Sequence record: NZ_CP110904.1 | Length of the DNA: 64,000 nucleotides | Direction: 5' to 3' (one strand) | DNA from: a plasmid | Part shown: positions 1 to 64,000 of the stretch, in pieces | How positions within the stretch are numbered: position 1 is the stretch's first letter | Layout of the letters: each line of letters opens with the position of its first letter | Position numbers and translations under genes: made by a program | The notes under the pieces: model-generated | Told to the model about the DNA's origin: nothing | Databases searched by the model: none | The model's input: the letters and a program-made list of their open reading frames with translations, nothing else

Positions 1-2674
1 AGGAACCAAAACCAGTACAGGAGAGCTATTCAGCTCAGAGCAGAAGCACAGTGATATTCAGTTTAATTCCGGTGGCCGGTATGGAGATGAGGATGGATTC
101 ATCAATGACATCAAAAATCGAAAAAGTCAGCTGTTTGAAGCGCAGAGTTACGATGGGGTTGCCTACCGTACACTGGTGAATGCAAATAAAGACAACCCAG
201 CATCTAATATTAAACCTAACGACCCTATGTTCAATGCTGGCCGAAATGAAATTGGTAATGCTGTAGCCGGTACAGGCAACTGGCTACAGAGTTGCAATAC
301 GGAAACAAAAAAACAAACTATTACTACGCACTATCCAGATTATAAAGAGTTTTACTGCAACTCACCCAAGAAAGATAACTTTAATAGTTGCACAATAACT
401 CGTGATTTTTCCGTACCTGTTTATATCTCAGGTGGTAATGGTGATATGTCTATGTGCGGGGATAATTGTGTGAGGGTCTGGTTCGGCAGAAGAGACGACA
501 ACTATTGGAACGATGGAGTATATGACAACTCATTAACCTTAAAATTTCATCCTGATGCAAAGCTTGCAACTGCGAAAATAATTAATGCAGAGTGGGATGA
601 TCATATGAGGGTCACGCTTGATGGAACGCAGATTTTTGCTCACATAGATGGAGAATATAGAAGTAGCAATTATCCATCACCACAAGGGCCATGGGAGCTG
701 AAAAAATCATGGAAGCTTGACAAAGTCTACGATATTACCGACCAGGTAAGAAACTCTGTATATCAGGAGGTGGACCGTGAAGTGACAATGGCGTCACGTG
801 TTTGGGTAGGTGGCGGTGGGGAAGGCTATTTTGAAGTTGAGCTGACTTTTGAAAATATGAAGCTGGAGGATAAACATATACAGGAACCCGCAGGTTGTTT
901 TGATGCAGTACAAACGCCGAATTCATTCTGTCGGTTTGACCGGTTTGTGAACATGGATGTCGGTACAAAGCGGCTCCCGGAAACTGTGCTTAAAATGGCC
1001 ACACCGCTTTATAAAGGCGATACCGGGTTCTTAACCTGGAAAACAAACCTTGAAGGTTACTTCTGTGATCCCCTGGCGAAGGAAAAGCTGTGCTCATATG
1101 ATGCGAAGGGAAACATCATGAAAGACGCCGCAGGAAAAGACCTCTGCTACAACTACGACGACATTAAAAATATGCCTGACGCTTGCGGCACATATAAAAA
1201 TGATGCTGCGTGTGTGCTCGATACACAGACTTGTGCAGAAGGTTGGTTCGATGAAGGCACAAATACATGCTACATGTATGAGCAGAAATATACGTGTGAC
1301 AGAGGTAAGGACGTCGTCAGAGAGGTAGAGTCACAGACTAACGCCTGTGTAGGTATGATCCCATGTTCTGGTGGAACATGCGAAACCGGCCCAAAAGAGG
1401 AAAACAATGATTTTGGGAAAGTGGCCGCGTACTCAAACATGGTTCAGTACATGCAGGGTGAGGCAAAATGCGAAGATCCCAACGACCCTAATTCCTGCTC
1501 CGTCTTTGAGGGGAAAGCAGAATGGTGCGGCAGGTCCGTTGGTTTTGTGAACGGGCTGGCCAAAACAGATTGCTGCGAACAGCCACAGGGTACCGCTGGC
1601 TCACTAGAGGCGATTATGCTGGCTGGGTCGATGATCCGAAACACGAACTGGACACGAGTGAATGCTCAGCTGGTAAGCTGGACCGGTGGGGAGAGTGGAA
1701 CCTGGGCTTCAATGGCTAACTCGGTTGGTGAATGGACAGCATCGGCAGGTAAAACTGTTGGTCAGATGTGGAACAATGTCACCAGTTCGCTAACCAGCGT
1801 CTACGAAAATGTGGCCGGTAACCTTGGGCGAACAGTAGGTTCATCCACTGCTGGTGGAAGTGGTCAACTTGCTAAGGAGACAATGAGCTCTTTCGGGCTT
1901 GGTACCCTTAAGAAGATGGCCATGGAAAAAGCATATGACTTGCTTCCCGATACAGTAAGGGACTTCGTTTTTAAAAATGTAGCGACAACGGGTGGCGAAG
2001 TAGTCTTTTCAGCAGCAATTCAAAACTTTATGCTTGCATTAAATGTCATTGGCTGGATTTATACCGCATATCAAATAACAAAAATGTTGCTTGAAATGCT
2101 TGTGGCCTGTGATCAAAAAGAAATGGAAGCGTCTATTCATAAAAATCAGAAATCCTGTTTCACACTGGATACTGAACGCTGTGTTAAATATCTCAATATG
2201 GGATTTACAAAGAAGTGTGTTAAAAAAGCAACAGACATGTGCTGCTACAATTCAATGTTATCTCGCGTGATTATGCAGCAGGCGTATCCTCAACTTGGAA
2301 TAGATCCGGTTGCTTCGAGTTGCGTTGGATTATCAATTAGTCAAATACAGAGATTAGATTTTGATAAGATCGATTTAACTGAATGGATTAACGATGCCGT
2401 CCAGGTCGGAGAAGTTCCTGATCAGTACGCTACATTCTCCGAGTCATCGATAACAGAAAATTCGCCATTTAAAAATGAAAATTACCAACTTCCATCCCAA
2501 AGAACGAAAGAATCAATGGGTGGTGAGGATAATATGATAAAAGCTAGACAGGAAAATAATCAGGCAATTAAAGAGGAGAATGTGGACTGTAGCTATCTAC
2601 CACGGCCCGCGATTTGTGAAGTTGGGTCAACTTATGTAGACCCAATTACTGGGAAGGAATTACCAAAATACTAA
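1..2674 (+). CDS. Large Cys-rich exported protein, probable F-type mating-pair stabilisation protein (TraN-like); 5' end lies upstream of the window
   Basis: Frame 2 is open from nt 2 with no stop before the first Met at 176. Dozens of Cys, including CC doublets (TDCCEQPQ, DMCCYNSMLSRVIMQQAYPQLG), which I recall as TraN-like. Convergent lipoprotein gene and shared hairpin terminator downstream. Confidence 0.5.
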   Translation, partial: GTKTSTGELFSSEQKHSDIQFNSGGRYGDEDGFINDIKNRKSQLFEAQSYDGVAYRTLVNANKDNPASNIKPNDPMFNAGRNEIGNAVAGTGNWLQSCNTETKKQTITTHYPDYKEFYCNSPKKDNFNSCTITRDFSVPVYISGGNGDMSMCGDNCVRVWFGRRDDNYWNDGVYDNSLTLKFHPDAKLATAKIINAEWDDHMRVTLDGTQIFAHIDGEYRSSNYPSPQGPWELKKSWKLDKVYDITDQVRNSVYQEVDREVTMASRVWVGGGGEGYFEVELTFENMKLEDKHIQEPAGCFDAVQTPNSFCRFDRFVNMDVGTKRLPETVLKMATPLYKGDTGFLTWKTNLEGYFCDPLAKEKLCSYDAKGNIMKDAAGKDLCYNYDDIKNMPDACGTYKNDAACVLDTQTCAEGWFDEGTNTCYMYEQKYTCDRGKDVVREVESQTNACVGMIPCSGGTCETGPKEENNDFGKVAAYSNMVQYMQGEAKCEDPNDPNSCSVFEGKAEWCGRSVGFVNGLAKTDCCEQPQGTAGSLEAIMLAGSMIRNTNWTRVNAQLVSWTGGESGTWASMANSVGEWTASAGKTVGQMWNNVTSSLTSVYENVAGNLGRTVGSSTAGGSGQLAKETMSSFGLGTLKKMAMEKAYDLLPDTVRDFVFKNVATTGGEVVFSAAIQNFMLALNVIGWIYTAYQITKMLLEMLVACDQKEMEASIHKNQKSCFTLDTERCVKYLNMGFTKKCVKKATDMCCYNSMLSRVIMQQAYPQLGIDPVASSCVGLSISQIQRLDFDKIDLTEWINDAVQVGEVPDQYATFSESSITENSPFKNENYQLPSQRTKESMGGEDNMIKARQENNQAIKEENVDCSYLPRPAICEVGSTYVDPITGKELPKY

Positions 2675-2679
2675 ATGTA

Positions 2680-2702
2680 GGGGCTGTAAAGCCCCTTTAT
2701 TT
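2680..2702. terminator. Bidirectional rho-independent terminator (GGGGCT-GTAA-AGCCCC plus T-run) between the convergent genes
   Basis: Perfect 6-bp GC stem at 2680-2695 followed by TTTATTTTTATTTT. It sits between the stop of the + gene (2674) and the stop of the - gene (2703). Confidence 0.6.
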
Positions 2703-3575
2703 TTATTTTGCTTTAAGAGTTTTTTCAGGGAAACCCTTCTGACCATATTCTCCTGCGAAAAGATAATAATCTTTACCGTTAATAGATGCAGCAACGCCAC
2801 CTGGGGTAGTGAATTTTGGACTGTCAGAACGGAAAATAATACCTGAGAAGTTAGTACTAGATTCATTGCCTTTAAATGGAATGAATACGTAACGAACTAC
2901 TGAATAATCACCGGCAGGTAGATTAAGTTGAGGGATTTCAGATCCAGACGCTGGGCGAATAACCTGGAAGCTGTACATGGACTTAGTCGGCATTACGTCG
3001 GCAGCTGGCTTTGAAGGGAGGTCGCAGGTACTCCATTTATTCATCACTGCCATATCAATCTTGCATGAAGCCAGAGCCGCACTTTGCTTCGAAGGATTGA
3101 ACCCGAGTGCCACCTGTGACTCTTTGGTGTGATTATAAACATATGCAGCACCGGCACGTACTAAGCTTTCATCGTTATAAGGAAGTTTTTTAGGGTTCGG
3201 GACAAAGACGACGTATTGGTTAACCTGGATATATTCAGCGTCAGAGGAGCTGTACATTGATCCCAAACTCATAATACTTAATCCACTGAGCCCTCCTGTA
3301 ACATAGCCCATAGAGCCACTAATTAGCAGTTTGGAAAGCAAGTTATCTGCATCGCCACCCGGCTGGACTGTTTCTTCATTAAAAGTAACGTCAAAACCGG
3401 CCAAAGAGTAAGCATTTTTGGCTACCGAGTCTTTAGAATTAGCATGCCAGTAGAGCCCATGAGTGTCGCTGTGCTGTGCAGAATTCGGGGTTTTACCAGC
3501 ATCCCGGGCACAACCAACCAGCGATGCACTGGCAACAAAAGCAGAAACCAGAGATACAAAACGTTTAGTTTTCAT
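2703..3575 (-). CDS. Lipoprotein of unknown function (290 aa)
   Basis: N-terminus MKTKRFVSLVSAFVASASLVGC is a signal peptide with a lipobox. SD AAGAAGGG lies 7 nt upstream of the ATG. No recognisable catalytic motif. Confidence 0.6.
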   Translation of the reverse strand: MKTKRFVSLVSAFVASASLVGCARDAGKTPNSAQHSDTHGLYWHANSKDSVAKNAYSLAGFDVTFNEETVQPGGDADNLLSKLLISGSMGYVTGGLSGLSIMSLGSMYSSSDAEYIQVNQYVVFVPNPKKLPYNDESLVRAGAAYVYNHTKESQVALGFNPSKQSAALASCKIDMAVMNKWSTCDLPSKPAADVMPTKSMYSFQVIRPASGSEIPQLNLPAGDYSVVRYVFIPFKGNESSTNFSGIIFRSDSPKFTTPGGVAASINGKDYYLFAGEYGQKGFPEKTLKAK

Positions 3576-3757
3576 TTGAGACCCTTCTTTGAATGATTTT
3601 TTTGTCTAGAAGCATTATTTCATACTCGTCAGTTTCTCAAACAACCAAAATGCAGAAAAAATGAAAAAATGTGAAGCGAACAAAAACCAGTCTTGTAAAG
3701 AAAAATCCCTCTAAATTAAATCGTATAATCAGTGGGACTAAATATTCAGAGGCTTTT

Positions 3758-5566
3758 ATGGGTAAACCAACAGATGAGCAAAGGGTCATCATTGAAAATG
3801 CAAACGCAAATAATATGGTTATTGCAGCACCAGGGTCTGGGAAGTCATTTACGATGATCGAGGCTGTGATCTCAATCCTCAGGCAGTTCCCATATGCCAA
3901 GGTTGGAATGGTCACATTTACTCGCGCTGCAACAAATTCATTGGCTGAAAAGCTGAAAAGTCGGTTAAGTAAAAAAGACCAGGATAGGGTGCTGGTAAAT
4001 ACTTTCCACGGCTTTATCCGGATGCAACTGGACATGGTCAACTGGAAGGGCAAGATGCTGATTAGCTCGGCACAGCGTTCTGTAATTCATCGTGCGTTAA
4101 AGGAGTCAGGCGCGCCTTTCCGTTACCCGGAAGCTGAATTTGCTATTGATGCGATTGGAAGGGAAATGGATACAGACATCATTTCAGTTCGCCATACGCG
4201 TCAACAAACCCACTTGTTCAACACATACCAGGCAATATGTCAGAAAGACCACGTAGCTGACTTAAATGCACTCTCACGTTTTGTCGTGGGCCAGATGCAC
4301 TCAGGAAAAATGCAGCCACTAAATTTGACGCATTTAGTTGTAGATGAGGTGCAAGACACCGACTCGATTCAGTATGCCTGGATCGCACTACATACAAGGG
4401 GTGGTGTTAACACGAGCATCGTAGGGGATGATGATCAGGCAATCTATTCTTTCAGGGCCTCCGGCGGGGTAAAAATATTCCAGCAATTTGAAAAACAATT
4501 CAGGCCAAACATATTTTATCTAAATACCTGTTTCAGGTGTGAACCAGAAATTCTTAAGGTTGCAGGGGCATTGATTGAAAAAAATGTTTACAGATACGTT
4601 AAGGATCTGCGTTCAGCTAAAAGTGGTGGTGGAAAAGTTAATTTCCGCTCATATGTTGATATGGATGAACAGATTCAAGGCATCCTCAATCTAATTAACC
4701 AAGACCCAAATGGCTGGGCAATCCTTAGCAGAGGTAATGCACATCTTGATCAGCTTGAAAGCCTCATAGAGCAGCCGGTTCTTCGTTATGGAGGCAAGTC
4801 CTTTTGGGATGAGAAAGAGACGAGCGACGTACTGCATCTGATGGCTTTCTTTCGGCAGTCCAACGATGTTCGATTAATGAAGAGGGTGCTGGCGCTTTTC
4901 GGTGAAAATGAAGAAGTTTTGGATCAAACAGCATTTAGCATGAAAGGGAGAAAAGTAACTTTTGGTGAACTGAGCATCCCAGATGCAAGTTCCCTGGAAA
5001 CAAGAACACTTCACTCAAACTTCACCCGGTTTACACAGGAGACTCGGGATAAAGTTGAAATCGAAAAGCGCTTCGCAAATCTGATTAAATGGATGGAATT
5101 GTCATCAATAAAAATGAGGACTCAGAAAGGTTCACCTTCACTGACACGAATTGCGTTAGATACCTGTAAGCAATGGGCTGAGAAAAATGGCTGGCAAAAC
5201 ATGATAAATCGAGCTGCGGCGATGTGTTTGGGGCCTAAAAAGAAGGATGAGGAATATACGCCGGATAAAGTAGTTTTATCGACATTGCATGGTTCGAAGG
5301 GGCTAGAATGGAAAAAAGTCATTATTATGAGTTGCAATGCTGACCAGATCCCAAGCAAGAGATCAGTGGGGCAGGAAGCGATTGAAGAAGAGAGAAGACT
5401 TCTATTTGTAGGATTTACACGAGCAGAACAACAGCTGCATGTAATGTGGTACGGTGATCCGTCCTTCTTTTTAAGCGAATGCGCCGAAGAAAAATTGAAA
5501 GAGGCAGCGAATATGAGAATAGAATCAAATTTAACAGAAGAATTTTCCAATCAGTATTTACAATAA
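3758..5566 (+). CDS. UvrD/PcrA-family SF1 DNA helicase (ORF-track start 3671; ATG at 3758 preferred)
   Basis: Walker A IAAPGSGKSF about 25 aa after the 3758 Met, DExx-like LVVDEVQDTD, and a C-terminal motif VI-like STLHGSKGLEWKKVII. TATAAT at 3724-3729 upstream. Confidence 0.8.
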   Translation: MGKPTDEQRVIIENANANNMVIAAPGSGKSFTMIEAVISILRQFPYAKVGMVTFTRAATNSLAEKLKSRLSKKDQDRVLVNTFHGFIRMQLDMVNWKGKMLISSAQRSVIHRALKESGAPFRYPEAEFAIDAIGREMDTDIISVRHTRQQTHLFNTYQAICQKDHVADLNALSRFVVGQMHSGKMQPLNLTHLVVDEVQDTDSIQYAWIALHTRGGVNTSIVGDDDQAIYSFRASGGVKIFQQFEKQFRPNIFYLNTCFRCEPEILKVAGALIEKNVYRYVKDLRSAKSGGGKVNFRSYVDMDEQIQGILNLINQDPNGWAILSRGNAHLDQLESLIEQPVLRYGGKSFWDEKETSDVLHLMAFFRQSNDVRLMKRVLALFGENEEVLDQTAFSMKGRKVTFGELSIPDASSLETRTLHSNFTRFTQETRDKVEIEKRFANLIKWMELSSIKMRTQKGSPSLTRIALDTCKQWAEKNGWQNMINRAAAMCLGPKKKDEEYTPDKVVLSTLHGSKGLEWKKVIIMSCNADQIPSKRSVGQEAIEEERRLLFVGFTRAEQQLHVMWYGDPSFFLSECAEEKLKEAANMRIESNLTEEFSNQYLQ

Positions 5567-5939
5567 TGACTCTATGTTGTATAAGAATATTGAGCTTTGT
5601 ATTATCGCTCCCACATTTCAAGTAACTGACAAAAGTTACTTTGCGCATTAAGCGCGGATTCAGCCGTGAAAAGCGGCCAGCTTACTTAAGCTGCAAGGCA
5701 CCACCGGCAAAATGTCACCTTTGTCGCTGGTGCCTTTCCTATGCCCGTAAAAAGGCAAACCGAATTTACCAAATCGTAACTAATTTAGCTCTTGATTGAG
5801 CTATTTTCGTTGCGTACTTCTAATGCCAGAAAGTATAAATCAGGCGGTTCATAGCTTACGGGAGATGAATGACAGGCTTTGCCTTTGTGTTGGAATATTC
5901 CATTATTCCTTCCTTCTTACTATATATAGGTGACCCCAA

Positions 5940-6815
5940 ATGTCTAAAAGCAAAGCACGCAGTAAAGCCCTTCTTCTGGCCTTCGCCGATCTGATTCCGG
6001 ATATGGACAAGGCAGTTAACAAGAAGTTATTGGAATCTCTGATTATTTACTCAGGGCATGATAATGACCTTATTGTTATTTTGAATGAAGACGGACCAAC
6101 TATAATTGAACTGAACTCTTTAAAATCGGTTTCTATGCTGGCCCAAAAGCTTTCAGCTTTTTCAACTTATTATCATGTAGAAATGCAGCAAATTCATGTC
6201 AATCCAATTGACTTTGAGAAGGCTTATAAGCTACTCAAAGAAGCACCTGCAATTCCCATGTTTAAAACTTTAGCTGAACTGGATAAGTTTTTAAATGAAG
6301 AGTTTGAAAAGTATGGGTTGAACACATTCCTTGATGTGGATGACCTAGATTATTCACTCGATAAATCCAGAGAGTTAAAAAATGATCAGTTGATTGCCTG
6401 GGTTTCTGAAATTATTGTGAAGCGCGATAAATTAGCATTGCGTAATCGCTTTAATGAAGTGACAAAGGCACATTATGAAACTGTAGATGCATTGTATGCA
6501 GCCGTCCGTCCCTTAATGAAAGAATTAGGTTTTCCTGATGAACTCATGCTACATACCTTTAGTGAATTGAGCGTTTTCGATTCCAAAGGCTGGGACCATG
6601 CTATCAAATCTAAAATTGAATTTCTCACAAAACGAGAAGCGCAATATTTAGATGACAAAATGAAGGCAGAAAAACGGCAGTTAACAATTGATGAACTTTT
6701 GACTCAAGCCAATAGCGCTAAAACAGCTAAAGAACCAAGACCTTTTGGTCAGACGTTTTGTTTTGCTGTTCTTGGCATGATGTCATTGATGTTCATTGTA
6801 AATAAATTTATTTAA
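5940..6815 (+). CDS. Hypothetical protein (291 aa) with a C-terminal hydrophobic helix
   Basis: Long ORF with consistent codon usage. It is the first gene of the co-directional train, and a 370-bp AT-rich leader lies upstream. The C-terminus FCFAVLGMMSLMFIVNKFI is hydrophobic. Confidence 0.55.
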   Translation: MSKSKARSKALLLAFADLIPDMDKAVNKKLLESLIIYSGHDNDLIVILNEDGPTIIELNSLKSVSMLAQKLSAFSTYYHVEMQQIHVNPIDFEKAYKLLKEAPAIPMFKTLAELDKFLNEEFEKYGLNTFLDVDDLDYSLDKSRELKNDQLIAWVSEIIVKRDKLALRNRFNEVTKAHYETVDALYAAVRPLMKELGFPDELMLHTFSELSVFDSKGWDHAIKSKIEFLTKREAQYLDDKMKAEKRQLTIDELLTQANSAKTAKEPRPFGQTFCFAVLGMMSLMFIVNKFI

Positions 6816-6873
6816 TCCTGTTAAGGGGGAACCCTGACAGGGCTTCTCTTTGATTAAAATGAGGAGAGAAGAA

Positions 6874-7251
6874 ATGTCACATCTTGAATATGTTAATGAA
6901 GTTAAAGTGTCCGGGATAGTTATCAGTGCAATGGAGAAAGAAATGACTGACGGTAACGTTGGGTTATTAATAAAGCTCAAAAACAGAATGAAGACTGAAA
7001 TTAATGGTGAAATCGCTGAGAGAGAATTTTCTATTCAAATCAAAGTGTCACCAGAAATGTATTCAGGCTGTTTCACTGGTATAAATCAAGGTGATGAGTT
7101 AATGGTCTCCGGTTATCTTGTTGTGGATATTGTCACGTTGGAAGGGAGAGAGCACCCTCTTGACTACATGAGAGTCGTTGCAACAAGTAAGTTAGCTCAC
7201 ATACCTAAACCCCCCAAGGGTTTTGGGCAAAGTAGCTTTAGACAGATCTGA
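6874..7251 (+). CDS. Hypothetical protein (125 aa)
   Basis: SD GAGGAGAG precedes the ATG at 6874. The ORF track offers 6850. Confidence 0.5.
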   Translation: MSHLEYVNEVKVSGIVISAMEKEMTDGNVGLLIKLKNRMKTEINGEIAEREFSIQIKVSPEMYSGCFTGINQGDELMVSGYLVVDIVTLEGREHPLDYMRVVATSKLAHIPKPPKGFGQSSFRQI

Positions 7252-7262
7252 CATTTAAACCA

Positions 7263-7310
7263 CCCTAAAGGGGAGAAATCCCTTCATGGGAGATCTCCCT
7301 TTGGAGGCCC
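7263..7310 (+). repeat. Structured intergenic repeat, copy (CCCTAAAGGGG / GGGAGAAATCCC / CCCTTCATGGG / GGGAGATCTCCC)
   Basis: Overlapping CCC-N4-GGG mini-palindromes immediately 5' of the ATG at 7312. Confidence 0.7.
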
Positions 7311-7311
7311 C

Positions 7312-8298
7312 ATGAAACAAAAAATTAGCTCGACATCATTTATTGGTAAACAAATGGATTTTTTCTCTATATTCGATTTTGAAGAAGAGGAAAATGAAAT
7401 AATACCCATAGTTGAGTCTCCGCTTGAATATATAAATAATGCAATAGCCCAAAAGCAAAGCATGCAATCAGAAGAAAAACATTCTGTCCCGGAACTGGTG
7501 CCTCATGTGTCGGATGATGTTGCATTGCTAGGTCATTGTTCCAAATTACTCAACAATCAAATTCTGCATGGAATTAGTTTTGCTTCTGAAACTGATTATC
7601 TCTTCACTTTAGAAGAATACAATGCAGAATTAGGTGGTCTGGTTATCGACTGGGCTCCTGAAGATGTATATCAGTTATACGTCGTCGCAATGGAAGAGTC
7701 GTTGGAAAACGTTAAATATCTTGTCTTTACAAAATCACTCTATACAACTGATGAATTCGGAAATATCAAAGTGAATCCGCTTCTTGAAGCAGAAACACGT
7801 TGGTATATGTCGCAGTCATTTGAGCTTACATGTGCCACTCATGGTATAGATGCTATTGAGTTTAGGTCAGAGCTTAAAAAAAGCTTGTATGAATACACGC
7901 ACAGTTTTGAAAGTGAAAATGTTAAATTATCTCAATATCATCAGGATAAAGAGATTATTTTGCATGATTGTAAAGAAGATATGGGATGGGATATCTTTTT
8001 CGACCGTGACTATTTATTGGCAGAAAATAAACTGGCAGTAAAATGGACTGATCGGGATATAATGGATGTCTATTCTAAAGCATTTAAATCAACAATTAAT
8101 TTGTTTGAAAAACTTGTCGTAAATAACAAGTTAACATTAAGGGATACATCAGGTTGGGTTATCGTAAACCCTACATTTGAGCGCCAGTTCGAATGGATTG
8201 AATCTGAAGTATTCGAAATTGTAGGGACTCATCTTGGTTACAACGTTGATGCTATCAGAAAACAGATGGTTACAGCGTGTAAGATGACCTTCAACTAA
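7312..8298 (+). CDS. Hypothetical protein (328 aa) with an acidic N-terminus
   Basis: ORF directly downstream of structured repeat copy 7263-7310. No recognisable domain. Confidence 0.55.
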   Translation: MKQKISSTSFIGKQMDFFSIFDFEEEENEIIPIVESPLEYINNAIAQKQSMQSEEKHSVPELVPHVSDDVALLGHCSKLLNNQILHGISFASETDYLFTLEEYNAELGGLVIDWAPEDVYQLYVVAMEESLENVKYLVFTKSLYTTDEFGNIKVNPLLEAETRWYMSQSFELTCATHGIDAIEFRSELKKSLYEYTHSFESENVKLSQYHQDKEIILHDCKEDMGWDIFFDRDYLLAENKLAVKWTDRDIMDVYSKAFKSTINLFEKLVVNNKLTLRDTSGWVIVNPTFERQFEWIESEVFEIVGTHLGYNVDAIRKQMVTACKMTFN

Positions 8299-8357
8299 TA
8301 TGCCACTGGCAAACATCTGCCAGCGGGCGGTGTTTGCATTTTACCGGAGTTTTAAAA

Positions 8358-9410
8358 ATGACTAACGCCGCAACTATATTAGAAACCGAAAATTCATTAC
8401 TGGAAGAAAATATTGGTAATCTGTTACCCGCAAATGTTATATCTACAAAAGCATATGCGAATAAGGAACAATATTACCTGGTTAAGGCCAAAGATTTGTT
8501 TGGTATTCCTGAAATGTCCGAGGATATGATAGTTCCAGTATTTAAACGTTTATCTCCACATCGTGCAAACCTGAATAAGGATTATATACCGAATGCTCGT
8601 ATACTTGAGCAAGTAGTACAATTGCTCGTAAGTAACGATATAGATTTAAGTGTATGCCTGAAAGGGGAGTCTGGTTCTGGTAAGACTGAAATGGCAATGT
8701 ACATTAGCCATATGCTGAATTGGCCGCTAACCATAAAGCAAATCAACAGTAATATTCGTGCTGATGAACTTGAAGGTGAGCGTAGTCTCATTAACGGAAA
8801 CACCAGTTTTGTGCCCAGCGAGCTTGTAACGGCGTTTCAGGAAGGCCACCTCATTCTTCTGGATGAAGTGGACAAGATTGACCCTGATACCGCCGCGAAG
8901 CTGCATATGCCTATAGAGCGTAAGCCCTGGTCACTAGCCGCCAACGGTGGCGAAGTGGTTAATGCCAATAAGTTTACGCGGTTTATGGGTACAGCAAACA
9001 CAAACATGAGTGGGGGATCTCGTAAGTTCGTTTCATCACAGCGGCAGGATGCAGCGTTTATTAAACGCTTCCTGATTGTGGAGATGGAAAGGCCTTCAGA
9101 GGTTGCATTAACCAACGTTTTGCTTAAACGCTACAATAGCCTGCCTATGCTGGTAATTGAAAAATTCGTTTCGGTAGCCGTTGCAGTAAACAACATAGGA
9201 ACTGAAGACAGTGTAATGGATATTCGTCAGCTTGTGGCATGGGTTGGAACGTCGATGACGTTAAAGACCATGTCCTTACTGGATACGTTTAAAATTGCTT
9301 TTGCGTCGGCTCTGCCTGCACATGCCAGTGGTATGGTGCTGGAAGCCATCGATTTAAAACTCGGTGACGATAAGAACCGTACAATGGAGTATTACACTGC
9401 AAAAAAGTAG
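8358..9410 (+). CDS. MoxR/CbbQ/CobS-like AAA+ ATPase
   Basis: Walker A GESGSGKTEMAMYISHML, Walker B ILLDEVDKIDPDTAAKLH, and a sensor-like FIKRFLIVEMERP. SD GGAG precedes the ATG at 8358 (track 8334). Confidence 0.8.
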   Translation: MTNAATILETENSLLEENIGNLLPANVISTKAYANKEQYYLVKAKDLFGIPEMSEDMIVPVFKRLSPHRANLNKDYIPNARILEQVVQLLVSNDIDLSVCLKGESGSGKTEMAMYISHMLNWPLTIKQINSNIRADELEGERSLINGNTSFVPSELVTAFQEGHLILLDEVDKIDPDTAAKLHMPIERKPWSLAANGGEVVNANKFTRFMGTANTNMSGGSRKFVSSQRQDAAFIKRFLIVEMERPSEVALTNVLLKRYNSLPMLVIEKFVSVAVAVNNIGTEDSVMDIRQLVAWVGTSMTLKTMSLLDTFKIAFASALPAHASGMVLEAIDLKLGDDKNRTMEYYTAKK

Positions 9411-9448
9411 TTATAGATGGGACGAGTTATCAGAAGGCTGAATGCCTT

Positions 9449-9718
9449 GTGACAGACTTTGCTCATCTTTCGTTTTACGGTTTTTTGAGTGCAGACGGGG
9501 ATGAAACTTTCGCGATTGCACAGGAAGGAAATCAATATATAGGTCTTAAGCAGCACAATAATGATTTTTCATTTATTTGTTATCAAGATTGTGACAAAGA
9601 TATGGAAGCCATGATTAAGGGCCTTGAATCAAAAGGATTCATGTATCAAGGAAGTATTCAATCGACGTCTGTCGAGAGTGAATTTCCTGGAATTCTTTTA
9701 ACAACACTTGAGAAGTAA
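9449..9718 (+). CDS. Small hypothetical protein (89 aa, GTG start)
   Basis: ORF only. Weak SD. Confidence 0.35.
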   Translation: MTDFAHLSFYGFLSADGDETFAIAQEGNQYIGLKQHNNDFSFICYQDCDKDMEAMIKGLESKGFMYQGSIQSTSVESEFPGILLTTLEK

Positions 9719-9727
9719 TAATCTTAA

Positions 9728-9766
9728 CCCTATCGGGAAATCTTTCCCGACAGGGAGGTTTTCCCA
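9728..9766 (+). repeat. Structured intergenic repeat, copy (CCCTATCGGG-AAATCTTTCCCGACAGGGAGG-TTTTCCC)
   Basis: 5' CCC-N4-GGG hairpin, then an outer stem GGGAAA/TTTCCC enclosing a second CCC-N4-GGG. Confidence 0.7.
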
Positions 9767-9789
9767 TTTTTTTAATCTGGAGAAAACCT

Positions 9790-10917
9790 ATGACTTTCAA
9801 TACTTCTAAACTTAATAAAGTTTCCGCTAAGCAAATCTGTGATAACTTTGTAAAAGCACATCCTGATTTGTTGGAAGGTGCTGTTATAACAAAAATCGAA
9901 ATCAGTGGTTGTCAGGGCTCTCGGCGTACCGATAAAATCGAACTGTCCTATGGCGGCGATGATATAACGGACCAGAAGAGCGTGTCTAAAAGTGAAGTTC
10001 GCTGGATAGACATAAAGGCACTGAGTTTCAAAAGCACTATCACTAGTCGAATTTCAACACTCTGTTCACGGTTGTGTATCCGCTATAGCAATATGTGGAT
10101 TTTGCCTGTCGAAAGAATGGAGGAGTTTCTGGAAGAGGCACAAGAAATTGAACGTGAGTTTCAAGCCGGTATCCAGAATGTGGTTGATAACTATGACACT
10201 CATATTCAGGCTGAGAAAGATCGCAGTCCGTTGATGTCAGATTTAATCGACCAGTTGAAATTAACGAAAGATGATTTTATTAAATCATTCCGGTTTAATC
10301 TGGCGCATTTCATTCCGTTTTCACCGATTAGTGTGGAGGGGGATGAAACACAGGACTTTTATCAGGAACAACTGATAATCGATTTGGCCGATGAAGCTAT
10401 GAAGGTTTATGCAAAAATCAGTAAAAATGATAATTTGCGTTCCAGCACGATTGACCGATTAAAACAGATGCAAGATAAAATCATTAGCTTTATGTTCATT
10501 CATAAAGAGGCGGTTGTTCTTGCAGAAGCTATCAAGCACGTCATGAATAATTTACCCAAAGGCGCCATTTCTTCTCCCCGTGATGTTGCGGTGTTAAAGC
10601 AATGGTTCTATTTCATGAGTGATGCGTCAATGCTGAAACGTATTATTTCTGGTGAGCAGAAAGTAACAGATTGGCTGGATTCCATTACCCGGTCATTCAA
10701 TATTGATTCACAGGATAATACGGCTAACTCTCAGAATGCTTTTGAGGATGATGTTTTTTCTTCAGCAAATGTGTTCAGAGAAGATCCGCTTGAAGAAGTT
10801 GAGAAAAACGCAGTAACTGCACCTTTGTCTGCTGTTGTCCCTGAAGAAGATGTTTCCCTTCAGGCCAGTGGTAGTAATAGTGCTTTTAACAGCGAACTCG
10901 AACTGAACGGCTGGTGA
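9790..10917 (+). CDS. Hypothetical protein (375 aa)
   Basis: SD GGAGAAAACC before the ATG. Structured repeat copy upstream (9728-9766). Confidence 0.55.
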   Translation: MTFNTSKLNKVSAKQICDNFVKAHPDLLEGAVITKIEISGCQGSRRTDKIELSYGGDDITDQKSVSKSEVRWIDIKALSFKSTITSRISTLCSRLCIRYSNMWILPVERMEEFLEEAQEIEREFQAGIQNVVDNYDTHIQAEKDRSPLMSDLIDQLKLTKDDFIKSFRFNLAHFIPFSPISVEGDETQDFYQEQLIIDLADEAMKVYAKISKNDNLRSSTIDRLKQMQDKIISFMFIHKEAVVLAEAIKHVMNNLPKGAISSPRDVAVLKQWFYFMSDASMLKRIISGEQKVTDWLDSITRSFNIDSQDNTANSQNAFEDDVFSSANVFREDPLEEVEKNAVTAPLSAVVPEEDVSLQASGSNSAFNSELELNGW

Positions 10918-10936
10918 TTTAGTCTTGTAAAAATAA

Positions 10937-10972
10937 CCCCAGATGGGTACTTCACCATCTGGGTGAGTACCC
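10937..10972 (+). repeat. Structured intergenic repeat, copy (CCCCAGATGGG-TACTTCACCATCTGGGTGA-GTACCC)
   Basis: Outer stem GGGTAC/GTACCC. Inner CCATCTGGG. Confidence 0.7.
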
Positions 10973-10994
10973 TTTATTAATTAAAGGTACTCAA

Positions 10995-13007
10995 ATGAAA
11001 TTTGATTTGAAATCTTCACCCCGCCATATTCAACGCCTGACGAATATAGCCAGCGTGATAAGCGGTATAAGTGGTCTTAATGTTGTAATAGACAATAAGG
11101 TACATACACCTTATTTCAACAGCGAAAAGAACGTTTGTGTATTACCTAATGGTGATTATAGCGATGAGAAATTCGTCAAGCTAATTGAAGGGTTTATATG
11201 TCATGAAGCTGGACACGGTCGCTATACAGAACATGAAGTATACCGTGAAGCTTTTGTTGGGGAACTGATTAATGCAGATGGCTTCATCAGTATAGATGAT
11301 AAGCTGAACGCTGAATTTCAAACCCTTAAACAAAAGAAAATCGCATATGCCCGGGCTTACCGTCTACATGGACTTATTAATCTCTTTGATGATGTCCAGA
11401 TGGAAGAGAAAACGGGTATTGACTATCAGGAGGCAAAAAAGCGCCTCGCGGTAAGTTATGCCTTGATGGTTGAAGCTGGGCGAATGACGGTTGATGTTTC
11501 TTCAAGCCCTCAAAACCCTGTTCAGTTTATTGAAATGTTCCTGCTTAATACATTGCGGGTTAACGTTCTCCAGCAAGAAGGGCATAAAGAAACGCTTGAT
11601 CCATTTTTCGATTATGCAAAGAAAATCCTTGAGCCTGTAATTTTAGAAGTTGATGAGATTATTCATCAGGCTCTAAGTTGCAAAAGTACGCAAAATTGCG
11701 ATTCTCTGGCGCGTAAAACCTTGGCTCTTTTAGAGCGTTTACGGGATGAAGCCAAAGAGAAACAGCAAGAAGAGGATCAGAATAAAGACCCGCAAAACGA
11801 CACAGACAATTCATCTGGCTCTGAGAATGAACCTGATTCCGAAACCAATGGTGACAACCAGGGTGAAGGGGATGGAGATTCCGAAGAGCAAGACGATGAT
11901 GCTGGTAATGGTAAAGCACCTATGGAAGATAATGAGCCGTCAGAGCAATCTAAAGGGGATGAAGAAAGTGCTGAGAGCGGTAACGGTGAACCTGATGGAG
12001 AGCCCGAAACCGATGAATCGGCTAACCCTGACTCGTATGATGCTGACGGAACTCCTTCCCAAATCGACAGTTCCAATGGAAATCCTTCCGATGGGGAAAG
12101 TAACTTTTCTCCTGAGCAGTGGAGTATCCTTGCCAAATTGCTGGATGATTTTCTTAACAGCGATGAGGAAAGTGAAGATTTTCATGAGGCTCTTGCAAAT
12201 GAAATCTCCGTAATTGCTGCCAGTGTGTCGGATGAGGTTAAAGCTGAATTTGGTGCAAATGAGTGGGATCTTCCAGATTTGCTTATTGATCTGAATGTCT
12301 ACAATGAAGCATTAAATATCAGTCAGACTCTTGGGGCAGACTTATCTGTTTTACAGCAGGTAAAAATGCGTGGTCAATTTAAAACCCGTGATAGAGGCTT
12401 GTCATTCGACATTAATCGATTGATCCAGTCTCCGATGGGTGTGAGGGATGTATTCCGGTCGCAAAGCGAATCTAAAAACCGGGGCCACGTCGGCTTGGTT
12501 ATTGTTCGTGATATTTCAGGTTCTATGATTCTGGATCACCGTTATATCCACGCAATTAAGACTGACCTTGCATTAACTTTGGCGATTGAAGCTAATTCAA
12601 AAATGCACGTTGCTAATGTGATTTATCCGTTTGTCGACAAAGACTTTGAATTTATCAAAACGTTTGATGAAAACGCGGAAGAGACGCTTTCAAAATTTTC
12701 ACTCGGCTGTAAAGGGAATAATACCCCAACGGGTTCCGCCTTAATGGCTGCTGTAGAATTGTTACTTGAAAGCCAGTTTGACAGGAAAATTGTTTTCCTT
12801 ATTACTGATGGTTATCCGACAGAGTCTGATTACACCATTAGTGATGTTCTTACGGTAGCTGAAAGTAACGGTATTGAAATCGCTGGTGTAGGCATTAAAA
12901 CTGATGAGTTAATTGGTTTTGATGAGGGCACCTTCGTAAATGTTGATGATATTTCTTTACTGCCGAATGTGGTCAGTAAATTAGTACATCAAATTCTATC
13001 TAATTAA
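10995..13007 (+). CDS. vWA-domain protein with a central acidic low-complexity linker (CobT-like partner of the AAA ATPase)
   Basis: C-terminal MIDAS-type motif VGLVIVRDISGSMILD plus FLITDGYPTE. Residues ~250-360 are a D/E/S/N/G-rich tract (EEDQNKDPQNDTDNSSGSENEPDSETNGDNQGEGDGDSEEQDDDAGNG...). Confidence 0.8.
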   Translation: MKFDLKSSPRHIQRLTNIASVISGISGLNVVIDNKVHTPYFNSEKNVCVLPNGDYSDEKFVKLIEGFICHEAGHGRYTEHEVYREAFVGELINADGFISIDDKLNAEFQTLKQKKIAYARAYRLHGLINLFDDVQMEEKTGIDYQEAKKRLAVSYALMVEAGRMTVDVSSSPQNPVQFIEMFLLNTLRVNVLQQEGHKETLDPFFDYAKKILEPVILEVDEIIHQALSCKSTQNCDSLARKTLALLERLRDEAKEKQQEEDQNKDPQNDTDNSSGSENEPDSETNGDNQGEGDGDSEEQDDDAGNGKAPMEDNEPSEQSKGDEESAESGNGEPDGEPETDESANPDSYDADGTPSQIDSSNGNPSDGESNFSPEQWSILAKLLDDFLNSDEESEDFHEALANEISVIAASVSDEVKAEFGANEWDLPDLLIDLNVYNEALNISQTLGADLSVLQQVKMRGQFKTRDRGLSFDINRLIQSPMGVRDVFRSQSESKNRGHVGLVIVRDISGSMILDHRYIHAIKTDLALTLAIEANSKMHVANVIYPFVDKDFEFIKTFDENAEETLSKFSLGCKGNNTPTGSALMAAVELLLESQFDRKIVFLITDGYPTESDYTISDVLTVAESNGIEIAGVGIKTDELIGFDEGTFVNVDDISLLPNVVSKLVHQILSN

Positions 13008-13013
13008 CTCTAC

Positions 13014-13057
13014 CCAATTGGGGCAAAATGACGCCCGGTTGGGTCGTTTTGCTCCCT
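13014..13057 (+). repeat. Structured intergenic repeat, copy (CCCAATTGGGG-CAAAATGACGCCCGGTTGGGTCGTTTTG-CTCCC)
   Basis: Outer stem GGGGCAAAA/TTTTGCTCCC. Inner CCCGGTTGGG. Confidence 0.65.
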
Positions 13058-13077
13058 GAAGGATTAAGGAGCAATAT

Positions 13078-13299
13078 ATGACTCAGATAAAGACTTACCG
13101 TGTCGAGTATGAAAAAGTCGGGATGATGCATCGTGTCCGTATTTTTGGTCGCATGGGTGAAGTTGTCAAAAGTGAATTGCCAAAAGAAGTAATTCTCCGG
13201 GATGTATCTATACCGGAGGGTAATGTAAAAATGGCAACATCAATGGTTGATGGTTTTATCCAGCGTCTTGAAAATAATGGCTTCAAGTCTGAAGCGTAA
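13078..13299 (+). CDS. Small hypothetical protein (73 aa)
   Basis: Strong SD AAGGAGCAATAT before the ATG. Confidence 0.5.
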   Translation: MTQIKTYRVEYEKVGMMHRVRIFGRMGEVVKSELPKEVILRDVSIPEGNVKMATSMVDGFIQRLENNGFKSEA

Positions 13300-13306
13300 T
13301 TGTTAA

Positions 13307-13391
13307 GGGCCATTATGGCCCTTATTCTTAGATTCTGCGTTGTGGGTTTCTCCCTGTTTTCTGCATCGCAGAGGGCATTGAGAAACCCACA
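13307..13391 (+). repeat. Variant structured element upstream of the primase-like gene
   Basis: GGGCCAT-T-ATGGCCC at 13307-13321, then a 12-bp stem TGTGGGTTTCTC (13341-52) / GAGAAACCCACA (13380-91) whose loop holds CTGCATCGCAG. Confidence 0.6.
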
Positions 13392-13413
13392 ATGCCAGAT
13401 AAGAGAGAACAAA

Positions 13414-14646
13414 ATGACTTATGCATCACCGGCTGTTAAGCGTACACCACATGAAGTATCTGAGCACTTTATTAAAATGGTTCACGCTCGTGTTGCGGAA
13501 GCCTCTGGCTGGCGCTATGTATTCGATAGAATACCGGCATTTAAAGATGCTTGTGATAAAGCACCTAGCCAGGTTCCTTGCCCCTTCACCGGGGACGGGA
13601 AATCAAAGTTCCGTTTCCGAAAAAAAGACCTCTATACCGGTTGTGCTATTCACAATGATTTCCCTGTGAATGCATTTTGTGACGGTATTGATGTGCTGGC
13701 AGAGTATTACAAGTTGAGCAAAACCCAGACTTGTAAGAAGATCTTGACTGATTTCTTTGGTATGGATCTGTACGCTCCGTTAACTGATGCGGATCTCGAA
13801 AGTGAACGGCGTTATAAATCAACAGTTCGTGCAACCGAAACGCTTGATAGCGATGAAGTTGAAAAACGGCTGCGTAAACTTGAAGTGTTATATCACTATA
13901 CAGGTGAAATCAAGCCAGGGAGTCCTGTGGGCATGTATCTCCGAAATCGTGGTCTTAAACGAATTCTGAGTAATCTGCCTAAGGATCTTGGTCTGAACAA
14001 CCGACTTTACTATATGGATAAGTCACTAGAGAAACCGTCAACTTACCCGGGAATGATCGCAATTTATCGTGATACACGGGGACGTCCTCTGACAATCCAT
14101 AGAACGTTCGTAGAGAAAAATGGTGATAAGGCTCGGGTAGAGAATCCGAAACTGATGATGAAACCGCCTGCCGATATGACCGGCGGCTCAATTCAGCTGT
14201 ACGACCCACACTACAACTCAGGTACCCGTACCTGGACGTTAGGTGTGGCTGAAGGCATAGAAAACGCGCTGTCAGTAACTGAAGCGACTTCAACACCGTG
14301 TTGGGCTGCGAGCTCTGCCTGGTGTCTTGAAAACGTTGAAGTGCCGGATAGTCTACTGCCTCCTCCGGATGTGAAAGAAATACAGTTTTACGTCTGGGCG
14401 GATAAGGATGTTGTGAATTCAAGAGGCGCTTGCCCGGGTATGGAGTCAGCAATACGACTTCAGGCCCGAATGGAAGAGTTTTTTGCAAAGCGATATCCCA
14501 CTTCAGAGCTGACAATTAAAGTCTTTGAACCAGATTTCGATATTCCTGAAGGGACGAAAGGAATCGACTGGAACGAAGTATTGAAATTAACAGGACCTGA
14601 TGGCTTCCCAGTAAAATGGGCTCCTGAATGTCTTGCTCAGCTTTAA
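13414..14646 (+). CDS. Primase-like protein: CHC2-type zinc finger plus Toprim domain (ORF-track start 13300 rejected)
   Basis: Zn-finger-like CPFTGDGKSKFRFRKKDLYTGCAIHN, then Toprim-like TWTLGVAEGIENAL ... FYVWADKD. SD AGAGAG precedes the ATG at 13414. The upstream 113 nt of the track ORF is a nested hairpin, not coding-like. Confidence 0.7.
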   Translation: MTYASPAVKRTPHEVSEHFIKMVHARVAEASGWRYVFDRIPAFKDACDKAPSQVPCPFTGDGKSKFRFRKKDLYTGCAIHNDFPVNAFCDGIDVLAEYYKLSKTQTCKKILTDFFGMDLYAPLTDADLESERRYKSTVRATETLDSDEVEKRLRKLEVLYHYTGEIKPGSPVGMYLRNRGLKRILSNLPKDLGLNNRLYYMDKSLEKPSTYPGMIAIYRDTRGRPLTIHRTFVEKNGDKARVENPKLMMKPPADMTGGSIQLYDPHYNSGTRTWTLGVAEGIENALSVTEATSTPCWAASSAWCLENVEVPDSLLPPPDVKEIQFYVWADKDVVNSRGACPGMESAIRLQARMEEFFAKRYPTSELTIKVFEPDFDIPEGTKGIDWNEVLKLTGPDGFPVKWAPECLAQL

Positions 14647-14650
14647 ACCC

Positions 14651-14700
14651 GATAACTCCCCCGCCTTTTTAGGTCGGGGGGGGTTATCTCTTTAGTGTTT
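14651..14700 (+). terminator. Rho-independent terminator after the primase-like gene
   Basis: GATAACTCCCCC...GGGGGGGTTATC forms a 12-bp stem with one mismatch, followed by TCTTTAGTGTTTAATTT. Confidence 0.5.
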
Positions 14701-14858
14701 AATTTCATAAATACTAAACAGATAATTAGATTTCCTTCGTGAAAATCACCTGTTATTCAGGTTTTTTTTACGGCTGAGATGCTTGCTCAGTTAAATAAAT
14801 GTGCGGTACATCTGGCTACGGTCGGTTGTATGACGTGGTATATCCATATAACTCAAAA

Positions 14859-14887
14859 CCCCTGACGGGAGTATTACCGTTAGGGTG
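14859..14887 (+). repeat. Partial structured repeat (CCCCTGACGGGAGTATTACCGTTAGGGTG) in the gap before the 14920 gene
   Basis: CCC-TGAC-GGG core plus a second CC..GGG element. Confidence 0.45.
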
Positions 14888-14919
14888 ATGCTCATCGTTT
14901 AATATAAGAGAGCATTGTT

Positions 14920-15444
14920 ATGAAAACTGAAAATCAAGACTTATTTAATAAGTTTGCTGCTGTGATTTCATCTCGTATCGTTGAGCAACCATCATCATGC
15001 TATTATCTTCATGATAGTGAAGTTGACCTTACGATTTTAAAACACAGCATAATAGATAAGGACAAAAACCTGTTGTATGTAATTCGCCCTTCAGGTACAT
15101 GTTTGTTACGCTGTGATAAATATTTTTTTCCGAATTACTATCTTACTTGTCGTGGAGATTATAAAGCATTCATTTATGTGCATTTTAATCTTGCTACAGG
15201 AAAAGCGGAAGATATCACGTGGCAACAAGCTTTAGAAGTTTTGTCCAAACCGGGAAGGCCCCCATTGAGAGGTTCTCTTGGAAGATTTGATTATTTAAAA
15301 CTTGTGGTTGATGATCTTCGTACCCGTGGTTATGCCGATTTTCTACCGGCATATAATCTGGATGGACTTCGTCATTTTGCAGTAAAGGATGAGCGACCAT
15401 CTCTTGTCAGTTATATCGACAATGTCATGGCTCTTTGCGCATAA
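14920..15444 (+). CDS. Hypothetical protein (174 aa)
   Basis: ORF after a ~220-bp gap that carries a partial structured repeat at 14859-14887. Confidence 0.5.
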   Translation: MKTENQDLFNKFAAVISSRIVEQPSSCYYLHDSEVDLTILKHSIIDKDKNLLYVIRPSGTCLLRCDKYFFPNYYLTCRGDYKAFIYVHFNLATGKAEDITWQQALEVLSKPGRPPLRGSLGRFDYLKLVVDDLRTRGYADFLPAYNLDGLRHFAVKDERPSLVSYIDNVMALCA

Positions 15445-15467
15445 ACATATCACATATTTTAACTACA

Positions 15468-15499
15468 TCCCTGATGGCCAATCCCATCGGGGGGCCCTC
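15468..15499 (+). repeat. Structured intergenic repeat, copy (CCCTGATGGCCAATCCCATCGGGGGGCCC)
   Basis: Tandem CCC-N4-GGG cores. Confidence 0.6.
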
Positions 15500-15520
15500 A
15501 GCATTTAACCTGGAGGCCTT

Positions 15521-16399
15521 ATGAAATTAGCTACAGATCTTGTCAATGCAGTTCTGATAAAGGATGGTGTTGTACCGGTTTCCATTACTGAGATGCCTGT
15601 ACAGTCTCTTGTAAATCCTTTGACACAAGTGCATCTCAGCCTGTACCTGAAAACAACGCATTTATCGCGGTTCGTCCCTGACTATGTCGAGACTCTGAAA
15701 GATTGTCCGGTATCGTATGATATCGGCCTTGAACTTCAGCAGTGTATCAGCAGTGCTGAATTGCTCTGCGAAGACATGGAATCGCTTGAATTTATCTCTG
15801 TATGGATAGAACTCTATACGTGTAATTCAAAGCAACAACGGTTTGAGGAAAGTAACTTTTCTCTTCGTTCCGAAGATATCGAGCTGGCTAAGATGCTAGC
15901 TTGTTCCCATGATCTCTTGATTAGCCAGGCTGCTTGTTTCTGGCTTTTATATTTTGATGACTTCATGAGATATGTGCGTAATAGACTCTGTACTTTACTC
16001 AGAGAAGTTTTAATACTGATTGCCGGACTGCGGAATGCATTCTTGCACCGTAATGAAGATCAGTTAATTAAGAGAGTGAAGTACGGGAATGAAATGCTGG
16101 AGGTAACTCTTAAAGCTATTGCACTATGTTCAATGGACCGGTATCTGAAATCATTTACCTCTTTACGAACAGAAGCGGCAGCTTCGGGTTTTATCAAATG
16201 TGTTAAGTCTTATATCAGTACAGGGTGGAGACATGGTTATATAGTCTGTCACTATTATCGAAATGGACAGTCTCTTGGTAAGTCATTACCACTTTTTATA
16301 AGTGAGACGTCTGAATACAGTATACAGAAACGAGTAAATCGTCTTATATCTTCCACGATATCAGGGCGAAATAAAGATTTAGGTCTTTCTGATTTCTGA
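15521..16399 (+). CDS. Hypothetical protein (292 aa); N-terminus resembles those of the next two genes
   Basis: N-terminus MKLATDLVNAVLIKDG compares with MKIIEKIINAFLMS (16467) and MKAIYKLIEAMLVK (17480). Confidence 0.55.
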   Translation: MKLATDLVNAVLIKDGVVPVSITEMPVQSLVNPLTQVHLSLYLKTTHLSRFVPDYVETLKDCPVSYDIGLELQQCISSAELLCEDMESLEFISVWIELYTCNSKQQRFEESNFSLRSEDIELAKMLACSHDLLISQAACFWLLYFDDFMRYVRNRLCTLLREVLILIAGLRNAFLHRNEDQLIKRVKYGNEMLEVTLKAIALCSMDRYLKSFTSLRTEAAASGFIKCVKSYISTGWRHGYIVCHYYRNGQSLGKSLPLFISETSEYSIQKRVNRLISSTISGRNKDLGLSDF

Positions 16400-16408
16400 T
16401 TAACACTA

Positions 16409-16445
16409 CCCATCTGGGGATTACTCCCCTGATGGGCGTAATCCC
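16409..16445 (+). repeat. Structured intergenic repeat, copy (CCCATCTGGGGATTAC-TCCCCTGATGGGC-GTAATCCC)
   Basis: Outer 8-bp stem GGGATTAC/GTAATCCC. Inner CCCCTGATGGG. Confidence 0.75.
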
Positions 16446-16466
16446 TTTTTATAACGAGAGGATTAC

Positions 16467-17402
16467 ATGAAAATTATCGAGAAAATCATTAATGCATTTC
16501 TGATGTCACGCAATCACGCTGTGAAGGTCAGCAATGTTATCTGCTTAACTGGTTGTGACGGTAAATTTACTGGTATACGTTGTGACGCCGATGTTTCATT
16601 TGATTTTCTTCATTCGTATGCTAACGCATACAGTTCAATATTTTTAGATATCCCGTTCCCTGGGTTCGAAGACCAGAACATTACGGATTGTGTTAAACGT
16701 CAGTTAGATGTAGTGAAAAATAAACAGAATCGGTCTTTCTTTATTGACCATATTAGATTCCCGGTTACTGTCAAGGAAGGATTCACTCTACAGCGCGGTG
16801 GTAGTTGCGACGTGACTGATAGTGAATATAACAAGCAACGATTGCTGCATTTAACTCGACATGGACGTTTTGGTGAAGACTATCTCACGTACAAAGAAGG
16901 ACTGAGTCCCTTCTTTTCATTTGTGAATGTAGAATTACATGAAACTATGAAGGAAGGTATTCGTTTAGCACTTGATGTTTTAAATAAGATAACAACTGAC
17001 CAACCTGACCGTCTTATAAAGGACTTTAAATATCATGACTGTTACAATAGTTATAATGTTCAAATATTTTGTAAGGGGTTGCCAGTTGATATTCTGGAAA
17101 CGATGATCGCACCTGACTTTTTGTCATCCGACATGTCTGGTAGTCGTCAGATCATCAAAAATGCACGCCGCTATCTTAAAGGCTTTGCCCACAGTAATCG
17201 TGTTTACATGAAGTACGGTTGGCGCTTAGCGGATATCGACACGTCTGATTATGCTAAAGTCATGTCAGATAAAGAAATGCATGCCAGAGATGATCTTAAA
17301 ATGTTTTGCGGTGTCTTTGTTAAAGAGTGCTTCGCATCCGGAAAAGATGAATACGAAGCCTACCTTCAAGAAAGACAACACGCTATTCGTTACGGGTATT
17401 AA
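16467..17402 (+). CDS. Hypothetical protein (311 aa), paralog-family member
   Basis: Same N-terminal pattern as above. Structured repeat copy at 16409-16445. Confidence 0.55.
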   Translation: MKIIEKIINAFLMSRNHAVKVSNVICLTGCDGKFTGIRCDADVSFDFLHSYANAYSSIFLDIPFPGFEDQNITDCVKRQLDVVKNKQNRSFFIDHIRFPVTVKEGFTLQRGGSCDVTDSEYNKQRLLHLTRHGRFGEDYLTYKEGLSPFFSFVNVELHETMKEGIRLALDVLNKITTDQPDRLIKDFKYHDCYNSYNVQIFCKGLPVDILETMIAPDFLSSDMSGSRQIIKNARRYLKGFAHSNRVYMKYGWRLADIDTSDYAKVMSDKEMHARDDLKMFCGVFVKECFASGKDEYEAYLQERQHAIRYGY

Positions 17403-17425
17403 AACTTATTTTCAACTTATCTAAT

Positions 17426-17459
17426 CCCTGAGGGAACTCTTCCCTTGGGGAGAATTCCC
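17426..17459 (+). repeat. Structured intergenic repeat, copy (CCCTGAGGGAA-CTCTTCCCTTGGGGAGA-ATTCCC)
   Basis: Outer stem GGGAA/TTCCC. Inner CCCTTGGGG. Confidence 0.7.
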
Positions 17460-17479
17460 TCTTAACCGAGGGCAATAAA

Positions 17480-18213
17480 ATGAAAGCTATTTATAAATTA
17501 ATTGAAGCGATGCTGGTGAAGATGGGTTTTGAAGGTGCTGCGATCCAAAGTGTCAATCTGGAAACCGGAGTCATTCAGTGTCAGCAGCTCACCTGCGTCT
17601 TGTTGATGTTGAGCCAGACTGGCTGAATGAAGGTGTGAACCGTGAAAAACTGGACTATGTCTATTATCGTTCCAGCAATGCAGACAAGGATTTAATCCTT
17701 GGTATGGTTGAAAACGGTCACAATTTCATCAGCCATCTTCATGGCCAGTTACGGTCACGCTTATCTCAGGTTCTTCCGCTTATTTTCGCAGTTACAGAAA
17801 AGGTTGCGGAAAGTTCAGTTCCACAAGTGTTAACCAGGTTCTTCAGTGTTGACCATCAAATCAATACTCAGATAGTAGTTGAACCGGTACCCGTTTCAGT
17901 TGCAGACCAGATAATTTCTGCCAACTGGGATGTGAGTAGTATTTCTGGGGCTGACAAGTTCCTGAACCATGTTAATCGTTACCTGTCGGGTAGGGTGATG
18001 AAGCGGCGCATTTACGCTGTTATTGAATCTTGCAACGATGGCCCTTTAACTCTCGACGCGAATCTAGGTTGCTTTACTTCACCTCTTCTCGTCACTGAGT
18101 ACAAAATGGTTCAATCGCATTCTTCATCGCTGTACAGAAAGGCTATAAATAACTCGCTTAAGCAAATCAATTCGTATGCTCCAGAGCATTCGGATGATCT
18201 GCTTTACATGTAA
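17480..18213 (+). pseudogene. Paralog-family gene with a -1 frameshift near nt 17596 (authentic pseudogene, sequencing indel or recoding)
   Basis: ATG 17480 follows repeat copy 17426-17459 and encodes MKAIYKLIEAMLVK... in frame 2, stopping at 17626. Frame 1 carries on from ~17596 as LRLVDVEPDWL to 18213. Both halves align with the 16467 protein (LTGCDGKFTGIRCDADVSFDFL vs LETGVIQCQQLTC / VDVEPDWL). Confidence 0.45.
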
Positions 18214-18224
18214 TTAATAAATAA

Positions 18225-18262
18225 CCCTAAGGGAAGCTCAATCCCTTTAGGGGATGCTTCCT
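18225..18262 (+). repeat. Structured intergenic repeat, copy (CCCTAAGGGAAGC-TCAATCCCTTTAGGGGAT-GCTTCC)
   Basis: Outer stem GGAAGC/GCTTCC. Inner CCCTTTAGGGG. Confidence 0.7.
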
Positions 18263-18286
18263 TTATTCTTTCAAGAGGAAGTAGAT

Positions 18287-19222
18287 ATGTTTAATGAAAA
18301 CGATGATATAAATTTTGTTAGCGCCATGCTTAAAAAACAACTTGGTCTGACAGTAATTCAACAGGATATTAAACTGTTTGATAAGTCTAATTTCTTTGAA
18401 CAACTCTCATTCAAAGCAGAAGTGGCGACTGATGATTTGTTATTCTATCTTGATTCATATATCGAAGAGTTGATAAAACATAAAGCGCCGTATTCTGAAA
18501 CCGAAGTTCTCCGGAATAAAATCAAATACCTTTTTAAAGTATATGAAAAGTCTGGGTTTCAGAAAATAACAATTCGTGGTTATCATAATGCGCATAGCAC
18601 TATGAAATTTTTCGATATAGCAACATCAATATTGGCGGCCTCAGAATCGTTGCCTGAATATGATGAATTTCAGAAAGGTCTCAGAAAGGAAATTTATCAG
18701 AATAGAATGAGTGTTGACGGGAAAGTTCTTATTGCCCGGTATGCACTGAAGCAATTTTTCCATTCTGATTTTGGCGACTTTATCTATGAGTTTGAGAAAA
18801 AAATAACAGAGTGTCTATTTAATTCTCTTCAGGTTATCAAGTCTGTTAAAAATTCATTTCATAGTTTAGGTCAATATCAATATCACCGTCGTGTAAATCA
18901 TGAACTGATGTTGCATCTTGAGCTGAACACTGATGAATACCCGGCTTGCATGCCTGATCTTTACATTGGTTTCAATGAGTCTGAAGGCACGACGGGGGCG
19001 TATTGCGATGATGAAAAACTCATTCGTCTTTATACCTGCGTAAGTTCCGGACACGATGTGCCGGTTATGATGAACGTTCGTTTCACTGGCAGTGATGGGA
19101 GTGTTAAGTGTGAATCCTCGCACGGAACCTTCTCTTCTGTGGGACCTTGTGGCCGAGTACAAATCTGTGACAGAGCAGCGTTGATCCATGAAGCGATTGA
19201 AGAGTTTCGGGACGGTGTTTAA
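18287..19222 (+). CDS. Hypothetical protein (311 aa), tandem paralog A
   Basis: SD GAGGAAGT before the ATG at 18287. Core DGKVLIARYALKQFFHSDF...YQYHRRVNHELMLHLELNTDEY is paralogous to the 19399 gene. Confidence 0.65.
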   Translation: MFNENDDINFVSAMLKKQLGLTVIQQDIKLFDKSNFFEQLSFKAEVATDDLLFYLDSYIEELIKHKAPYSETEVLRNKIKYLFKVYEKSGFQKITIRGYHNAHSTMKFFDIATSILAASESLPEYDEFQKGLRKEIYQNRMSVDGKVLIARYALKQFFHSDFGDFIYEFEKKITECLFNSLQVIKSVKNSFHSLGQYQYHRRVNHELMLHLELNTDEYPACMPDLYIGFNESEGTTGAYCDDEKLIRLYTCVSSGHDVPVMMNVRFTGSDGSVKCESSHGTFSSVGPCGRVQICDRAALIHEAIEEFRDGV

Positions 19223-19336
19223 CCGGTCCTCATTCTCACCTCATCGTAAAAAGTAACTTTGTTCGACTAAATGATTGCGTTCACTTTCCTGTTTAACTGG
19301 CAGGATAGAATGATTTAGAAAAACATATTTTTATCC

Positions 19337-19372
19337 ACCCACTGGGGAAGTTGCTCCCCTATGGGGCACTTC
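19337..19372 (+). repeat. Structured intergenic repeat, copy (CCCACTGGGGAAGT-TGCTCCCCTATGGGGC-ACTTCC)
   Basis: Outer stem GGAAGT/ACTTCC. Inner CCCCTATGGGG. Confidence 0.7.
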
Positions 19373-19398
19373 CTTTCAATTTTCCTGAGGAAGTGAAA

Positions 19399-20355
19399 AT
19401 GACTAATTATACTGATAATCAAAACTACGTTCGTGCAGTACTGGCAGACATTGGCATTGATTTTGATGAGACAGAGATTCATATCAATGTCTCTCACTGC
19501 CAGGGCGACGAGGTTTCTTTTTCTTGCAGTATATCAGCCAGTGAATTAAGACAGTCTGTGGACCATTATGCGGAAACGCTTAATGCTACTCAACTGGATG
19601 GACTGGATGCTAATACCCTCAAGAAGCGCCTGGTTTACTTCCTTGAGGTCTTCGACCAAGTTTCCGGTCAGTATCTGGATATCTCTGGTAAACACTACGC
19701 GACTAGCCGCTTTGAATACGATGATGTCTGTTGTGATATCCTAAGTCTTTCTGCGGATAGCACACAACCTGGTGGCTATGATCGTGAAGAATACAAAAAA
19801 CTGATGGAAGTTGATGGACAGGTTTTAATCGCCCGTTTTGCACTGGAACAATTCTGGAATACGCATTTTATTGGGCTTATCAACTATGTATCAGATGAAA
19901 TAACATCCGGTCTTCATGATGCTTATCGCACTTTCAGTGATATAAGCATGGCCGCTTATACATTTAGTGAGTATTCATATTCACGTCGAATTACCGACGA
20001 ACTGAGTCTGCATATTTCACTTCAAGAGGACGATTTCGACGATCAATTAACCGATTGTTATATGGATGAAACAACGCTGCCGTCCGGCAAAGTAGTTTTA
20101 CGTCGTAATAATGAATCGATTATTGATATTTATGAAAGTTATGCTGCAAAATCTTACTTTCATATGGTTGCTCATGTTCGAGTCCTTGATCAAGATGGTG
20201 AAGTCGTTAATGAACTTTACCAAGGGGTGAATGTATCTGAATTGACTGGTGGCCGGGTTAAAATCCATGACCGTCAGGATCTAATTTATGAAGTATTCTC
20301 CACATTACGTAAACTCATCCCCGCTACAGAGGTTAAAGTCTCCGTTGCGGCATGA
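19399..20355 (+). CDS. Hypothetical protein (318 aa), tandem paralog B
   Basis: Same SD GAGGAAGT. Core DGQVLIARFALEQFWNTHF...YSYSRRITDELSLHISLQEDDF aligns with paralog A. Confidence 0.65.
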   Translation: MTNYTDNQNYVRAVLADIGIDFDETEIHINVSHCQGDEVSFSCSISASELRQSVDHYAETLNATQLDGLDANTLKKRLVYFLEVFDQVSGQYLDISGKHYATSRFEYDDVCCDILSLSADSTQPGGYDREEYKKLMEVDGQVLIARFALEQFWNTHFIGLINYVSDEITSGLHDAYRTFSDISMAAYTFSEYSYSRRITDELSLHISLQEDDFDDQLTDCYMDETTLPSGKVVLRRNNESIIDIYESYAAKSYFHMVAHVRVLDQDGEVVNELYQGVNVSELTGGRVKIHDRQDLIYEVFSTLRKLIPATEVKVSVAA

Positions 20356-20398
20356 GTGCTGAAGATAGTTTTATATCTTCAGTTTTTTATACTCCCAA

Positions 20399-20428
20399 GA
20401 AGGCACGGTTATCCGTGCCTTTTTTTAT
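20399..20428 (+). terminator. Rho-independent terminator ending the first gene train
   Basis: AAGGCACGG-TTAT-CCGTGCCTT followed by TTTTTTT. Confidence 0.75.
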
Positions 20429-20763
20429 TCCTCAAATCTGTTCTTTAATCCGCTATATTTCAACGTACTCATTGACCGATATGATTAACTGCATTGCTCT
20501 CCGGTCACAGCTCTTCATAAACCATCCGTTACCTTCCGCATCAACTCCAATCCAAAATTACACTCTTTCTGCTGCTTCCTTTCCTGCTCCGGTTAGTTTC
20601 AATTTTTTGACACGTGTTTCCGTTTCCGGCCGCAATCAGTCTACATGCTGGAGACTGCATAAATAAAATTTACTTACTTTGTTTTAGTTTCGCGAAAATA
20701 GGTCTCTTATCCGAAAAATGGAACGATAGAGATTTGTATACTGTTTAAAACAAAGGAGTGACT

Positions 20764-21033
20764 ATGCCTGCCACCATAAGTCTGAGCAATATCCCTGTGA
20801 ACTCGGTCTTTTCCCACGACCAAAGCCAGTTCTCTTATCGGCATGTTGATTTCAGTATTGAGTTGCTGCTTTCTTCGGGAAGTGACTCACAGCTGGAGTA
20901 TCTTTTTCTCAAACCGGCAGCTGAAGTAAAGGCCGATCTACAGCGTCGTTTAGGCCGTGGGGAACTCTTTGTGACAACAGACAGTTGCGACAATTTTAGC
21001 GAAGTCTATGGCTGTATGGGACACGATTGCTGA
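20764..21033 (+). CDS. Hypothetical protein (89 aa), first gene of the overlapping 9-gene operon
   Basis: SD AAGGAG lies 5 nt before the ATG at 20764 (track GTG at 20758). Candidate -10 TATACT at 20737. Confidence 0.5.
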   Translation: MPATISLSNIPVNSVFSHDQSQFSYRHVDFSIELLLSSGSDSQLEYLFLKPAAEVKADLQRRLGRGELFVTTDSCDNFSEVYGCMGHDC

Positions 21034-21679
21034 GGGCTTTATAAAGGCAGGCGTCCGATTTTATAACAATACGAGACACAAGCACCTAATGATGACTGAA
21101 TCGTTCTATGACTGGGTTGTGTACTGCATCACGGGCGTAATAATGGCGTCGGCGCTCCTCGAAGGAAAAAGAACCCGTTTCCCGGCTGCATTTTTTTACG
21201 GAAGCATTGTGCTTCTGGTTGTTTTGATTGTGGCCGGTGGCCTGAACTGGTGGTTTTACCGGTCAAAATTCGGCTCAGTCGTCGTTATTTTTGCTGCTAC
21301 AACACTGTTAATGACCCGATTCAGGATGGTCATTTATGCGCTCAGGTTTCGGTCGCTGGTTGCAGGTCTGCAATCACACGTTAACAAGGGGTTCAGGATA
21401 ATCCTCGTTTTACCCGAAAATGAGGACGAGAAGATCGTATTAATGAGCATGTTGTCTAAAAAAATACCCGCAGGCGCGTTGTTTTATACCCAAACTGCTC
21501 TGGGTCCATATTCAGGGGATCTACTGCATGCATTGGGACAAAAACATCTTATGGGCGAAGGTTACCTGCTTCTCTGTGAGCAACAACTTCCTGCCCGAAC
21601 CTGGCTAAGCACTGTGGAAAACGGTGAACCAGAGACGTCTCTTGCAGTCAATTTTCATTCGATCCCTGATATGGAGTGA
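21008..21679 (+). CDS. Hypothetical membrane protein (223 aa)
   Basis: Several hydrophobic helices (ITGVIMASALL, IVLLVVLIVAGGLNWWF, VVVIFAATTLLM). Overlaps the previous gene. Confidence 0.55.
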   Translation: MAVWDTIAEGFIKAGVRFYNNTRHKHLMMTESFYDWVVYCITGVIMASALLEGKRTRFPAAFFYGSIVLLVVLIVAGGLNWWFYRSKFGSVVVIFAATTLLMTRFRMVIYALRFRSLVAGLQSHVNKGFRIILVLPENEDEKIVLMSMLSKKIPAGALFYTQTALGPYSGDLLHALGQKHLMGEGYLLLCEQQLPARTWLSTVENGEPETSLAVNFHSIPDME

Positions 21680-21686
21680 TACCCCT

Positions 21687-21944
21687 ATGTACAATACCGA
21701 TTCACAGACCGTACCAGCTGACACCCTGTGTGAAAGCAGTTCTCAGGTGAAAATTCAGTTAAGTCGAAGTGCCTCCCGGGCGCTGACGACGGCGAAAGAA
21801 ATTCTTGAAACCCGGGGACTGGAATCTGTATCAACTGAAGATCTCGTTCGGGCATGCCTCGAAGAAAATCATCCTCTCGATCTGGCCAGCATCTATCTTG
21901 AGCATCGACTAAAACAGAAGGGGACCAGCATCTGCGAATTTTAG
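21687..21944 (+). CDS. Hypothetical protein (85 aa)
   Basis: SD GGAGTGA before the ATG at 21687 (track 21624). Confidence 0.45.
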   Translation: MYNTDSQTVPADTLCESSSQVKIQLSRSASRALTTAKEILETRGLESVSTEDLVRACLEENHPLDLASIYLEHRLKQKGTSICEF

Positions 21945-22017
21945 CGTTTTGCAACCTATTGGGGAAAATCCGGAATGTGTTTAAATAGCTGTAAATAAAG
22001 CAATCTACAGGTAAATC

Positions 22018-22554
22018 ATGAAAAGCAATCTTCATCCTTTTGGAGCGTCTGGCACGAAACGAGTACTCAAAACGGACATTGCGTTGTCGCTGCTCTGTTG
22101 GATGTTTACCAGTCCCTTTAGCAACTGGACCGAAAAATATTTTACCGGCACAGAGGTGCCTGAAGCACCGATGCCCGAGTTGGGTCAGGCACCTGAGGCT
22201 ATCTTTCGATTTGTGCTTAATGATGATGGTTTTGATGTTGGTTATGACGCTGTGGGTATGGATCTCTGCTGTTTCTCTATCCCACTATCTGCAATGCCAA
22301 CAGTAAATCTCGACGAAGAAGAGACGTTATCCAGGCTGACTGGCGAAATGATCCACGGCGTACTGCTTTCTCTGCCTGAGTACCTTGAGATGCCAGACAG
22401 GCTTGTCTATCAGCTAAATGATGAGGTAATGGCGTTCAATTCACACTGTGGCAACGGAATTCTCCATGGATGGACGTCAGCGCAAGAGCTGTGGCGAAAC
22501 GAGATCTTGCCACGCACACCTATTTTGATGCAGCACACCTCAGTCATTCACTGA
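22018..22554 (+). CDS. Hypothetical protein (178 aa)
   Basis: ORF in the operon. No recognisable domain. Confidence 0.55.
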   Translation: MKSNLHPFGASGTKRVLKTDIALSLLCWMFTSPFSNWTEKYFTGTEVPEAPMPELGQAPEAIFRFVLNDDGFDVGYDAVGMDLCCFSIPLSAMPTVNLDEEETLSRLTGEMIHGVLLSLPEYLEMPDRLVYQLNDEVMAFNSHCGNGILHGWTSAQELWRNEILPRTPILMQHTSVIH

Positions 22555-22570
22555 GTTCCGGGGGCTCTGG

Positions 22571-23017
22571 ATGAAAAAGCGACTTTACCTGTTGGAATGG
22601 AAACTTTGTGAGACACGAGCCTGGTTAGGATGGATGGTTTTTTGGTTGATCATCAGTTTTATGCTGTTATCTGCGATGTTGATGACAGGGCATTTGCTAA
22701 ACAAGTTTGTCCTAGCGCCCGTCTGGCTGTTTATCTGGTGCTCTCCCTGGTTATGCTTCTTGTTGAAGGTACGCGTGACCGAGATTGATAAAGGGCTGGT
22801 GAATACCCTTCAGCTCGGAGGTTTACCGGTTTGTCGGTGGAGCCGTCCTGTAGTTCCCGGCATTTGGTCTGTTGATCGAATGAACGGCCGCTACAGGCTG
22901 AACCGTATTGGCACGGATGGCCTAACGGTACATTATCCGTGGCGCTTGCATTATCAGCCTTTGTTCCTGACTCCGGATAACCAGATTTCTGATATTAACG
23001 GGGGTAAACATGAATGA
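22571..23017 (+). CDS. Hypothetical membrane protein (148 aa)
   Basis: Two hydrophobic helices (WLGWMVFWLIISFMLLSAMLM, VLAPVWLFIWCSPWLCFLL). Its stop overlaps the next start. Confidence 0.55.
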   Translation: MKKRLYLLEWKLCETRAWLGWMVFWLIISFMLLSAMLMTGHLLNKFVLAPVWLFIWCSPWLCFLLKVRVTEIDKGLVNTLQLGGLPVCRWSRPVVPGIWSVDRMNGRYRLNRIGTDGLTVHYPWRLHYQPLFLTPDNQISDINGGKHE

Positions 23018-23618
23018 AAAATATGACGCTGTAGTGAGTGCAGCTACCTCCTGTCTGTTGTATGTCCGTGAAAACGGAAGGTCAGGCCTCGGGGAATGCC
23101 CGGTGGCGTATTCGAATGAACTCATCAACAGATGGCTTAGTTCGGCTGAACGTCGTAATTTGCATTCTCGTCAGTGTTTGCGTTCGATCCGAACCATTCT
23201 GAAGCAAGCCAGAAAGTGTCGTCAGCCTGATTTTAAGAGCGTGATGCATTTGCTGGTGGAAGGTAATGGCGTTATCCCGGATGTTACAGTATCGGATTTG
23301 GGTAATGTGCAGAGTATACGAAATGAACTTATTGGACTGGGCTGGTGGGTGAAGTTCGGTGTACCGCTGGACTGGCAGCGTATCAATCTGCAACACAGGC
23401 CTGTCAGTTTTGGCCTTTTGTCCGACCTTAATCGTTGTTTCAGGCATGACGGCCAGCAGGCTGAACCTCTGCCCCTTTATACAACAGGCAATTCCGATGA
23501 ACTGCGGAAGGTGTTGGAAAAGTACAGCTACCGGCTGCGTATCGCATCTTCAGAAGTGGTTGAGGATGTAACGGTGTTGCGCTGTTTTATTGAAACCGGA
23601 GTGATGAATGTCCAGTGA
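23010..23618 (+). CDS. Hypothetical protein (202 aa)
   Basis: 8-nt overlap with the upstream gene. The next gene overlaps by 11 nt. Confidence 0.55.
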   Translation: MNEKYDAVVSAATSCLLYVRENGRSGLGECPVAYSNELINRWLSSAERRNLHSRQCLRSIRTILKQARKCRQPDFKSVMHLLVEGNGVIPDVTVSDLGNVQSIRNELIGLGWWVKFGVPLDWQRINLQHRPVSFGLLSDLNRCFRHDGQQAEPLPLYTTGNSDELRKVLEKYSYRLRIASSEVVEDVTVLRCFIETGVMNVQ

Positions 23619-24567
23619 AAATTTACCTTTCTACCGTGATCGGATTCTGGAGCGAATTGAACAGCTCAGAGCCTTTCTGAATAACCATCAGCCGGTGATG
23701 GCGGAACTGATGACTGTGGGGGCCGTCACGCGCCACGAAGAGCGGCTGAAAGAGGTTACCCCAATTGAGGTGAGTACTATTTCTGATGCCTCTGTAGATG
23801 ACATTATCCGTGTATTTCAGGATTTTTGTATCGATGACATCGATGTACTCAGCAGGAATTCAACGAAAGTAACGACCAAATATCCGGGGCTGATTATTGT
23901 TCCTGAGGGTGCCGAACTGCTGAGCAGAATTATTCGCGATATCAACGACGCCAAAACTGACTTTGCCTCAGCTATGAAAAGGGTAAATGATGAGAAACAC
24001 ATCCGCTTTGAGGAAGTTCACCGTAAACTTCCCGGCCTTGTGACAGTGGCGTCTACTCGCAAAATTATGTTTGTGGAGGCACGGCTTAAAAAAGTTACTT
24101 TTTGCTGGCGACTAAACCGGAACCAGGTAAAAACCAACGCCAGTGAGCTCATCGCGATGCTGGATAAGCGTCGTACGGCAGCGGTCAAATCGCCAGCGAC
24201 CACTGACCTGACAGTGGTTGCGAACATCGATAGGGCGAAGGCATTACTTGAAAGAAAGGTCCTACAAGACGGGGATGCGTTACGTCTTTGTCGGACCAAT
24301 ACCTTCCCGGTTCCGATCGCGCATCTGTTCTCATACCGTCCTGAAGGCACGGAGCGTGGAAGTAGCAAATACGCCGAGACGGATTACAAGGTGGTGAAAG
24401 CCTCACTGCCCATTTTCGCTGTTGGACAAAAGCCAGCATTTAAAGGTCTTCAGAACTGGGTGCCTGCGTCGGATGACGCACCGTCAAATGCACGAAGGAT
24501 CAACCATAGCTACACGGAGCTTGTACCCGGTGCGGATCTTGGCATTTTCATTATGAGTAAGGTCTGA
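23608..24567 (+). CDS. Hypothetical protein (319 aa)
   Basis: Overlapping, translationally coupled ORF. Confidence 0.55.
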   Translation: MSSENLPFYRDRILERIEQLRAFLNNHQPVMAELMTVGAVTRHEERLKEVTPIEVSTISDASVDDIIRVFQDFCIDDIDVLSRNSTKVTTKYPGLIIVPEGAELLSRIIRDINDAKTDFASAMKRVNDEKHIRFEEVHRKLPGLVTVASTRKIMFVEARLKKVTFCWRLNRNQVKTNASELIAMLDKRRTAAVKSPATTDLTVVANIDRAKALLERKVLQDGDALRLCRTNTFPVPIAHLFSYRPEGTERGSSKYAETDYKVVKASLPIFAVGQKPAFKGLQNWVPASDDAPSNARRINHSYTELVPGADLGIFIMSKV

Positions 24568-24577
24568 GGAGAAAAGC

Positions 24578-25486
24578 ATGCAATGGATCTCCACTACCAG
24601 CCAGAAGCTCGATGAGAGACTTTATCGTGTCTGTGTCTGGGTGAAAAAATACCACGAGGACGCTATTAACCGTGTTGTATTGACGGTGGATCTCAGTAAA
24701 GCCCGACATGACCCGGGAGAGGATAAGGTACGGTCCGAGTTACTGTGTGGCCATTACTTTCTCATGAGGAAGGAAAACAATGCGAAATCGGCGCCAGCGG
24801 ATCAAAACTTTGAATTTTTACCTGACGGCCGCAACCTGAGCTGGCAGACGTCGACCCCGGGGCTTCAGCAGCTTCTGCTGAACAATAATGTACCGGAGTC
24901 CCTCAGGACCCTGGCTGATTATATTCACATGCGTCTGACCAAACTGACAATGGTCCCGATGTCGGGAACCATAATGAAAGCTGCACAGGAAGACAGTATC
25001 AGCTGGGTGAAAGTGGATCTGCGATATTTCTGGCAGTATGAACTGGTTGATTCCCATCTGGGACCTGTCCAGGTGTCTCATAAGGCGCTTGTGCGTTTTG
25101 GCCGTCTGGCTAAACACGATGAAAATGCCAGCGCTATTCGTATGCTTCGCCAGCGGTTGTCATCACCATTTATTCAGGAATATGAGATGCCTGAGGAGGA
25201 GCTGAAGCGTAAGCAACAGATCATGAATACCGCCGATGTGAAAATGCTTTTTCATGCTCATTATCCGGGGCAGAAATTGCTGTTGGCCCGGTATGCCAAT
25301 GGCTGGGTGCTGGTGGATTGTTTCCTGTTCCACCATATCAAACCCAAAAAGAAGGCGAAAAACAAAACCAAAGCAGGCAAATCAGAAACACAAAATATAA
25401 AAACGACGGGGAGTGAGGATCATGGAACTGGGCATTATGGTGTGCATCGTGTTGTTACTCTCACTGGCAGCGGTGTGGATCAGTAA
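24578..25486 (+). CDS. Hypothetical protein (302 aa) with a Lys-rich C-terminal tail
   Basis: C-terminus KPKKKAKNKTKAGKSETQNIKTTG. SD GGAGAAAAGC before the ATG. Confidence 0.55.
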   Translation: MQWISTTSQKLDERLYRVCVWVKKYHEDAINRVVLTVDLSKARHDPGEDKVRSELLCGHYFLMRKENNAKSAPADQNFEFLPDGRNLSWQTSTPGLQQLLLNNNVPESLRTLADYIHMRLTKLTMVPMSGTIMKAAQEDSISWVKVDLRYFWQYELVDSHLGPVQVSHKALVRFGRLAKHDENASAIRMLRQRLSSPFIQEYEMPEEELKRKQQIMNTADVKMLFHAHYPGQKLLLARYANGWVLVDCFLFHHIKPKKKAKNKTKAGKSETQNIKTTGSEDHGTGHYGVHRVVTLTGSGVDQ

Positions 25487-25766
25487 CAAGGCGGTGGGAT
25501 TACTGGAAATCCATTATTTTAAGCGACCGCTGAGCATGGAATATGCGGCGTGGCTGAGGGTGATGTGTGCCGGTTTGTTGTTTATTTTTATCCAGATGGC
25601 CCCGGCATTCACGTTTCTGTATACGCTTAAGCTGGTGGCACTGTTAAACTTGGGTGTGCAAACTATGAAGCTTAACGGCGTTTATAAAATGAAACGCACA
25701 GGTATGCTGCCGCCGAAAGACGCCCTTCAGGATCTGAACCGGTTTAATCCTTTCCGTAAGAAATAA
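25422..25766 (+). CDS. Small membrane protein (114 aa)
   Basis: SD GAGTGAGGA before the ATG at 25422 (track 25413). Three hydrophobic helices. It ends 24 nt before the stop of the convergent integrase. Confidence 0.45.
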   Translation: MELGIMVCIVLLLSLAAVWISNKAVGLLEIHYFKRPLSMEYAAWLRVMCAGLLFIFIQMAPAFTFLYTLKLVALLNLGVQTMKLNGVYKMKRTGMLPPKDALQDLNRFNPFRKK

Positions 25767-25790
25767 CCCTCAGCAGCGCCCGCATGGGCG

Positions 25791-26981
25791 CTACTCATCC
25801 AGCGCTCCGCGCATGAATTGCGTCATCGCTTTTTTACCAGCTTCAATGTTACGGATATAGCGTGAAACCATCTCCGCGTTGCTCCAGTTACCCATCTCCA
25901 TGATCTGCAAGAGCGTATACCCGGCATGAGCAAGTTCGATGGCACCGCCTACGCGGACGCTGTGACCGGTCCAGCATCGGGTGCCCGTTTCCTGCGGATG
26001 AAGCTCTTCCCAAAGCGCTTCAAAGGCCCGGAGTAGCGTGTTCTTACTAAGCATACCCTCATCCTCGACGGGAATGGGTTCGCCATTTCCCCCGAGCGGG
26101 GTTCGGGTAGGCAGATAGGGCATGTTATGGTTTCTCAGCAGCGCATTGATTTCGTTACCCTGGCTTCGTAAACCCCATTCAGGTGGCATATATCCGTTAT
26201 CCTGAAAGTTAACGGCCTGAAAGAGATAGTCCTTCGGATGGCTGTATTGATCCCTTCCGACCATACCCATCAGCCTTCTCAGTGTGGCTGTGAGGTTAGG
26301 GGTCAGATGATAGGTGAGCAGGGTACTGACAGTGGATTTTGTCCGGTATACCGTCAAGGTAAAGCTGCCGGTCTTTTCATCCAGCACAAGGTCTTCCATC
26401 CGAATTCGCCTGATCTCCGCTGAGCGAAGCAGTGTTTCAAACCCTGTCCAAATTAGGCAAAGGTCGCGGAGTTTGCGCACCGACTGCGTCGTACTGTGTG
26501 CTTTAATCAATGCCTTTAGATCCGTCACCATGAATGGCGTAGCCTGGCGGGTAACTTTCTGCTTTCGGGCTTCAGCCTGTTCGAGGGCCGCAAGAATATA
26601 ACCCACTTCAGATGTGATGATCCCAGGCTGATCGAGTGCTTTCCTTTGGATACTGTTCAGGGCATGCAGGCACCCTTTAATACTGCTTCGTGACAGTGAC
26701 TTCTGAAGATGGTCTAAATAGGCCAGCAGTGGAGTTTCAGTCACCGGGAGAGAGCTGGCGGGCCAATCTTCGTTCACCTCCTTTCCTGCATTTGCCTGAT
26801 ACCACTCATTCCAGGAACGCAGCCAATGGAGATACGTCTTAGCCGTATGGTATTTCAGGTGAGAAAAATAGCGGATGAGGCGCATCAGTTGCTTGTCATT
26901 AACTTTAACCGTAGACAATTGTTGATGGAGATCGTTGTCTGCAAACCGTCTGGTTACTGGCTGGCTATTCATTGTGTCCAC
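25791..26981 (-). CDS. Tyrosine site-specific integrase/recombinase (396 aa)
   Basis: C-terminal catalytic signature TGHSVRVGGAIELAHAGYTLLQIMEMGNWSNAEMVSRYIRN carries the H-x-x-R box and the Tyr nucleophile. There is also an N-terminal SAM-like domain. Confidence 0.85.
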   Translation of the reverse strand: MDTMNSQPVTRRFADNDLHQQLSTVKVNDKQLMRLIRYFSHLKYHTAKTYLHWLRSWNEWYQANAGKEVNEDWPASSLPVTETPLLAYLDHLQKSLSRSSIKGCLHALNSIQRKALDQPGIITSEVGYILAALEQAEARKQKVTRQATPFMVTDLKALIKAHSTTQSVRKLRDLCLIWTGFETLLRSAEIRRIRMEDLVLDEKTGSFTLTVYRTKSTVSTLLTYHLTPNLTATLRRLMGMVGRDQYSHPKDYLFQAVNFQDNGYMPPEWGLRSQGNEINALLRNHNMPYLPTRTPLGGNGEPIPVEDEGMLSKNTLLRAFEALWEELHPQETGTRCWTGHSVRVGGAIELAHAGYTLLQIMEMGNWSNAEMVSRYIRNIEAGKKAMTQFMRGALDE

Positions 26982-27187
26982 CTGAATACACTGTTTTTAT
27001 TTACAGCCATTTTAGCATTGCGGTACCTGCTTATGAACAGGTTCCGGGCAACAAAAAAAGGGGGCCCGCCAGTTCAGCAACGAGCCGGAGTTATACGTCA
27101 AATAGTTGCAAAAAAAATTAGATTCCCGGAACAAATCCACATAAGATTGGGATACTGTACTTTTGCTGAAAATAACTTAAGGTTGAC

Positions 27188-27401
27188 CATGTCCGAAACT
27201 AAACAGGCGTATTTGATGAAATTTCGTAAGTGCTCTTCATTTGACACACTGGAAAAAGTATTTGAACGACTCTGTGAAAAGAATGTTGGTATAGTTTCAC
27301 TAGAAATTTCCGGGGCATATGACCATCGAAAAGCTGAATTGACAATGAAAAAACTCTACGATAAAGTCCCCGCCAGTGTATGGACCCTGGTTCGTCAGTA
27401 A
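27188..27401 (+). CDS. Hha/YmoA-family modulator (70 aa; H-NS co-regulator family)
   Basis: MSETKQAYLMKFRKCSSFDTLEKVFERLCEKN...DHRKAELTMKKLYDKVPASVWTLVRQ aligns with E. coli Hha (…[21 protein letters not shown]…[25 protein letters not shown]). Confidence 0.85.
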
Positions 27402-27565
27402 AATGAAAATCCCGGGAACCATTATACAGCCGACGTTTAACAAAAAGAGGTTTATGAAATCGTCTGTTGAACATATAAATTTATTAAATTATTTATTACC
27501 ACCTCTGGGAATTAGTTTAATCAGAAAAGTAATAACTTCACTTAAAATGCTTTACTTGCTCTGTT

Positions 27566-28219
27566 GTGGTAAAACGCATGGGAATTAAACCTTTATTAAT
27601 TTTAACTCTTCCATTCATCTCCTTTTATTTAAACGCGGCGAGCCTAAACGAGTTCAGTCAAAAACTGGATGAAGGTTACCGTTACGCCTGTAACGCAACT
27701 CAGACGGGCAACGCAGAGGTTGCCTCTCTGGCGCTTGAGAACTACAGGGCAAATTTCACTACCTCAGACCCAAAAGTTGGTTTCAGCCAGATAATGAATG
27801 ATGAAATAAACAAGGTTGTCTCGAATTTTTTCAGAATGGGCATGATCCAGGGGAACACCAGTACTGCGGCCTGCGAGACGCCTTCGGAGTTGCTGAGTCA
27901 GACCGCTTTGGCGGTATATTCCCGACAGGAAAAGGCGGCGTTGGCATCGAGCCTTGATGCTGTCCGCTTCACTGAATATGCGGCGCAGGCCTACCCGATT
28001 TTTGATTCAATCCGGAGTACAAGCATCAGTGAGGATGAAGTAATTAATCAGATTAATAAAATTGGGAATAATGCAATTATAAATGACAAGAATGCTATTG
28101 ACGCCAGCAATGCGACAAGTGCGATGAAAAACGTAGTGACTGTACTTTTTTCTGCCCGGAGTGACCCGGAACTTATGCAATTTATGATGGGTTATATTGA
28201 TCAACACAAACTGCATTGA
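27566..28219 (+). CDS. Secreted hypothetical protein (217 aa)
   Basis: N-terminal signal-peptide-like MVKRMGIKPLLILTLPFISFYLNAAS. Confidence 0.5.
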   Translation: MVKRMGIKPLLILTLPFISFYLNAASLNEFSQKLDEGYRYACNATQTGNAEVASLALENYRANFTTSDPKVGFSQIMNDEINKVVSNFFRMGMIQGNTSTAACETPSELLSQTALAVYSRQEKAALASSLDAVRFTEYAAQAYPIFDSIRSTSISEDEVINQINKIGNNAIINDKNAIDASNATSAMKNVVTVLFSARSDPELMQFMMGYIDQHKLH

Positions 28220-28510
28220 ATGTAGGGTCCAGTATTTATATTAAATCAGCTTTCGTCCTGAAAGTGAGCCCACTGTTGGAATGCTCACTAATTCCGGTTC
28301 CGTCCGTATTAATAAGTCTCACTGCTGGTGGAGGGACGGGCAACCGGAAAAGTAGCTTTTTACCAGCATAGAATTGCCATCGCTTTATCCATTTGCCCCT
28401 GCCACAGTAATAAAAGCAACTTAAAAACTCATGAAAAAAGACCTCTTATCGAAATGTCATACTGCTTTCGTCCGATATAGTGAATGTCTGTATGCTGCGG
28501 GGGAAATAAC

Positions 28511-29584
28511 ATGCGAAAGAGCTATACCTATGGGATTCCTTTCGGACTCCATCGCGAAACTGGACGGTATCTGGACATCACGGAAGTAAGCAGAGGGAGT
28601 GCATGCAACTGTATCTGCCCCGGGTGTCGTACGGATTTGATCGCCAGGCAGGGTGAGGTCAAACTCTGGCACTATAGCCACACCACGGACCTCTTCGGTG
28701 ATTGTGACGGCTTGATGGAGGCGATTCGGGGAAAAATTATTGAAGTTGTCCGGGAAAGACATCTTCTCGGTTTCCCGCATCTTCTGGCCGGTTATGAAGG
28801 CGGGAAGGTGCCACTTGATGAGGTAAGCGGCAGCGGAAGCATGTTCGGCGCCACGGCAGATCTGTTTGTGAAGGTTAACGACCTCTGTGTCGCCGTGTTT
28901 CTTGATACCGATCGCAGCGTGGCCGGGAAGCTGACGTTCGACCATCTCCATCCCTCGGAAATGGTAGCAGCATTACGTATCGATCTGCCGGATATAGAAT
29001 ACGAAATCAGTCAGGTACAACTTGGCAGGCGAGATGGAACCTACAGCGAACGTATCGAGAAAATTATCATTGATGAGACGGAGTCACGAGAGTGGTTGTA
29101 TCATCCCATGATGCAGGAACTGGGGACTGAACCCCTGAAGGTTTATCAGGGCCGTGAGCCTGCGGAAGCAGGACCACTTCTCCAGCGTCTTTCCGACTGC
29201 TACATGAAGCTGCCGGACATCTTACCCCAGAGCATGAATACGCTGATAAGAATGCAGCAGGACACCATCGTTTGTTTGTGTCGGCTCACCGTCAGAGCAT
29301 CCAATATAGCCCAGACTGATGAATTTCCGCTGTTTATACGTTACTTCCGTCTGCATTGTCTCGACACCAGTGAGCATGTGAATTACGAGAAATTGCTGAA
29401 CTGGCAGGACATGATCACAAAATCACAGGAAGGGCAGTCGCTAACGATGGAGGAACGGGATTATCTCCAGGAAATCGCCCGTATTGGCCTCTACAACCAC
29501 CGACTTAAAAGTGTCTGCCTGACGGCCTGCGAAGACAGTAAGGTGGCAACAACTGAAGGACCAACAAATTTCTCATTGCTCTGA
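28511..29584 (+). CDS. CoiA-like (competence protein CoiA family) predicted nuclease-fold protein
   Basis: N-terminal pattern ACNCICPGCRTDLIARQGEVKLWHYSHTT resembles the CoiA Zn-ribbon plus H-F-A-H motif. SD GGGGAAATAAC before the ATG at 28511. The antisense ORF 28457-28951 is rejected. Confidence 0.55.
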   Translation: MRKSYTYGIPFGLHRETGRYLDITEVSRGSACNCICPGCRTDLIARQGEVKLWHYSHTTDLFGDCDGLMEAIRGKIIEVVRERHLLGFPHLLAGYEGGKVPLDEVSGSGSMFGATADLFVKVNDLCVAVFLDTDRSVAGKLTFDHLHPSEMVAALRIDLPDIEYEISQVQLGRRDGTYSERIEKIIIDETESREWLYHPMMQELGTEPLKVYQGREPAEAGPLLQRLSDCYMKLPDILPQSMNTLIRMQQDTIVCLCRLTVRASNIAQTDEFPLFIRYFRLHCLDTSEHVNYEKLLNWQDMITKSQEGQSLTMEERDYLQEIARIGLYNHRLKSVCLTACEDSKVATTEGPTNFSLL

Positions 29585-29732
29585 AGGGGGCTGGGGAGTT
29601 ACGGGCCTGGCGGGCATGGAAACGTAAACAAAATCTACTTGCTCGCCTTAAGCAGTAATGGGTTGTTCATTTCTTACATGGTCTCAGAGTACCTATCATG
29701 ATCAGTCCGGTAATATAAACTGGCACAGCCAT

Positions 29733-29780
29733 CATAACAGCCCAACGCTAATGGACATACATTAGCGTTGGGCTGTTATG
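29733..29780. repeat. Perfect 21-bp inverted repeat (CATAACAGCCCAACGCTAATG - GACATA - CATTAGCGTTGGGCTGTTATG)
   Basis: Read directly from the sequence. Very stable hairpin on either strand. Confidence 0.85.
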
Positions 29781-30110
29781 GCCGAAAGACTGGATCAGGA
29801 GTTCCGGATTTTTGCGCGGTAGGTGTGTTTGATCCTTTCAATCGTGGCAAGAGATGCATTCCAGTAGCGTTCAGCGTCGGGGCGATATTGGTCATCGAAG
29901 ATGCAAAGATTCAATAATAGTGTAATTAGCGTCTCCTGGCGGCAAAGTCAGTCGCCGGAACTGGTAAACTGTATTCCACCTCACCCGGGCTGGCGGGCGA
30001 CTGACGTCTTGCCGGTTCATAGCCGGTGGTCGCGTCTGACAATGCGGTGTCCTGCCGGTAGTGACGCTGGCAGGGAGGTTTGCCAAATATACCCTACAGG
30101 GACTTCAGGA

Positions 30111-30503
30111 ATGAATACGTTCGAACAGTTTAAAGCACAGGTCACCCAACATGCCTGTGGACTCGGTCCGGAACAACTGGCCGGGTACTGGGGGCGGTCC
30201 ACCAGCGGCGAATGTGTTTCGCCATCGTATGAAGTGTTCAGGGGTTATCCGACCCGCCATCCGCTGGCGGAGTTTGTGGAGATGGCTGCATCCCGCAACG
30301 GCATCAGGCCGGATGACTACCTGGGTGATTTACTCCGGGGGCCGCATGAGGTTGTCGGCTCCCTGACGGATGACAGCACGTCACCCGCCGCCAGCCTGCC
30401 TGTCTATTTCTTCCCGGGTGCCGGGATTTACGCTGCGGCGGTCAGTGATACCGAGGTGCTCGATGTCTGGATGAGCTGGCCTTGCTACCCGGAAAACTGG
30501 TGA
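30111..30503 (+). CDS. Hypothetical protein (130 aa)
   Basis: SD CAGGA before the ATG at 30111. The track ORF from 29901 would run through the hairpin and gene-remnant region. Confidence 0.35.
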   Translation: MNTFEQFKAQVTQHACGLGPEQLAGYWGRSTSGECVSPSYEVFRGYPTRHPLAEFVEMAASRNGIRPDDYLGDLLRGPHEVVGSLTDDSTSPAASLPVYFFPGAGIYAAAVSDTEVLDVWMSWPCYPENW

Positions 30504-31295
30504 ACATCCGAAACCGGGTTAACCGGCCGGGGATGATTTCCACGACAGCTGGTGCGGACGTGATAACACAATTGCATGTCCTCATCCCTAATGCCCCCTG
30601 CCAGACCCGTCCGTGCGGTCAGGCTTCGCCTGATTCCCGATCGGCGCGTATACATCAGGCTATAACTCTTTGTTTTCTTTTTATTTTCTTCCTGTTTACT
30701 CGAAATTCGCGGGCGGCCTTGCCAGGGCACAATTGTCAAATACGTGATACTGATGGCTGCACATTGTTAATGTCGGGCACGATGTTTTGTAGTTAACAAG
30801 CACTAGTTGGATGAGGACATGCAACTTCATGATGTATCTTACGCTGTTGACTCATGGCAGTCGCCAGTTCAGTTACACCATAAACGTTAGCTTTTAATAA
30901 GAGAGGGTTACTATGTTTAGAACTGAGCAAAAGTCAGAGCATTTAGGCCAGGTCATGATGATTGATCCGGAGCTGGTTGGGCAGGGCATAGAGGTTGGAC
31001 AGGTCGTTGTGTTTGATCTGGGGCACGCCAGCAAAGGCGTTGTGCATTTGATGCGCGAAAGCAAAAAGCGTGATTGTTTTTCCCCTACAACAGAGCGCAA
31101 ACAGACTTTCAATATGACCGATCAAACTACCAAGGGAGGTTGATACGGGTAAGACGACTGTGGGGCACATCTCACACTGATGATGAGGTCATGCAACCTA
31201 TTAGTCACCGACTTGGCTGATGTTATGATGTACATCGCTTTCATCTCTTTAGACCGGTCTGAAGTAGAGTCTCAATAATCCGTGAGGAATTCGTT

Positions 31296-32501
31296 ATGAG
31301 CCGTGAAGTACCTGCTGGTAGGTTTTTTTGTATGGATGAGTTCCACAATCATCATATGAACGATGATGTCATTCGCGAAAGGCTCCGCTCAATAGACGGT
31401 ATCCCCGGTGTGAGCTATCAGGTATATGGCGATAATGTTTTCGTGTTCGAGAAACTTGTCCAACTGGTGAAACAGAATGGCCATAACCTGGCAACAGCCT
31501 TAGACCTCGTTCCGCAGGCAACAATGACCGCCTCAGAGGCTATTGAGGAGTGGTCGGTCTTCCCGGCGCCATATTCTCGTGAGATCAATAATACCGACCA
31601 TAGTCAGGCGATCTACCACCCTTATTTCAATGCGTATTTGCCCCGGAAATATCCTGACCGTGACGCCTGTAATGCGGATGCGACCAGATTGCTTCTCGGT
31701 AATCCTGTCGAGGGTGAGGGGGATTTTGTCTACCGGGGGCAGTCCATGATCCTTCGCCAGCCCTTTACACTCGACCGTCTTCCCCCACGGCCTGAATGGG
31801 ATGTGCCGGTGTATGAAAATCCCGGTGCCTACACGCATCTCTGGAACACGGATTTTGTCAGTGGCTTCGCGCCGGTTTCCGAATCTTTGTTTAACGAGGT
31901 TAAATCAGCGGAGTGGGAATGGAACCACGCTATCGCCGCGACATGCGCGTACATGGGAAATCCGGAGTGTTTCGCCTCGTTGTGGCCCCGGGCGGGAGAG
32001 TTCGGACTGGAGCAGCTGGAGCTCAAATCCAGTGACGTTGACGAACTCGATCCGGAATACCACCAGCAATTCCAGGCTATATACCCGGAGCTGTCCATGT
32101 TGTCCCCGGCCGCTATCCAGAGAGCCTATGACGAGTACTGTGAATCGATGTGGGAATACCCTGAGAGGTGCGACGGATTTCTTTATCACCTTATTGGCAG
32201 TACCGTCAGTTCGAATGTGTCCCGCGACAACCCGGAAAAAACAGGAAGACTCATCGCACACGCATGGCTGACAGGAGCCTCGGTTGAGGATGCCTATCGT
32301 TTTGGCTCAGAGGCTCAGCAGTTCGATACCGCTCTTTCTGGGCTGGCGTATCAGGTATCCGTGGCCATGAAATTTGTTGCCGGTGATTCTGCGGCCGCAG
32401 GAAATGAAGGCCATCCGATCAGCACACTTTCCGATACCTTCCGTCAGATGAGAAAAGTAAGTAGTACCCTCCTGACGGCCACACAGAACGGCCGGAAATG
32501 A
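31296..32501 (+). CDS. Hypothetical protein (401 aa)
   Basis: Long ORF. The internal overlapping ORFs on both strands are judged spurious. Confidence 0.5.
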   Translation: MSREVPAGRFFCMDEFHNHHMNDDVIRERLRSIDGIPGVSYQVYGDNVFVFEKLVQLVKQNGHNLATALDLVPQATMTASEAIEEWSVFPAPYSREINNTDHSQAIYHPYFNAYLPRKYPDRDACNADATRLLLGNPVEGEGDFVYRGQSMILRQPFTLDRLPPRPEWDVPVYENPGAYTHLWNTDFVSGFAPVSESLFNEVKSAEWEWNHAIAATCAYMGNPECFASLWPRAGEFGLEQLELKSSDVDELDPEYHQQFQAIYPELSMLSPAAIQRAYDEYCESMWEYPERCDGFLYHLIGSTVSSNVSRDNPEKTGRLIAHAWLTGASVEDAYRFGSEAQQFDTALSGLAYQVSVAMKFVAGDSAAAGNEGHPISTLSDTFRQMRKVSSTLLTATQNGRK

Positions 32502-32745
32502 TAAGCACTAACCAATATGGATTCTAACAAAAAGCACGATGAATACGTCGACTGGCTCATTGAGCAGGCAGACGATCATGAAATAAATGCCATCAGCTCA
32601 GGACTCAGAGATGCGTGGGAACTTTGTACGACCTTTCTGGCCTGTGTTTTGCTCGGCAGTGGGATGGTTCTTGCCTGCTTAAATATCACTCAGTAGGGAA
32701 ATCTGATGACAACTCAAATTGAAGTTATGACGGTCGCTGAGCTGC

Positions 32746-33405
32746 ATGCTCAACTACAACAGCTGGTGGATGATTGGCTCGGAGATATTCCGGTATGTGC
32801 GACAGATCTCCGCGCCCGGTAACGGTACCGGCGGCGACATTTTTCCGGTGAAAACCCAGCAGGACTACCGTGCCGCCTACCGTAAGCTCGAAGCGGATGG
32901 ATATGCACCGGCCGTTATCGAACAAATGACCACAGGCGCTGCCTACAATCTGGCTTATCCACGAATCCCGTTAAAACGCTCTGAGAACGCCACCAGCGAA
33001 CGGAAGCGAAAACCTGACGTGGACATTCAGGGAGAGCCTTGCGAGCGCTTTGTGACCCAGCGGAGCGGCGCAGCGCAGACAAAATTCAAGAATCTCCTTG
33101 TTGAGAATTTCGCGGGTCGGTGTGCGGTCACGGGATGGGTTAATGGTGGTGTGCTGGTAGCGGCTCATATCGAGCATGGGACGCGCTACAACCCTTCGAA
33201 CGGCATCCTGTTGACGCCGACAATGCACGCGCTGTTTGACGCGGATCTGATGGGTATAGACCCGTCCACACTCACCGTTCATTTTAAACCGGGCATCGAG
33301 GCGGGAGAGCTGTTTGAAGGCAAAACGCTCAACCCGTTGGTGTATGACCTGGATACAGACCGGCTGGCTGCTCGCTGGGCTGATTTCCTCGGTACCGAGG
33401 AATAG
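32746..33405 (+). CDS. HNH endonuclease-domain protein (PF13391-like); true start may be internal
   Basis: C-terminal FAGRCAVTGWVNGGVLVAAHIEHGTRYNPSNGILLTPTMHALFDADLMGIDP has the H-N-H spacing. Confidence 0.65.
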   Translation: MLNYNSWWMIGSEIFRYVRQISAPGNGTGGDIFPVKTQQDYRAAYRKLEADGYAPAVIEQMTTGAAYNLAYPRIPLKRSENATSERKRKPDVDIQGEPCERFVTQRSGAAQTKFKNLLVENFAGRCAVTGWVNGGVLVAAHIEHGTRYNPSNGILLTPTMHALFDADLMGIDPSTLTVHFKPGIEAGELFEGKTLNPLVYDLDTDRLAARWADFLGTEE

Positions 33406-33507
33406 ATGGAAAATCCAGCCTATACCGGATGACAGTGTTTCCTGGTTAGGCACCTCATTCTGAGATGTGCTGACTGCACGCCACCATTTTATTGAAAACC
33501 GACAGAG

Positions 33508-33927
33508 TTGATACCACTAATGCCAAATTACCTTACGGGATATTTAAAAGCGACCATTGTTATTTTATCTGCGGGCCTGTCAGGTTGCGACCTGGCAAAT
33601 GGTGCGACGGAAAGTGGAGTGTATCAGAAATACACGAATGGACCTTTCAGGGAGCCGACTATCGTGATGAGTCCGGGCTGGCGAATGGATGACCACGGCA
33701 AGGAAGCACTTATATTCGGGAGCAGCCAATGCCCAGATGCTAACGGCAACACTACGTCTGAGGGCGGTTGCGTCCTCATTGAGAATCACTCTGAGACTGT
33801 CGCGGTCATCGTTGTTGATGCGACAAAGCAATTCCGACGCCAGGAAACATGGACGATTGAACATAAAAAGGATCGGACCATTGTGATGCGCCCGGATAAC
33901 AGTTATGTGATGCCCTGGGTAAAATAG
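33508..33927 (+). CDS. Putative lipoprotein (139 aa)
   Basis: Hydrophobic leader ending in the lipobox LSGC. Confidence 0.4.
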   Translation: MIPLMPNYLTGYLKATIVILSAGLSGCDLANGATESGVYQKYTNGPFREPTIVMSPGWRMDDHGKEALIFGSSQCPDANGNTTSEGGCVLIENHSETVAVIVVDATKQFRRQETWTIEHKKDRTIVMRPDNSYVMPWVK

Positions 33928-34318
33928 CCAATTAAGTTAATCAAATTAGGATTCATACTATGGGCATTCAAGATTTGGTTGGAAAAGAAAGAGAGCTGAT
34001 CGTCGTCGCACTACTGGCCCTGCATCGTGAACGCGTTAATAGTTTTAATTCAGCTTGCACGGCATGTTCATTAGCGGGGAAAGAATGGCCGGAACAGGAA
34101 ATGTTTGGTATTAACGAAGTAATGAATGCCCTCCGCATGGTTGGTGCTTTGCCTGTGAGATAATGAGACCTGCTAGCTTCGCATCTGGCTGATTGATTGC
34201 CTGACCTATAACGGATTTCATGAGTTTTGAAGAGATTCTGATGTGGACGCCGTGAACAGGCCTCTTAGCGACGAGGGCTCGTTTTTATGACTAGGCGTGG
34301 ACGCCAGTGCCAACCTGA

Positions 34319-35260
34319 ATGAACAATGGGATGCAAACCGGAAACAACATGAACACCAGAGTGAATAAGCCTCAACCCGTCAGGCTTCGCCCTGTCTTCC
34401 AGAAACTGGAAGAGCTGGGGTTAACAGGGGAAATTATTTCCATTCGCACGGACGGGAAAACTGGAACCTTAACTCCAGACCTGAAGCCTGGTATCTTCAA
34501 AACGGGTCCCTGCCAAACGAAACGGATCATGACCGGCAACTGGGTTATCGCTGACTCAAGGGACTACTTTGAACATGTTGTTCTGTGTGTTGAGCGTCCA
34601 GACGGAGCCTATGACATATTCACCGGCTCTTTCATAAAATTATATCCGGTTGAAAACTGCAAAAGCAAAATCGTCGAAATGAGTAACCCTGTCCTGGTGG
34701 GCATGACTTACTCCATCCGGAAGGTTTTTAATGGAGGAAAGTTCAGTCGGCGAGGAATTGCCTATCTCTCGATCCCCGCAGTAACATCAACAAAAGTAAC
34801 TTTTCCTTCCCGAACGTATCAGGAGGGGCAGGAACAAATCACAATGTCGAGCCCGGACCAGGCACCATTTTCCGAAGATGTCCGGAAAAACTGCGCCGGT
34901 ACGTGTGTTCTTACCGGCGTTCGAGCCAGACAAAGAACTGAGGCAGCGCACATTAAACCCCGTCATGCTGGTGGTGAGCCGGATGTGACAAACGGGATTC
35001 TACTGCGAAGTGACATCCACACCCTCTTTGACAATTGGCACTTTTCAATCGACCCTGATTCAATGAAAGCCCGTTTCAGCCCGGATGTGCTCTCCGTCGA
35101 TAAAGACTTGCTACAACTGGAAGGCAAGCAAATTGATTTTTCCCGCTTGCAAATGCCTATCAATATTGAATACCTGCGACATCACTGGAACGAATTTTTT
35201 AACCGTCATGGCAATCCATTCAGAAAGAAAGAGCCAAATAATAAAAATCAACAATTATGA
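34319..35260 (+). CDS. HNH endonuclease-domain protein with an unknown ~200-aa N-terminal domain
   Basis: CAGTCVLTGVRARQRTEAAHIKPRHAGGEPDVTNGILLRSDIHTLFDNWHFSIDPDS. The HNH core is the same type as in the 32746 protein. Confidence 0.65.
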   Translation: MNNGMQTGNNMNTRVNKPQPVRLRPVFQKLEELGLTGEIISIRTDGKTGTLTPDLKPGIFKTGPCQTKRIMTGNWVIADSRDYFEHVVLCVERPDGAYDIFTGSFIKLYPVENCKSKIVEMSNPVLVGMTYSIRKVFNGGKFSRRGIAYLSIPAVTSTKVTFPSRTYQEGQEQITMSSPDQAPFSEDVRKNCAGTCVLTGVRARQRTEAAHIKPRHAGGEPDVTNGILLRSDIHTLFDNWHFSIDPDSMKARFSPDVLSVDKDLLQLEGKQIDFSRLQMPINIEYLRHHWNEFFNRHGNPFRKKEPNNKNQQL

Positions 35261-35389
35261 AAAACGCCCAGTTAGCAGCAACATGCACTATGAGGCTATG
35301 TTAGCCTAATGGCATTCTTATTTGATAAAGCTTGCTACAAGAAGTTTTGTCAATGTTCAACCTGTTTATCAAACCTATGGAGATTATTT

Positions 35390-35644
35390 ATGACTGGGAG
35401 TGGTATGAATACTGTACGCATAAACAATGAAGTGAAACACATCTCAGAGTTAGATTCCGAGACCCTTTCTCTTGAATGGAATAAACTGAAAAACGAAAAT
35501 AACGAACTGTATCGCTGCATAAAGGAAGCAAATTCTGGTTGGCGAGGTTTTGTCCTTCGTTTGATAGGGGTTCATCTGCCTGATGGTAAAACAATTGTCA
35601 TTCATGGTGTTAGCACTAAAAATGAATCTACTCACACTGAATAA
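35390..35644 (+). CDS. Small hypothetical protein (84 aa)
   Basis: ORF only (track 35309). Confidence 0.3.
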   Translation: MTGSGMNTVRINNEVKHISELDSETLSLEWNKLKNENNELYRCIKEANSGWRGFVLRLIGVHLPDGKTIVIHGVSTKNESTHTE

Positions 35645-35728
35645 TACACAATAGAAAAACTGTTAGTATCAAAGATCACAATGAGGCTATGTTAGCCTTC
35701 GAACATTCACAAGAACTAAGAAATTCAA

Positions 35729-36040
35729 ATGGCTTACGTTCAATTCGAGGTAAAAATGATGGCAGATATCAATGACTCTTATTATGCTCGTAACGAAAAG
35801 TGGATTAGGCCAGCACTGATTGCTTTTATATTTGCATTTGGCAATAGTCTCGGTGATATTCTCGGGGTTGCGAGCCCCATAGTTTCCACAGCAAGTATGT
35901 GGTTGGCTGCAATTGCGTTTATTATCACTGGTGTAATGGTGATGTTTACAGATACGATTTCAGCACATATTTTAAAATTGTTGGCGGTCGTGGCACTGTT
36001 AGGGGCAGTCATCACTTTAGTGATTCGCTATTTCACATAG
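35729..36040 (+). CDS. Small membrane protein (103 aa)
   Basis: Three hydrophobic segments. Confidence 0.35.
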   Translation: MAYVQFEVKMMADINDSYYARNEKWIRPALIAFIFAFGNSLGDILGVASPIVSTASMWLAAIAFIITGVMVMFTDTISAHILKLLAVVALLGAVITLVIRYFT

Positions 36041-36320
36041 AATCCCTCAATGAATGCACCGCTTGCACGCTTTCTGAGTTATTGTTTCCCTTTATAAACG
36101 TCGGCTTATGTATAGCGTTCATCTGCACAACGGGGACGTTGAGTGAATGAGAACTGCCGGATTGCGTTCCTGCATTACCACAATCAGAGATCCTGGTTGT
36201 GGTTTCTAAGAAAATTCTGAATATCGGTTCATGAGACCGGTGGTTACAACTTGTAATATATTAGACTTAGCTTTTGATTCATATATTTGTACTATACCCA
36301 CATCATTTATATGGATGTAG

Positions 36321-36938
<618 letters not shown>

Positions 36939-36954
36939 CCACAACACTATGAAG

Positions 36955-37134
36955 CGTCTACGTGAAAGGCTTGCTATGGAATCTCAGGTTAAAGACCAGA
37001 ATGCAACCATACGGCGCGCGATGAAGGATCTGAAGAGCATTGGTTATCTTGATTACAACGAGACCAAAAAAGGTCGGGAAATCATGTTCATTGTTCATAA
37101 CCGCTCGGCGCGACTCGCGTTGACCGTCGCATGA
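36955..37134 (+). pseudogene. Possible C-terminal fragment of a replication-initiator-like (Rep) protein
   Basis: MKRLRERLAMESQ...IRRAMKDLKSIGYLDYNETKKGREIMF. It is followed at once by an iteron-like repeat array. Weak call. Confidence 0.25.
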
Positions 37135-37136
37135 AG

Positions 37137-37348
37137 GCGGTCACATTCATAACAATGACGCTACAAGGCGGTCATACTCATAATATTCCAATCAAAAGCG
37201 GTCGTTTTCATAAGTGCAGCCTATTCTGAGGGCTTTACGCCGTTTAAATGAGCCGAGTTTTATGAACGCAGCGATATCTTATCTGTGATCAAGTTATGAA
37301 AGTAACCGCCTGTTATGAATGCTCCCGCCCATTTATGATAGTGACCGC
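37137..37348. repeat. Iteron-like array: 3 direct copies of GCGGTCA-N3-5-TCATAA in 30-bp phase, then 3-4 inverted copies in ~20-bp phase
   Basis: Direct copies GGCGGTCACATTCATAA (37137), GGCGGTCATACTCATAA (37167) and AGCGGTCGTTTTCATAA (37197). Inverted copies TTATGAAAGTAACCGCC (37294), TTATGAATGCTCCCGCC (37313) and TTATGATAGTGACCGC (37333). Confidence 0.7.
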
Positions 37349-37420
37349 TTTCCGTTGGATGTTAGTTATCTACACGAAACAGATATTAAGTTAGCTAAGC
37401 CATTTTTATCGTGAACAGGG

Positions 37421-38188
37421 CTAACGATTGCCGCGCAGAAGCTGCAGCGCATCCTGCGTATCGAGTGAGAACCGGACCTGCTGACTGGCGGCCACATCGA
37501 GCGCAAATATCTTTGTGTACACTTCCGTTGATTCAAACTTCTTGTGCCCCATCAGGACCTGCAGAACCTTCGGGTGAACATGGCCATATAAAAGGTGCAT
37601 TGCGAAGCTGTGTCTGAACGTATGCGGGCTGACCGGAATACTGAATCTCACGCCGTCCCGTTCCGCTGCGTCGACGGCACGCTCAAGCCAGTTGCGTACT
37701 GTCCGGTCGGTAACTCCCCAGACCGGCATGGCCCGATGTTCACCTATTAGCTTGTCGTCCTCGAATCTTTCCCGCGTGCTCGCAAATAGCCGACGCATTT
37801 CATCCACGTATCCGGGGTCTGACAGCGGGATCACCCGGTTCGCACTTTTTTCCTTTTTCGGGCGACCGCCAGCTGTGCGGCGTTGTTTGGCCGTACGGAC
37901 CACCACGTGCGGGATCTAATCATTGAGGTGAAAGTTCCTTCTTCTGAGTGCCAGTGTTTCGTTGAGGCGTGCGCCGGTGTTCCACAGCGTGTTAATAAAG
38001 GCGTGTTGATTCCAGTCGGGTAAGTAATGCAGCAGACCAGCCACTTCCGGTGCCAGAAGGTATTTAGGCATCTCGTTATAGTGCCTGGCCATTTCCCGCA
38101 GCGAGAGAGCCCGGCCGTAGTCAAACGGTGCAGAAGTGGCAGTCACCTGCAGGGCAGGGGAGTGATGAACAAAAGCGGGCAGATTCAT
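37421..38188 (-). pseudogene. Tyrosine recombinase/integrase (255 codons) interrupted by a single in-frame TAG
   Basis: The N-part ORF (…RRRNFHLND) ends with TAG at 37916-37918. The same frame continues IPHVVVRTAKQRR… into the catalytic C-part (HTFRHSFAMHLL…HKKFESTEVYTKI: H-x-x-R box and Tyr). No frameshift. Confidence 0.75.
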
Positions 38189-38409
38189 AACGCACCTGGC
38201 GATAAGGATGCGCTACGCAAAATCTGGCCCGATAACCCCCGTTAACCGTGTCATTTTTCACCTAGCGCAATCTGGTGAAGTTCTGGTTCCATTTTCGCCG
38301 CTGCCGGCGTCGGAAACTACGGAAAAAACCCGCAGAGCCAGGATCTTACATTTTCCTGTTTCTGGAAATATACCATAAAAAGGAAAGAGATAATTTAGCA
38401 GGCTGATCA

Positions 38410-38436
38410 GAGAAGGATCCAAAATGGATCCTTTTT
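38410..38436 (+). terminator. Hairpin GGATCC-AAAAT-GGATCC followed by TTTTT
   Basis: Read from the sequence. Its function is uncertain, as no convincing + gene lies upstream. Confidence 0.3.
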
Positions 38437-38721
38437 CCTTGGATGATGTGGTGATCGGGTGGTGGTAAGGCCCATATGATGTGTTCTGTGACAAACTGCC
38501 CCCGGTGAGGCAGCGCTTCCTGAAAATGGGGTTTTCGGATCCGCGCGGCGGGAAACCGGCAAAGGATATGATTATATGGAGAATATAAGAAAATCATATT
38601 TAGTGTGATATTTATCATTAAACATAAAATCATATCTGATATGATGTTTAACAATTTACGCATAAATAATACCAAGTATGATTATCCACTTAACAGGACA
38701 ATATCAGACGGAGCGTGCAGG

Positions 38722-38982
38722 ATGGATCAGGAACTGAATTTTTCACTCAGCTATGAGCAGCTTTTTCAGGAAGCGGAAGCACAGATTAAAAAATGCGATC
38801 TCCGCGAGGCTGGCCCTTACTACCTCCAGGAGCTGAACAAAGCCCGGGACTTCCTGGCTTTCTGGCACCGGCTGGCGCTGAAAGGGCAAACAGGAGCACC
38901 GGATGCCCGTTTCTATGACCGCATAGACGCCGACTGGGAGCGCCTGGACACGCTTATCCGGAACGGGAACAACGCAGCATGA
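38722..38982 (+). CDS. Hypothetical protein (86 aa), first gene of the GC-rich trio
   Basis: The ATG at 38722 is preferred over the track start 38605, which lies in AT-rich DNA. The gene overlaps the next start (ATGA). Confidence 0.45.
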   Translation: MDQELNFSLSYEQLFQEAEAQIKKCDLREAGPYYLQELNKARDFLAFWHRLALKGQTGAPDARFYDRIDADWERLDTLIRNGNNAA

Positions 38983-40190
38983 CCACAGCCAACGCACGTC
39001 GTCCGTCACCGCTGCAGCGCCGGGTGCTGATTGTGCTGGCCGCCCTCGGTGCGAAACGTCCGGGACCGGTGGCGACAAGAGATATTGAGCGGGTGCTGGC
39101 GCAGGGCGGGGAGGCCCCGGTGTACGGGCCGAACCTCCGCGCCTCCTGCCGGCGCATGGAAGCCGCGGGCTGGCTGCGCACCCTGCGCGCCCCGAACCTG
39201 CAGCTGGCCGTTGAGCTGACGAACGCCGGCCGTGAGCTGGCCGCCCCGCTTCTCGCTGACGAACAGGCGCGCGTCCTGGCGGAACAGCGTGCAACGGCGG
39301 TCCGGGTTCTGCCCCTGGTCCCGCGCAGCCAGACAAAGGAAGCTGACGACCGCCCGGTGGAGCTCGACGGTTGCTGGCACCAGGCGTGCCGGGGCGACTA
39401 CGTTATCCGTCTTGACGGCACCACCTGCCTGCAGCTGTGGAGCGCGGCCGGGCAGGTGACGCGCCTGGAAGGTGATCCCCTGCAGGTCGCCGCCTGGCTG
39501 CAGGCCTGCCACGATGCGGGGATTGCGGTCCGGGTGCAGATCAATGAGAGCGCCGCGCCGGAGGAGGGTTCACCGGACGGTACCGCGCCGGCGGACCTGA
39601 CCGGCACCTGGTACCGCCAGCTGGACACCGCGCTGCAGGCGCTGGGGATCACCGGGCTGACTGAGGATATTCGCCTGGCCGTGGTCAGTCCGGAAGCGTC
39701 CCTGCGGATGCTGCCGGCACCGGCGCGCCTGCTGCACGTTCTGCGCGACGCGGACCCGCTCACGGCTGCCACATACGAGGAAGACACGGAGGCCGCGCTG
39801 GACGACCTGCTGGCCCGCTCGGGATTCACGGGCGACCAGGCGCAGGAGCTGCAGTGGCACCGCATCCGCTGGCCGCAGATGAGTCAGGAAGAAGCTGACC
39901 GGCGCGAGCTGAACAGCCTGCTGGATGAACTGGAACAGCGACAGCTGTACTGCAACCGCGGGCAGCTGACGGAGATTGTGTTTTCGCCGGTCCGCAAACC
40001 CGGCGAGCGCTGGACTGACCGTCTGCAGTGGCTCCTGATGACGGACGGATTCGGGTTCCGGAGTCCGCTCTCCCGTGACGCAGGCTCCCGGGCGCTGGCG
40101 ATCCTGGCCGGTTACACGGGGCAGGAGGTGGCGGAACATCTGGCCACGGTTATCGTCTGGAACGACGACAGCGCGGGGACGCCGTCATGA
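38979..40190 (+). CDS. Hypothetical protein (403 aa), very GC-rich
   Basis: About 74% G+C over 39061-39180 by my count. Ala/Arg/Leu-rich. Overlapped at both ends by its neighbours (ATGA junctions). No motif recognised. Confidence 0.55.
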   Translation: MTTANARRPSPLQRRVLIVLAALGAKRPGPVATRDIERVLAQGGEAPVYGPNLRASCRRMEAAGWLRTLRAPNLQLAVELTNAGRELAAPLLADEQARVLAEQRATAVRVLPLVPRSQTKEADDRPVELDGCWHQACRGDYVIRLDGTTCLQLWSAAGQVTRLEGDPLQVAAWLQACHDAGIAVRVQINESAAPEEGSPDGTAPADLTGTWYRQLDTALQALGITGLTEDIRLAVVSPEASLRMLPAPARLLHVLRDADPLTAATYEEDTEAALDDLLARSGFTGDQAQELQWHRIRWPQMSQEEADRRELNSLLDELEQRQLYCNRGQLTEIVFSPVRKPGERWTDRLQWLLMTDGFGFRSPLSRDAGSRALAILAGYTGQEVAEHLATVIVWNDDSAGTPS

Positions 40191-40840
40191 GCACAGGCAA
40201 CGTCCATTTGATTGTGACCTGCACGAGCCGTAAAACCGTGCCTGCAGGTGATTCGGTCTTTCCGGATGAACGTGACGTGGAGAGAGCTTACGGGCTCTGG
40301 CTTGAAAGGCTGGCGAAGGCCCGACGCGGATCGCCCTCCATGACCGCCGGCGAGCTGTATACGGGCCAGCACTGGAGCAGGGCAGCTGCAGCTGCGGCGC
40401 GGAACGGTGCCGAAATGTGGGTGATTTCAGCTGGCCTGGGGCTACTGCACGTATCAGACCCGGTGGTCCCGTATGAAGCGACGTTCTCCTCGATGCCGTT
40501 CTGCCATCGCACTCACTGGGAACGGCTGACAACGCGACCGCCTGCGGAACGGCGGTGTGCCTCCCTGAAGACGCTGATGCAGGCAGGGCCTGACGATCGG
40601 TTTGTGGTCGCCGCCTCCCCGGTGTACCTGCGCGCCGTTGAATCTGACCTGCTCGCGGGGAGGGGAGCGCTACGTACATCTGAACAGCTGCAGGTTGTCA
40701 CCTCAAAGGGTTACCAGGGGAAGCTGAAAGACAACGTCAGATACACCAGTGCGGGTATGATGAAGGCACTGAACACCAATATGACGGGGCTCAATATCAG
40801 CTATGCATCTCAGTTACTTGTTAACGACGTAAGTAAATGA
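40187..40840 (+). CDS. Hypothetical protein (217 aa), third gene of the GC-rich trio
   Basis: Translationally coupled to the upstream gene. No motif recognised. Confidence 0.55.
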   Translation: MSTGNVHLIVTCTSRKTVPAGDSVFPDERDVERAYGLWLERLAKARRGSPSMTAGELYTGQHWSRAAAAAARNGAEMWVISAGLGLLHVSDPVVPYEATFSSMPFCHRTHWERLTTRPPAERRCASLKTLMQAGPDDRFVVAASPVYLRAVESDLLAGRGALRTSEQLQVVTSKGYQGKLKDNVRYTSAGMMKALNTNMTGLNISYASQLLVNDVSK

Positions 40841-41018
40841 CATAAGAGTAAGCACCCTGACAGGACGTAAAACTAAAACTCGCGACTTCTTTTTTGATAT
40901 ACGTTACTCAGAAACGATATCATAGGATTTCAGGGAAATATTACGTGCTCTGCTTTCCGAAAGGCTGAACACAATCAAAACAGCCATAAAATATGTATAT
41001 GTAAGGTGCCATTATAAA

Positions 41019-43040
41019 ATGGATTTAGTTTTAGATAATCAAACGAAAAGTTATGCAGTGCAAAATTACAGGCAAGATATAGATGGTCTTCGCGCTGTCG
41101 CCGTCCTGCTTGTTATATTATTTCATGCAGGATTGTCATACTTCCCTTCGGGCTTTATTGGTGTTGATATATTTTTCACCATATCAGGCTTTCTGATTAC
41201 CGGAAAAGTCATCAGTGAAATTGAAAGAGGAACATTCTCACTAACTAATTTTATAAAAGGCAGATTATGGCGATTGCAGCCTGCACTGCTGGTGACAATT
41301 CTCGGCGCAATCATTGTAGCGACATACTGCTACATGCCTGACGATTACACCGCATTCGCAAAAAGTGCCAAATACACCACTCTTTTCTTATCAAACCAGT
41401 ATTTTGATAAGCTTAGTGCAGCATATGCATCTCCTGACTCTGATTACTTCCTGCTTTTGCATACATGGTCGCTGGCAATTGAATGGCAGTGGTATTTTTT
41501 CTTTGCGATTTTCGCGACCATTTTGACACTACTGGCCAGTAAATTTAAAAGAAAGTTTGCGTATAAGCCGTTCCTTTATGGCTGGTTGTTACTTACCTTA
41601 ACTGCAACAATAGTTGTTATTCTTGTCAGTCTGTACTCGCCCAGTCAGCATTACTACTCATTAAATATGCGCGCTTTTGAGTTTCTGATTGGTGGGAGCG
41701 TAGCTTTATTAAAGGACAGAGTTCAGATAACCAACAGATGGATAACTAATACTCTGGCAGTAGTAGCTATCGCTGTACTTATCTGCACTTCAGGTTTAAG
41801 CATACCTGTTGAGACATATCCAAATAGCTGGACACTGCTTGTTTGCCTTGCCTCAGCAACATTACTGATAAACCAGAACACATTCGTAAATCGCACCTTA
41901 CAGTTAGCACCGATAAACTACACAGGGAAAATTTCTTATTCTCTGTACCTGTGGCACTGGCCCATTTTTGCGGCGTTCAACTATCTTGAGTTCTCTCTGT
42001 CCGGCAGGACACTGTGCATTGCGCTGGTGATAACTGCAGGACTGGCGGTGCTTACCTATCACGGTATTGAAGAGCGCTTCCGACGGGTTAAGCTGTCATT
42101 TGCAAAGAGTATAATCCTGCTTGTATTACTCCCTCTTACGGTCTGCACAAGCCTTTACTCATTAACCGTGAAAACGAATGGTTTGCCACAGCGCTTCAGC
42201 GATGAATACAATCGCTCGTTACAGCTGCTGAATTCCGCCTCCGAGAATGCCGCATCGAGGGATGGCTGCCTCAGTGGAAGCCAGGACCTTACGGACTGTC
42301 AGTTCGGCGATCATGAAGGTTCGAAGAAAGCCTTTCTGATTGGCGATTCAAACGCTAACCAGTTCTGGGGGTTTTATGATGTGCTGGCTAAGGATGCTGG
42401 CATAAAAATGTATTCCCTCACCACCTCTTCGTGCCTGACCTTACCAGGAATTTATCAGTTTGACTGGTGGAAATATAAAGGTGTCAAATATCAGGAATGT
42501 CATGATAACGCAGAGCAATATTATGATTATATAAAATCAAATCACTTTGACTACGTCATTATAGGGCATGTATGGTCAAACTATTTTGCAGCCCAGTTAA
42601 TCACTGACGATGGGGATGAGCGAAGTGAAGCACTCTCAGACAGTCGATACGAAATGGCGTTACGTACAGCCATACGTACTATCATAGATGCGGGTTCAAA
42701 GCCAATCATCATGTTCACCATTGCAACCATGCCACGCAACTATCAAAACTGTATAAATCAGCACGTTATTCATCGACGTCCATTTGACATCAATGAATGT
42801 GATATGCAAAACCCGGCAAATACCAACGGGGAAAAAGTCACGCAACTGATGAGTAAAATGAAGGCTGAGTTCCCAGCGCTGACTTTTATTGACCCTAAAT
42901 CAATACAGTGTATTAGTGGTAAATGCATTACCAATATTGATGGCGTAACTGTTTATCGTGATGTGGGACATCTTACCGATTATGCTTCCTATAAATTCGG
43001 TCAGCTGTACCTAAATGAATTTGGTAATCCATTAAAATGA
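41019..43040 (+). CDS. OafA/YrhL-type integral-membrane O-acyltransferase (acyltransferase_3 plus C-terminal SGNH domain)
   Basis: Family signature DGLRAVAVLLVILFHAG at the N-terminus, about 10 hydrophobic helices over 350 aa, then a ~300-aa soluble C-terminal domain. About 35% G+C. Confidence 0.85.
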   Translation: MDLVLDNQTKSYAVQNYRQDIDGLRAVAVLLVILFHAGLSYFPSGFIGVDIFFTISGFLITGKVISEIERGTFSLTNFIKGRLWRLQPALLVTILGAIIVATYCYMPDDYTAFAKSAKYTTLFLSNQYFDKLSAAYASPDSDYFLLLHTWSLAIEWQWYFFFAIFATILTLLASKFKRKFAYKPFLYGWLLLTLTATIVVILVSLYSPSQHYYSLNMRAFEFLIGGSVALLKDRVQITNRWITNTLAVVAIAVLICTSGLSIPVETYPNSWTLLVCLASATLLINQNTFVNRTLQLAPINYTGKISYSLYLWHWPIFAAFNYLEFSLSGRTLCIALVITAGLAVLTYHGIEERFRRVKLSFAKSIILLVLLPLTVCTSLYSLTVKTNGLPQRFSDEYNRSLQLLNSASENAASRDGCLSGSQDLTDCQFGDHEGSKKAFLIGDSNANQFWGFYDVLAKDAGIKMYSLTTSSCLTLPGIYQFDWWKYKGVKYQECHDNAEQYYDYIKSNHFDYVIIGHVWSNYFAAQLITDDGDERSEALSDSRYEMALRTAIRTIIDAGSKPIIMFTIATMPRNYQNCINQHVIHRRPFDINECDMQNPANTNGEKVTQLMSKMKAEFPALTFIDPKSIQCISGKCITNIDGVTVYRDVGHLTDYASYKFGQLYLNEFGNPLK

Positions 43041-43066
43041 ATCAGGTGTACGGTAATGACTCCAAC

Positions 43067-43570
43067 TTATTGATAGTGTTTTATGTTCAGATAATGCCCG
43101 ATGACTTTGTCATGCAGCTCCACCGATTTTGAGAACGACAGCGACTTCCGTCCCAGCCGTGCCAGGTGCTGTCTCAGATTCAGGTTATGCCGCTCAATTC
43201 GCTGCGTATATCGCTTGCTGATTACGTGCAGCTTTCCCTTCAGGCGGGATTCATACAGCGGCCAGCCATCCGTCATCCATATCACCACGTCAAAGGGTGA
43301 CAGCAGGCTCATAAGACGCCCCAGCGTCGCCATAGTGCGTTCACCGAATACGTGCGCAACAACCGTCTTCCGGAGCCTGTCATACGCGTAAAACAGCCAG
43401 CGCTGGCGCGATTTAGCCCCGACGTATCCCCACTGTTCGTCCATTTCCGCGCAGACGATGACGTCACTGCCCGGCTGTATGCGCGAGGTTACCGACTGCG
43501 GCCTGAGTTTTTTAAATGGCGGAAAATCGTGTTGAGGCCAACGCCCATAATGCGGGCGGTTGCCCGGCAT
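43067..43570 (-). CDS. insB: IS1 InsB (made as an InsAB' fusion by frameshift)
   Basis: [50 protein letters not shown]… is the canonical InsB. Confidence 0.9.
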
Positions 43571-43764
43571 CCAACGCCATTCATGGCCATATCAATGATT
43601 TTCTGGTGCGTACCGGGTTGAGAAGCGGTGTAAGTGAACTGCAGTTGCCATGTTTTACGGCAGTGAGAGCAGAGATAGCGCTGATGTCCGGCAGTGCTTT
43701 TGCCGTTACGCACCACCCCGTCAGTAGCTGAACAGGAGGGACAGCTGATAGAAACAGAAGCCAC
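43489..43764 (-). CDS. insA: IS1 InsA
   Basis: [43 protein letters not shown]… is the canonical InsA. Confidence 0.9.
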
Positions 43765-43797
43765 TGGAGCACCTCAAAAACACCATCATACACTAAA

Positions 43798-45783
43798 TCA
43801 GTAAGTTGGCAGCATCACCAATTGACGATACAAATCACTCAGTTCTGTTCTTAATTTTTCTATATCCTTCTCCTCACCTGAATTCTCGATCGCCAGTAAT
43901 TGCTTTTCTTTAACAGTAATTCTTTCACACAACTCTGATAGCGTTGAACAAAATGCCTCTGTATGAGTGGCAGGATAGACGCTTTCATCCTGTTCAGTAC
44001 TCCGCTTACGAACTGAAGTCACTGGTTTAATTTGATGTTCCAGGTTATAGGCTATCTGACGTTCCCTGCGATTGTGCGTTTCATCCATCGCCTGTTTCAT
44101 GGCCGGAGTGATCCTGTTTGCATAGAGTACGGCTTTACCCTCCACATTACGTGCCACACGTCCAATCATCTGAATAAGTGCGTGTGATGAACGTAAAAAA
44201 CCTGCATGGTCAGCATCAAGTATCGCGACCAGTGAGGCTTCAGGGATGTCGAGTCCTTCACGCAGCAGACTGATGCCGATTAAGACATCAAATTCCCCGG
44301 CCCGTAATCCATTGATAATTTCCTGTCTTTCATCTGTTTTGATATCAGAATGCAGATATCGGGACAGGATCCCATTTTCTGTCAGAAAATCATTCAGTTC
44401 TTCTGCGGTCTTTTTGGTCAGCACTGTCACCAGGACACGATTGTTTCTGTTGACGCAATGACGGATTTCTTCAAGTAAGTTCTCCACACACTGGTCTTTG
44501 CTTCGGACCTCAATTTCGGGATCCAGTAAACCGGTGGGGCGGATAATTTGCTGAACAACATTTTTCTTTGATTTCTGCAATTCATATTTACCTGGGGTTG
44601 CGGAAACAAAGACAGTCTGGGGCTTAATCTTCTCAAACTCAGCAAAACTCAGGGGACGATTGTTTTTTGAGGAGGGCAGACGGAAGCCGAAATCGATAAG
44701 AGTATCCTTGCGACTCTGATCGCCACTGTACATGGCTGAGATTTGCGGGACCATTACGTGCGATTCATCAACAAAGAGCAGACCATTTTTTGGCAGGTAA
44801 TCCAGCAGCGTTGTCGGTGGGAGTTCCGGATTTCTGTCGCTGAAATAGCAGGAATAGTTTTCCATACCTGAGCAGTAACCCAGTTCACGGATCATTTCAA
44901 CATCATTGTTAACGCGTTCGTATAAGCGCTCAGCCTCTATCAGACGATTTGCTTTGTTAAGTTCAGCAACCCGTTTCTCCATGTCAGTAAGAATGCTTTT
45001 GGTGGCTGAGGGTATTTTTGCGGTCGGTGTAACAAAGAGTGTTTTGGGTGATATTAAATAATGTTCAATGTCGCCCGTAATTTTCCCACTGACAGGATCA
45101 ATCCATTTTGCGGATTCTATAACATCATCAAAGAGTTCGACCCTGATGGCCTGATGTTCGGAATCGGCAGGGAATATATCAATAACGTCACCGCGAACCC
45201 GGAACATTGCCCGTCCCAGAGTTTTGTCTGTACGGGCATACTGCAGACGTGCCAGTTGATGAATTAACTCCCGCTGGGCGAGTTGTCGTCCTGGGTATAC
45301 CGGGATCTGGATCTCTCTGTATGCGTCCGGATCACCTAATCCGTATATCGAAGAGACGGAAGCGACGACTATCACATCCTGACGTTCAATCAATGCCTTG
45401 GTCGTAGATAACCGTAACCTTTCAAGATGATCGTTGATAGCGGAATCTTTCGGGATAAAGCGGTCACTTCCGGGGATATAGACTTCTGGCTGAAAAAAGT
45501 CGTAGTAAGAAACGAAGTATTCGACAGCATTTTCTGGGAAAAACTGCTTCATCTCCAGATAAAGCTGTGCGGTTAACGTCTTGTTAGGAGCCAGTATTAA
45601 TGTAGGGCGCTGCAAACGGTGTATCACATTCGCCATGGTGAAGGTTTTACCCGAGCCGGTTATCCCCTGAAGTGTCTGATGTGTTGCTCCTGCTTCGACT
45701 CCCGCTATCAGTCTGGCTATTGCTTCGGGCTGATCTCCTGACGGGATATAGCCTGAATGTAAAATGAATTTTCCTGTGGACAT
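43798..45783 (-). CDS. UvrB-family excinuclease subunit, divergent paralog (661 aa); C-terminus supplied by the IS1 end
   Basis: [46 protein letters not shown] and the DEAD/helicase motifs are colinear with E. coli UvrB but diverge substantially from it. SD AGGAGA before the ATG at 45783 (track 45825). The last six codons VMLPTY plus the stop lie inside IS1. Confidence 0.85.
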
Positions 45784-46024
45784 TATGATCTCTCCTGGTT
45801 GGAACGCCCCGGACAGCGTTAACACTACTACACTATAGTTTATGACAACCCGACGTAAGGCATTTATGCCTGACTGAAGAAAAGTTATTTGTTCTGTACC
45901 AATAAGTTGGCGTTCTGTTCACTTCTATTGTGTACCGTTAAAGTACGAATGTGCCTGATACAACTCTGTCATCTGTCTGGGTTTGTACATCGTGGGGTCA
46001 ATATTTTTTCTTGCATAGTATAGG

Positions 46025-46046
46025 GGGGTATACTATAGTCTCTTCA
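46025..46046 (+). promoter_or_regulatory. Probable FrmR operator (ATAGTATA-GGGGGG-TATACTAT) embedded in the frmR-frmA promoter
   Basis: Perfect AT-rich inverted repeat flanking a G6 tract, the CsoR/RcnR/FrmR operator type. -35 TTGCAT (46021) and -10 TATAGT (46044) are 17 nt apart. Confidence 0.65.
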
Positions 46047-46069
46047 ATCCTGATTAACAGGGACAATCA

Positions 46070-46345
46070 ATGCCACATTCTCCAGAAGAAAAGAAACAGG
46101 CGCTTGTCCGGGTACGACGTATCAAAGGTCAGATTGCAGCGCTGGAACAGGCGATTGAAAACGAAGCGGAATGTTCTTCATTGTTGCAGCAACTGGCTTC
46201 GGTACGAGGAGCCGTTAAAGGCCTGATGACTGTTGTTCTGGAAAGCTATCTCAGGGAAGAATTTCCCGATACGAACAAAAGAAGGGGGTCGCAGACGAAA
46301 TCTATCAACGACGCTATTTCCATTGTTCGCTCCTATCTCCGTTAA
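46070..46345 (+). CDS. frmR: FrmR-family (CsoR/RcnR-like) formaldehyde-responsive repressor, divergent copy
   Basis: MPHSPEEKKQALVRVRRIKGQIAALEQAIENEAECSSLLQQLASVRGAVKGLM… matches the FrmR fold and the Cys35 region. Confidence 0.85.
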   Translation: MPHSPEEKKQALVRVRRIKGQIAALEQAIENEAECSSLLQQLASVRGAVKGLMTVVLESYLREEFPDTNKRRGSQTKSINDAISIVRSYLR

Positions 46346-46400
46346 CTCTGCCAGGCAGACGTCTGATGGGGTCAGTAAAAACAGTAATAAAAGGATATGA

Positions 46401-47513
<1,113 letters not shown>

Positions 47514-47563
47514 TTCAGGTTTCACTGGCGATCTTTCAATATTAGTTTTAAAGGAAACAATCC

Positions 47564-47962
47564 ATGTCCAATCCAGTTATTTCAGGCAATGGCATCTTCT
47601 CTCACGTCTTTATCGGTGCTGTAGATGTTCAAAAGTCGGCTGAGTTTTATGACGCCACTTTAGGTGCACTCGGTATCAACAACCTTGGTCCTTTTGGTAA
47701 TGGCTGGGTGTTGTTTGGCCGTGACAAGCCGGCTTTCATCATTGCCCGTCCTGGCAATGGTGAAGCGCCATCCAGCAATGGTGTGACGATTGGCTTTGCT
47801 GCCGCCACGCCTGCTGAAGTTGACGCTTTCCATGCCGCAGGCCTGGCTGCTGGCGGGACTGATGAAGGTCAACCGGGTCCTCGTGGTCATCTGCCAGGTG
47901 CTTATGCTGCCTACCTGCGTGATCCGGCTGGTAACAAGATCTGCTCCTATACCTTCATCTGA
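47564..47962 (+). CDS. VOC/glyoxalase-bleomycin-resistance family protein (132 aa)
   Basis: Size and pattern typical of the small VOC family (…HVFIGAVDVQKSAEFY…). Confidence 0.6.
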   Translation: MSNPVISGNGIFSHVFIGAVDVQKSAEFYDATLGALGINNLGPFGNGWVLFGRDKPAFIIARPGNGEAPSSNGVTIGFAAATPAEVDAFHAAGLAAGGTDEGQPGPRGHLPGAYAAYLRDPAGNKICSYTFI

Positions 47963-48119
47963 TCGTAGGGTGCATCCGGCACAAATGTTGTACGGTTTGT
48001 CAGTCAGGCGAACGGTATGAGTTGTGCCAGCTTATGAAGATCAACCCGCAGACGTTTACGTCTGCGGGTATCTTTCTCGAAGCGTAATGTGACTGGCCGT
48101 CAGAAAAAGAGAGAGTCTT

Positions 48120-49454
48120 ATGAAAGAGTCAGCATTATCTGCTATCCGTTCTGAGATGCAATCGCCCGAAACCGTGTACGGGATGCCGGCTCATAAAGAC
48201 AGAACGGCCGCTGTCAATGAAGTACATGCGCGTCCGCACCTGCTTATCACATCACCACAGACCCTGCTGCAGTTTGCTTTCATGACTAAAGGCGACCAGT
48301 CAGGTGACCAGCGGGTCATGGTTGAGCTGTCAGATCGTCTTGGTTTAACACCATCAGAAAATTCAGCCCCCCTGCACGGTATCACGTGGCGGGAAGGCGC
48401 TTTGTATTGTGAAAAACACGGTGAGTTTTCCACCTACTTATGGAGTACCACATGCGATCCGCGTGACGGACAGTTAAGGGGAGAGAACCCCTTCCGGCAT
48501 GGTTTCACGCCACCGGGTTCGGTTATCTGTGGTACCCGTCTGGATATTCTGCCATGGACTGCAGAATCTGAGGCTGCAGTAACGAATTTAGATCCTGTCA
48601 GCAGGTGCTATTCAGTAACAGAAAATGGCCGTGCCGCAATTATCTCTGATTTTCGCCAGGATAAAGACGGACTGACACGCATTCTGATACTTGAACGGGA
48701 CCTGACAGAGGCACAGCTGGGTGCACTGGTTCAGCGGCTGCTTGAGATTGAAAATTATCGCACGCTTGCTTTGCTTTCTTTACCACTGACAAGAACCATG
48801 GCCTCTGAACTGAGGCGAGTGGAAAACCGACTGGCTGAAATTACAGAAGAAATGCGCACCGGAGAGCATCGTAAAAATGAACAGTTGCTCTCTGCGTTGA
48901 CCAATCTTGCCGCAGAACTTGAAGCCGGCGCTGCAGCGAATCTGTACCGGTTTGGCGCAAGCCAGGCCTACTATGAAATTGTTGAGGAAAGGCTGAATAC
49001 GCTCTCCGAAACGCCGGTTCCAGGCTACTACACCTGGGCTGATTTTTTGCAACGGCGCATTGCCCCAGCCATGCGAACCTGCCGTTCTGTGAAAGAACGA
49101 CAGGCGAAGCTGTCTGACAAACTCATGCGGGCTATTTCGTTACTTCGCTCCTGGATAGATGTTGAACTGGAACATCAGAACCGTGACCTGCTGGCTTCGA
49201 TGAATAACCGGGCCAGACAACAGCTACATCTGCAGCAAACCGTTGAAGGATTGTCTGTTGCCGCCATTTCATATTATGTGGTGAGTCTGATTTCGTATCT
49301 GGTGAAAGGGGTTCCCGGGATCCACGATGTCATGCCACCTGAACTGGCGGTTGCCATTCTCGTGCCCTTCATTGTGCTCGCGATTTGGTGGGTGGTGCGA
49401 AGAATAAGAAACTCGCACACCGACCCTGAACATAACGAAAACCACTCTGACTGA
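48120..49454 (+). CDS. Hypothetical protein (444 aa) with a C-terminal membrane anchor (possibly DUF3422-like)
   Basis: Large soluble part plus C-terminal hydrophobic helices (LSVAAISYYVVSLISYLV, AVAILVPFIVLAIWWVV). Confidence 0.5.
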   Translation: MKESALSAIRSEMQSPETVYGMPAHKDRTAAVNEVHARPHLLITSPQTLLQFAFMTKGDQSGDQRVMVELSDRLGLTPSENSAPLHGITWREGALYCEKHGEFSTYLWSTTCDPRDGQLRGENPFRHGFTPPGSVICGTRLDILPWTAESEAAVTNLDPVSRCYSVTENGRAAIISDFRQDKDGLTRILILERDLTEAQLGALVQRLLEIENYRTLALLSLPLTRTMASELRRVENRLAEITEEMRTGEHRKNEQLLSALTNLAAELEAGAAANLYRFGASQAYYEIVEERLNTLSETPVPGYYTWADFLQRRIAPAMRTCRSVKERQAKLSDKLMRAISLLRSWIDVELEHQNRDLLASMNNRARQQLHLQQTVEGLSVAAISYYVVSLISYLVKGVPGIHDVMPPELAVAILVPFIVLAIWWVVRRIRNSHTDPEHNENHSD

Positions 49455-49501
49455 GTTGTTACGTTGTTGCTTAATTGTCCTGTCGTTATACGGAGAAAAT
49501 C

Positions 49502-50332
49502 ATGGAACGTCTTGAACATCATGCCAGCTTTGATGGGTGGCAGGAAGTTTATCAGCATGAGTCTGGCACGCTTGGCTGCACGATGAAATTTGGTGTTTAT
49601 ACTCCACCCCAGGCGCTTAACGGTAATGTACCGGTACTCTACTGGCTTTCCGGTCTGACCTGTACGGAACAGAATTTTATTACCAAATCGAGCGTTCAGC
49701 GTTATGCCGCAGAGCATGGGATCATGATTGTGGCACCAGACACCAGTCCGCGTGGCACTGATATTCCTGATGATCCTGACTACGCTCTCGGTCAGGGGGC
49801 AGGATTCTATGTTAATGCAACCCAGGAGCCCTGGGCGACACATTACAAAATGTATGACTATGTGGTAAACGAGCTCCCGTCCCTGATTGAAGAATGGTTC
49901 CCGGCGTCTGATAAAAGAAGTATCAGTGGACATTCGATGGGCGGACATGGCGCCCTGATGATTGCGCTCAGAAACCCGGGCCGCTATCAGAGTGTATCCG
50001 CATTCTCACCGATCGTCGCACCTTCTCAGGTGCCCTGGGGAGAAAATGCATTGTCTGCTTATCTGGGTGATGATCGGGAATACTGGAAGCAGTACGACAC
50101 GGTTGAGTTGATCCGTAACGCGCAGGAAAGGCTACCTCTGCTTGTAGATCAAGGACTGAATGATGAGTTTCTGAAGACTCAGCTTCAGCCGGAGAGACTG
50201 AAGAGCGTTTGTGAGGACACCGGTCATCCGTTGACGCTTAACCTGCGTCCGGGCCACGATCACAGCTACTACTTTATCTCCAGCTACATTGGCGACCACA
50301 TTGCACATCATGCAGCAGCACTGACGCGCTAA
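49502..50332 (+). CDS. S-formylglutathione hydrolase (esterase D; FrmB/YeiG family)
   Basis: MERLEHHASFDGWQ…VLYWLSGLTCTEQNF…SISGHSMGGHGAL carries the GHSMGG nucleophile elbow. SD GGAG before the ATG at 49502. Confidence 0.85.
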   Translation: MERLEHHASFDGWQEVYQHESGTLGCTMKFGVYTPPQALNGNVPVLYWLSGLTCTEQNFITKSSVQRYAAEHGIMIVAPDTSPRGTDIPDDPDYALGQGAGFYVNATQEPWATHYKMYDYVVNELPSLIEEWFPASDKRSISGHSMGGHGALMIALRNPGRYQSVSAFSPIVAPSQVPWGENALSAYLGDDREYWKQYDTVELIRNAQERLPLLVDQGLNDEFLKTQLQPERLKSVCEDTGHPLTLNLRPGHDHSYYFISSYIGDHIAHHAAALTR

Positions 50333-50343
50333 ATTCAGGAATT

Positions 50344-51660
50344 ATGGTTATGGTACATTTCTGCGATCAAAAACATCATGTCGTCGTGATAGGGGCTGGG
50401 TTCGGTGGACTCTCCGTTGTCAGAGAACTGGAAGAGCCGGGCGTTTCGATCACAATCATTGACCGGAGTAACCACCATCTGTTTCAGCCTTTACTTTATC
50501 AGGTCGCTGGCGCATCACTGCCATCAGCAGAAATTGCCTGGCCCGTTCGCTCTCTGTTTCGTCATCGTGAGGATGTACGTACCCTGATGGCCGAGGTCCA
50601 GGATGTGGATACCGATTCACGGGAGGTTCTGCTGAAAGATGGTTCCCGAATTGATTATGACACGCTTGTCGTTGCCACTGGGGCCACGCACGCTTATTTC
50701 GGTCATGATGAGTGGGAACAGTTTGCACCGGGACTGAAGAACCTGGATGATGCCACGACCCTGCGCGCACGGATCCTTTCCGCTTTTGAACAAGCTGAGA
50801 ATACCACTGATCCCGCGTTACGGGCTGCCTACCAGACATTCGTCATTGTCGGGGGGGGACCGACAGGCGTTGAGCTGTCCGGGACCATTGCCGAACTGGC
50901 AAGGAAAACGCTGAAAAATGATTTCCGTTCTATTGATCCGACAGAGACCAGAATTATTCTGGTTGAAGCCGGACAACGATTGCTCACTGCTTTCCCGGAG
51001 TCATTATCGGAATATACCCGTCAGTCCCTGGAGAAACTGGGAGTGGAAGTCAGTTTTGGCCAACCGGTAACGGAATGCTCTGCCGAAGGCGTAGTATATG
51101 GTGGGCAACCTCTTCCTGCCAAAACGATCATCTGGGCAGCAGGCGTCACTGCTTCTCCGGCTGCACGCTGGCTCAAGACGGAAGCTGATCGGGCTGGTCG
51201 GGTTATCGTGGGAGCTGATCTCACGCTCCCGTTACACCCTGAAATATTTGTAATAGGTGATACCGCGGCCGTGACCGGAGAGGACGGCAGGATGATCCCG
51301 GGCATTGCTCCGGCCGCAAAACAGGAAGGACAGTATGTGGCTAAACTGATCCAGTCCCGTTTAAAGGATGAAAAACCTGACCTGAAACCTTTCCGGTACC
51401 GGCATCAGGGGAACCTAGCGACCATAGGTCGCGGACTGGCTGTGGTTGATATGGGACGGTTAAAACTCCGGGGAGCCATGGCGTGGTGGTTCTGGAAAAT
51501 TATCCACCTGTATTTTTTGATCGGAACCAGAAACCGGCTGAGTGTCGCTATCAGCTGGATCTGGAACCACAGTATCGGATACAGGGGAGCCCGCATTATC
51601 ACGGGAGGTAAATCACCTGCTCCGGATAAGAGTGCGGTCCATTCCCGCTCAGAAGAGTGA
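50344..51660 (+). CDS. Type II NADH:quinone oxidoreductase (NDH-2)
   Basis: HHVVVIGAGFGGLSVV (first GxGxxG), a second FAD/NAD fold FVIVGGGPTGVELSG, and C-terminal WWFWKIIHLYFLIG. Confidence 0.8.
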   Translation: MVMVHFCDQKHHVVVIGAGFGGLSVVRELEEPGVSITIIDRSNHHLFQPLLYQVAGASLPSAEIAWPVRSLFRHREDVRTLMAEVQDVDTDSREVLLKDGSRIDYDTLVVATGATHAYFGHDEWEQFAPGLKNLDDATTLRARILSAFEQAENTTDPALRAAYQTFVIVGGGPTGVELSGTIAELARKTLKNDFRSIDPTETRIILVEAGQRLLTAFPESLSEYTRQSLEKLGVEVSFGQPVTECSAEGVVYGGQPLPAKTIIWAAGVTASPAARWLKTEADRAGRVIVGADLTLPLHPEIFVIGDTAAVTGEDGRMIPGIAPAAKQEGQYVAKLIQSRLKDEKPDLKPFRYRHQGNLATIGRGLAVVDMGRLKLRGAMAWWFWKIIHLYFLIGTRNRLSVAISWIWNHSIGYRGARIITGGKSPAPDKSAVHSRSEE

Positions 51661-51863
51661 TACCTGAACCTTACTGATGCCGCTGAAACATCAGCGGCAT
51701 TCCTTATTTAATCACCGGCGCCGGCGCAGGCTATTCGCTTACTGCTGCATAAATCCCTTTTGTCATTATTCCTTCTTAACTAATGGTTCGGCACATCGGT
51801 TAACGCCATTCAACGTAACCAGCGTCAGAAGTAAAGTTGATTTACGTATTACAGGATTAAACT

Positions 51864-54515
51864 ATGTCAAAGAAACTTTTTGGTGCCCCCCCAACCCTGA
51901 CAGACGCCAGTAATTCTGTTGTGGTACGTGGTGCCAGGGAGCACAACCTTAAAGAGGTGGATGTCTCTGTTCCGCGTGATGCACTTGTTGTCTTTTCGGG
52001 GGTCTCTGGTTCCGGTAAGTCTTCACTGGCTTTTGGAACCATTTATGCTGAGGCGCAACGACGCTACTTTGAATCGGTTGCCCCGTATGCGCGGCGCCTC
52101 ATTGATCAGGCCGGTGTTCCGGATGTGGATGCCATTGATGGACTCCCCCCTGCAGTTGCCCTTCAACAACAGCGAGGAACCAGCAACGCACGCTCTTCTG
52201 TCGGCAGTGTGACCACCTTATCGAGCCTGGTGCGCATGATGTATTCCCGGGCGGGAGCCTATCCGGCAGAACAACCTATGCTCTATGCTGAGGATTTTTC
52301 TCCTAACACGCCTCAGGGAGCATGTCCATCCTGCCATGGTCTCGGACATATCTATGATGTGACAGAAGCACTGATGGTACCTGATCCGTCACTCAGTATC
52401 CGGGACAGAGCCATTGCCTCCTGGCCACCTGCCTGGCACGGACAAAATCTTCGCGACATTCTGGTGACACTGGGCTATGACGTCGATATCCCCTGGAAAG
52501 AGTTATCTGAAGAAGAGCGACACTGGATCCTGTTTACTGAAGATACCCCAACGGTGCCGGTCTACCCCGGGCTCAGCCCGGAAGACACACGTGTCGCAGT
52601 CAGGGAAAAAATGACTCCGGGTTATATGGGGACGTTTACAGGGGCGCGACGTTATGTTCTGCATACCTTTGCACACACCCAAAGTGCACTGATGAGGAAA
52701 CGCGTCTCCAGTTTTATGGAAGGAAAACTGTGTCCTGTCTGCCACGGAAAAAGGCTTAAACCGGAATCATTGTCAGTCACTTTTGCTGGTGTGGACATCG
52801 GTGAGTTTATGCAGATGCCTTTAGACCAGCTGGCAGAGTTGCTTCTTCCTATCTCCCGGGGGGATTTCAGTACGCATCATGCCGGGGCTGATACTGACAG
52901 GGATATCACCCGCCGGGATCGGACAGAACGCGCCGGTTCCGGCAGGGCAGTCCATTCTGTAACGCCGGATGTCCGCCGGACCTCAGCATTATCGACAGAG
53001 AAACGACTGGCTGCTCAACGACTGACCAGAGGTGTTATGGACCGGCTGTATCAGTTGCAGAAACTGGGACTTGGTTATCTGACATTAGACAGAACAACGC
53101 CAACACTCTCCGCAGGGGAACTCCAGCGATTGCGTCTTGCCACTCAGCTTAGCTCCATGTTGTTTGGGGTCGTCTATGTTCTCGATGAACCATCAGCAGG
53201 CCTGCACCCTGCAGACAGCCATGCACTTTACGATGCTCTGGAGAACCTGCGGGATGCCGGAAACTCAGTGTTTGTCGTTGAGCATGATCTTGACCTGATG
53301 CGACGGGCGCAATGGCTGGTTGATGTGGGACCCGCTGCAGGAGAACAGGGCGGTCATATTCTCTACAGTGGTGTACCTGAAGGTCTGAAAGCTATTGCTG
53401 AATCCAGAACGGCACGGTATTTGTTTGATGAAATCAGGCCACCACAATCATACGCCCGACAGCCAGCAGGATGGTTAAAATTACAGGATATTCACCGTCA
53501 CAACCTGAAGGGACTGGACGCCTGTATTCCTCTGGGGGTACTGACCGCTGTTACAGGTATTTCGGGTTCCGGAAAGTCTAGTCTGATTGCTCAGGCCTTA
53601 CCTGAGCTGGTGCTTTCCTCGCTTGGCCATGAACCAGAAGACGTGTTATCCGAGGGCAGTGATGCTGAGGGACCAACCGTTACTGAGAAAACGTACGGTA
53701 CGCTGACAGGCGACACCGGACTGATCAAACGTCTGGTGCAGGTTGACCAGAAACCGATAGGCCGGACACCGCGTTCTAACCTGGCGACATATACCGGACT
53801 GTTTGACCATATTCGTAAGCTCTTTGCCGGAACACCTGCTGCTAAAAACTATCATTATGATGCCGGACAGTTTTCTTTCAATGTGGCAAAAGGTCGCTGT
53901 GAAACCTGTGAGGGTGAAGGGTTCGTCAGCGTTGAACTCTTGTTTATGCCCAGTGTGTATGCCCCTTGTCCGACATGTCATGGCGCACGCTATAACCCTG
54001 ATACGCTCAGGGTTCGCTGGAAGGAGCGAAACATTGCGGAAGTCTTGCAGATGACAGTGGATGAAGCCTGCAGCTTCTTTGCTGATGTAGAACCCGTGGC
54101 GCGACCTCTGCGCCTGCTGGGCGAAATCGGTCTGGGATATCTGCGTCTGGGTCAACCAGCCACTGAGTTATCCGGAGGAGAAGCTCAACGGATAAAGCTG
54201 GCAACCGAACTGCAGCGTAGTCAACGTGGCCATACGCTGTATGTTCTGGATGAACCGACCACCGGACTCCATGCGTCAGATGCCGACCGTCTGCTTGTGC
54301 AGTTGCAGCGTCTTGTTGAGACAGGGAATACCGTAGTTGTGATTGAACACGATATGCGTGCAGTCGTGCAGGCTGACTGGGTTATGGACATTGGTCCCGG
54401 AGCAGGTCATGAGGGAGGCAACCTGGTTGCAGAAGGTACACCCGCCCAGGTATCACTGGTTTGTGAAAGCCGCACGGCACCGTTTATTGCCCGGGAGTTG
54501 TCACGGAACTGGTAA
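51864..54515 (+). CDS. Class II UvrA (UvrA2-type ABC ATPase lacking the UvrB-binding domain)
   Basis: Two ABC cassettes (GVSGSGKSSL, GISGSGKSSL; LSGGE x2; YVLDEP x2) plus Zn modules (CPSCHGLG, CPVCHGKR, CETCEGEG, CPTCHGAR). Only about 20 aa lie between the LVRMMYSRAG region and the first Zn finger, where E. coli UvrA has a ~120-aa UvrB-binding domain. Extra ~30-aa Arg-rich insertion at ~340-380. Confidence 0.85.
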   Translation: MSKKLFGAPPTLTDASNSVVVRGAREHNLKEVDVSVPRDALVVFSGVSGSGKSSLAFGTIYAEAQRRYFESVAPYARRLIDQAGVPDVDAIDGLPPAVALQQQRGTSNARSSVGSVTTLSSLVRMMYSRAGAYPAEQPMLYAEDFSPNTPQGACPSCHGLGHIYDVTEALMVPDPSLSIRDRAIASWPPAWHGQNLRDILVTLGYDVDIPWKELSEEERHWILFTEDTPTVPVYPGLSPEDTRVAVREKMTPGYMGTFTGARRYVLHTFAHTQSALMRKRVSSFMEGKLCPVCHGKRLKPESLSVTFAGVDIGEFMQMPLDQLAELLLPISRGDFSTHHAGADTDRDITRRDRTERAGSGRAVHSVTPDVRRTSALSTEKRLAAQRLTRGVMDRLYQLQKLGLGYLTLDRTTPTLSAGELQRLRLATQLSSMLFGVVYVLDEPSAGLHPADSHALYDALENLRDAGNSVFVVEHDLDLMRRAQWLVDVGPAAGEQGGHILYSGVPEGLKAIAESRTARYLFDEIRPPQSYARQPAGWLKLQDIHRHNLKGLDACIPLGVLTAVTGISGSGKSSLIAQALPELVLSSLGHEPEDVLSEGSDAEGPTVTEKTYGTLTGDTGLIKRLVQVDQKPIGRTPRSNLATYTGLFDHIRKLFAGTPAAKNYHYDAGQFSFNVAKGRCETCEGEGFVSVELLFMPSVYAPCPTCHGARYNPDTLRVRWKERNIAEVLQMTVDEACSFFADVEPVARPLRLLGEIGLGYLRLGQPATELSGGEAQRIKLATELQRSQRGHTLYVLDEPTTGLHASDADRLLVQLQRLVETGNTVVVIEHDMRAVVQADWVMDIGPGAGHEGGNLVAEGTPAQVSLVCESRTAPFIARELSRNW

Positions 54516-54543
54516 AAGGACAGTGTCGTCATAGCGTGAATGA
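54508..54543 (+). terminator. 14-bp perfect hairpin after uvrA2 (GACAGTGTCGTCAT-AGCGTGA-ATGACGACACTGTC), without a clear U-tract
   Basis: Read from the sequence. Confidence 0.4.
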
Positions 54544-54706
54544 CGACACTGTCACGCTACTGGTATATCCCCTGAACATTTTACCTGTCATTGTGACTAC
54601 CTGAAAAAATACGTGATAAGAAACCTGTTGTACCAGGGCACAGCAAAAACACCAAATCTAATCCAGTGTTAAACATCACTGTTATGCAGGTGGTAAGGAG
54701 AACCTG

Positions 54707-55138
54707 ATGAAACTATTTACGATTGGTTTCACACAATCTTCGGCGGAGCATTTTTTTACGCGCCTGAAGGAATCCGGAGCAAGACGTATTCTGGATGTGC
54801 GTCTCAATAATCGCTCTCAGCTGGCAGGTTTTGCAAAACAGGACGATCTGAAGTTCTTTGCCCATACTCTATGTGATATCGATTACGCACATATGCCAGA
54901 TCTTGCCCCGACGCGGGAAATGTTTGAGCGATACAAATTACAGAAAGGAGACTGGGAGATATATTCTTCGGATTTCATCGATCTGATTACAAAAAGACAT
55001 ATCGAATCGCTCGAAAAGAGTCAGTTTGCTGATGCTTGCTTATTGTGTAGCGAACATAAACCACATCATTGCCACAGACGGCTGGTTGCTGAGTACCTGG
55101 CAGATAAATGGCCTGATGTCACTATCATGCATTTATAG
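54707..55138 (+). CDS. Hypothetical protein (143 aa), possibly DUF488/YeaO-like
   Basis: MKLFTIGFTQSSAEHFFTRLKESGARRILDVRLNNRS matches the DUF488 N-terminal pattern. Confidence 0.45.
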   Translation: MKLFTIGFTQSSAEHFFTRLKESGARRILDVRLNNRSQLAGFAKQDDLKFFAHTLCDIDYAHMPDLAPTREMFERYKLQKGDWEIYSSDFIDLITKRHIESLEKSQFADACLLCSEHKPHHCHRRLVAEYLADKWPDVTIMHL

Positions 55139-55502
55139 TGGCTGGGTTGTGTCTGTACGCCCGAACACCAGAACACAGCTCCCACAGACTATGACGGTAC
55201 CAGACGATATTCGGACAAAAGGAAGAGGATTTAGCCTGCTAAAGCAATATGGGCTAACAGGAAGCGACTTGATATCGAAAATCTGTGTTTGCGACGCGCT
55301 TTTTTTGACCATGCTTTTGGGCTAATATCACACCCTTCAGTCTGTATTTTGCCAATAATATAACCAGTTGTTTTATTTTATAAATAAAGCTTATCGGTAT
55401 GTGCTCTGTTATGTTTGTATACTACACGGGAGGTATACATTCATTGATCGGATAATGCATACTCCGACGCAGTATATCAACTTAAAGATAGTGAGGTAAG
55501 AA

Positions 55503-55778
55503 ATGCCCAGTACTCCGGAAGAGAAAAAAAAGGTACTGACACGGGTTCGCCGCATCAGAGGGCAGATTGATGCTCTGGAAAGAGCACTTGAAAATGGTGC
55601 TGAATGCCGCGCCATTCTCCAGCAAATTGCTGCCGTTCGTGGCGCATCTAACGGATTGATGGCTGAGGTTCTGGAGAGTCACATACGAGAAACCTTTGAC
55701 CAGAATGACAGCTATAGCCATGAAGTCAGTAAATCAGTTGACGATACGATTGAACTGGTTCGCGCCTATCTTAAATAG
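55503..55778 (+). CDS. frmR: FrmR, canonical E. coli-like copy, not followed by frmA
   Basis: [65 protein letters not shown] is about 90% identical to E. coli FrmR from memory. Confidence 0.9.
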
Positions 55779-56351
55779 CAACTGACCGGTAAACCCGGTC
55801 ACTGCTGGATGTCATTATGAACACCAACCGAACGGCATAGTCAGTCCACAGGTACTACTCATTCCCTGACTATGTCCCAGGAGTCCAGTGTCGTTCAGCC
55901 AAAACTAATTTCTGCTTTGTATACCACTACGACAAATGCTGTCATCAGTTCAGGTGCGATAATTTCGTTATCATGCGCAGTACATACTGCCCTGAGTTTT
56001 CTGATCCAGTAATCATTCTCGGCACCAGTGTTCCAGGTGCCGCCTCGCCCTACAGATATCTGTAATTGTAAACCGTCGCAAGACCGGTCCAGGCGATAGG
56101 GCAGAATCGCCCACTGTTCGGAAAACCAGTACTAACTGACAGTTCTGGTACTGGGGGCTGGTCACAGCACTGTATAGGCCAATTCTGTGCGGCGTTGTCA
56201 CCTGACCTGTCTGAAGAAATTTCCCGCACGCAACAGGTTACTACTCAGAAGTGATAACCCAAGTCCTCATCAAACATCAAAAAATATTTTCAGATAAAAA
56301 TCAAGTGTTTATAATTTTTTAATCCTTATCAACAGTATTGGTATTGCCAGT

Positions 56352-56371
56352 TACTATACTGCCGTATAGTA
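56352..56371 (+). promoter_or_regulatory. FrmR-operator-like inverted repeat TACTATAC-TGCC-GTATAGTA upstream of the Fe-ADH gene
   Basis: Same AT-rich arms as the 46025 operator, but with a 4-nt spacer. It lies ~90 nt upstream of the ATG at 56464. Confidence 0.45.
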
Positions 56372-56463
56372 TATGAAGCAGATAATGTACACACAGAAAC
56401 AACAAGGCTATCAAGATTTAAAATGCCCTCTCTAATATTTAAACTGACGAAAGGATATTAACT

Positions 56464-57615
56464 ATGAGTAATGTATTTTATATGCCGCCTGTAACCCTAA
56501 TGGGACTGAATGCTATTCGTCTTTTAGGGGATGAACTTGTTTCAAGGGAGTTAAAAAAGGCGCTGATCGTCACTGACCGTGTTTTGGTTGACACCGGACT
56601 GGTTAACAAACTGACAGATGAGCTTGAGGTGCATAAAATTAGTTATGCAATATTTGATGGTGTTCAACCTAATCCAACAGAGAAAAATATTGATGACGGT
56701 TTAGCCTTGCTTGCAAAAAGTAATGCTGATTTTGTCATTTCCTTTGGTGGGGGGTCTTCTCACGATACAGCTAAAGGTATTGCATTGGTGGCCACTAATG
56801 GTGGGCATATTCGGGATTACTCGAAAGGTGTGCATCTGTCCAAAAAACCACAATTACCATTAGTTACTGTAAATACGACAGCGGGTACGGCATCGGAAAT
56901 GACCGTATTTGCAATCGTCACTAACCAGGAAGATGAAACTAAATACCCGGTAGTGGATAAGCACTTTACGCCTATCATTGCGGTTAACGATTCTGAACTT
57001 ATGGTCGCAATGCCTGCGTTCCTTACGGCAACTACAGGTATGGATGCCTTAACTCATGCAATTGAAGCGTATGTATCAACAGCAGCTACGCCTGTTACTG
57101 ATGCTTGTGCTATCAAAGCAATTGAAATTATTGTTAATAATCTTAAAGACGTTGTAGATGATGGCCAAAACCGCAAAGCACGTGATGCAATGCAATATGG
57201 TGAATATCTGGCTGGAATGGCATTTTCAAACGCGTCTCTTGGTTATGTCCATTCAATGGCTCACCAGTTAGGTGGCGTTTATAATCTGTCTCACGGTTTG
57301 TGTAATGCGATCCTGCTGGGTGAAGTATCCCGATTTAATGCGAAAAAGGTTCCCGATCGTTTTGTTGAAATCGCCCGGGCAATGGGGATTGATGTCTCAA
57401 CAATGACTCAGGAGCAGGCCATTAATTCTGCTATCGAAGCAATTGAGATGTTGTCGCAAAAAGTCGGTACGAATCAACGCCTGGCTGATCTTGGTGTAAC
57501 GGAGGATAAACTTGCATTTATGGCACAAAATGCACTAAATGATGCTTGTTCTTTAACCAATCCTCGTCAGGCAAGCCTTTCGGAGATTATTGAGCTCTAC
57601 AAAGCTCGTATGTAA
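56464..57615 (+). CDS. Group III iron-containing alcohol dehydrogenase (FucO/YiaY/Mdh-like)
   Basis: GGGSSHDTAKGIAL and the metal-binding His motifs (GYVHSMAHQLGGVYNLSHG). 383 aa. Confidence 0.85.
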   Translation: MSNVFYMPPVTLMGLNAIRLLGDELVSRELKKALIVTDRVLVDTGLVNKLTDELEVHKISYAIFDGVQPNPTEKNIDDGLALLAKSNADFVISFGGGSSHDTAKGIALVATNGGHIRDYSKGVHLSKKPQLPLVTVNTTAGTASEMTVFAIVTNQEDETKYPVVDKHFTPIIAVNDSELMVAMPAFLTATTGMDALTHAIEAYVSTAATPVTDACAIKAIEIIVNNLKDVVDDGQNRKARDAMQYGEYLAGMAFSNASLGYVHSMAHQLGGVYNLSHGLCNAILLGEVSRFNAKKVPDRFVEIARAMGIDVSTMTQEQAINSAIEAIEMLSQKVGTNQRLADLGVTEDKLAFMAQNALNDACSLTNPRQASLSEIIELYKARM

Positions 57616-57737
57616 GCATTCTCCTTTTTACACCGTTATCTGAATTATATCTGAAGGAAAGTTGTACAAGTTCATGGTCAGAAATTTAAATCACTTCTGA
57701 CCAGAGAAATTGGCCATAAACATGTCTTTTTGATACT

Positions 57738-57770
57738 AAGAAAATCGGGTTACCTCTGGTAACCCGATTT
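57738..57770 (-). terminator. Rho-independent terminator of the bd-oxidase operon
   Basis: CGGGTTACC-TCT-GGTAACCCG, with a U-rich tract following on the - strand. Confidence 0.6.
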
Positions 57771-57775
57771 AAACG

Positions 57776-57922
57776 TTAGTGCGTTTTCATCCCAGCGGCT
57801 GTCATTAGCAATTTGAATATTGTAGCAACGACCCCCAACGCCATTACACTGACAGCCCAGATAATCACCAGCCACATCAATTTTTTCCAGAATGGACGAG
57901 GTGTTTCATCAACGGTTTTCAT
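57776..57922 (-). CDS. Unannotated small membrane protein (48 aa) downstream of cydB; CydX/CioX-type accessory subunit candidate
   Basis: MKTVDETPRPFWKKLMWLVIIWAVSVMALGVVATIFKLLMTAAGMKTH has a single transmembrane helix. The ATG is 26 nt after the cydB stop. It is absent from the ORF track because it is under 60 aa. Confidence 0.45.
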   Translation of the reverse strand: MKTVDETPRPFWKKLMWLVIIWAVSVMALGVVATIFKLLMTAAGMKTH

Positions 57923-57947
57923 TTAAGTTTCTCCATTGACCTCACCA

Positions 57948-58958
57948 TTAGTGATAACCGTCGCCAGTTTTTACCTTCCCCCGGAATACATAGTAACTCC
58001 AGCAGGTGTACATCAGGATTACAGGGATAATCAACAAGCCACCTATTAGCATAAAGCCCTGACTCTGAGGAGGTGACGCTGCCTGCCAGATGGTTACAGA
58101 AGGCGGTATGATATATGGCCAGATACTGATCCCAAGACCACTGAAACCAAGGAAGATTAATCCTAACGTCAGCATAAAGGGACCAAAGCTGGATCGACGG
58201 CTATAAACACTGCGAACGATACCCCAGCAACAAACAAGGACCAGCAATGGTACAGGCAGGAAAAAGATGACATTTGGCATACTGAACCAGCGACTGGCAA
58301 TCTCAGGATGAGTCAATGGGGTCCAGACACTGATAATTGCAATAACTGCCAGTAAACCAAGGGTTAACGGAGTTGCAAGCTCTGACATCCTGCGATGAAG
58401 CGAGTCTTCTGTTTTCATAATCAGCCAGGTGCAACCCAGCAGGGCATAGGCCAGAACCAGTCCCAATCCGCAGAACAGAGGGAACGGGGCAAGCCAAACC
58501 AATGCAGAACCGCTAAATGTACGTCCGGACACACTCAATCCATTTAATAAGGTTCCGACTGCAACACCCTGACTGAAAGTGGCCAGTACAGAGCCGACGA
58601 TAAATGCTTTGTCCCAGATAGGTCGATGTTCCGGAATTGCTTTAAAACGAAACTCGAAGGCCACACCACGAAAGATAAGCCCAAGTAACATTGCGGTAAG
58701 CGGAATACTAAGAGCATCAATGATAACCGCGTAAGCCAGAGGAAACGCGCCGTACAATGCCGCTCCCCCCAGTACCATCCAGGTTTCGTTGCCATCCCAT
58801 ACAGGCGCAACGGTATTCATCATTGTATCGCGATCGACATCGTGCTTATGAAACGGGAACAAAATACCGATTCCCAGATCAAATCCATCCATCACTATAT
58901 ACATCAACGTAGCGAAGACGATGATGACAAACCAGATAATTGACAGATCAATACCCAT
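57948..58958 (-). CDS. Cytochrome bd-type quinol oxidase subunit II
   Basis: MGIDLSIIWFVIIVFATLMYIVMDGFDLGIGILFPF is the CydB/CioB N-terminal signature. Confidence 0.85.
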   Translation of the reverse strand: MGIDLSIIWFVIIVFATLMYIVMDGFDLGIGILFPFHKHDVDRDTMMNTVAPVWDGNETWMVLGGAALYGAFPLAYAVIIDALSIPLTAMLLGLIFRGVAFEFRFKAIPEHRPIWDKAFIVGSVLATFSQGVAVGTLLNGLSVSGRTFSGSALVWLAPFPLFCGLGLVLAYALLGCTWLIMKTEDSLHRRMSELATPLTLGLLAVIAIISVWTPLTHPEIASRWFSMPNVIFFLPVPLLVLVCCWGIVRSVYSRRSSFGPFMLTLGLIFLGFSGLGISIWPYIIPPSVTIWQAASPPQSQGFMLIGGLLIIPVILMYTCWSYYVFRGKVKTGDGYH

Positions 58959-60367
58959 TATTTGTCTCTCCCACGTGTTGCCAAACCCTCATTTACCGCT
59001 GACAGAGGACGGGCAGGTGTTCCATCCGTTACTTCCTGATGCTCCTCAGCATGTACAGGCCCTTTTTTGATCAGACGTACGAGATATATATAACCGACGC
59101 CAAAGACTGAGGTGTAAACAAGCAGAAACGCCAGTAAGCTGATTGACATATGTAAATCGCCATGTGCAGAAACAGCATCTTTCGTTCGCTGTACGCCATA
59201 AACGACCCATGGTTGACGACCTATTTCAGTTGTGAACCAACCGGCCAGTAACGCAATCAGTCCCGAAGGCCCCATGAAGAGAGAAAAATAGAGGAACGGT
59301 TTAGATGTATAGAGACGTTTCCGCCAGCGAAGCCATACGCTGACCACCCCGAGAAGAATCATCAGCATCCCTAAGCCAGCCATTACGCGGAAAGACCAGA
59401 ATATGATAGTGGAGTTAGGACGATCTTCTTTAGGGAAACTCTTCAGGGCAGGCACCTGCTTATCAAGGCTGTGTGTAAGGATAATACTGCCAAGATAAGG
59501 GACCTCTATTTTGTACTTCGTCTCTTCTGCATTCATATCTGGCAGGCCAAACAGAACCAGAGGGGTTGCTTCACCAGGTTTATTTTCCCAGTGTCCTTCA
59601 ATCGCAGCGATTTTTGCCGGCTGGTGCTCAAGAGTATTCAGACCATGCGCATCACCGATAACGGCCTGGATCGGGGAAACGATTAATGCCATCCACAATG
59701 CCATAGAGAACATTTTGCGAATCGCGGGAGTATCATTGCCTTTTAGCAGATGCCATGCTGCTGATGCTCCGACAAAAAAAGCGCTTGCAAGGAAAGCCGC
59801 AGTGGACATATGTAACAGGCGGAACGGGAAGGAAGGGTTAAAGATAATTTTCAGCCAGTCTACAGGGATAACAACACCATTCTCGATGGCATAACCCTGT
59901 GGAGTCTGCATCCAGCTATTGGATGACAGGATCCAGAACGTGGAAAACAGTGTCCCCAGCGCCACCATACAGGTAGCAAAGAAGTGCAGACCGGGGCCAA
60001 CACGATTCCAGCCAAACAGCATGACACCAAGGAAACCCGCTTCAAGGAAGAACGCAGTCAGAACTTCGTAGGTCAGCAATGGACCGGTGATACTCCCTGC
60101 AAACTGTGAGAAGCCACTCCAGTTGGTACCAAACTGATAAGCCATAACCAGACCGGAAACAACACCCATACCAAAGTTTACTGCAAAAATTTTTGACCAG
60201 AAGTGATAGAGCTCCTTGTAAGTGTCATTTCGTGTCTTTAACCATAACCCTTCGAGCACGGCCAGGAAACTGGCCAGACCAATGGTTATTGCTGGGAAAA
60301 TAATGTGGAAGGAAACAGTAAATGCAAACTGTATCCTGGCCAAATGGAAGGCATCTAATCCGAACAT
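58958..60367 (-). CDS. Cytochrome bd-type quinol oxidase subunit I, short form (469 aa; CioA-like short Q-loop)
   Basis: IQFAFTVSFHIIFPAITIGLA… at the N-terminus. 469 aa, whereas E. coli CydA is 522 aa. It overlaps the subunit II start by 1 nt. Confidence 0.85.
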   Translation of the reverse strand: MFGLDAFHLARIQFAFTVSFHIIFPAITIGLASFLAVLEGLWLKTRNDTYKELYHFWSKIFAVNFGMGVVSGLVMAYQFGTNWSGFSQFAGSITGPLLTYEVLTAFFLEAGFLGVMLFGWNRVGPGLHFFATCMVALGTLFSTFWILSSNSWMQTPQGYAIENGVVIPVDWLKIIFNPSFPFRLLHMSTAAFLASAFFVGASAAWHLLKGNDTPAIRKMFSMALWMALIVSPIQAVIGDAHGLNTLEHQPAKIAAIEGHWENKPGEATPLVLFGLPDMNAEETKYKIEVPYLGSIILTHSLDKQVPALKSFPKEDRPNSTIIFWSFRVMAGLGMLMILLGVVSVWLRWRKRLYTSKPFLYFSLFMGPSGLIALLAGWFTTEIGRQPWVVYGVQRTKDAVSAHGDLHMSISLLAFLLVYTSVFGVGYIYLVRLIKKGPVHAEEHQEVTDGTPARPLSAVNEGLATRGRDK

Positions 60368-61344
60368 AGTTCACCTTAACCCCGATAATACACTGATAAT
60401 TAATTATTTCTTATCAAATCAGAGCCTTGATGAGAAATTTCGACTATTGAAAACAATCATTTTTTTGTATGAGATAAAAACTCACTTGCAAGTACATTGT
60501 TAAGCACATGATTAAATGTGTCCAATAAGTTGCAATAATGTAGTGATAGATGAGGTCGATTACAAAAATGCAGGATTTTCGTTATTGTGTCAGTAAGCAC
60601 GATCATTCCTGATACTGCACGATACAAATAGTGTTGAGAGTAATTCTTAATAGTGGGGATTTATTTGTAACTTACTGAAAAATTTAGGTGATTAGATGTT
60701 TCTGTAATATGCATACCGTCCGGTTTTGACCACTGATACACGAAGAAATCAATATGCTCGTGCATTCTACCAGGTATATTCTGGTGTCCTAGCTAAGGAT
60801 ATTAAATCTCATTTTTTAAACAACAAATTATTTCATATACATATGGATTAGATTTTTGCTCTGGTATCAGAAGTAGATGTCACAAACAAAGGAATAAATA
60901 ATCGACAAGGAACTGACTACCGTCGACAGACCGCGGGAGGTGTTCAGGATCAGCTGCATTGATGAGTTCCGGACCCTACAGGCAAATGACCCCATTCTGG
61001 TTATGCCGAAGTATCCGGACCCTTGAGGCGTTTTTCTGGCGAGACAATTATTTTAACAGTCAGAGACCAGAGGCACTCCTCAGCTATCAGTTCAGTCCGG
61101 AGCAGGTCCAGCGCTCTCACGGAACCGGACGTGAAGAGGAGTGGAACGACAGTTCCACAGGCGTTGAAGGTGAGAGTGGCATTGAGGGTCATTATTCAAC
61201 ATCCGGGAATTCAGCCTGCTGCGTTGTCAGACGTACAGGCCATTCTCTCAGGCATCGCTATAAGTAACTGTCTGAATCCTGTATCCTCGAAGCTGCACTG
61301 TAAGCAATTAATTCCCATCGTGGCAAATGCACAAAGGATGATAC

Positions 61345-61725
61345 ATGCAAACGCTAAAGAGCAGACTTGAAACGGTAGTACATTGTTTTGAAAATGATTT
61401 TCGCGGATTTAAAATCAGAAACAGTAAGACCGATGCCATGAAATGGCTAATGCGATTCAATTTGCCGTACTCTGTCCGAGAACATGAACCCGGTAAATAT
61501 CTGCTTCTTAATCGCGAATATAAACCTCTGGGATTTATGGCGCAGGCCGGTGGCCACGGCGCGGAATACGCTGTTTACGGTGATCATCTTCTTGCAGGTG
61601 CTCCGGGATTACTCGATAGCGATATTTATTTTTATAACGACGGTTCAACCCCGTGGGAAAGCGCTAAAAACTGGACTGCATACCAGAAGGCAGTCCTCCA
61701 GTTCCTTGAAAAACTTCCAGGCTGA
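61345..61725 (+). CDS. Hypothetical protein (126 aa)
   Basis: ORF followed by a clean terminator. Confidence 0.45.
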   Translation: MQTLKSRLETVVHCFENDFRGFKIRNSKTDAMKWLMRFNLPYSVREHEPGKYLLLNREYKPLGFMAQAGGHGAEYAVYGDHLLAGAPGLLDSDIYFYNDGSTPWESAKNWTAYQKAVLQFLEKLPG

Positions 61726-61748
61726 GTGAATTGCCCGGATAATCTAAT

Positions 61749-61773
61749 CAGGCCGCTTCAGCGGCCTTTTTTA
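61749..61773 (+). terminator. Rho-independent terminator (AGGCCGC-TTCA-GCGGCCT plus TTTTTT)
   Basis: Read from the sequence. Confidence 0.75.
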
Positions 61774-62063
61774 CGTCTGCTGTTCTGGTAACTCAGGTGA
61801 TTCTGCGTTCTGGAGAGGTATCCAGTCTTCCGACTCAATGAATTTCGGATCTCAGGAGAAGAGAAGAAGGATTTTTGCAGAAGCACAAAAAAATTCTGGA
61901 TAGTTGTCATTAGGGGAATATTGCATGAAAAGCAAAATTCAAGGCTGACAAAGCCAGTAATAGCAACAAAGAGGAAAGAGAAACTTTTTTCAGGTTTTTT
62001 TACAGTCCGGCCTTAAAGGCCGCATCGGATTTTCTAAATACAGTTTTACATAAGGAAAATCGT

Positions 62064-62267
62064 ATGACTGTATTTCTAATCCTCACCGCCATCGCATATG
62101 GCATCTTCAAAGCCGGCTGCTTCATCCTATTAGTGGTCAAGGGGTATCAGGGCTGGACATTGTTCTGGAAAAACTATGACCGTCTCCCTCATATCATCCG
62201 TTCCCGCTGCCGATATCAGAGACGATTCATTTTCAGACGCATCTGGAAGCGAATCTTCAGCCACTGA
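62064..62267 (+). CDS. Small membrane/basic protein (67 aa)
   Basis: SD AAGGAAAATCGT before the ATG. Hydrophobic N-terminal half, Arg-rich C-terminal half. Confidence 0.3.
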   Translation: MTVFLILTAIAYGIFKAGCFILLVVKGYQGWTLFWKNYDRLPHIIRSRCRYQRRFIFRRIWKRIFSH

Positions 62268-62547
62268 TAATGTTATCGAGCGGCATCCCCAGCCCAGCCA
62301 GCCAGCACAGGCAGCACCAAGTGGTGTACACCATACTGGTCTCTCCTGATTTCCACTTACGGATGGTGCGTTCGTCCACATCCAGTCGGTTAGCCAGCTG
62401 GCTGTCAGTCAGGGGGATAAATCTCCGGACCAGCAGGATTTCGGTGACAGTAGGCTTCTGCCAGTCTTCTCCGCTGACCAGCGTATAGCCATTAAATTTT
62501 TTCAGCTCAATAAGTCCGGTGATCTGTCGTGCTATTTCGTCTTTCAT
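62257..62547 (-). CDS. HTH (XRE-like) DNA-binding protein (96 aa)
   Basis: …LTDSQLANRLDVDERTIRKWKSGE is a helix-turn-helix. Its start overlaps the upstream gene stop by 4 nt. Confidence 0.5.
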   Translation of the reverse strand: MKDEIARQITGLIELKKFNGYTLVSGEDWQKPTVTEILLVRRFIPLTDSQLANRLDVDERTIRKWKSGETSMVYTTWCCLCWLAGLGMPLDNIISG

Positions 62548-63143
62548 TGAGTTGCGAGCCCGGATGCTGAGGGAACCAGGAGGGACCGGACATCCACGGT
62601 AGCGTCACTCGTGTCGTTGTTATCAGCACCCTGCGTCAGCTCATCGATATACTTCCTAATCTGTCCTGTCTGGTGAAGGTAATAACACAGCTTAAAAGCG
62701 AATTGTGCTCTGTCTTCGGATAACCCACACCTTGAGAAAGCTCTATTCCGAAGATCTTCAGGCGTTTCAGATGTGTACCTCTTTTGGTAGATGCTCATCA
62801 CCTCTGCATGAAGCTCGGCAAACTTCATTTCGTTATTCAGCTTCAAATCATTCTTATAAATCAACCGGGCAGCGTTCAGGTCATTTTTTTCAAGCAAAAT
62901 CCAGCCATAAAGGGTCTCGCTTGCATGTAACCCGTCCAGAACGATCCGGCCAAGTTGATTTGCATAGATGTACTCGTTAAGCAACGTTCTGAGCCGCTCT
63001 TCCAGAAAACCGAGTTTAGTACGTAGCTGTTTCTGGACATTGTCAATCTTGTTATGGATCGCCAGATTCAGCGTGAGCATATAGAAGGGGCCCGTTTGGG
63101 AAACGGGAAATATTGTACTATAAGGACTTCCCCGGCATGTCAA
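62544..63143 (-). CDS. Hypothetical protein (199 aa), co-transcribed with the HTH gene
   Basis: ORF only. The start is uncertain; the alternative Met is at 63080. Confidence 0.45.
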   Translation of the reverse strand: MTCRGSPYSTIFPVSQTGPFYMLTLNLAIHNKIDNVQKQLRTKLGFLEERLRTLLNEYIYANQLGRIVLDGLHASETLYGWILLEKNDLNAARLIYKNDLKLNNEMKFAELHAEVMSIYQKRYTSETPEDLRNRAFSRCGLSEDRAQFAFKLCYYLHQTGQIRKYIDELTQGADNNDTSDATVDVRSLLVPSASGLATQ

Positions 63144-63377
63144 AGCCGGTATTTATGGTTTCTGTCTGCTCTTCAGTAAAAATAAAGGGGAGAGACTGCG
63201 GTACTATAAACGGCCATGATGAATCGTCATCGATTCGGGCCCTGATGAAAGACGCGCGTGAGGTTCTTGTTCGTTAAGCGGATACGTATATCCTGTACAA
63301 TAGCCAGATAGGCCTCACGGGGTCTAACCCTTTATCATCAACGAATTGCAGGTCAGATGGTTATACAGCTTCGAGCT

Positions 63378-64000
63378 TTAGTTGACTGAGTACAGCCGGA
63401 AATCATCACCGTAATGTAGTGATGCCCAACACAGCCGCGCATTTTTGGCGGCGATGGCCACAACAGCCCGCCAGTACCCTCTGCGCTCAACCAACATACA
63501 AACCCAACGGCTGAATGAGTCAGTCCTTTTCCCGGCGCCAATAAGCACTGAACGAGCCCCCTGAACCAGAAGCGTTCGCAGATACGAATCACCGGCTTTT
63601 GTGATCCTGCCGAGTTTCGACTTTCCCCCGCTGCTGTATTGTGATGGCGTCAGCCCCAGCCAGGCTGCCAGTTGACGTCCATTTTTAAAATCATGTGCAT
63701 TACCGATACTGGCGACCAGTGCACAGGCCGTTGTGGGACCAACGCCCTTTAGCTCCATCAGCCGCTGACTGCGATGATCTGTTTTGGCTATGTGGGACAA
63801 AATTCGGTCATATTCAGTGATGTTAGCTTCAATGCGATCAACGTGTTCCATCAAATCATCAACACATTGCTGAACCTGAAGCGGTAAAGAGCTCTTCTGC
63901 ACAGAAACCATGTGGCGCAGGGCATCAGCACTTTGTGGCGCGATGACACCGAATTCAGATATCAATCCTCGCAGACGATTATACGTTGCTGTTTTCTCTT
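63378..64000 (-). mobile_element. IS110-family transposase gene; C-terminal ~195 codons only, with the 5' part beyond the window end
   Basis: …NGRQLAAWLGLTPSQYSSGGKSKLGRITKAGDSYLRTLLVQGA… is the conserved IS110/IS1111 C-terminal domain. The ORF stays open to nt 64000. Confidence 0.75.

What the first reader, a model, noticed from the sequence alone, without database searches (positions are those of the whole stretch)
6816..19398. A family of at least 11 nested-hairpin intergenic repeats, one per gene, across the helicase/AAA/vWA/primase gene train
Almost every intergenic gap between 6816 and 19398 carries the same architecture 25-45 nt upstream of the start codon. It begins with a CCC-N4-GGG mini-palindrome. 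A larger hairpin follows, whose loop holds a second CCC-N4-GGG. The outer stem differs in sequence from copy to copy but stays complementary: GGGATTAC/GTAATCCC at 16409, GGAAGC/GCTTCC at 18225, GGAAGT/ACTTCC at 19337, GGGTAC/GTACCC at 10937, GGGAAA/TTTCCC at 9728 and GGGAGA/TCTCCC at 7263. That covariation argues for selection on secondary structure rather than on a linear motif. The structure could act in the mRNA, as processing or stability sites or per-gene translational control. It could act in transferred single-stranded DNA. It could also be a dyad bound by an element-encoded regulator. I cannot match it to a named element (REP, or the activator boxes of known ICEs). It looks specific to this element and undescribed.
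Basis: seen in the sequence. Interest (0 to 1): 0.85.

Follow-up and report, generated by a model that had tools for sequence, protein, structure and literature searches.

The report
Per-gene RNA locks on ribosome-binding sites
Nearly every gene in a 13-kb operon block of this IncHI resistance plasmid is preceded by the same conserved RNA module, which hides the gene's ribosome-binding site in a hairpin and carries a built-in locked "key" sequence able to free it, so it looks like an undescribed per-gene translational gate.

Summary
The repeat family is real. There are 11 canonical copies plus one variant, all on the + strand between 6816 and 19401. Each ends at a start codon, and none occurs elsewhere in the 259-kb IncHI1B plasmid.

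The two CCC-N4-GGG boxes pair with each other to form hairpin HP1. It would free the SD, and B is locked inside HP1.

All three helices covary across ten diverged IncHI lineages. They exceeded every one of 500 shuffles on covariation score, percentage of cells paired and cells changed on both sides, though not on the count of pairs with a double change.

The closed state is predicted about 8 kcal/mol more stable, with a refolding barrier of about 17 kcal/mol. Some agent must therefore open it. In silico, only masking the 5' arm of HP1 opens the SD. That arm starts a median of 9 nt after the upstream stop codon. I therefore infer relay-type translational coupling, but this trigger is unproven.

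I found no Rfam match and no description in the searchable literature. I rate it a new variant of a known principle.

The parts
6816..6876 (+). Copy g1, before the 125-aa gene. HP1 is 6816-6842 and begins directly after the TAA stop. The anti-SD B' is about 6843-6851, the SD arm 6863-6871 and the start codon 6874.
   Evidence: Tandem-hairpin minimum-energy fold of -24.8 kcal/mol, z -4.6. Covariance-model hit with E=0.04 although no g1 sequence was in the seed. Conserved in 10 lineages.
7263..7314 (+). Copy g2, before the 328-aa gene. Box 1 is 7263-7272, B 7268-7277, box 2 7280-7290, B' 7294-7302, SD 7303-7307 and the start codon 7312.
   Evidence: The minimum-energy fold is the nested B:B' conformer here and in 6 of 10 lineages, and tandem in the others. 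Covariance-model E=0.001 although no g2 sequence was in the seed.
8303..8360 (+). Variant copy g3, before the AAA_5 ATPase gene. A is CCACTGGCA and A' is TGCCAGCGG. B is GGCAAACA and B' is TGTTTGC. There are no CCC/GGG boxes and the SD is only partly paired. The start codon is at 8358.
   Evidence: The sequence shows the same A-B-A'-B' order, conserved in all lineages. The fold is weaker, z -1.4, with P(SD unpaired) of 0.5-0.9. The covariance model does not detect it.
9728..9792 (+). Copy g5, before the DUF3150 gene. HP1 is 9728-9755, B' 9758-9766, the SD arm 9778-9787 and the start codon 9790.
   Evidence: Covariance model 53.3 bits. Minimum free energy -29.4 kcal/mol, z -5.5. B' and the SD covary between IncHI1B and IncHI2: GGTTTTCCC with GAAAACC becomes GGGTTTCCCC with GAAACCC.
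10937..10997 (+). Copy g6, before the vWA gene. HP1 is 10938-10963, B' 10966-10976, the SD arm 10982-10991 and the start codon 10995.
   Evidence: Covariance model 52.5 bits. Minimum free energy -30.5 kcal/mol, z -6.4. A:A' shows compensatory changes, from AGAT/ATCT to AAAT/ATTT in L008.
13013..13080 (+). Copy g7, before the 73-aa gene. HP1 is about 13012-13046, B' 13050-13059, the SD arm 13064-13073 and the start codon 13078.
   Evidence: Covariance model 41.9 bits. Minimum free energy -27.6 kcal/mol, z -3.2. HP1 uses U.G pairs: CCCAATTGGG with CCCGGTTGGG.
14859..14922 (+). Copy g9, before the 174-aa gene. It lies in a 273-nt gap downstream of a terminator-like hairpin, so no ORF ends nearby. 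HP1 is 14860-14885, B' 14888-14896, the SD arm 14908-14915 and the start codon 14920.
   Evidence: Covariance model 34.1 bits. Minimum free energy -26.0 kcal/mol, z -5.9. Classical compensatory change from CCCTGACGG/CCGTTAGGG to CCATAACGG/CCGTTATGG in IncHI2 and others.
15469..15523 (+). Copy g10, before the 292-aa gene. HP1 is 15469-15492, B' 15493-15501, the SD arm 15510-15518 and the start codon 15521.
   Evidence: Covariance model 36 bits. Minimum free energy -26.5 kcal/mol, z -3.0.
16409..16469 (+). Copy g11, before the 311-aa gene. HP1 is 16409-16436, B is GGGGATTAC at 16417-16425, B' is GTAATCCC at 16439-16446, the SD arm GGATTAC is 16458-16464 and the start codon is 16467.
   Evidence: Covariance model 48.8 bits. 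Minimum free energy -30.1 kcal/mol, z -6.4. Three segments covary with IncHI2: GATTAC/GTAATC/GATTAC becomes GATCAC/GTGATC/GATCAC.
17426..17483 (+). Copy g12, before a paralog that is frameshifted in this plasmid. HP1 is 17425-17451, B' about 17454-17461, the SD arm 17468-17475 and the start codon 17481.
   Evidence: Covariance model 38 bits. Minimum free energy -26.7 kcal/mol, z -4.4. The translation of 17481-18213 contains stop codons.
18225..18289 (+). Copy g13, before the 311-aa gene. HP1 is 18225-18252, B' 18255-18264, the SD arm 18274-18283 and the start codon 18287.
   Evidence: Covariance model 48.9 bits. Minimum free energy -24.7 kcal/mol, z -2.8. In RNA truncated before the SD, the nested B:B' fold is more stable than HP1, -18.0 against -14.1 kcal/mol.
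19338..19401 (+). Copy g14, before the 318-aa gene. It lies in a 176-nt gap. HP1 is 19338-19365, B' 19367-19375, the SD arm 19387-19395 and the start codon 19399.
   Evidence: Covariance model 45.5 bits. Minimum free energy -28.8 kcal/mol, z -3.7.

Best explanation
**Shown.**
- Each repeat is a cis-acting element of the sense mRNA, made of five segments in the order A, B, A', B', SD.
- In the ground state, A plus B pairs with A' to form hairpin HP1. This is the two CCC-N4-GGG boxes pairing with each other.
- B' is an anti-Shine-Dalgarno sequence. It pairs with the SD and the spacer of the next gene to form hairpin HP2, which hides the ribosome-binding site.
- B comprises the 3' part of HP1's 5' arm plus the HP1 loop. 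It is a copy of the SD region, so it can pair with B' instead. In that alternative fold the SD is single-stranded and A' folds back on itself as a 3-bp mini-hairpin.

**Inferred.**
- The closed state is about 8 kcal/mol more stable, and direct refolding has a barrier of about 17 kcal/mol. The module is therefore a lock that needs an active opener.
- The opener I think most likely is the ribosome finishing the upstream cistron. Its footprint melts the outer 5' arm of HP1, which starts a median of 9 nt after the stop codon. This tips the balance toward B:B' and briefly exposes the SD.
- Translation of each cistron would then be licensed by translation of the previous one, as a relay form of translational coupling across gaps of 55-80 nt. 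RNAs that are not being translated from the operon's first gene would stay silent.
For: **Anatomy.**
- Tandem HP1-HP2 is the minimum-energy fold in 10 of 11 canonical window copies (z -2.8 to -6.4) and also in the 8303 variant (z -1.4). It is also the minimum-energy fold in most of the gaps across ten lineages: 83 of the gap sequences were parsed as tandem hairpins.

**Specificity of the three helices.** Median duplex energies, cognate against non-cognate:
- A:A' -15.6 against -7.2 kcal/mol.
- B:B' -10.4 against -5.6 kcal/mol (p=7e-24, though orthologous copies are not independent samples).
- B':SD -7.9 against -3.6 kcal/mol.

**Covariation on a 69-sequence Infernal alignment.**
- HP1 plus HP2: 78% of cells paired against 62% in shuffles, and covariation score 0.42 against 0.17 (0 of 500 shuffles reached either value). 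Slid controls reached at most 0.15. The count of pairs with a change on both sides was not above shuffles (14 observed, 266 of 500 shuffles as high).
- B:B', to which the alignment was not fitted: 71% against 62%, and 0.337 against 0.203 (0 of 500). The pair-count and pair-type measures were not above shuffles here either.
- In orthologous alignments, compensatory double changes occur in 18 of 101 HP1 pairs, 13 of 75 HP2 pairs and 16 of 82 B:B' pairs.

**Location and strand.**
- All 69 hits are on the coding strand and end at a start codon.
- The sense strand folds better than the antisense strand in 50 of 69 copies.

**Repression.**
- The region -75 to +3 folds to a median of -26.9 kcal/mol for the train genes, against -12.7 for 27 other plasmid genes (p=4e-7).
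- Median P(SD unpaired) is 0.18 against 0.41.
- Freeing the SD arm costs a mean of 8.3 kcal/mol. The findpath barrier averages 17 kcal/mol. In 51% of copies the best SD-free fold is the B:B' conformer.

**Trigger.**
- Masking everything upstream plus the outer half of HP1's 5' arm raises mean P(SD unpaired) from 0.19 to 0.40. It exceeds 0.5 in 39% of copies.
- Masking the 3' arm (0.22) or the whole of HP1 (0.19) does nothing.
- The distance from stop codon to HP1 has a median of 9 nt and is at most 13 nt in 71% of 73 copies.
- The operon's first gene (5940) has no lock.
- In RNA truncated before the SD, HP1 and the nested fold are near iso-energetic in many copies.
Against: - The trigger is inferred only.
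- A mask equal to a ribosome footprint, stop codon plus 10 nt, opened the SD in few copies. Even the favourable mask opens only about 40%.
- In 29% of copies HP1 starts more than 13 nt after the stop, and as far as 45 nt.
- Two copies (14859 and 19338) sit in long gaps of 273 and 176 nt with no conserved ORF ending nearby. A terminating ribosome cannot be their opener unless unrecognised leader ORFs or 5' processing play that role.
- Nearest-neighbour energies carry errors of a few kcal/mol.
- I have no expression, structure-probing or ribosome-profiling data.
- On the noisy alignment G.U cells (102) are not much more frequent than A.C cells (87). The wobble argument for RNA is therefore weak on its own.
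Confidence: 0.5

Rival explanations
1. The modules form a regulon controlled by a trans-acting factor. A plasmid- or host-encoded RNA-binding protein, helicase or small RNA would recognise their invariant features (ACCC...GGG...CCC...GGG) and open or clamp all the locks at once. That would give global post-transcriptional control of the gene train.
For: - The outer C-G and inner G-C pairs of HP1 never flip orientation in 65 distinct copies, while the middle pairs vary freely.
- The copies at 14859 and 19338 have no upstream ORF to supply a ribosome.
- Most proteins of the train have no recognisable family and could include such a factor.
Against: - The fixed orientation is already explained by the alternative fold. 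The GGG of B mimics the SD, and A' must be CCC-N4-GGG to form the mini-hairpin.
- Masking the 3' arm or the whole of HP1 in silico does not open the SD.
- No RNA-binding domain was found in the train proteins.
- A single small RNA could not pair with the copy-specific N4 and B sequences.
Confidence: 0.2
2. The modules are static translational dampers and stabilisers. HP2 would simply set a low, fixed initiation rate for each gene. HP1 would insulate it and protect RNA ends. The B:B' complementarity would never be used.
For: - The closed state is the predicted ground state by about 8 kcal/mol, behind a barrier of about 17 kcal/mol.
- No simple mask opens every copy.
- SD sequences are strong, with a median SD:anti-SD duplex of -6.1 against -4.2 kcal/mol for control genes. 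That fits a design of strong site plus damping.
Against: - B:B' is copy-specific and covaries, including HP1 loop nucleotides that pair with nothing in the closed state.
- It is stronger than B':SD.
- The nested conformer is the minimum-energy fold of copy g2 in most lineages.
- A penalty of 8-12 kcal/mol would make conserved genes almost untranslatable. This follows from my own knowledge of de Smit and van Duin's relation of about 10-fold per 1.4 kcal/mol.
Confidence: 0.15
3. The modules act by transcription attenuation. B:B' followed by a U-rich stretch would be an intrinsic terminator, and HP1 would be its antiterminator. The module would then set how much transcription continues into the next gene.
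For: - Some copies have long U runs directly after B'. Examples are 9767-9773 in the window and runs of up to 9 U in IncHI relatives.
- HP1 and the nested fold are near iso-energetic at the moment B' has just been made.
Against: - Only 10 of 52 scored copies have a U run of 5 or more.
- U content is no higher next to B' than at the far end of the loop, 0.53 against 0.48 (not significant).
- The terminator scan flags a full B:B'-plus-U-tract site only at copy g5 (9735-9764); its other hits within elements are inner mini-hairpins.
- This model does not explain why B' pairs with the SD.
Confidence: 0.08
4. The repeats act at the DNA level. They would be dyad operators for an element-encoded regulator, or hairpins formed in the transferred single strand as priming or single-strand promoter signals.
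For: - HP1 is nearly palindromic, so it also scores on the antisense strand at about 16-20 bits.
- A toprim primase-like gene lies in the train.
Against: - The N4 of box 1 is complementary to the N4 of box 2 rather than each box being a palindrome. Box spacing varies.
- The third helix involves the SD of the next gene. All copies have the same polarity and end at a start codon.
- There is no excess of promoter-like hexamers: 32 found against 39 expected.
- The element is 35-45 nt, whereas the Frpo-type single-strand promoters I recall from my own knowledge are about 300 nt.
Confidence: 0.04
5. The modules are RNA thermometers. HP2 would melt within the physiological range and so link expression to the temperature-sensitive biology of IncHI plasmids.
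For: - IncHI conjugation is thermoregulated, and many non-tra R27 genes are more highly expressed at 37 C (PMC7366339).
- The SD is sequestered in a hairpin.
Against: - Predicted P(SD unpaired) is flat from 15 to 50 C for every window copy.
- HP2 stems are long and well paired.
- There is no match to the Rfam thermometer families.
- A thermometer does not need HP1 or B.
Confidence: 0.03

Closest known systems
Translational coupling by RNA unfolding (rpmI-rplT, f1 genes VII-IX, MS2 coat-lysis, atpHA), as reviewed in PMC12548453
   Same: The downstream ribosome-binding site is silenced by secondary structure. Translation of the upstream cistron is proposed to relieve it. Coupling acts over tens of nucleotides; rpmI-rplT has a spacing of +52 nt.
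   Different: - In the known cases part of the inhibitory helix lies inside the upstream ORF, so the ribosome opens it directly. Here HP2 lies wholly in the gap, 35-45 nt past the stop codon.
- The signal would have to pass through a strand exchange from HP1 to B:B'.
- The device is also repeated as a module before about 12 consecutive genes.
Translational attenuation leaders (ermC and cat type); resemblance recalled from my own knowledge
   Same: Both have four or five segments with mutually exclusive pairings. An anti-SD is held either by the SD or by an upstream competitor, and ribosome position decides which.
   Different: - No conserved leader peptide exists. ATG mini-ORFs ending at the main start codon occur in only 10 of 83 copies.
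- The pairings are interleaved (A:A' and B:B') rather than sequential (1:2, 2:3, 3:4).
- There is no drug-dependent stalling signal.
Riboswitch expression platforms (SD, anti-SD, anti-anti-SD); my own knowledge
   Same: They share the three-strand logic around the SD.
   Different: There is no ligand-binding aptamer. The whole module is 55-65 nt, and no Rfam family matches it.
hok mRNA refolding elements of plasmid R1 (fbi, tac, ucb); my own knowledge
   Same: Both are plasmid-borne mRNAs held in a translationally inert fold. Both must be remodelled before the ribosome-binding site becomes available.
   Different: hok is a single locus activated by slow 3' trimming and controlled by an antisense RNA. 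Here there are 12 local modules with no sign of antisense control.
REP/BIME extragenic palindromes; my own knowledge
   Same: Both are short GC-rich imperfect palindromes repeated in intergenic gaps of operons.
   Different: - REP elements are dispersed genome-wide and occur in both orientations, mostly downstream of genes.
- These are confined to one gene train, all have one polarity, each is customised to the next gene's SD, and none occurs elsewhere in the plasmid.
RNase III processing sites between phage T7 early genes; my own knowledge
   Same: Both place one structured element in each intergenic gap of a long transcription unit.
   Different: T7 sites are single hairpins of about 50-60 nt with an internal loop. 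They do not pair with the SD through a competing helix. The stems here are 9-13 bp, which I judge short for RNase III. Processing was not testable with these tools.

Membership tests
REP/BIME-type dispersed repeats | Many copies scattered through the replicon in extragenic positions | tested here: not met
   Covariance-model search of the whole 258.8-kb plasmid gave 11 hits, all within 6814-19401 of the window. Nothing scored below E=0.16 elsewhere. Host chromosomes could not be scanned.
REP/BIME-type dispersed repeats | Either orientation, no fixed relation to start codons | tested here: not met
   69 of 69 hits in 10 loci are on the coding strand and end at a start codon.
Intrinsic (Rho-independent) terminator or attenuator | GC-rich hairpin immediately followed by a U-tract | tested here: not met
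   The terminator scan flags a full B:B'-plus-U-tract site only at copy g5. A U run of 5 or more occurs in 10 of 52 copies, with no U enrichment next to the stem.
RNA thermometer (ROSE, fourU and similar) | An SD hairpin that opens between about 25 and 42 C | tested here: not met
   Predicted P(SD unpaired) is unchanged from 15 to 50 C. This is a prediction only. No Rfam thermometer family matched.
Translational coupling by RNA unfolding | The downstream SD is sequestered in secondary structure | tested here: met
   Median P(SD unpaired) is 0.18 against 0.41 for other plasmid genes. HP2 covaries.
Translational coupling by RNA unfolding | The inhibitory helix overlaps the upstream ORF or the terminating ribosome's footprint | tested here: inconclusive
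   HP2 itself never overlaps. The 5' arm of HP1, the lock, starts within 13 nt of the stop in 71% of copies, with a median of 9 nt. Two copies have no nearby ORF.
Translational coupling by RNA unfolding | Downstream translation depends on upstream translation | not testable with these tools
   This needs reporter fusions with upstream start or stop mutations.
Leader-peptide translational attenuation (ermC type) | Alternative pairings in which an upstream competitor frees the SD | tested here: met
   B:B' competes with B':SD. Both are copy-specific and both covary.
Leader-peptide translational attenuation (ermC type) | A conserved short leader ORF within the switch | tested here: not met
   ATG mini-ORFs ending at the main start codon occur in 10 of 83 copies and are not conserved between lineages.
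Any described RNA family (Rfam 15) | A score at or above the family's gathering threshold | tested here: not met
   There were no hits at gathering thresholds over the window. At E<=1 over 5500-20800 the four chance-level hits did not overlap any copy.
Single-strand promoters of plasmid leading regions (Frpo type) | A long hairpin that rebuilds -35 and -10 hexamers in ssDNA | tested here: not met
   The elements are 35-45 nt. Promoter-like sites are not enriched, with 32 found against 39.4 expected. The block lies beside Tra2, and by the record's annotation it is more than 100 kb from the Tra1-type transfer genes (trhH, trhR, traD).

The most novel reading that the evidence does not exclude
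The gene train is translated as a domino chain. Only the first cistron has an open ribosome-binding site. Every later cistron is unlocked when the ribosome finishing the previous one melts the foot of HP1 and lets a built-in SD decoy (B) pull the anti-SD off the real SD. This would be a modular, protein-free RNA relay that extends translational coupling across gaps of 55-80 nt. It would also act as a licence, keeping spurious internal or read-through transcripts of this AT-rich, horizontally moving DNA untranslated.
Probability: 0.35. Interest if true: 0.8.

Novelty: new variant of a known kind. Interest (0 to 1): 0.62.

Why it matters
- IncHI plasmids are major carriers of multidrug resistance in Salmonella, E. 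coli, Enterobacter, Klebsiella and Citrobacter. About 1400 PLSDB plasmids carry this block.
- The gene train (AAA ATPase, DUF3150, vWA, toprim primase-like and about ten orphan genes) is a conserved backbone module of unknown role. Finding that nearly all of its genes are gated after transcription says its expression is tightly policed. It also offers a handle for studying what the block does.
- For RNA biology, this would be a natural, compact module of about 60 nt that is reused 12 times with a different "address" each time. Its three competing helices are all supported by covariation.
- If the relay mechanism holds, it broadens the known ways in which ribosomes pass information between cistrons. 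It would also be a ready-made part for enforcing ordered or stoichiometric translation in synthetic operons.

Tried and rejected
1. **H-type pseudoknot with A:A' and B:B' together.** Rejected on geometry. The connecting loops would be 0-1 nt across stems of 6-11 bp. This is my own reasoning from the sequences.
2. **Leader mini-ORFs inside the element.** Four window copies have an ATG ORF ending at or next to the main ATG. Across lineages only 10 of 83 do, so this is chance.
3. **Conserved leader ORF upstream of copy 14859 (ATGACATGG...).** Its frame and stop position differ between lineages. I left it unresolved, and it is probably a promoter or structural motif.
4. **RNA thermometer.** No predicted temperature response.
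5. **Intrinsic terminators.** Not general.
6. **A factor binding the 3' arm of HP1 as the opener.** Masking that arm does not open the SD in silico.
7. **Realistic ribosome mask of stop plus 10 nt.** It opens few copies. I keep this as evidence against the favoured trigger.
8. **G.U against A.C counts as a strand test.** Uninformative on the noisy alignment.
9. **Looking for an RNA-binding protein in the train.** Pfam, PHROGs and PDB sequence searches gave nothing beyond AAA_5, DUF3150, VWA, DUF7146 and Toprim_3.
10. **Reaching relatives beyond IncHI-type backbones.**
    - The genome scan added only IncHI2-like loci and one locus at 57% identity.
    - The second protein search found nothing more distant than the 45%-identity relative already in hand.
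    - How deep the family goes beyond that is unknown.
11. **Mapping the genes to R27 R0xxx identifiers, to use published microarray tables.** The RefSeq record carries new locus tags, so I abandoned this.
12. **Literature searches for a prior description.** Nothing relevant turned up.
13. **Technical note.** Several loci fetched in parallel never appeared in the script sandbox. I brought them in through a large alignment call.

Full report
**Context**

The window is 100% identical to Citrobacter freundii plasmid pCF_324-2 (CP078021.1). This plasmid is 258.8 kb, IncHI1B, MOBH and MPF_F. The block is shared, at 99% down to about 75% DNA identity, by about 1400 PLSDB plasmids of Escherichia, Salmonella, Enterobacter, Klebsiella and Citrobacter.

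The finding covers a co-oriented gene train that follows the transfer helicase gene trhI:
- three orphan genes;
- an AAA_5 ATPase gene;
- a small ORF;
- a DUF3150 gene;
- a vWA gene;
- a 73-aa gene;
- a DUF7146/Toprim_3 primase-like gene;
- after a terminator-like hairpin and a 273-nt gap, six more orphan genes ending at twin terminators near 20.4 kb.

Yes.
- The strict two-box pattern occurs at 9 + strand loci, against 0.59 +/- 0.78 in 200 dinucleotide shuffles. All lie between 7263 and 19366.
- A covariance model (R1) was run over the whole window with filters off. It found 11 + strand copies with E<0.05, all between 6814 and 19401. It detected copies 6814 and 7260 although their gaps had contributed no seed sequences. 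The best score elsewhere was E=0.16.
- The other 195 kb of the plasmid contain nothing below E=0.2.
- A twelfth copy at 8303 has the same layout without the CCC/GGG boxes.
- Rfam has no match at gathering thresholds or at E<=1.

**What the anatomy really is**

I compared the orthologous gaps of IncHI1B (the window), IncHI1A (L002, 89% identity) and IncHI2 (L004, 75% identity).

First, the two CCC-N4-GGG boxes are complementary to each other. An example is CCCAGATGG with CCATCTGGG at 10938. Their middle positions change together. CCCTGACGG/CCGTTAGGG becomes CCATAACGG/CCGTTATGG before the 174-aa gene.

In IncHI2 all three change together, to GATCAC, GTGATC and GATCAC.

I then fetched seven more loci through DUF3150 homologues of 45-73% protein identity, plus an eighth (L009, 72%) whose assembly looked frameshifted and which I used only in the covariance-model search. 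Synteny and the elements are conserved in all of them.

RNAfold gives the same picture almost everywhere. Hairpin HP1 (A plus B with A', 9-13 bp) is followed within 0-2 nt by hairpin HP2 (B' with the SD). In the window this is the minimum-energy fold for 11 of 12 copies, including the 8303 variant. The ten canonical tandem copies have z-scores of -2.8 to -6.4; the variant has -1.4. Copy 7263 prefers the nested B:B' fold instead, and it does so in six of ten lineages.

**Statistics for the three helices**

Median duplex energies for cognate against non-cognate partners:

| Helix | Cognate (kcal/mol) | Non-cognate (kcal/mol) |
|---|---|---|
| A:A' | -15.6 | -7.2 |
| B:B' | -10.4 | -5.6 |
| B':SD | -7.9 | -3.6 |

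The B:B' difference has p=7e-24, although orthologous copies are not independent samples.

On the Infernal alignment of 69 hits:
- HP1 plus HP2 show 78% paired cells against 62% in shuffles. The covariation score is 0.42 against 0.17, and 0 of 500 shuffles reached either value. Slid controls reached at most 0.15.
- The middle pairs of HP1 show up to six pair types.
- The alignment was not fitted to B:B'. That helix still gives 71% against 62% paired, and 0.337 against 0.203, with 0 of 500 shuffles as high.
- The measures that count pairs or pair types were not above shuffles for B:B'. For HP1 plus HP2 the pair-type count was above every shuffle but the count of pairs with a double change was not. 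The support therefore rests on the cell-based measures, which relatedness among sequences can inflate.

In orthologous alignments, compensatory double changes occur in 18 of 101 HP1 pairs, 13 of 75 HP2 pairs and 16 of 82 B:B' pairs.

**RNA or DNA, and which strand?**

- All 69 hits are on the coding strand and end at a start codon.
- The sense strand folds better than the antisense strand in 50 of 69 copies, with means of -29.2 and -26.6 kcal/mol.
- One of the three helices contains the SD itself.
- These points argue for a function in the mRNA and against duplex-DNA operators or ssDNA signals.
- The simple count of G.U against A.C cells was not informative.

**Consequences for translation**

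- The 78 nt ending at the start codon fold to a median of -26.9 kcal/mol for train genes, against -12.7 for 27 other genes of the plasmid (p=4e-7).
- The SD is unpaired with median probability 0.18 against 0.41, even though the SDs themselves are strong.
- Freeing the SD arm costs 8.3 kcal/mol on average.
- In half of the copies the best SD-free fold is the B:B' conformer, with A' folded as a mini-hairpin.
- The estimated refolding barrier is about 17 kcal/mol.
- Before the SD has been transcribed, HP1 and the nested fold are close in energy in many copies.
- The module therefore looks like a balanced switch that is pulled firmly shut once HP2 forms. It should not open by itself on the time scale of an mRNA.

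**What opens it?**

This step is inference.
- Masking everything upstream plus the outer half of HP1's 5' arm raises mean P(SD unpaired) from 0.19 to 0.40. It exceeds 0.5 in 39% of 83 copies.
- Masking the 3' arm or the whole of HP1 does nothing. The design therefore responds to events on its 5' side.
- The obvious 5'-side event is a ribosome ending the upstream cistron. HP1 starts a median of 9 nt after the stop codon, and within 13 nt in 71% of copies.
- The first gene of the train has no lock.
- This would be translational coupling by RNA unfolding (reviewed in PMC12548453), but passed on through a strand exchange. HP2 itself is out of the ribosome's reach.

Weaknesses of this reading:
- A mask of stop plus 10 nt opens few copies.
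- 29% of copies lie further than 13 nt from the stop.
- The copies at 14859 and 19338 follow long gaps with no conserved ORF.

I put the core claim, a covarying three-helix SD-sequestering mRNA switch, at about 0.85. I put the ribosome-relay trigger at about 0.4. The rivals are a trans-acting factor, static damping, attenuation, DNA-level roles and thermosensing. They are listed separately with their evidence.

**Comparison with what is known**

- The logic of SD, anti-SD and anti-anti-SD is that of translational attenuators and riboswitch platforms.
- The proposed trigger is that of unfolding-type translational coupling.
- The repetition in operon gaps recalls REP elements or the T7 RNase III sites.
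- The module fails the defining tests for REP (dispersal, orientation), terminators (U-tract), thermometers (melting), leader-peptide attenuators (no conserved ORF) and every Rfam family.
- I found no description of it in the searchable literature, including the R27 transcriptome study (PMC7366339). Older subscription papers on R27 and R478 could not be searched.

**Verdict**

The finding is genuine and the fold needs reinterpreting. It is a new variant of a known regulatory principle. Two features are unusual: it is a reusable module placed before about 12 consecutive genes, and all three competing helices carry covariation support. The mechanism of opening remains to be shown.

Noticed in passing
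window 4952, 5632, 12097, 15849, 19250, 24091, 34793: The 11-mer palindrome AAAGTNACTTT occurs 7 times, against 0.09 expected by chance. Two copies sit in the long gaps before the first gene (5632) and before the last gene (19250) of the train. The motif is conserved there in other IncHI lineages, so it may be a regulator-binding site.
   Followed up: partly
window about 5830-5885 and about 14775-14840: The two long gaps that head the two halves of the train share a nearly invariant block: TAAAT..GCGGT.CAT..GCTnACGG......ATGACnnGG. It is conserved in all lineages. These are probably paralogous promoter or regulatory regions.
   Followed up: no
window 13300-13413: The gap before the toprim primase-like gene carries a different structure. 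A GC hairpin (13306-13325) covaries between lineages. It is followed by a long, highly conserved hairpin (13340-13396). The SD of this gene is predicted to be open.
   Followed up: partly
window 14650-14691 and 20358-20424: A strong GC hairpin with a weak T-tract follows the toprim gene. Twin terminator-like hairpins with T-runs end the train. Together they suggest two or three transcription units.
   Followed up: no
window 17481-18213: The gene downstream of copy g12 is frameshifted in this plasmid and is unannotated in CP078021.1. It is an intact 306-aa gene in the IncHI1A and IncHI2 relatives. Its upstream module is still intact.
   Followed up: partly
window 18287-19222 and 19399-20355: The last two genes of the train are paralogs, with 27% identity and E=4e-35. 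The genes at 15521-16399 and 16467-17402 show no detectable similarity to each other. None of these genes matches Pfam or PHROGs families.
   Followed up: partly
window 48042-48122: An HP1-like hairpin (ACCCGCAGACG/CGTCTGCGGGT) is followed by a CUUUCUC:GAGAGAG anti-SD pairing, just before the 444-aa gene that starts at 48120. The covariance-model score is marginal (15 bits, E=0.16) and there is no B segment. It could be a distant cousin or chance.
   Followed up: partly
window 6874-7251: The 125-aa protein after copy g1 looked OB-fold-like by eye. It has no hit in Pfam, PHROGs or PDB sequence searches, and its structure was not predicted.
   Followed up: partly

Follow-up and report, generated by a model that had tools for sequence, protein, structure and literature searches.

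Positions 20764–25766 of the window (the whole 64,000-nt stretch of plasmid DNA analysed) carry nine + strand ORFs, the last ending at 25766, as reported in a preliminary description of this DNA (Table 1). A 5.1-kb segment including them is 100% identical to 62 plasmids, among them pNDM-CIT, and 1,416 PLSDB records match, nearly all of them conjugative MOBH/MPF_F plasmids of the IncHI group. The nine genes are the R0192–R0184 backbone operon of the IncHI antibiotic-resistance megaplasmids, here in a pNDM-CIT-type lineage, and both this identity and the operon structure are almost certain. The ICE context assumed earlier does not apply, since the window belongs to a conjugative IncHI plasmid and is itself 100% identical to plasmids of the pNDM-CIT type. 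To the left of the operon lie the distal end of Tra2 and a block of paralogues, and to the right a tyrosine recombinase gene and hha; the hha product in lineages L006, L019 and L021 matches Pfam HHA. The operon is contiguous and co-oriented with trhN–trhI, the AAA/DUF3150/VWA/toprim genes and the paralogue family.

Table 1. Features of the nine-gene operon and its flanks (positions in the window)
Feature	Position	Strand	Basis or note
Intrinsic terminator, ends upstream paralogue block	20397–20428	+	12-bp stem, 6 GC pairs, T-run
-10 hexamer TATACT, putative operon promoter	20737–20742	+	TATACT/TATAAT invariant in seven lineages
Shine-Dalgarno AAGGAG, gene 1	20753–20758	+	Sequence reading
Gene 1 (R27 R0192 equivalent), 89 aa, acidic, soluble	20764–21033	+	dN/dS 0.13
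Gene 2 (R0191), 196 aa, 3 predicted TM helices	21089–21679	+	dN/dS 0.13
Gene 3 (R0190), 85 aa, acidic, helical	21687–21944	+	dN/dS 0.06
Gene 4 (R0189), 178 aa, acidic, soluble	22018–22554	+	dN/dS 0.11
Gene 5 (R0188), 148 aa, 2 TM helices	22571–23017	+	dN/dS 0.11–0.22
Gene 6 (R0187), 202 aa, DUF2913-like	23010–23618	+	Pfam and homologues
Gene 7 (R0186), 319 aa, Tus homologue (replication terminus site-binding protein)	23608–24567	+	Pfam Ter
Gene 8 (R0185), 302 aa, basic, most conserved of the set	24578–25486	+	
Gene 9 (R0184), 114 aa, inner-membrane protein, 2–3 TM helices	25422–25766	+	
GC-rich hairpin, common to convergent gene 9 and recombinase gene	25772–25795	.	Inverted repeat
Tyrosine recombinase, R27 R0183 orthologue (plasmid dimer resolution)	25791–26972	-	Pfam Phage_integrase and SAM-like N domain
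hha (Hha/YmoA family), constant right-hand neighbour of the block	27189–27401	+	PGAP in pNDM-CIT, pHCM1 and IncHI2

The terminator described earlier upstream of the operon was confirmed, and its stem and T-run are kept in IncHI1, L006, L019 and L021. A -10 element about 20 nt 5' of the gene 1 ATG (20764) stands out in poorly conserved DNA and is accompanied by a weak -35 element; its conservation suggests that this region acts as the promoter. The reported Shine-Dalgarno sequence is present, as is the 24-nt spacing that separates the stop of gene 9 (25766) from that of the convergent recombinase (25791), where an inverted repeat (AGCAGCGCCC/GGGCGCTACT) with a 4-nt loop is likely to form a bidirectional terminator. 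With its own conserved putative promoter and flanking terminators, and distinct from the paralogue block, the operon is a separate unit, as had been proposed. The junctions were said all to overlap or to span less than 20 nt, and most do: genes 5/6 overlap by 8 nt (23010/23017), genes 6/7 by 11 nt (23608/23618) and genes 8/9 by 65 nt, and further gaps are 10 nt (24567/24578), 7 nt and 16 nt, but genes 3 and 4 are 73 nt apart. The 26-nt overlap at 21008/21033 was an error, since the gene 2 start at 21008 is not conserved: the ORF reaches back to this position, but its first 27 codons carry a frameshift in IncHI1 and are missing from IncHI2, and newer PGAP records use a later start. The conserved start is the ATG at 21086/21089, leaving a gap of about 52–55 nt between genes 1 and 2.

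IncHI1 (R27 R0192–R0184), IncHI2 and five more distant lineages (L006, L016, L018/L019/L020, L021 and L005) share the colinear arrangement of paralogues, genes 1 to 9 and the oppositely oriented recombinase gene followed by hha. Gene order holds across eight lineages whose amino acid identity falls to about 30%, each ORF boundary is kept in up to eight lineages, and all nine genes are under purifying selection (dN/dS about 0.06–0.2 between lineages). In about 1,400 plasmids the block forms part of the fixed backbone and is not a variable island. In lineage L017 genes 1–5 and 8 persist, but tus, gene 9 and the recombinase have been lost; together with the loss of gene 6 from IncHI2, this indicates that the genes are separable.

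The preliminary description counted three membrane proteins, and hydrophobic spans were indeed found in the products of genes 2 (three), 5 (two) and 9 (two to three). Gene 1 encodes a protein with invariant H27, C75, C84 and H87 (C-x8-GCxGH), Cys/His residues which may form a zinc site, and gave no family match in searches including Pfam, PHROG and PADLOC. The gene 2 product has a soluble C-terminal domain of about 100 aa. Only sub-threshold matches to a TetR_N-type HTH were obtained for gene 3, in 3 of 8 members, and a PDB profile search with gene 4 gave no match. The C-terminal domain of the gene 5 product carries GRYR-NR and HYxWR motifs; one PGAP record splits this gene into two ORFs. Gene 6 matches Pfam DUF2913 marginally (E 0.0045, below the cutoff), and its homologues are assigned to PF11140 or named "DUF2913 family protein" in UniRef. 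Two in-frame stops make the gene a pseudogene in IncHI1, and IncHI2 has a deletion of it, so gene 6 is dispensable.

None of the genes had been credited with a recognisable motif. This does not hold for gene 7, which matches Pfam Ter/Tus PF05472 (E 2.1e-23, 83 bits, cutoff 22), nor, marginally, for gene 6, but eight of the nine products still lack a described function. Gene 7 is assigned the same name by PGAP and aligns with E. coli Tus (1ECR) at E 9e-6 over only its N-terminal ~190 residues. In E. coli Tus the segment RFxxVHxxLPGL (F140/H144/G149) forms the C6-lock pocket; the closer lineages keep it, and its F, H and P do not vary in any of the seven. Conservation of R198 is not evident, and the C-terminal half has diverged too far for alignment. 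By these comparisons gene 7 encodes a divergent Tus, which is probably a fork-arrest protein. No E. coli-type Ter core was found within the 64-kb window, and R27 has a single match to the Ter consensus (72134), which the pNDM-CIT-like lineage does not share. In R27 the xrs/matS terminus (135.8 kb) and tus (162 kb) lie about 26 kb apart, and the position of tus is therefore not that of the terminus.

The gene 8 product combines an N-terminal domain of RNase H-like fold with a second alpha/beta domain and a disordered, Lys-rich tail. No sequence similarity to RNase HI was detected. The canonical DEDD carboxylates were not seen in it, and the protein is therefore read as a putative binder of nucleic acid and not as a nuclease. 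The gene 8/9 overlap is 100, 94 and 86% identical at the nucleotide level to three lineages, compared with 90, 74 and 65% for the rest of gene 8. This higher conservation indicates that the overlap is real and dual-coding, a feature new here.

The recombinase is 84% identical in amino acid sequence to the IncHI1 copy (R27 R0183), with identical synteny. By deletion analysis R0183 is a dimer-resolution recombinase that the plasmid itself encodes and that acts redundantly with XerCD/FtsK, and R27 without it is unstable in xerC, xerD or ftsK backgrounds (PMC11724359). The XerCD site xrs of R27 is absent from the 64-kb window. Since the recombinase is a dimer resolver, its adjacency, earlier taken as a sign of excision control, is no argument for such a function.

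Published R27 microarrays show, as a further new observation, that R0184–R0192 are all expressed at 25 and 37 C (signal 540–3057) and are jointly derepressed 2.5–10-fold at 25 C when htdA is mutated; R0193/R0194, next to them, are silent in the wild type. Wild-type R27 does not induce the nine ORFs at 25 C (fold changes -1.9 to +1.2), whereas 14 tra genes and the R0204–R0002 cluster are induced. The HtdA signal is unspecific, since 106 of 170 non-tra genes are likewise derepressed. R0186/R0187 have the highest basal signal and the lowest htdA fold-change in the operon, which hints at an internal promoter for tus.

We propose that the operon serves DNA replication and maintenance of the plasmid as a module built around Tus, a reading to which we give an even chance and in which the roles of the eight partners are conjectural; that one mechanism is shared by all nine genes is rather doubtful. 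A single promoter, placed by the conserved -10 element, would read the nine genes, and plasmid Tus would bind putative plasmid-specific Ter site(s) and arrest forks, constraining the replication end point of a multi-replicon plasmid of 180–400 kb, with dimers then resolved by the adjacent recombinase. Genes 6 and 8 flank tus and are translationally coupled to it on either side; their DUF2913 and basic RNase-H-fold products may be the likeliest DNA-associated partners of Tus, and the membrane and small acidic proteins may tether or regulate the apparatus. Several observations count against this reading: the lack of an E. coli-type Ter core in the window and of the R27 Ter match in the pNDM-CIT-like lineage, the poor agreement of gene 7 with E. 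coli Tus at R198 and in the C-terminal half, the separability of the genes, and the distance of tus from the R27 terminus. In addition, derepression without HtdA connects expression with the conjugation circuit and not with replication.

That derepression, shared with the tra genes, would fit a conjugation-associated accessory or establishment module, a distal extension of the Tra2/"AN" side of the transfer region, whose products, membrane proteins included, would work in the donor or the new recipient while DNA is being transferred or shortly afterwards, for instance by processing, replicating or protecting the strand that enters, with Tus as one such DNA-handling factor. The co-orientation with trhN–trhI and their neighbours agrees with it, as does L017, where genes 1–5 and 8 still adjoin traN and toprim despite the loss of tus and the recombinase. 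However, the lack of induction at 25 C, the unspecific HtdA signal and the absence of T4SS, relaxosome or exclusion family matches among the nine products make it fairly unlikely. A mixed set of backbone genes sharing a promoter, with Tus working without partners, as it does in E. coli, and the remaining genes having unrelated roles, would account for nine mutually unrelated families, the loss or decay of gene 6 in two lineages and of tus in L017, and the R0186/R0187 expression pattern. We consider it quite unlikely, as order, spacing and coupling (the g5/g6, g6/g7 and g8/g9 overlaps and the 10-nt g7/g8 gap) persist from 94% to about 30% identity over eight lineages, which is unusual for unrelated genes, and none of the nine families was found outside the block.

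Entry exclusion, excision control, a toxin or anti-phage defence beside an integrase had been suggested earlier from the tight coupling and the small polytopic membrane and small acidic proteins. These functions are very unlikely: PADLOC gave no match to any product, PHROG gave no informative match and no toxin signature was found, IncHI entry exclusion is assigned to the Z operon in Tra2, a plasmid with a dimer resolvase has nothing to excise, and the block is fixed backbone under uniformly strong purifying selection. The possibility that the ORFs are chance ORFs or remnants of two or three larger genes that have decayed could appeal to the mis-called start at 21008, the split gene 5 record and the gene 6 pseudogene of IncHI1. 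It is rejected, with negligible probability remaining, by the dN/dS of each ORF separately (0.06–0.2), the conserved boundaries and synteny and the microarray signal from all nine R27 ORFs; the mis-called start explains only one cited overlap.

The set had been put forward as an undescribed system, which is true of the functions of eight of its products, but it is already the annotated backbone of a described plasmid family. The match to that family is a weak one, the eight non-Tus products being named only "hypothetical", "membrane protein" (including "inner membrane protein" for gene 9) or "DUF2913", and the R0192–R0184 ORFs are named, in the R27 context, in none of the open-access main texts searched. 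In IncHI2, tus/ter have been annotated previously. The R27 R0183 system (PMC11724359) is shared through the orthologous recombinase, which differs in lying outside the nine-gene operon on the opposite strand. Compared with Type 1 RNases H and their superfamily, gene 8 adds the second domain and Lys-rich tail, and has invariant Thr and Gln/His at the D10 and D70 positions, as mapped from secondary-structure order and not by structural alignment. Carriage of tus by plasmids is well established, and domestication of the chromosomal gene from this class was proposed, according to passages of Galli et al. (2019, PMC6549158). The present gene resembles this "mobile" tus in its location on a gammaproteobacterial plasmid; the plasmid-side neighbourhood is absent from those passages, whereas here it is defined and conserved (DUF2913 protein, RNase-H-fold protein, membrane proteins and resolvase).

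The E. coli Tus-Ter fork trap (PF05472; PDB 1ECR/2I05) is similar in that gene 7 belongs to the same family and keeps RFxxVHxxLPGL. However, E. coli tus is solitary and autoregulated, with TerB within its promoter, whereas the plasmid tus comes seventh in an operon of nine genes, in a window without an E. coli-type Ter core. Plasmids R6K and R1/R100 have Ter sites only and borrow the Tus of the host. R1 is mentioned in this connection in PMC10331603. As in these plasmids, Tus-type fork arrest may shape the plasmid's own replication, but the IncHI plasmids bring a Tus of their own, which is highly divergent.

The 5.1-kb region carrying the nine genes (20700-25800) is 100% identical to the corresponding region of 62 sequenced plasmids, including pNDM-CIT (NC_019360.1) and pECO-109b, and matched 1,416 PLSDB records in total, which are with few exceptions conjugative plasmids of the MOBH/MPF_F type, with Escherichia, Salmonella, Enterobacter, Klebsiella and Citrobacter as hosts. 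The matches fell into three identity bands representing three lineages: the pNDM-CIT type (100%), IncHI1, including pHCM1 and R27 (87% at the nucleotide level), and IncHI2, in which gene 8 alone was detectable by megablast (75%) and the operon proteins share 58–80% amino acid identity with their counterparts. Colinear orthologues of the operon (R0192–R0184 in R27) lie on IncHI replicons between a block of ~300-aa paralogues and the recombinase-hha pair, and the correspondence of R0184–R0192 to genes 9–1 was deduced from gene order, with R0182 (hha) and R0183 (tyrosine recombinase) as anchors. In the window, the distal Tra2 genes trhN and trhI are followed by AAA/DUF3150/VWA/toprim genes, the ~300-aa paralogues and then the operon. 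Given this gene content and the plasmid matches, the locus belongs to the backbone of an IncHI conjugative megaplasmid rather than to an ICE, and we regard its identity and structure as an IncHI backbone operon as nearly certain.

Several structural features in the preliminary description were confirmed, namely the upstream terminator, the Shine-Dalgarno sequence and ATG of gene 1, the nine ORFs, three of them encoding membrane proteins, and the 24-nt spacing to the convergent recombinase gene. The overlaps at 23010/23017 and 23608/23618 and the 10-nt gap at 24567/24578 also stand, but the overlap of genes 1 and 2 at 21008/21033 does not: the gene 2 start at 21008 is frameshifted in IncHI1 and absent from IncHI2, a newer PGAP record places it at 21143, and, since the conserved start is at 21086/21089, this overlap is an artefact. 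Nor are all the gaps short, genes 3 and 4 being 73 nt apart. Pairwise dN/dS was 0.06–0.2 for each of the nine genes and the ORF boundaries are retained in up to eight lineages, which rules out that the genes are chance ORFs or fragments of larger decayed genes. In IncHI1 gene 6 is interrupted by two in-frame stop codons, and in IncHI2 it has been deleted.

The nine genes form one transcription unit. When the region 5' of gene 1 was aligned from seven lineages, little conservation was found except for the preceding gene's terminator and a hexamer, TATACT or TATAAT, that is invariant and lies about 20 nt 5' of the ATG; we read the TATACT as the putative -10 element of the operon. Independent support for a single transcription unit comes from R27 microarrays (PMC7366339, Tables S3/S4), in which R0184–R0192 all gave signal (540–3057 units at 25 and 37 °C), none was thermoregulated, and mutation of htdA raised all of them 2.5–10-fold at 25 °C; the adjoining R0193 and R0194 were silent in wild-type R27.

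Coordinates of features in and around the nine-gene operon
Feature	Position	Strand	Remark
AAA ATPase/DUF3150/VWA/toprim genes	8334-14646		between trhI and the paralogue family
Paralogue p1	15521-16399		~300-aa family
Paralogue p2	16467-17402		~300-aa family
Paralogue p3	17402-18213		~300-aa family
Paralogue p4	18287-19222		~300-aa family
Paralogue p5	19399-20355		~300-aa family
Upstream terminator	20397-20428		
TATACT	20737-20742		read as -10 element
Shine-Dalgarno sequence	20753-20758		
Gene 1	20764-21033	+	ATG at 20764
Gene 8/9 overlap	25422-25486	+	
GC-rich hairpin	25772-25795		between convergent gene 9 and recombinase gene
Recombinase gene	25791-26972	-	
hha	27189-27401	+	
ORF	38979-40190		no Pfam match
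GC spike	39000-41000		
UvrB-like paralogue	43798-45825	-	Pfam UvrB_inter/UvrB
UvrA-like paralogue	51864-54515	+	Pfam UvrA_DNA-bind/ABC_tran
Cytochrome bd subunit I gene	58958-60367	-	

Contrary to the earlier view that none of the nine products has a recognisable motif, gene 7 was found to match Pfam Ter (PF05472) above the curated threshold (83.3 bits, cutoff 22, E 2.1e-23), and PGAP names it 'DNA replication terminus site-binding protein'. The match to E. coli Tus 1ECR covers residues 19–189 (E 9e-6). Gene 7 encodes a divergent Tus homologue rather than the chromosomal equivalog, since it scores below the NCBIfam equivalog cutoff (55.6 vs 323). Its segment RFEEVHRKLPGL aligns with RFEWVHRHLPGL of E. 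coli Tus, which holds the C6-lock pocket residues F140, H144 and G149; in all seven lineages the F, the H and the P after it are unchanged, and the position of G149 is Gly in six and Arg in the related locus L016. The R198 region of E. coli Tus could not be aligned with gene 7. Tus/ter was noted earlier in an IncHI2 plasmid (PMC5923156), and plasmid-borne tus is an established class that has been proposed as the source of chromosomal tus (PMC6549158).

The E. coli-type Ter core GNRNGTTGTAAYKA had no match with one mismatch or fewer within the 64-kb window, and no Ter-like sequence was found upstream of tus. The sole perfect match to this consensus in R27 (NC_002305.1) is GTGTGTTGTAATGA at position 72134 (22134 in L022), which is intergenic and about 17 kb from RepHI1A; because the core reads GGTGTAA in a pNDM-CIT-like plasmid, this match is probably due to chance. 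The recognition sequence of the divergent plasmid Tus may differ from E. coli Ter.

Gene 8 is the most conserved of the nine (77% amino acid identity between IncHI2 and the window lineage; dN/dS 0.07–0.12), and searches with it gave 13 clusters in a set of 5.8 billion proteins and 20 matches in one of 1.84 billion representatives. From 7 close sequences AF2 gave a model of only pLDDT 50, which was remedied by including four distant homologues; the predicted fold is RNase H-like. As mapped by secondary-structure order rather than by residue-level structural alignment, strand 1 carries an invariant I-S-T, with Thr at the position of the first catalytic Asp, and strand 4 carries W-Q/H-T, with Gln/His at that of the third; the only conserved carboxylates of the catalytic set (DEDD/DDE) are E48/D49 at the start of helix 1. 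Because Thr and Gln/His occupy these two positions, the domain appears non-canonical and is probably non-catalytic. At the sequence level gene 8 does not resemble E. coli RNase HI. It was ruled out by comparison as a second Tus and as a relative of the upstream paralogues, and an ASKHA-like two-domain protein was considered and left unsupported.

The last 65 nt of gene 8 are shared with gene 9, and nucleotide identity is 100/94/86% within this overlap vs 90/74/65% in the rest of gene 8, a pattern that would be expected for true dual coding with both reading frames conserved. Since in the more distant loci L016, L019 and L021 gene 8 is without the C-terminal extension and the two genes abut without overlap, the overlap must have arisen inside the IncHI1/2/3/L006 clade (L006 being another related locus).

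Gene 6 scored below threshold against Pfam DUF2913 (PF11140; 17.2 bits, cutoff 23). Its homologues carry a precomputed PF11140 match and the UniRef name for the exact sequence is 'DUF2913 family protein', so that it may be counted as a marginal DUF2913 member. The other seven products matched no Pfam, NCBIfam, PHROG or PADLOC family and are publicly named only 'hypothetical', 'membrane protein' or 'inner membrane protein'; apart from Tus and the weak DUF2913 match, scans of all nine products gave chance-level matches, to which member-by-member scanning added nothing. PDB profile searches with genes 2, 3, 4, 6 and 8 gave no credible match, and an all-against-all hhalign comparison of the nine families revealed no hidden paralogy, the best pair being genes 6 and 7 (10.7% probability). 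In gene 1, H27, C75, C84 and H87 are invariant across eight lineages, the motif being C-x8-GCxGH, and these two Cys and two His residues suggest a small zinc-binding protein. A ribbon-helix-helix protein was considered for gene 3 and left unsupported.

The order [paralogues]-g1-g2-g3-g4-g5-g6-tus-g8-g9-<recombinase-hha> is found in IncHI1, the pNDM-CIT type, L006 (~60% amino acid identity), and the related loci L018/L019/L020, L021 and L005; in the IncHI2 block gene 6 is the sole absentee. L016 (~30%) has the nine genes in order, with four extra genes between gene 9 and the recombinase gene and no hha called. The distantly related L017 (GCA_001280945.1, LJCS01000011.1; 7600-10786) keeps genes 1–5 and 8 beside traN and toprim, with an 88-aa remnant of gene 6, but tus, gene 9 and the recombinase are gone; after its block come a TonB receptor and an NRPS/PKS cluster. 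The core of genes 1–5 and 8 is thus separable from tus. None of the operon families was found outside the block in genome contigs (7/7 loci IncHI2-type), in homologue searches with genes 6 and 7 (block relatives only, the word-indexed search being biased towards close relatives) or by PLSDB tblastn (the same ~1,413 plasmids); L016 and L017 had no match in PLSDB by megablast. This confinement to the block, together with the kept order, argues for a backbone module that is specific to the lineage and inherited vertically.

The convergent tyrosine recombinase shares 84% identity with its counterpart in IncHI1. R27 deleted for R0183 was stable in the wild type and readily lost in xerC, xerD or FtsK-ATPase mutants, from which it was concluded that the plasmid encodes, in R0183, its own system for dimer resolution, and that this system is redundant with a XerCD site that depends on FtsK (PMC11724359). 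The R27 xrs site lies at 135.8 kb, and xrs was not found within the 64-kb window. As its orthologue works in dimer resolution, the adjacent recombinase is uninformative on integration or excision. An integration-excision module of an ICE or prophage is further contradicted by the presence of the locus on circular conjugative plasmids, and no Xis/RDF family was found among the products in the Pfam, NCBIfam and PHROGs scans.

We propose that the operon would be a DNA-replication and maintenance unit built around a plasmid-specific Tus and operating next to the dimer resolvase. Genes 6 and 8, which flank tus and are translationally coupled to it, would be the likeliest DNA-associated partners of Tus, and the membrane and acidic proteins may act as tethers or regulators. 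That the plasmid Tus acts in fork arrest is reasonably probable; that one mechanism is common to all nine genes is doubtful. The replication and maintenance reading is weakened by the lack of a Ter core in the window or upstream of tus, the R27 match being unconserved; by the location of tus away from the xrs/matS terminus of R27; by the persistence of the other genes without tus in L017; and by HtdA, the sole regulatory link, which points to the conjugation circuit, although HtdA derepression was common to 106 of 170 non-tra genes in the R27 microarrays (PMC7366339). The main rival is an accessory module for conjugation or establishment, which we consider unlikely.

A functionally mixed operon, the next alternative, seems rather improbable. 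A defence, exclusion or toxin system, as first suggested from the coupled genes and membrane proteins adjoining the recombinase, is very improbable: PADLOC-DB v2 gave only chance-level matches for anti-phage defence (E 0.036 and 0.05, two small proteins), and the operon is not the locus assigned to IncHI entry exclusion (EexA/EexB), which is cited as the Z operon (trhZ, R0016) in Tra2. With the purifying dN/dS values and retained boundaries, the chance that the operon is an artefact is negligible. In a further-reaching reading, the native plasmid Tus would be a subunit of a dedicated, partly membrane-associated machine that also contains the DUF2913 protein, the pseudo-nuclease with the RNase H fold, and small proteins, three of them membrane proteins and three acidic, and that couples fork arrest to megaplasmid dimer resolution or segregation, with chromosomal tus as its stripped-down, domesticated remnant. 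This reading is speculative and improbable, and nothing so far points to an unusual mechanism.

Elsewhere in the window, paralogues p4 and p5 share 27% identity, and p3 looks frameshifted in this plasmid, its N-terminal 'MKAIYKLIEAML...' lying in a different frame and stopping before the ORF at 17578-18213; in R27 it is instead the last paralogue that is split, by IS2. The conserved block between trhI and the paralogues appears, by gene order, to be the R27 cluster R0204–R0002, which is of unknown function and strongly induced at 25 °C (PMC7366339), in contrast to the nine-gene operon. The GC content, ~45–50% as a background, climbs sharply to 70% at 39-40 kb and is still 57% at 40-41 kb, and this segment, in which a DUF6884 protein comes after the ORF listed in the table, has the look of foreign DNA or of DNA of unusual composition.

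Among the major carriers of mcr-1, NDM, IMP and typhoid multidrug resistance are the IncHI plasmids. The operon is invariant backbone in ~1,400 sequenced plasmids, with 8 of its 9 products having no described function. In a plasmid family of medical importance it is a clearly delimited 'known unknown'; if needed for stable inheritance, it would offer a backbone target shared by every IncHI lineage. Conserved native partners, the clearest candidates being the RNase-H-fold and DUF2913 proteins, both translationally coupled to tus, offer concrete leads on the way Tus functions, or once functioned, away from the E. coli chromosome. More than 1,000 public contigs already carry the sequence, and with an annotated tus and a characterised recombinase this is not a new element. 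In the searchable literature we found no description of the operon as a unit, of its architecture conserved across eight lineages, of the dual-coding gene 8/9 overlap or of the RNase-H-fold nature of gene 8. The chromosomal fork trap has been proposed to descend from plasmid tus (PMC6549158), and the case described here is that of a Tus gene that sits within a multi-gene operon of its own.

Follow-up and report, generated by a model that had tools for sequence, protein, structure and literature searches.

A mobile plasmid island for formaldehyde detoxification with its own unusual copies of two excision-repair genes

Experiments have established plasmid-borne frmA (adhC) as a determinant of formaldehyde resistance (PMC13029678). 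The locus described here resembles E. coli frmRAB and the adhC of plasmid pVU3695 in having a FrmR repressor with a G-tract operator, FrmA and FghA, and in being plasmid-borne; its frmA shares ~89% nucleotide identity with the E. coli chromosomal region. Unlike these systems, its operon adds a VOC protein, a DUF3422 protein, a type II NADH dehydrogenase (NDH-2), a second frmR with an iron-containing alcohol dehydrogenase (Fe-ADH) and cydABX, and the whole is flanked by excision-repair paralogs, here called UvrB2 and UvrA2. The searchable frmRAB literature yielded no mention of excision-repair paralogs beside frmRAB, and our literature search found no paper tying UvrA2 or UvrB2 paralogs to formaldehyde.

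The segment is a mobile formaldehyde-detoxification island carrying its own unusual copies of two excision-repair genes, and it lies in a 64,000-nucleotide stretch of plasmid record NZ_CP110904.1 (the window). Pfam and NCBIfam assignments show that region 43798-54515 codes for a UvrB paralog, FrmR, FrmA, a VOC protein, a DUF3422 protein, FghA, NDH-2 and a class II UvrA. Every gene named in the preliminary description was found where it had been placed, but that inventory was incomplete: it missed the DUF3422 gene, and the functional island runs past 54515 to ~60367, adding DUF488, the second frmR, Fe-ADH and cydXBA. At least 79 plasmids from Enterobacterales and Aeromonas, representing several genera and Inc types, carry an 11.7 kb block of the island at 99-100% identity. 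The block common to these plasmids begins at 43820, next to a complete 768 bp IS1 (43052..43819, minus strand; transposase by Pfam and NCBIfam, inverted-repeat match). The IS1 terminal inverted repeat (43797-43819) forms the left island edge in this plasmid and supplies the last codons of uvrB2 (43798..45783, minus strand).

The detoxification genes lie on the plus strand. They comprise frmR, encoding the formaldehyde-responsive repressor (46070..46345; NF008464, 137.5 bits, cut-off 133), frmA, encoding S-(hydroxymethyl)glutathione dehydrogenase (46404..47513; TIGR02818, 733 bits), and a VOC/glyoxalase-fold gene identified by Pfam (47564..47962), with a strong terminator 3' of the latter at 48044-48069. 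Next come a gene for a 444-aa DUF3422 protein (48120..49454; PF11902, E = 1e-140) that has two transmembrane helices at its C-terminal end, the S-formylglutathione hydrolase gene fghA or frmB (annotated 49502..50332, in an ORF open from 49475; TIGR02821, 411 bits) and the NDH-2 gene (50350..51660, also given from 50344; Pyr_redox_2 and NDH2_C). The VOC and DUF3422 proteins are both conserved island members. Beyond uvrA2 (51864..54515, plus strand) lie genes for a DUF488 protein (54707..55138, plus strand), which in other islands usually adjoins uvrB2, for the second FrmR paralog (55503..55778, plus strand; NF008464, 181.6 bits) and for Fe-ADH (56464..57615, plus strand), followed by a cytochrome bd oxidase locus of cydX-like (DUF2474), cydB and cydA (57776..60367, minus strand). 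Related islands again contain cydAB, and frmA is 90-93% identical between them.

A putative FrmR/RcnR-type operator can be read from the sequence at 46015..46036 (plus strand), with the form ATAGTATA-GGGGGG-TATACTAT and a confirmed inverted repeat. It falls within the frmR promoter (TTGCAT, 17 nt, TATAGT), ~230 bp from the uvrB2 start, and is the sole perfect match in the window; a degenerate FrmR-type operator at 56351-56372 overlaps a promoter-like site 5' of Fe-ADH. The suggestion that FrmR also co-regulates uvrA2 finds no counterpart in the window, where a search at this gene found neither a FrmR nor a LexA site and an intrinsic terminator (51676-51701) separates it from NDH-2. Operon-like gaps do occur elsewhere, in DUF3422-uvrB2-uvrA2 of Sphingobium, NDH2-uvrA2 of Moraxella, DUF3422-uvrA2 of P. 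entomophila and rarA-uvrA2 of Comamonas, which makes co-expression plausible in those genomes.

The 883-aa product of uvrA2 was assigned by NCBIfam and by alignment to its structural relatives. Among solved structures it matches Deinococcus radiodurans UvrA2 best (2vf7, 1190 bits), and in alignment with M. tuberculosis UvrA, query residue 132 matches residue 139 and query residue 142 matches residue 291, so that the ~150-residue UvrB-binding domain is absent. This confirms the earlier assignment to class II, and the domain is absent from UvrA2 in every island examined. The additional likening to drug self-resistance proteins is not supported, as Ecm16 (7sh1) scores only 453 bits. The island protein shares with 2vf7, DrrC and Ecm16 a pair of ABC ATPase modules, the zinc modules, an insertion domain and the lack of the UvrB-binding domain; what sets it apart is a proteobacterial insertion of 30-45 residues that contains a PDVRRT motif. 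Its gene resides in formaldehyde islands rather than antibiotic biosynthesis clusters. Orthologs with 78-81% identity occur alone in Stenotrophomonas and Pluralibacter chromosomes, and more distant ones alone in Methylobacterium and Deinococcus.

The second paralog was correctly recognized as a divergent UvrB. Its ORF (43798-45825, minus strand) reaches 923 bits with the UvrB equivalog model NF003673, whose cut-off is 743, and its true start is the ATG at 45783 (MSTGKF...), which is shared with the rest of its clade. Relatives at 64-74% identity form a distinct clade of 658-aa proteins; the copy in this plasmid has 661 aa, and its 3' end is fused to IS1, with the native ending LYRQFIFM replaced by 11 other residues in a C-terminal comparison with two further sequences. 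UvrB2 shares 55% identity with E. coli UvrB, and its score exceeds the NCBIfam equivalog cut-off. As in canonical UvrB, the helicase motifs are intact, and the beta-hairpin (YYDFF), domain 2 and the PF12344 region are present. UvrB2 differs in being an extra copy in its hosts, in a 13-residue linker deletion, and in the replacement of hairpin Y96 by F in 75 of 109 members, as compared with none of 77 canonical proteins. The UVR (UvrC-binding) motif was matched in the C-termini of 11/11 canonical UvrB proteins but in 0/12 of UvrB2; in its place stands a conserved module, FC..L..LC..I...E...R..L..LYRQFI. With 15 of 53 columns invariant, the UvrB2 C-terminus appears to be under strong constraint. 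Among the five UvrA-contact residues, all present in the window copy, the domain-2 arginines R183, R194 and R213, which touch the UvrB-binding domain of class I UvrA, are kept in 91-95% of the clade and R196 and E215 are eroded.

Co-inheritance of the two paralogs with frm genes, which the preliminary description had proposed to check, was found in other genomes. UvrB2 is encoded within 10-15 kb of frmA or fdhA in 10/12 lineages, and a class II uvrA lies near uvrB2 in 8/12, whereas 0/80 canonical uvrB control loci have any island gene inside 10 kb. The difference between UvrB2 and canonical uvrB loci is significant (p = 9e-12, Fisher's exact test), with the caveat that the lineages are not fully independent trials, because a single ancestral element may have given rise to the islands. 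The uvrB2 gene occurs almost exclusively beside frmA, fdhA, DUF3422, NDH-2 or cydAB, in 10 of the 12 lineages and in 18 of 19 contigs from an independent metagenome sample, which was selected by a UvrB2-only motif and counted where at least 4 kb of flank was available. The linkage holds at 64-74% UvrB2 and 58-82% UvrA2 identity and with varied gene orders, in Pseudomonas, Cupriavidus/Comamonas, Hyphomicrobiales, Bradyrhizobium, Sphingobium, Phaeobacter, Acinetobacter, Planctomicrobium and Bdellovibrionaceae; Photobacterium and Shewanella have UvrB2 without frm genes. The recurrence of the same gene set, with diverged sequences, in unrelated bacteria exceeds chance, and the linkage appears both old and selected. 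Finding this combination in very different bacteria makes the repair paralogs candidates for a link to formaldehyde damage.

We favor, with slightly better than even confidence, a model in which this horizontally mobile island confers formaldehyde resistance at two levels, chemistry and DNA, with the repair paralogs as separate add-ons. At the chemical level, where roles are assigned by protein family and the frmA mechanism is established, formaldehyde would inactivate FrmR and release frmA and the downstream genes. FrmA and FghA would then convert glutathione-bound formaldehyde to formate, the NADH so produced most likely being re-oxidized by NDH-2 and cytochrome bd, with the VOC and DUF3422 proteins as possible helpers. 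At the DNA level, UvrB2, UvrA2 and DUF488, joined by RarA in sister islands, may raise tolerance to damage that escapes detoxification, namely DNA-protein crosslinks, interstrand crosslinks and adducts. Guilt by association, through the conserved gene linkage, suggests this repair role for UvrB2 and UvrA2. In a 2007 study, Nakano et al. reportedly found that small formaldehyde-induced DNA-protein crosslinks are cleared by nucleotide excision repair in E. coli and that uvr mutants are sensitive to formaldehyde. Since UvrB2 keeps the domain-2 docking arginines, we propose that it is loaded by the host class I UvrA, and that, given the clade-specific C-terminal hairpin in place of the UVR motif, its hand-off to UvrC takes a modified form or has been replaced. 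For UvrA2, ATP-driven binding to lesions without UvrB is a plausible activity, in line with proposals for other class II UvrAs.

The preliminary description instead envisaged a private, non-canonical complex of UvrA2 and UvrB2 that recognizes aldehyde or crosslink damage; such a complex would act independently of host UvrA. Gene order offers this idea some support: the two genes bracket the module between two IS elements both here and on a Comamonas plasmid from metal-working fluid, are convergent neighbors in Planctomicrobium, and diverge around a MarR gene in Bdellovibrionaceae. In Sphingobium, uvrA2 follows ~20-80 bp 3' of uvrB2 on the same strand, behind frm genes (annotated and tblastn starts differ). 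The canonical hand-off module has been lost from both proteins (the UvrB-binding domain in one, the UVR motif in the other), UvrB2 has gained its C-terminal module, and the class I interface is eroded at R196 and E215. The retained arginines argue against a private complex, however, as does the absence of any known UvrB-binding surface on a class II UvrA, and no UvrA2 sequence feature was found to correlate with UvrB2 presence. Moreover, each paralog frequently occurs inside frm islands without the other. The uvrA2 gene stands without uvrB2 in P. entomophila, Moraxella, A. pittii and 170 Klebsiella/Enterobacter plasmids, and is retained beside an N-terminally truncated uvrB2 on ~12 E. coli plasmids. 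A UvrB does often travel near a class II UvrA, but an obligate pairing is not supported, and we consider a dedicated complex unlikely.

A broader role, in which the paralogs deal with damage by oxidants, chlorine or other electrophiles and the formaldehyde genes are one module of a general biocide or oxidant island, seems less likely again. In its favor, cytochrome bd, NDH-2, gshA, ZIP and a DyP peroxidase with encapsulin are found together, a K. pneumoniae uvrA2 variant adjoins heat/chlorine-resistance locus genes, frmRAB adjoins chlorite dismutase on an A. baumannii ST19 plasmid, and isolates come from sinks, showers and metal-working fluids, among other places. These oxidant genes vary, whereas frmA, fghA, fdhA and FrmR-type regulators are the nearest and most constant neighbors, often at operon distance. 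We regard it as very improbable that the paralogs merely persist as mosaic remnants of ICE or transposon cargo, functionally unrelated to formaldehyde, even though IS elements are plentiful around the module and uvrB2 decays on some plasmids. The uvrB2 gene looks dispensable in Enterobacterales, where it is truncated, broken by an IS (K. pneumoniae) or clipped by IS1, as here. Against simple hitchhiking, the linkage outlasts 26-36% protein divergence and several gene orders, spans plasmid, ICE and chromosomal settings in four phyla or classes, and is absent from the canonical control loci; the catalytic motifs of UvrA2 and UvrB2 are also preserved, and strong constraint acts on the UvrB2 C-terminus.

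The mosaic-cargo reading matches the terms in which a matching cargo set, variable region 4 of ICEPni1 from Pseudomonas nitroreducens HBP-1 (ICEclc family), has been presented. That region carries FrmA, FrmB, FdhA, RarA, UvrA and UvrB, and ICE-borne relatives in P. aeruginosa have the same gene order. It was described only as a mosaic, without a functional link, whereas we favor a two-level resistance island. The two also differ in vehicle, an ICE as opposed to an IncHI/IncA/IncP plasmid, and in content, as variable region 4 includes rarA and a LysR regulator that are absent from the island described here.

Profile scans of the window with Pfam and NCBIfam recover every gene that the preliminary description had named. 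These are uvrB2, which lies on the minus strand and encodes a divergent UvrB paralog (43798-45825, with its true start at 45783), frmR for the formaldehyde-responsive repressor (46070-46345), frmA (46404-47513) and fghA (ending at 50332) for glutathione-dependent detoxification, a VOC-fold gene (47564-47962), an NDH-2 gene (50350-51660), and uvrA2, whose 883-residue product resembles UvrA (51864-54515). The FrmR equivalog, FrmA (TIGR02818) and FghA (TIGR02821) all score above their curated NCBIfam cut-offs. One gene had been overlooked, that for a 444-residue DUF3422 protein (48120-49454) between the VOC gene and fghA. Beyond uvrA2, the island continues with a DUF488 gene (54707-55138), a second frmR (55503-55778), an iron alcohol dehydrogenase (Fe-ADH) gene (56464-57615) and, on the minus strand, cydX, cydB and cydA (57776-60367). 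The backbone at 176-2674 and 3671-5566 encodes a TraN-like protein and a 631-residue UvrD/Rep-family helicase, both unrelated to the island.

A protein search with the window UvrB2 defines a tight family of 656-659 residues with 66-74% identity to the window copy, while the canonical UvrBs recovered are all at most 60% identical to it. Members come from Pseudomonas, Cupriavidus, Comamonas, Burkholderia, Achromobacter, Acinetobacter, Marinobacter, Photobacterium, Shewanella, Hyphomicrobiales, Bradyrhizobium, Planctomicrobium and Bdellovibrionaceae. In 10 of 12 lineages, frmA or the formaldehyde dehydrogenase gene fdhA lies near uvrB2, and a class II uvrA lies near it in 8 of 12, so that the paralogs are indeed co-inherited with formaldehyde genes in other genomes. 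The eight include the Pseudomonas aeruginosa ICE by inference, because rarA closes its locus, a UvrA is listed for the related ICEPni1 of P. nitroreducens, and in Comamonas uvrA2 comes directly after rarA.

The gene orders vary around a recurrent core. The P. aeruginosa ICE carries DUF488-uvrB2-LysR and, further along, frmR-frmA-VOC-DUF3422-fghA-NDH2-rarA. In Cupriavidus and Comamonadaceae, including a Comamonas testosteroni plasmid from metal-working fluid, the order uvrB2-LysR-frmA-VOC-DUF3422-fghA-NDH2-ZIP-rarA-uvrA2 is flanked by IS256 and IS1071. Hyphomicrobiales have LysR-fdhA-frmA-VOC-fghA-NDH2-DUF3422-uvrB2-cydABX with uvrA2 10 kb beyond, and Bradyrhizobium keeps this order through uvrB2, followed by DUF488. 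On a Sphingobium plasmid, cydXBA is next to a frmR-like gene, LysR, SDR, fdhA and then frmA-VOC-fghA-NDH2-DUF3422-uvrB2-uvrA2-DyP-encapsulin, with uvrB2 and uvrA2 separated by 22 bp as annotated. A Phaeobacter plasmid has cydBA-NDH2-fghA-VOC-frmA-fdhA with uvrB2 further on, and an Acinetobacter baumannii plasmid has uvrB2, cydAB and frmR-frmA-gfa-DUF3422-fghA-NDH2-uvrA2, a set broken up by IS elements. In Planctomicrobium, uvrB2 is convergent with uvrA2 and adjoins a FrmR-like gene, DyP and fdhA; in Bdellovibrionaceae, a class II uvrA2 of 836 residues is followed by MarR, uvrB2, one further gene and fdhA. The Photobacterium and Shewanella copies of uvrB2 have no island genes within 10 kb. The Shewanella gene is followed by one for a 1008-residue UvrD-like helicase with a Top1-type zinc ribbon (locus L137, 12393-15419).

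A scan of a genome collection with the UvrB2 alignment returned 80 loci, all of canonical uvrB at no more than 60% identity, because the scan motifs are common to all UvrBs. We re-used these loci as a negative control. With equal flank, none of the 80 has frmA, VOC, DUF3422, fghA or NDH-2 (Fisher's exact test, p = 9e-12 for the frm linkage and 5e-9 for the uvrA2 linkage, with islands that probably share ancestry). As an independent sample, we scanned metagenome contigs for the UvrB2-only peptide DESHVM[VI]PQI[SA]AMY. All 31 matches are UvrB2 (64-99% identity), and 22 of these contigs carry at least one island gene, a fraction that becomes 18 of 19 among those with at least 4 kb of flank.

Several other genes travel with this core. 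DUF3422, which is as constant in formaldehyde islands as frmA (the window and loci L095, L132, L139 and others), encodes a protein with a coiled-coil region and two C-terminal transmembrane helices; we found no literature on it. Directly 3' of frmA in Moraxella and Acinetobacter islands is gfa, for S-hydroxymethylglutathione synthase (L132, 10758-11336; L093 and L140). This is the slot that the VOC-fold gene occupies elsewhere, which hints that the VOC protein may have a role analogous to that of gfa. The replication-associated recombination ATPase gene rarA (mgsA) lies 47 bp upstream of uvrA2 in the Pseudomonas, Cupriavidus and Comamonas islands (19734-21047 / 25734-27047 in L004 and L141; from 21037 in L002) and is absent from the window. 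Finally, NDH-2 and cydABX accompany the formaldehyde genes in Alpha-, Beta- and Gammaproteobacteria, which suggests that NDH-2 and cytochrome bd form a dedicated, non-proton-pumping route for re-oxidizing the NADH from formaldehyde oxidation.

The window UvrB2 is 55% identical to E. coli UvrB and has the helicase motifs, the β-hairpin and domain 2. Its SF2 helicase core is intact (Walker A GSGKT, DESH and motif VI QxxGRxxR, the last as QMIGRVARN), with matches to Pfam ResIII, Helicase_C and PF12344 and a score of 923 bits against the NF003673 cut-off of 743. In the hairpin (B. caldotenax numbering), Y92, Y93 and Y101 are kept and residues 95 and 96 are phenylalanine, which retains the aromatic character. 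We considered the resulting YYDFF as a clade signature and rejected it, because only Y96F is common (75 of 109 clade members versus none of the 77 canonical UvrBs in our comparison set), whereas Y95F is rare (4/109). Domain 2 (PF17757, residues 177-264) has all of the UvrA-contact residues R183, R194, R196, R213 and E215. In the clade as a whole, 91-95% of members retain R183, R194 and R213, but R196 (27%) and E215 (31%) are eroded.

Further differences from canonical UvrBs are in the C-terminal part, where the clade has a 13-residue deletion in the linker. The C-terminal UVR motif of UvrB recruits UvrC. None of 12 UvrB2 C-termini matches the UVR model (PF02151) at E values up to 1 to 10, whereas 11 of 11 canonical C-termini do, with 28.9-48.4 bits against a cut-off of 21.5. 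Even so, 15 of 53 columns are invariant within the clade (FC..L..LC..I...E...R..L..LYRQFI). Profile-profile comparison places this region in register with the UVR hairpin, at a probability of only 40.6%, and the invariant canonical F, A-A and D residues are lost. Given this combination of strong conservation, register and lost canonical residues, the UvrB2 C-terminus looks like a re-purposed UVR-type hairpin.

UvrA2 keeps two ABC ATPase modules with their Walker A, signature and Walker B motifs (GVSGSGKSS and GISGSGKSS; YVLDEPSAGLH and YVLDEPTTGLH), the zinc modules with CxxC pairs, and the DNA-binding insertion domain (PF17755, residues 169-281). Its residues 132 and 142 align with Mycobacterium tuberculosis UvrA residues 139 and 291; because the alignment skips what lies between, the UvrB-binding domain, which in class I UvrA spans roughly residues 118-256, is absent. 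The NCBIfam profile likewise skips to position 266 at UvrA2 residue 141, and YSRAGAYP..QPMLYAEDFSPNT runs uninterrupted in all island copies. Proteobacterial UvrA2s have an additional insertion of 30-45 residues (~333-377; window 52860-52995) with a conserved PDVRRT..LS.EK motif, which is missing from the class II UvrAs of Deinococcus and Bdellovibrionaceae. We rejected this insertion as a UvrB2-docking element, because it is present with or without uvrB2 or frm genes nearby.

Class II UvrAs at 77-89% identity to the window copy are common and more widely distributed than UvrB2. Formaldehyde islands with uvrA2 and without uvrB2 occur on the P. entomophila chromosome (frmA-VOC-fghA-NDH2-frmR-DUF3422-uvrA2), on a Moraxella osloensis plasmid (with frmR-frmA-gfa-DUF3422-fghA-NDH2-uvrA2) and on an A. 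pittii plasmid. A variant with 88-89% identity, again without uvrB2, is found on 170 Klebsiella, Enterobacter and Citrobacter plasmids. It adjoins an unannotated frmA remnant, the glutathione-independent fdhA and the heat-resistance-locus genes trx-GI, kefB-like, psiE, htpX, degP-like and sHSP20 (L130, K. pneumoniae NZ_CP138807.1). Solitary uvrA2 genes are present in Pluralibacter, Stenotrophomonas, Methylobacterium and Deinococcus.

Operators of the CsoR/RcnR type, to which FrmR sites belong, are AT-rich inverted repeats around a G/C tract that overlap a promoter. The frmR promoter has a perfect one, ATAGTATA-G6-TATACTAT (46015-46036), between its TTGCAT and TATAGT elements. A variant with three mismatches (56351-56372) coincides in part with a promoter-like site ahead of the Fe-ADH gene, and the second FrmR outscores the first against the FrmR model; from these sequences, the second frmR and Fe-ADH (55503-57615) may form a second formaldehyde-inducible unit. 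The half-site-like ACTATAGT (45832-45839) was dismissed as an FrmR site, as it has no G tract. There are two strong terminator-like hairpins, one after the VOC gene (48044-48069) and one after the NDH-2 gene (51676-51701). The latter precedes uvrA2, near which there is no FrmR operator within three mismatches, and uvrB2 is divergent, with its start ~230 bp from the operator. Nor does the window contain a consensus-like LexA/SOS box, or the regions upstream of uvrB2 and uvrA2 a CTGT-N8-ACAG site. With no FrmR or LexA site preceding uvrA2 or close to uvrB2, the proposed co-regulation of the paralogs by FrmR is not borne out in the window. Elsewhere, the repair genes of Sphingobium, Hyphomicrobiales, P. 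entomophila and Moraxella lie 56-100 bp behind frm genes, and these operon-like gaps fit co-transcription.

The window corresponds to the IncHI1B plasmid pCF_324-2 of Citrobacter freundii, from which it differs by an extra 6.9 kb insert (36126-43051). Plasmid CP078021 is identical except that it lacks this segment, which carries a fragment of an rve-type integrase gene, an AT3-SGNH acyltransferase gene and a 60-64% GC stretch containing two ORFs, one without a Pfam match and one of DUF6884. The sequence block that begins at 43820 and runs to at least 55500 recurs at 99-100% identity on at least 79 plasmids from Citrobacter, Escherichia, Enterobacter, Klebsiella, Salmonella, Providencia, Leclercia and Aeromonas, with IncHI1B, IncHI2A and IncA/IncP among the replicons. 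The right-hand part (second frmR, Fe-ADH, cydXBA) accompanies it on ~50 plasmids. In the window, a complete IS1 (43052-43819) interrupts uvrB2 at codon 655, and its inverted repeat provides a new C-terminus (43798-43820) in which LVMLPTY replaces the FIFM of the native ending LYRQFIFM, with the loss of two near-invariant clade residues. About a dozen E. coli plasmids retain uvrA2 and only the first 213 codons of uvrB2, and in K. pneumoniae an IS splits uvrB2. Many carrier plasmids come from hospital sinks, showers, bathrooms and washrooms, from poultry, or from metal-working fluid, settings in which formaldehyde or formaldehyde-releasing biocides are plausible selective agents.

The most economical mechanism would be a two-layer defence, in which detoxification is combined with extra capacity for formaldehyde-damaged DNA. 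Excision repair reportedly acts on small formaldehyde-induced DNA-protein crosslinks in E. coli. Our functional statements about the repair genes draw on linkage and sequence, and we favor a model in which UvrB2 and UvrA2 act independently, UvrB2 being loaded by the host class I UvrA and UvrA2 acting without UvrB. This would account for the occurrence of each paralog without the other, for the three near-invariant docking arginines of UvrB2 and for the lack of a compensating feature in UvrA2. The same observations weigh against the dedicated UvrA2-UvrB2 complex that had been suggested.

Less probably, the two proteins form a closed pathway: each is without the module for its canonical hand-off, and UvrB2 has a conserved hairpin at its C-terminus that lacks a known partner. 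We consider it unlikely that UvrB2, UvrA2, DUF488 and, elsewhere, RarA together make up a self-contained route that repairs formaldehyde-induced DNA-protein and interstrand crosslinks and bypasses the canonical UvrA-to-UvrB-to-UvrC hand-offs. In such a route, the UvrB2 hairpin would recruit a partner other than UvrC, with UvrA2 and the phosphatase-fold DUF488 protein, whose gene is often beside uvrB2, as candidates. If so, the natural substrate long sought for class II UvrAs of the Deinococcus type would be formaldehyde damage. Taken together, the island observation is confirmed and extended, and its interpretation is partly supported: co-inheritance holds up, while a dedicated complex and FrmR control do not follow from our data.

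The finding is of interest because it gives class II UvrA a testable natural role and defines a new UvrB subfamily. The recurrent frm linkage offers a cheap and concrete hypothesis for class II UvrA outside antibiotic producers, in terms of formaldehyde sensitivity and crosslink repair. The UvrB2 clade, with helicase, hairpin and domain 2 and no UVR motif, is a natural separation-of-function variant for studying the UvrB-UvrC hand-off. The frmRAB genes of plasmids are already followed as a marker of biocide resistance, with relevance for formalin, for preservatives that release formaldehyde and for methenamine prophylaxis. Our analysis shows a larger mobile unit, in which DNA-repair paralogs and an alternative respiratory chain recur. 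Where multidrug-resistance plasmids add repair capacity, mutation supply under disinfectant stress could change as well.

The chemistry part of the island is ordinary and known. Formaldehyde resistance is a known effect of plasmid frmA/adhC (PMC13029678, citing Kummerle 1996 and Dorsey and Actis 2004), and a putative biocide-resistance role has been noted for frmRAB on IncHI2 and IncF plasmids. By contrast, we are not aware of a description of the deep and repeated linkage that ties this chemistry to a UvrB clade without the UVR motif, class II UvrA, DUF488, RarA, NDH-2, cytochrome bd and DUF3422. We found no literature tying UvrA2, UvrB2 or DUF3422 to formaldehyde, most matches to 'UvrA2' or 'UvrB2' being dimer notation, and the sole mention we found of such a gene set is a "mosaic" cargo list in ICEPni1. 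The assignment of UvrA2 as a class II UvrA lacking the UvrB-binding domain stands, and both its scores and its gene neighbors set it apart from the self-resistance subtype of DrrC and Ecm16. Among solved structures it is most similar to Deinococcus radiodurans UvrA2 (2vf7, 1190 bits), compared to 453 bits for Ecm16 (7sh1), and whereas the drug self-resistance proteins are encoded in antibiotic clusters, the window UvrA2 has formaldehyde and respiratory genes as its neighbors.
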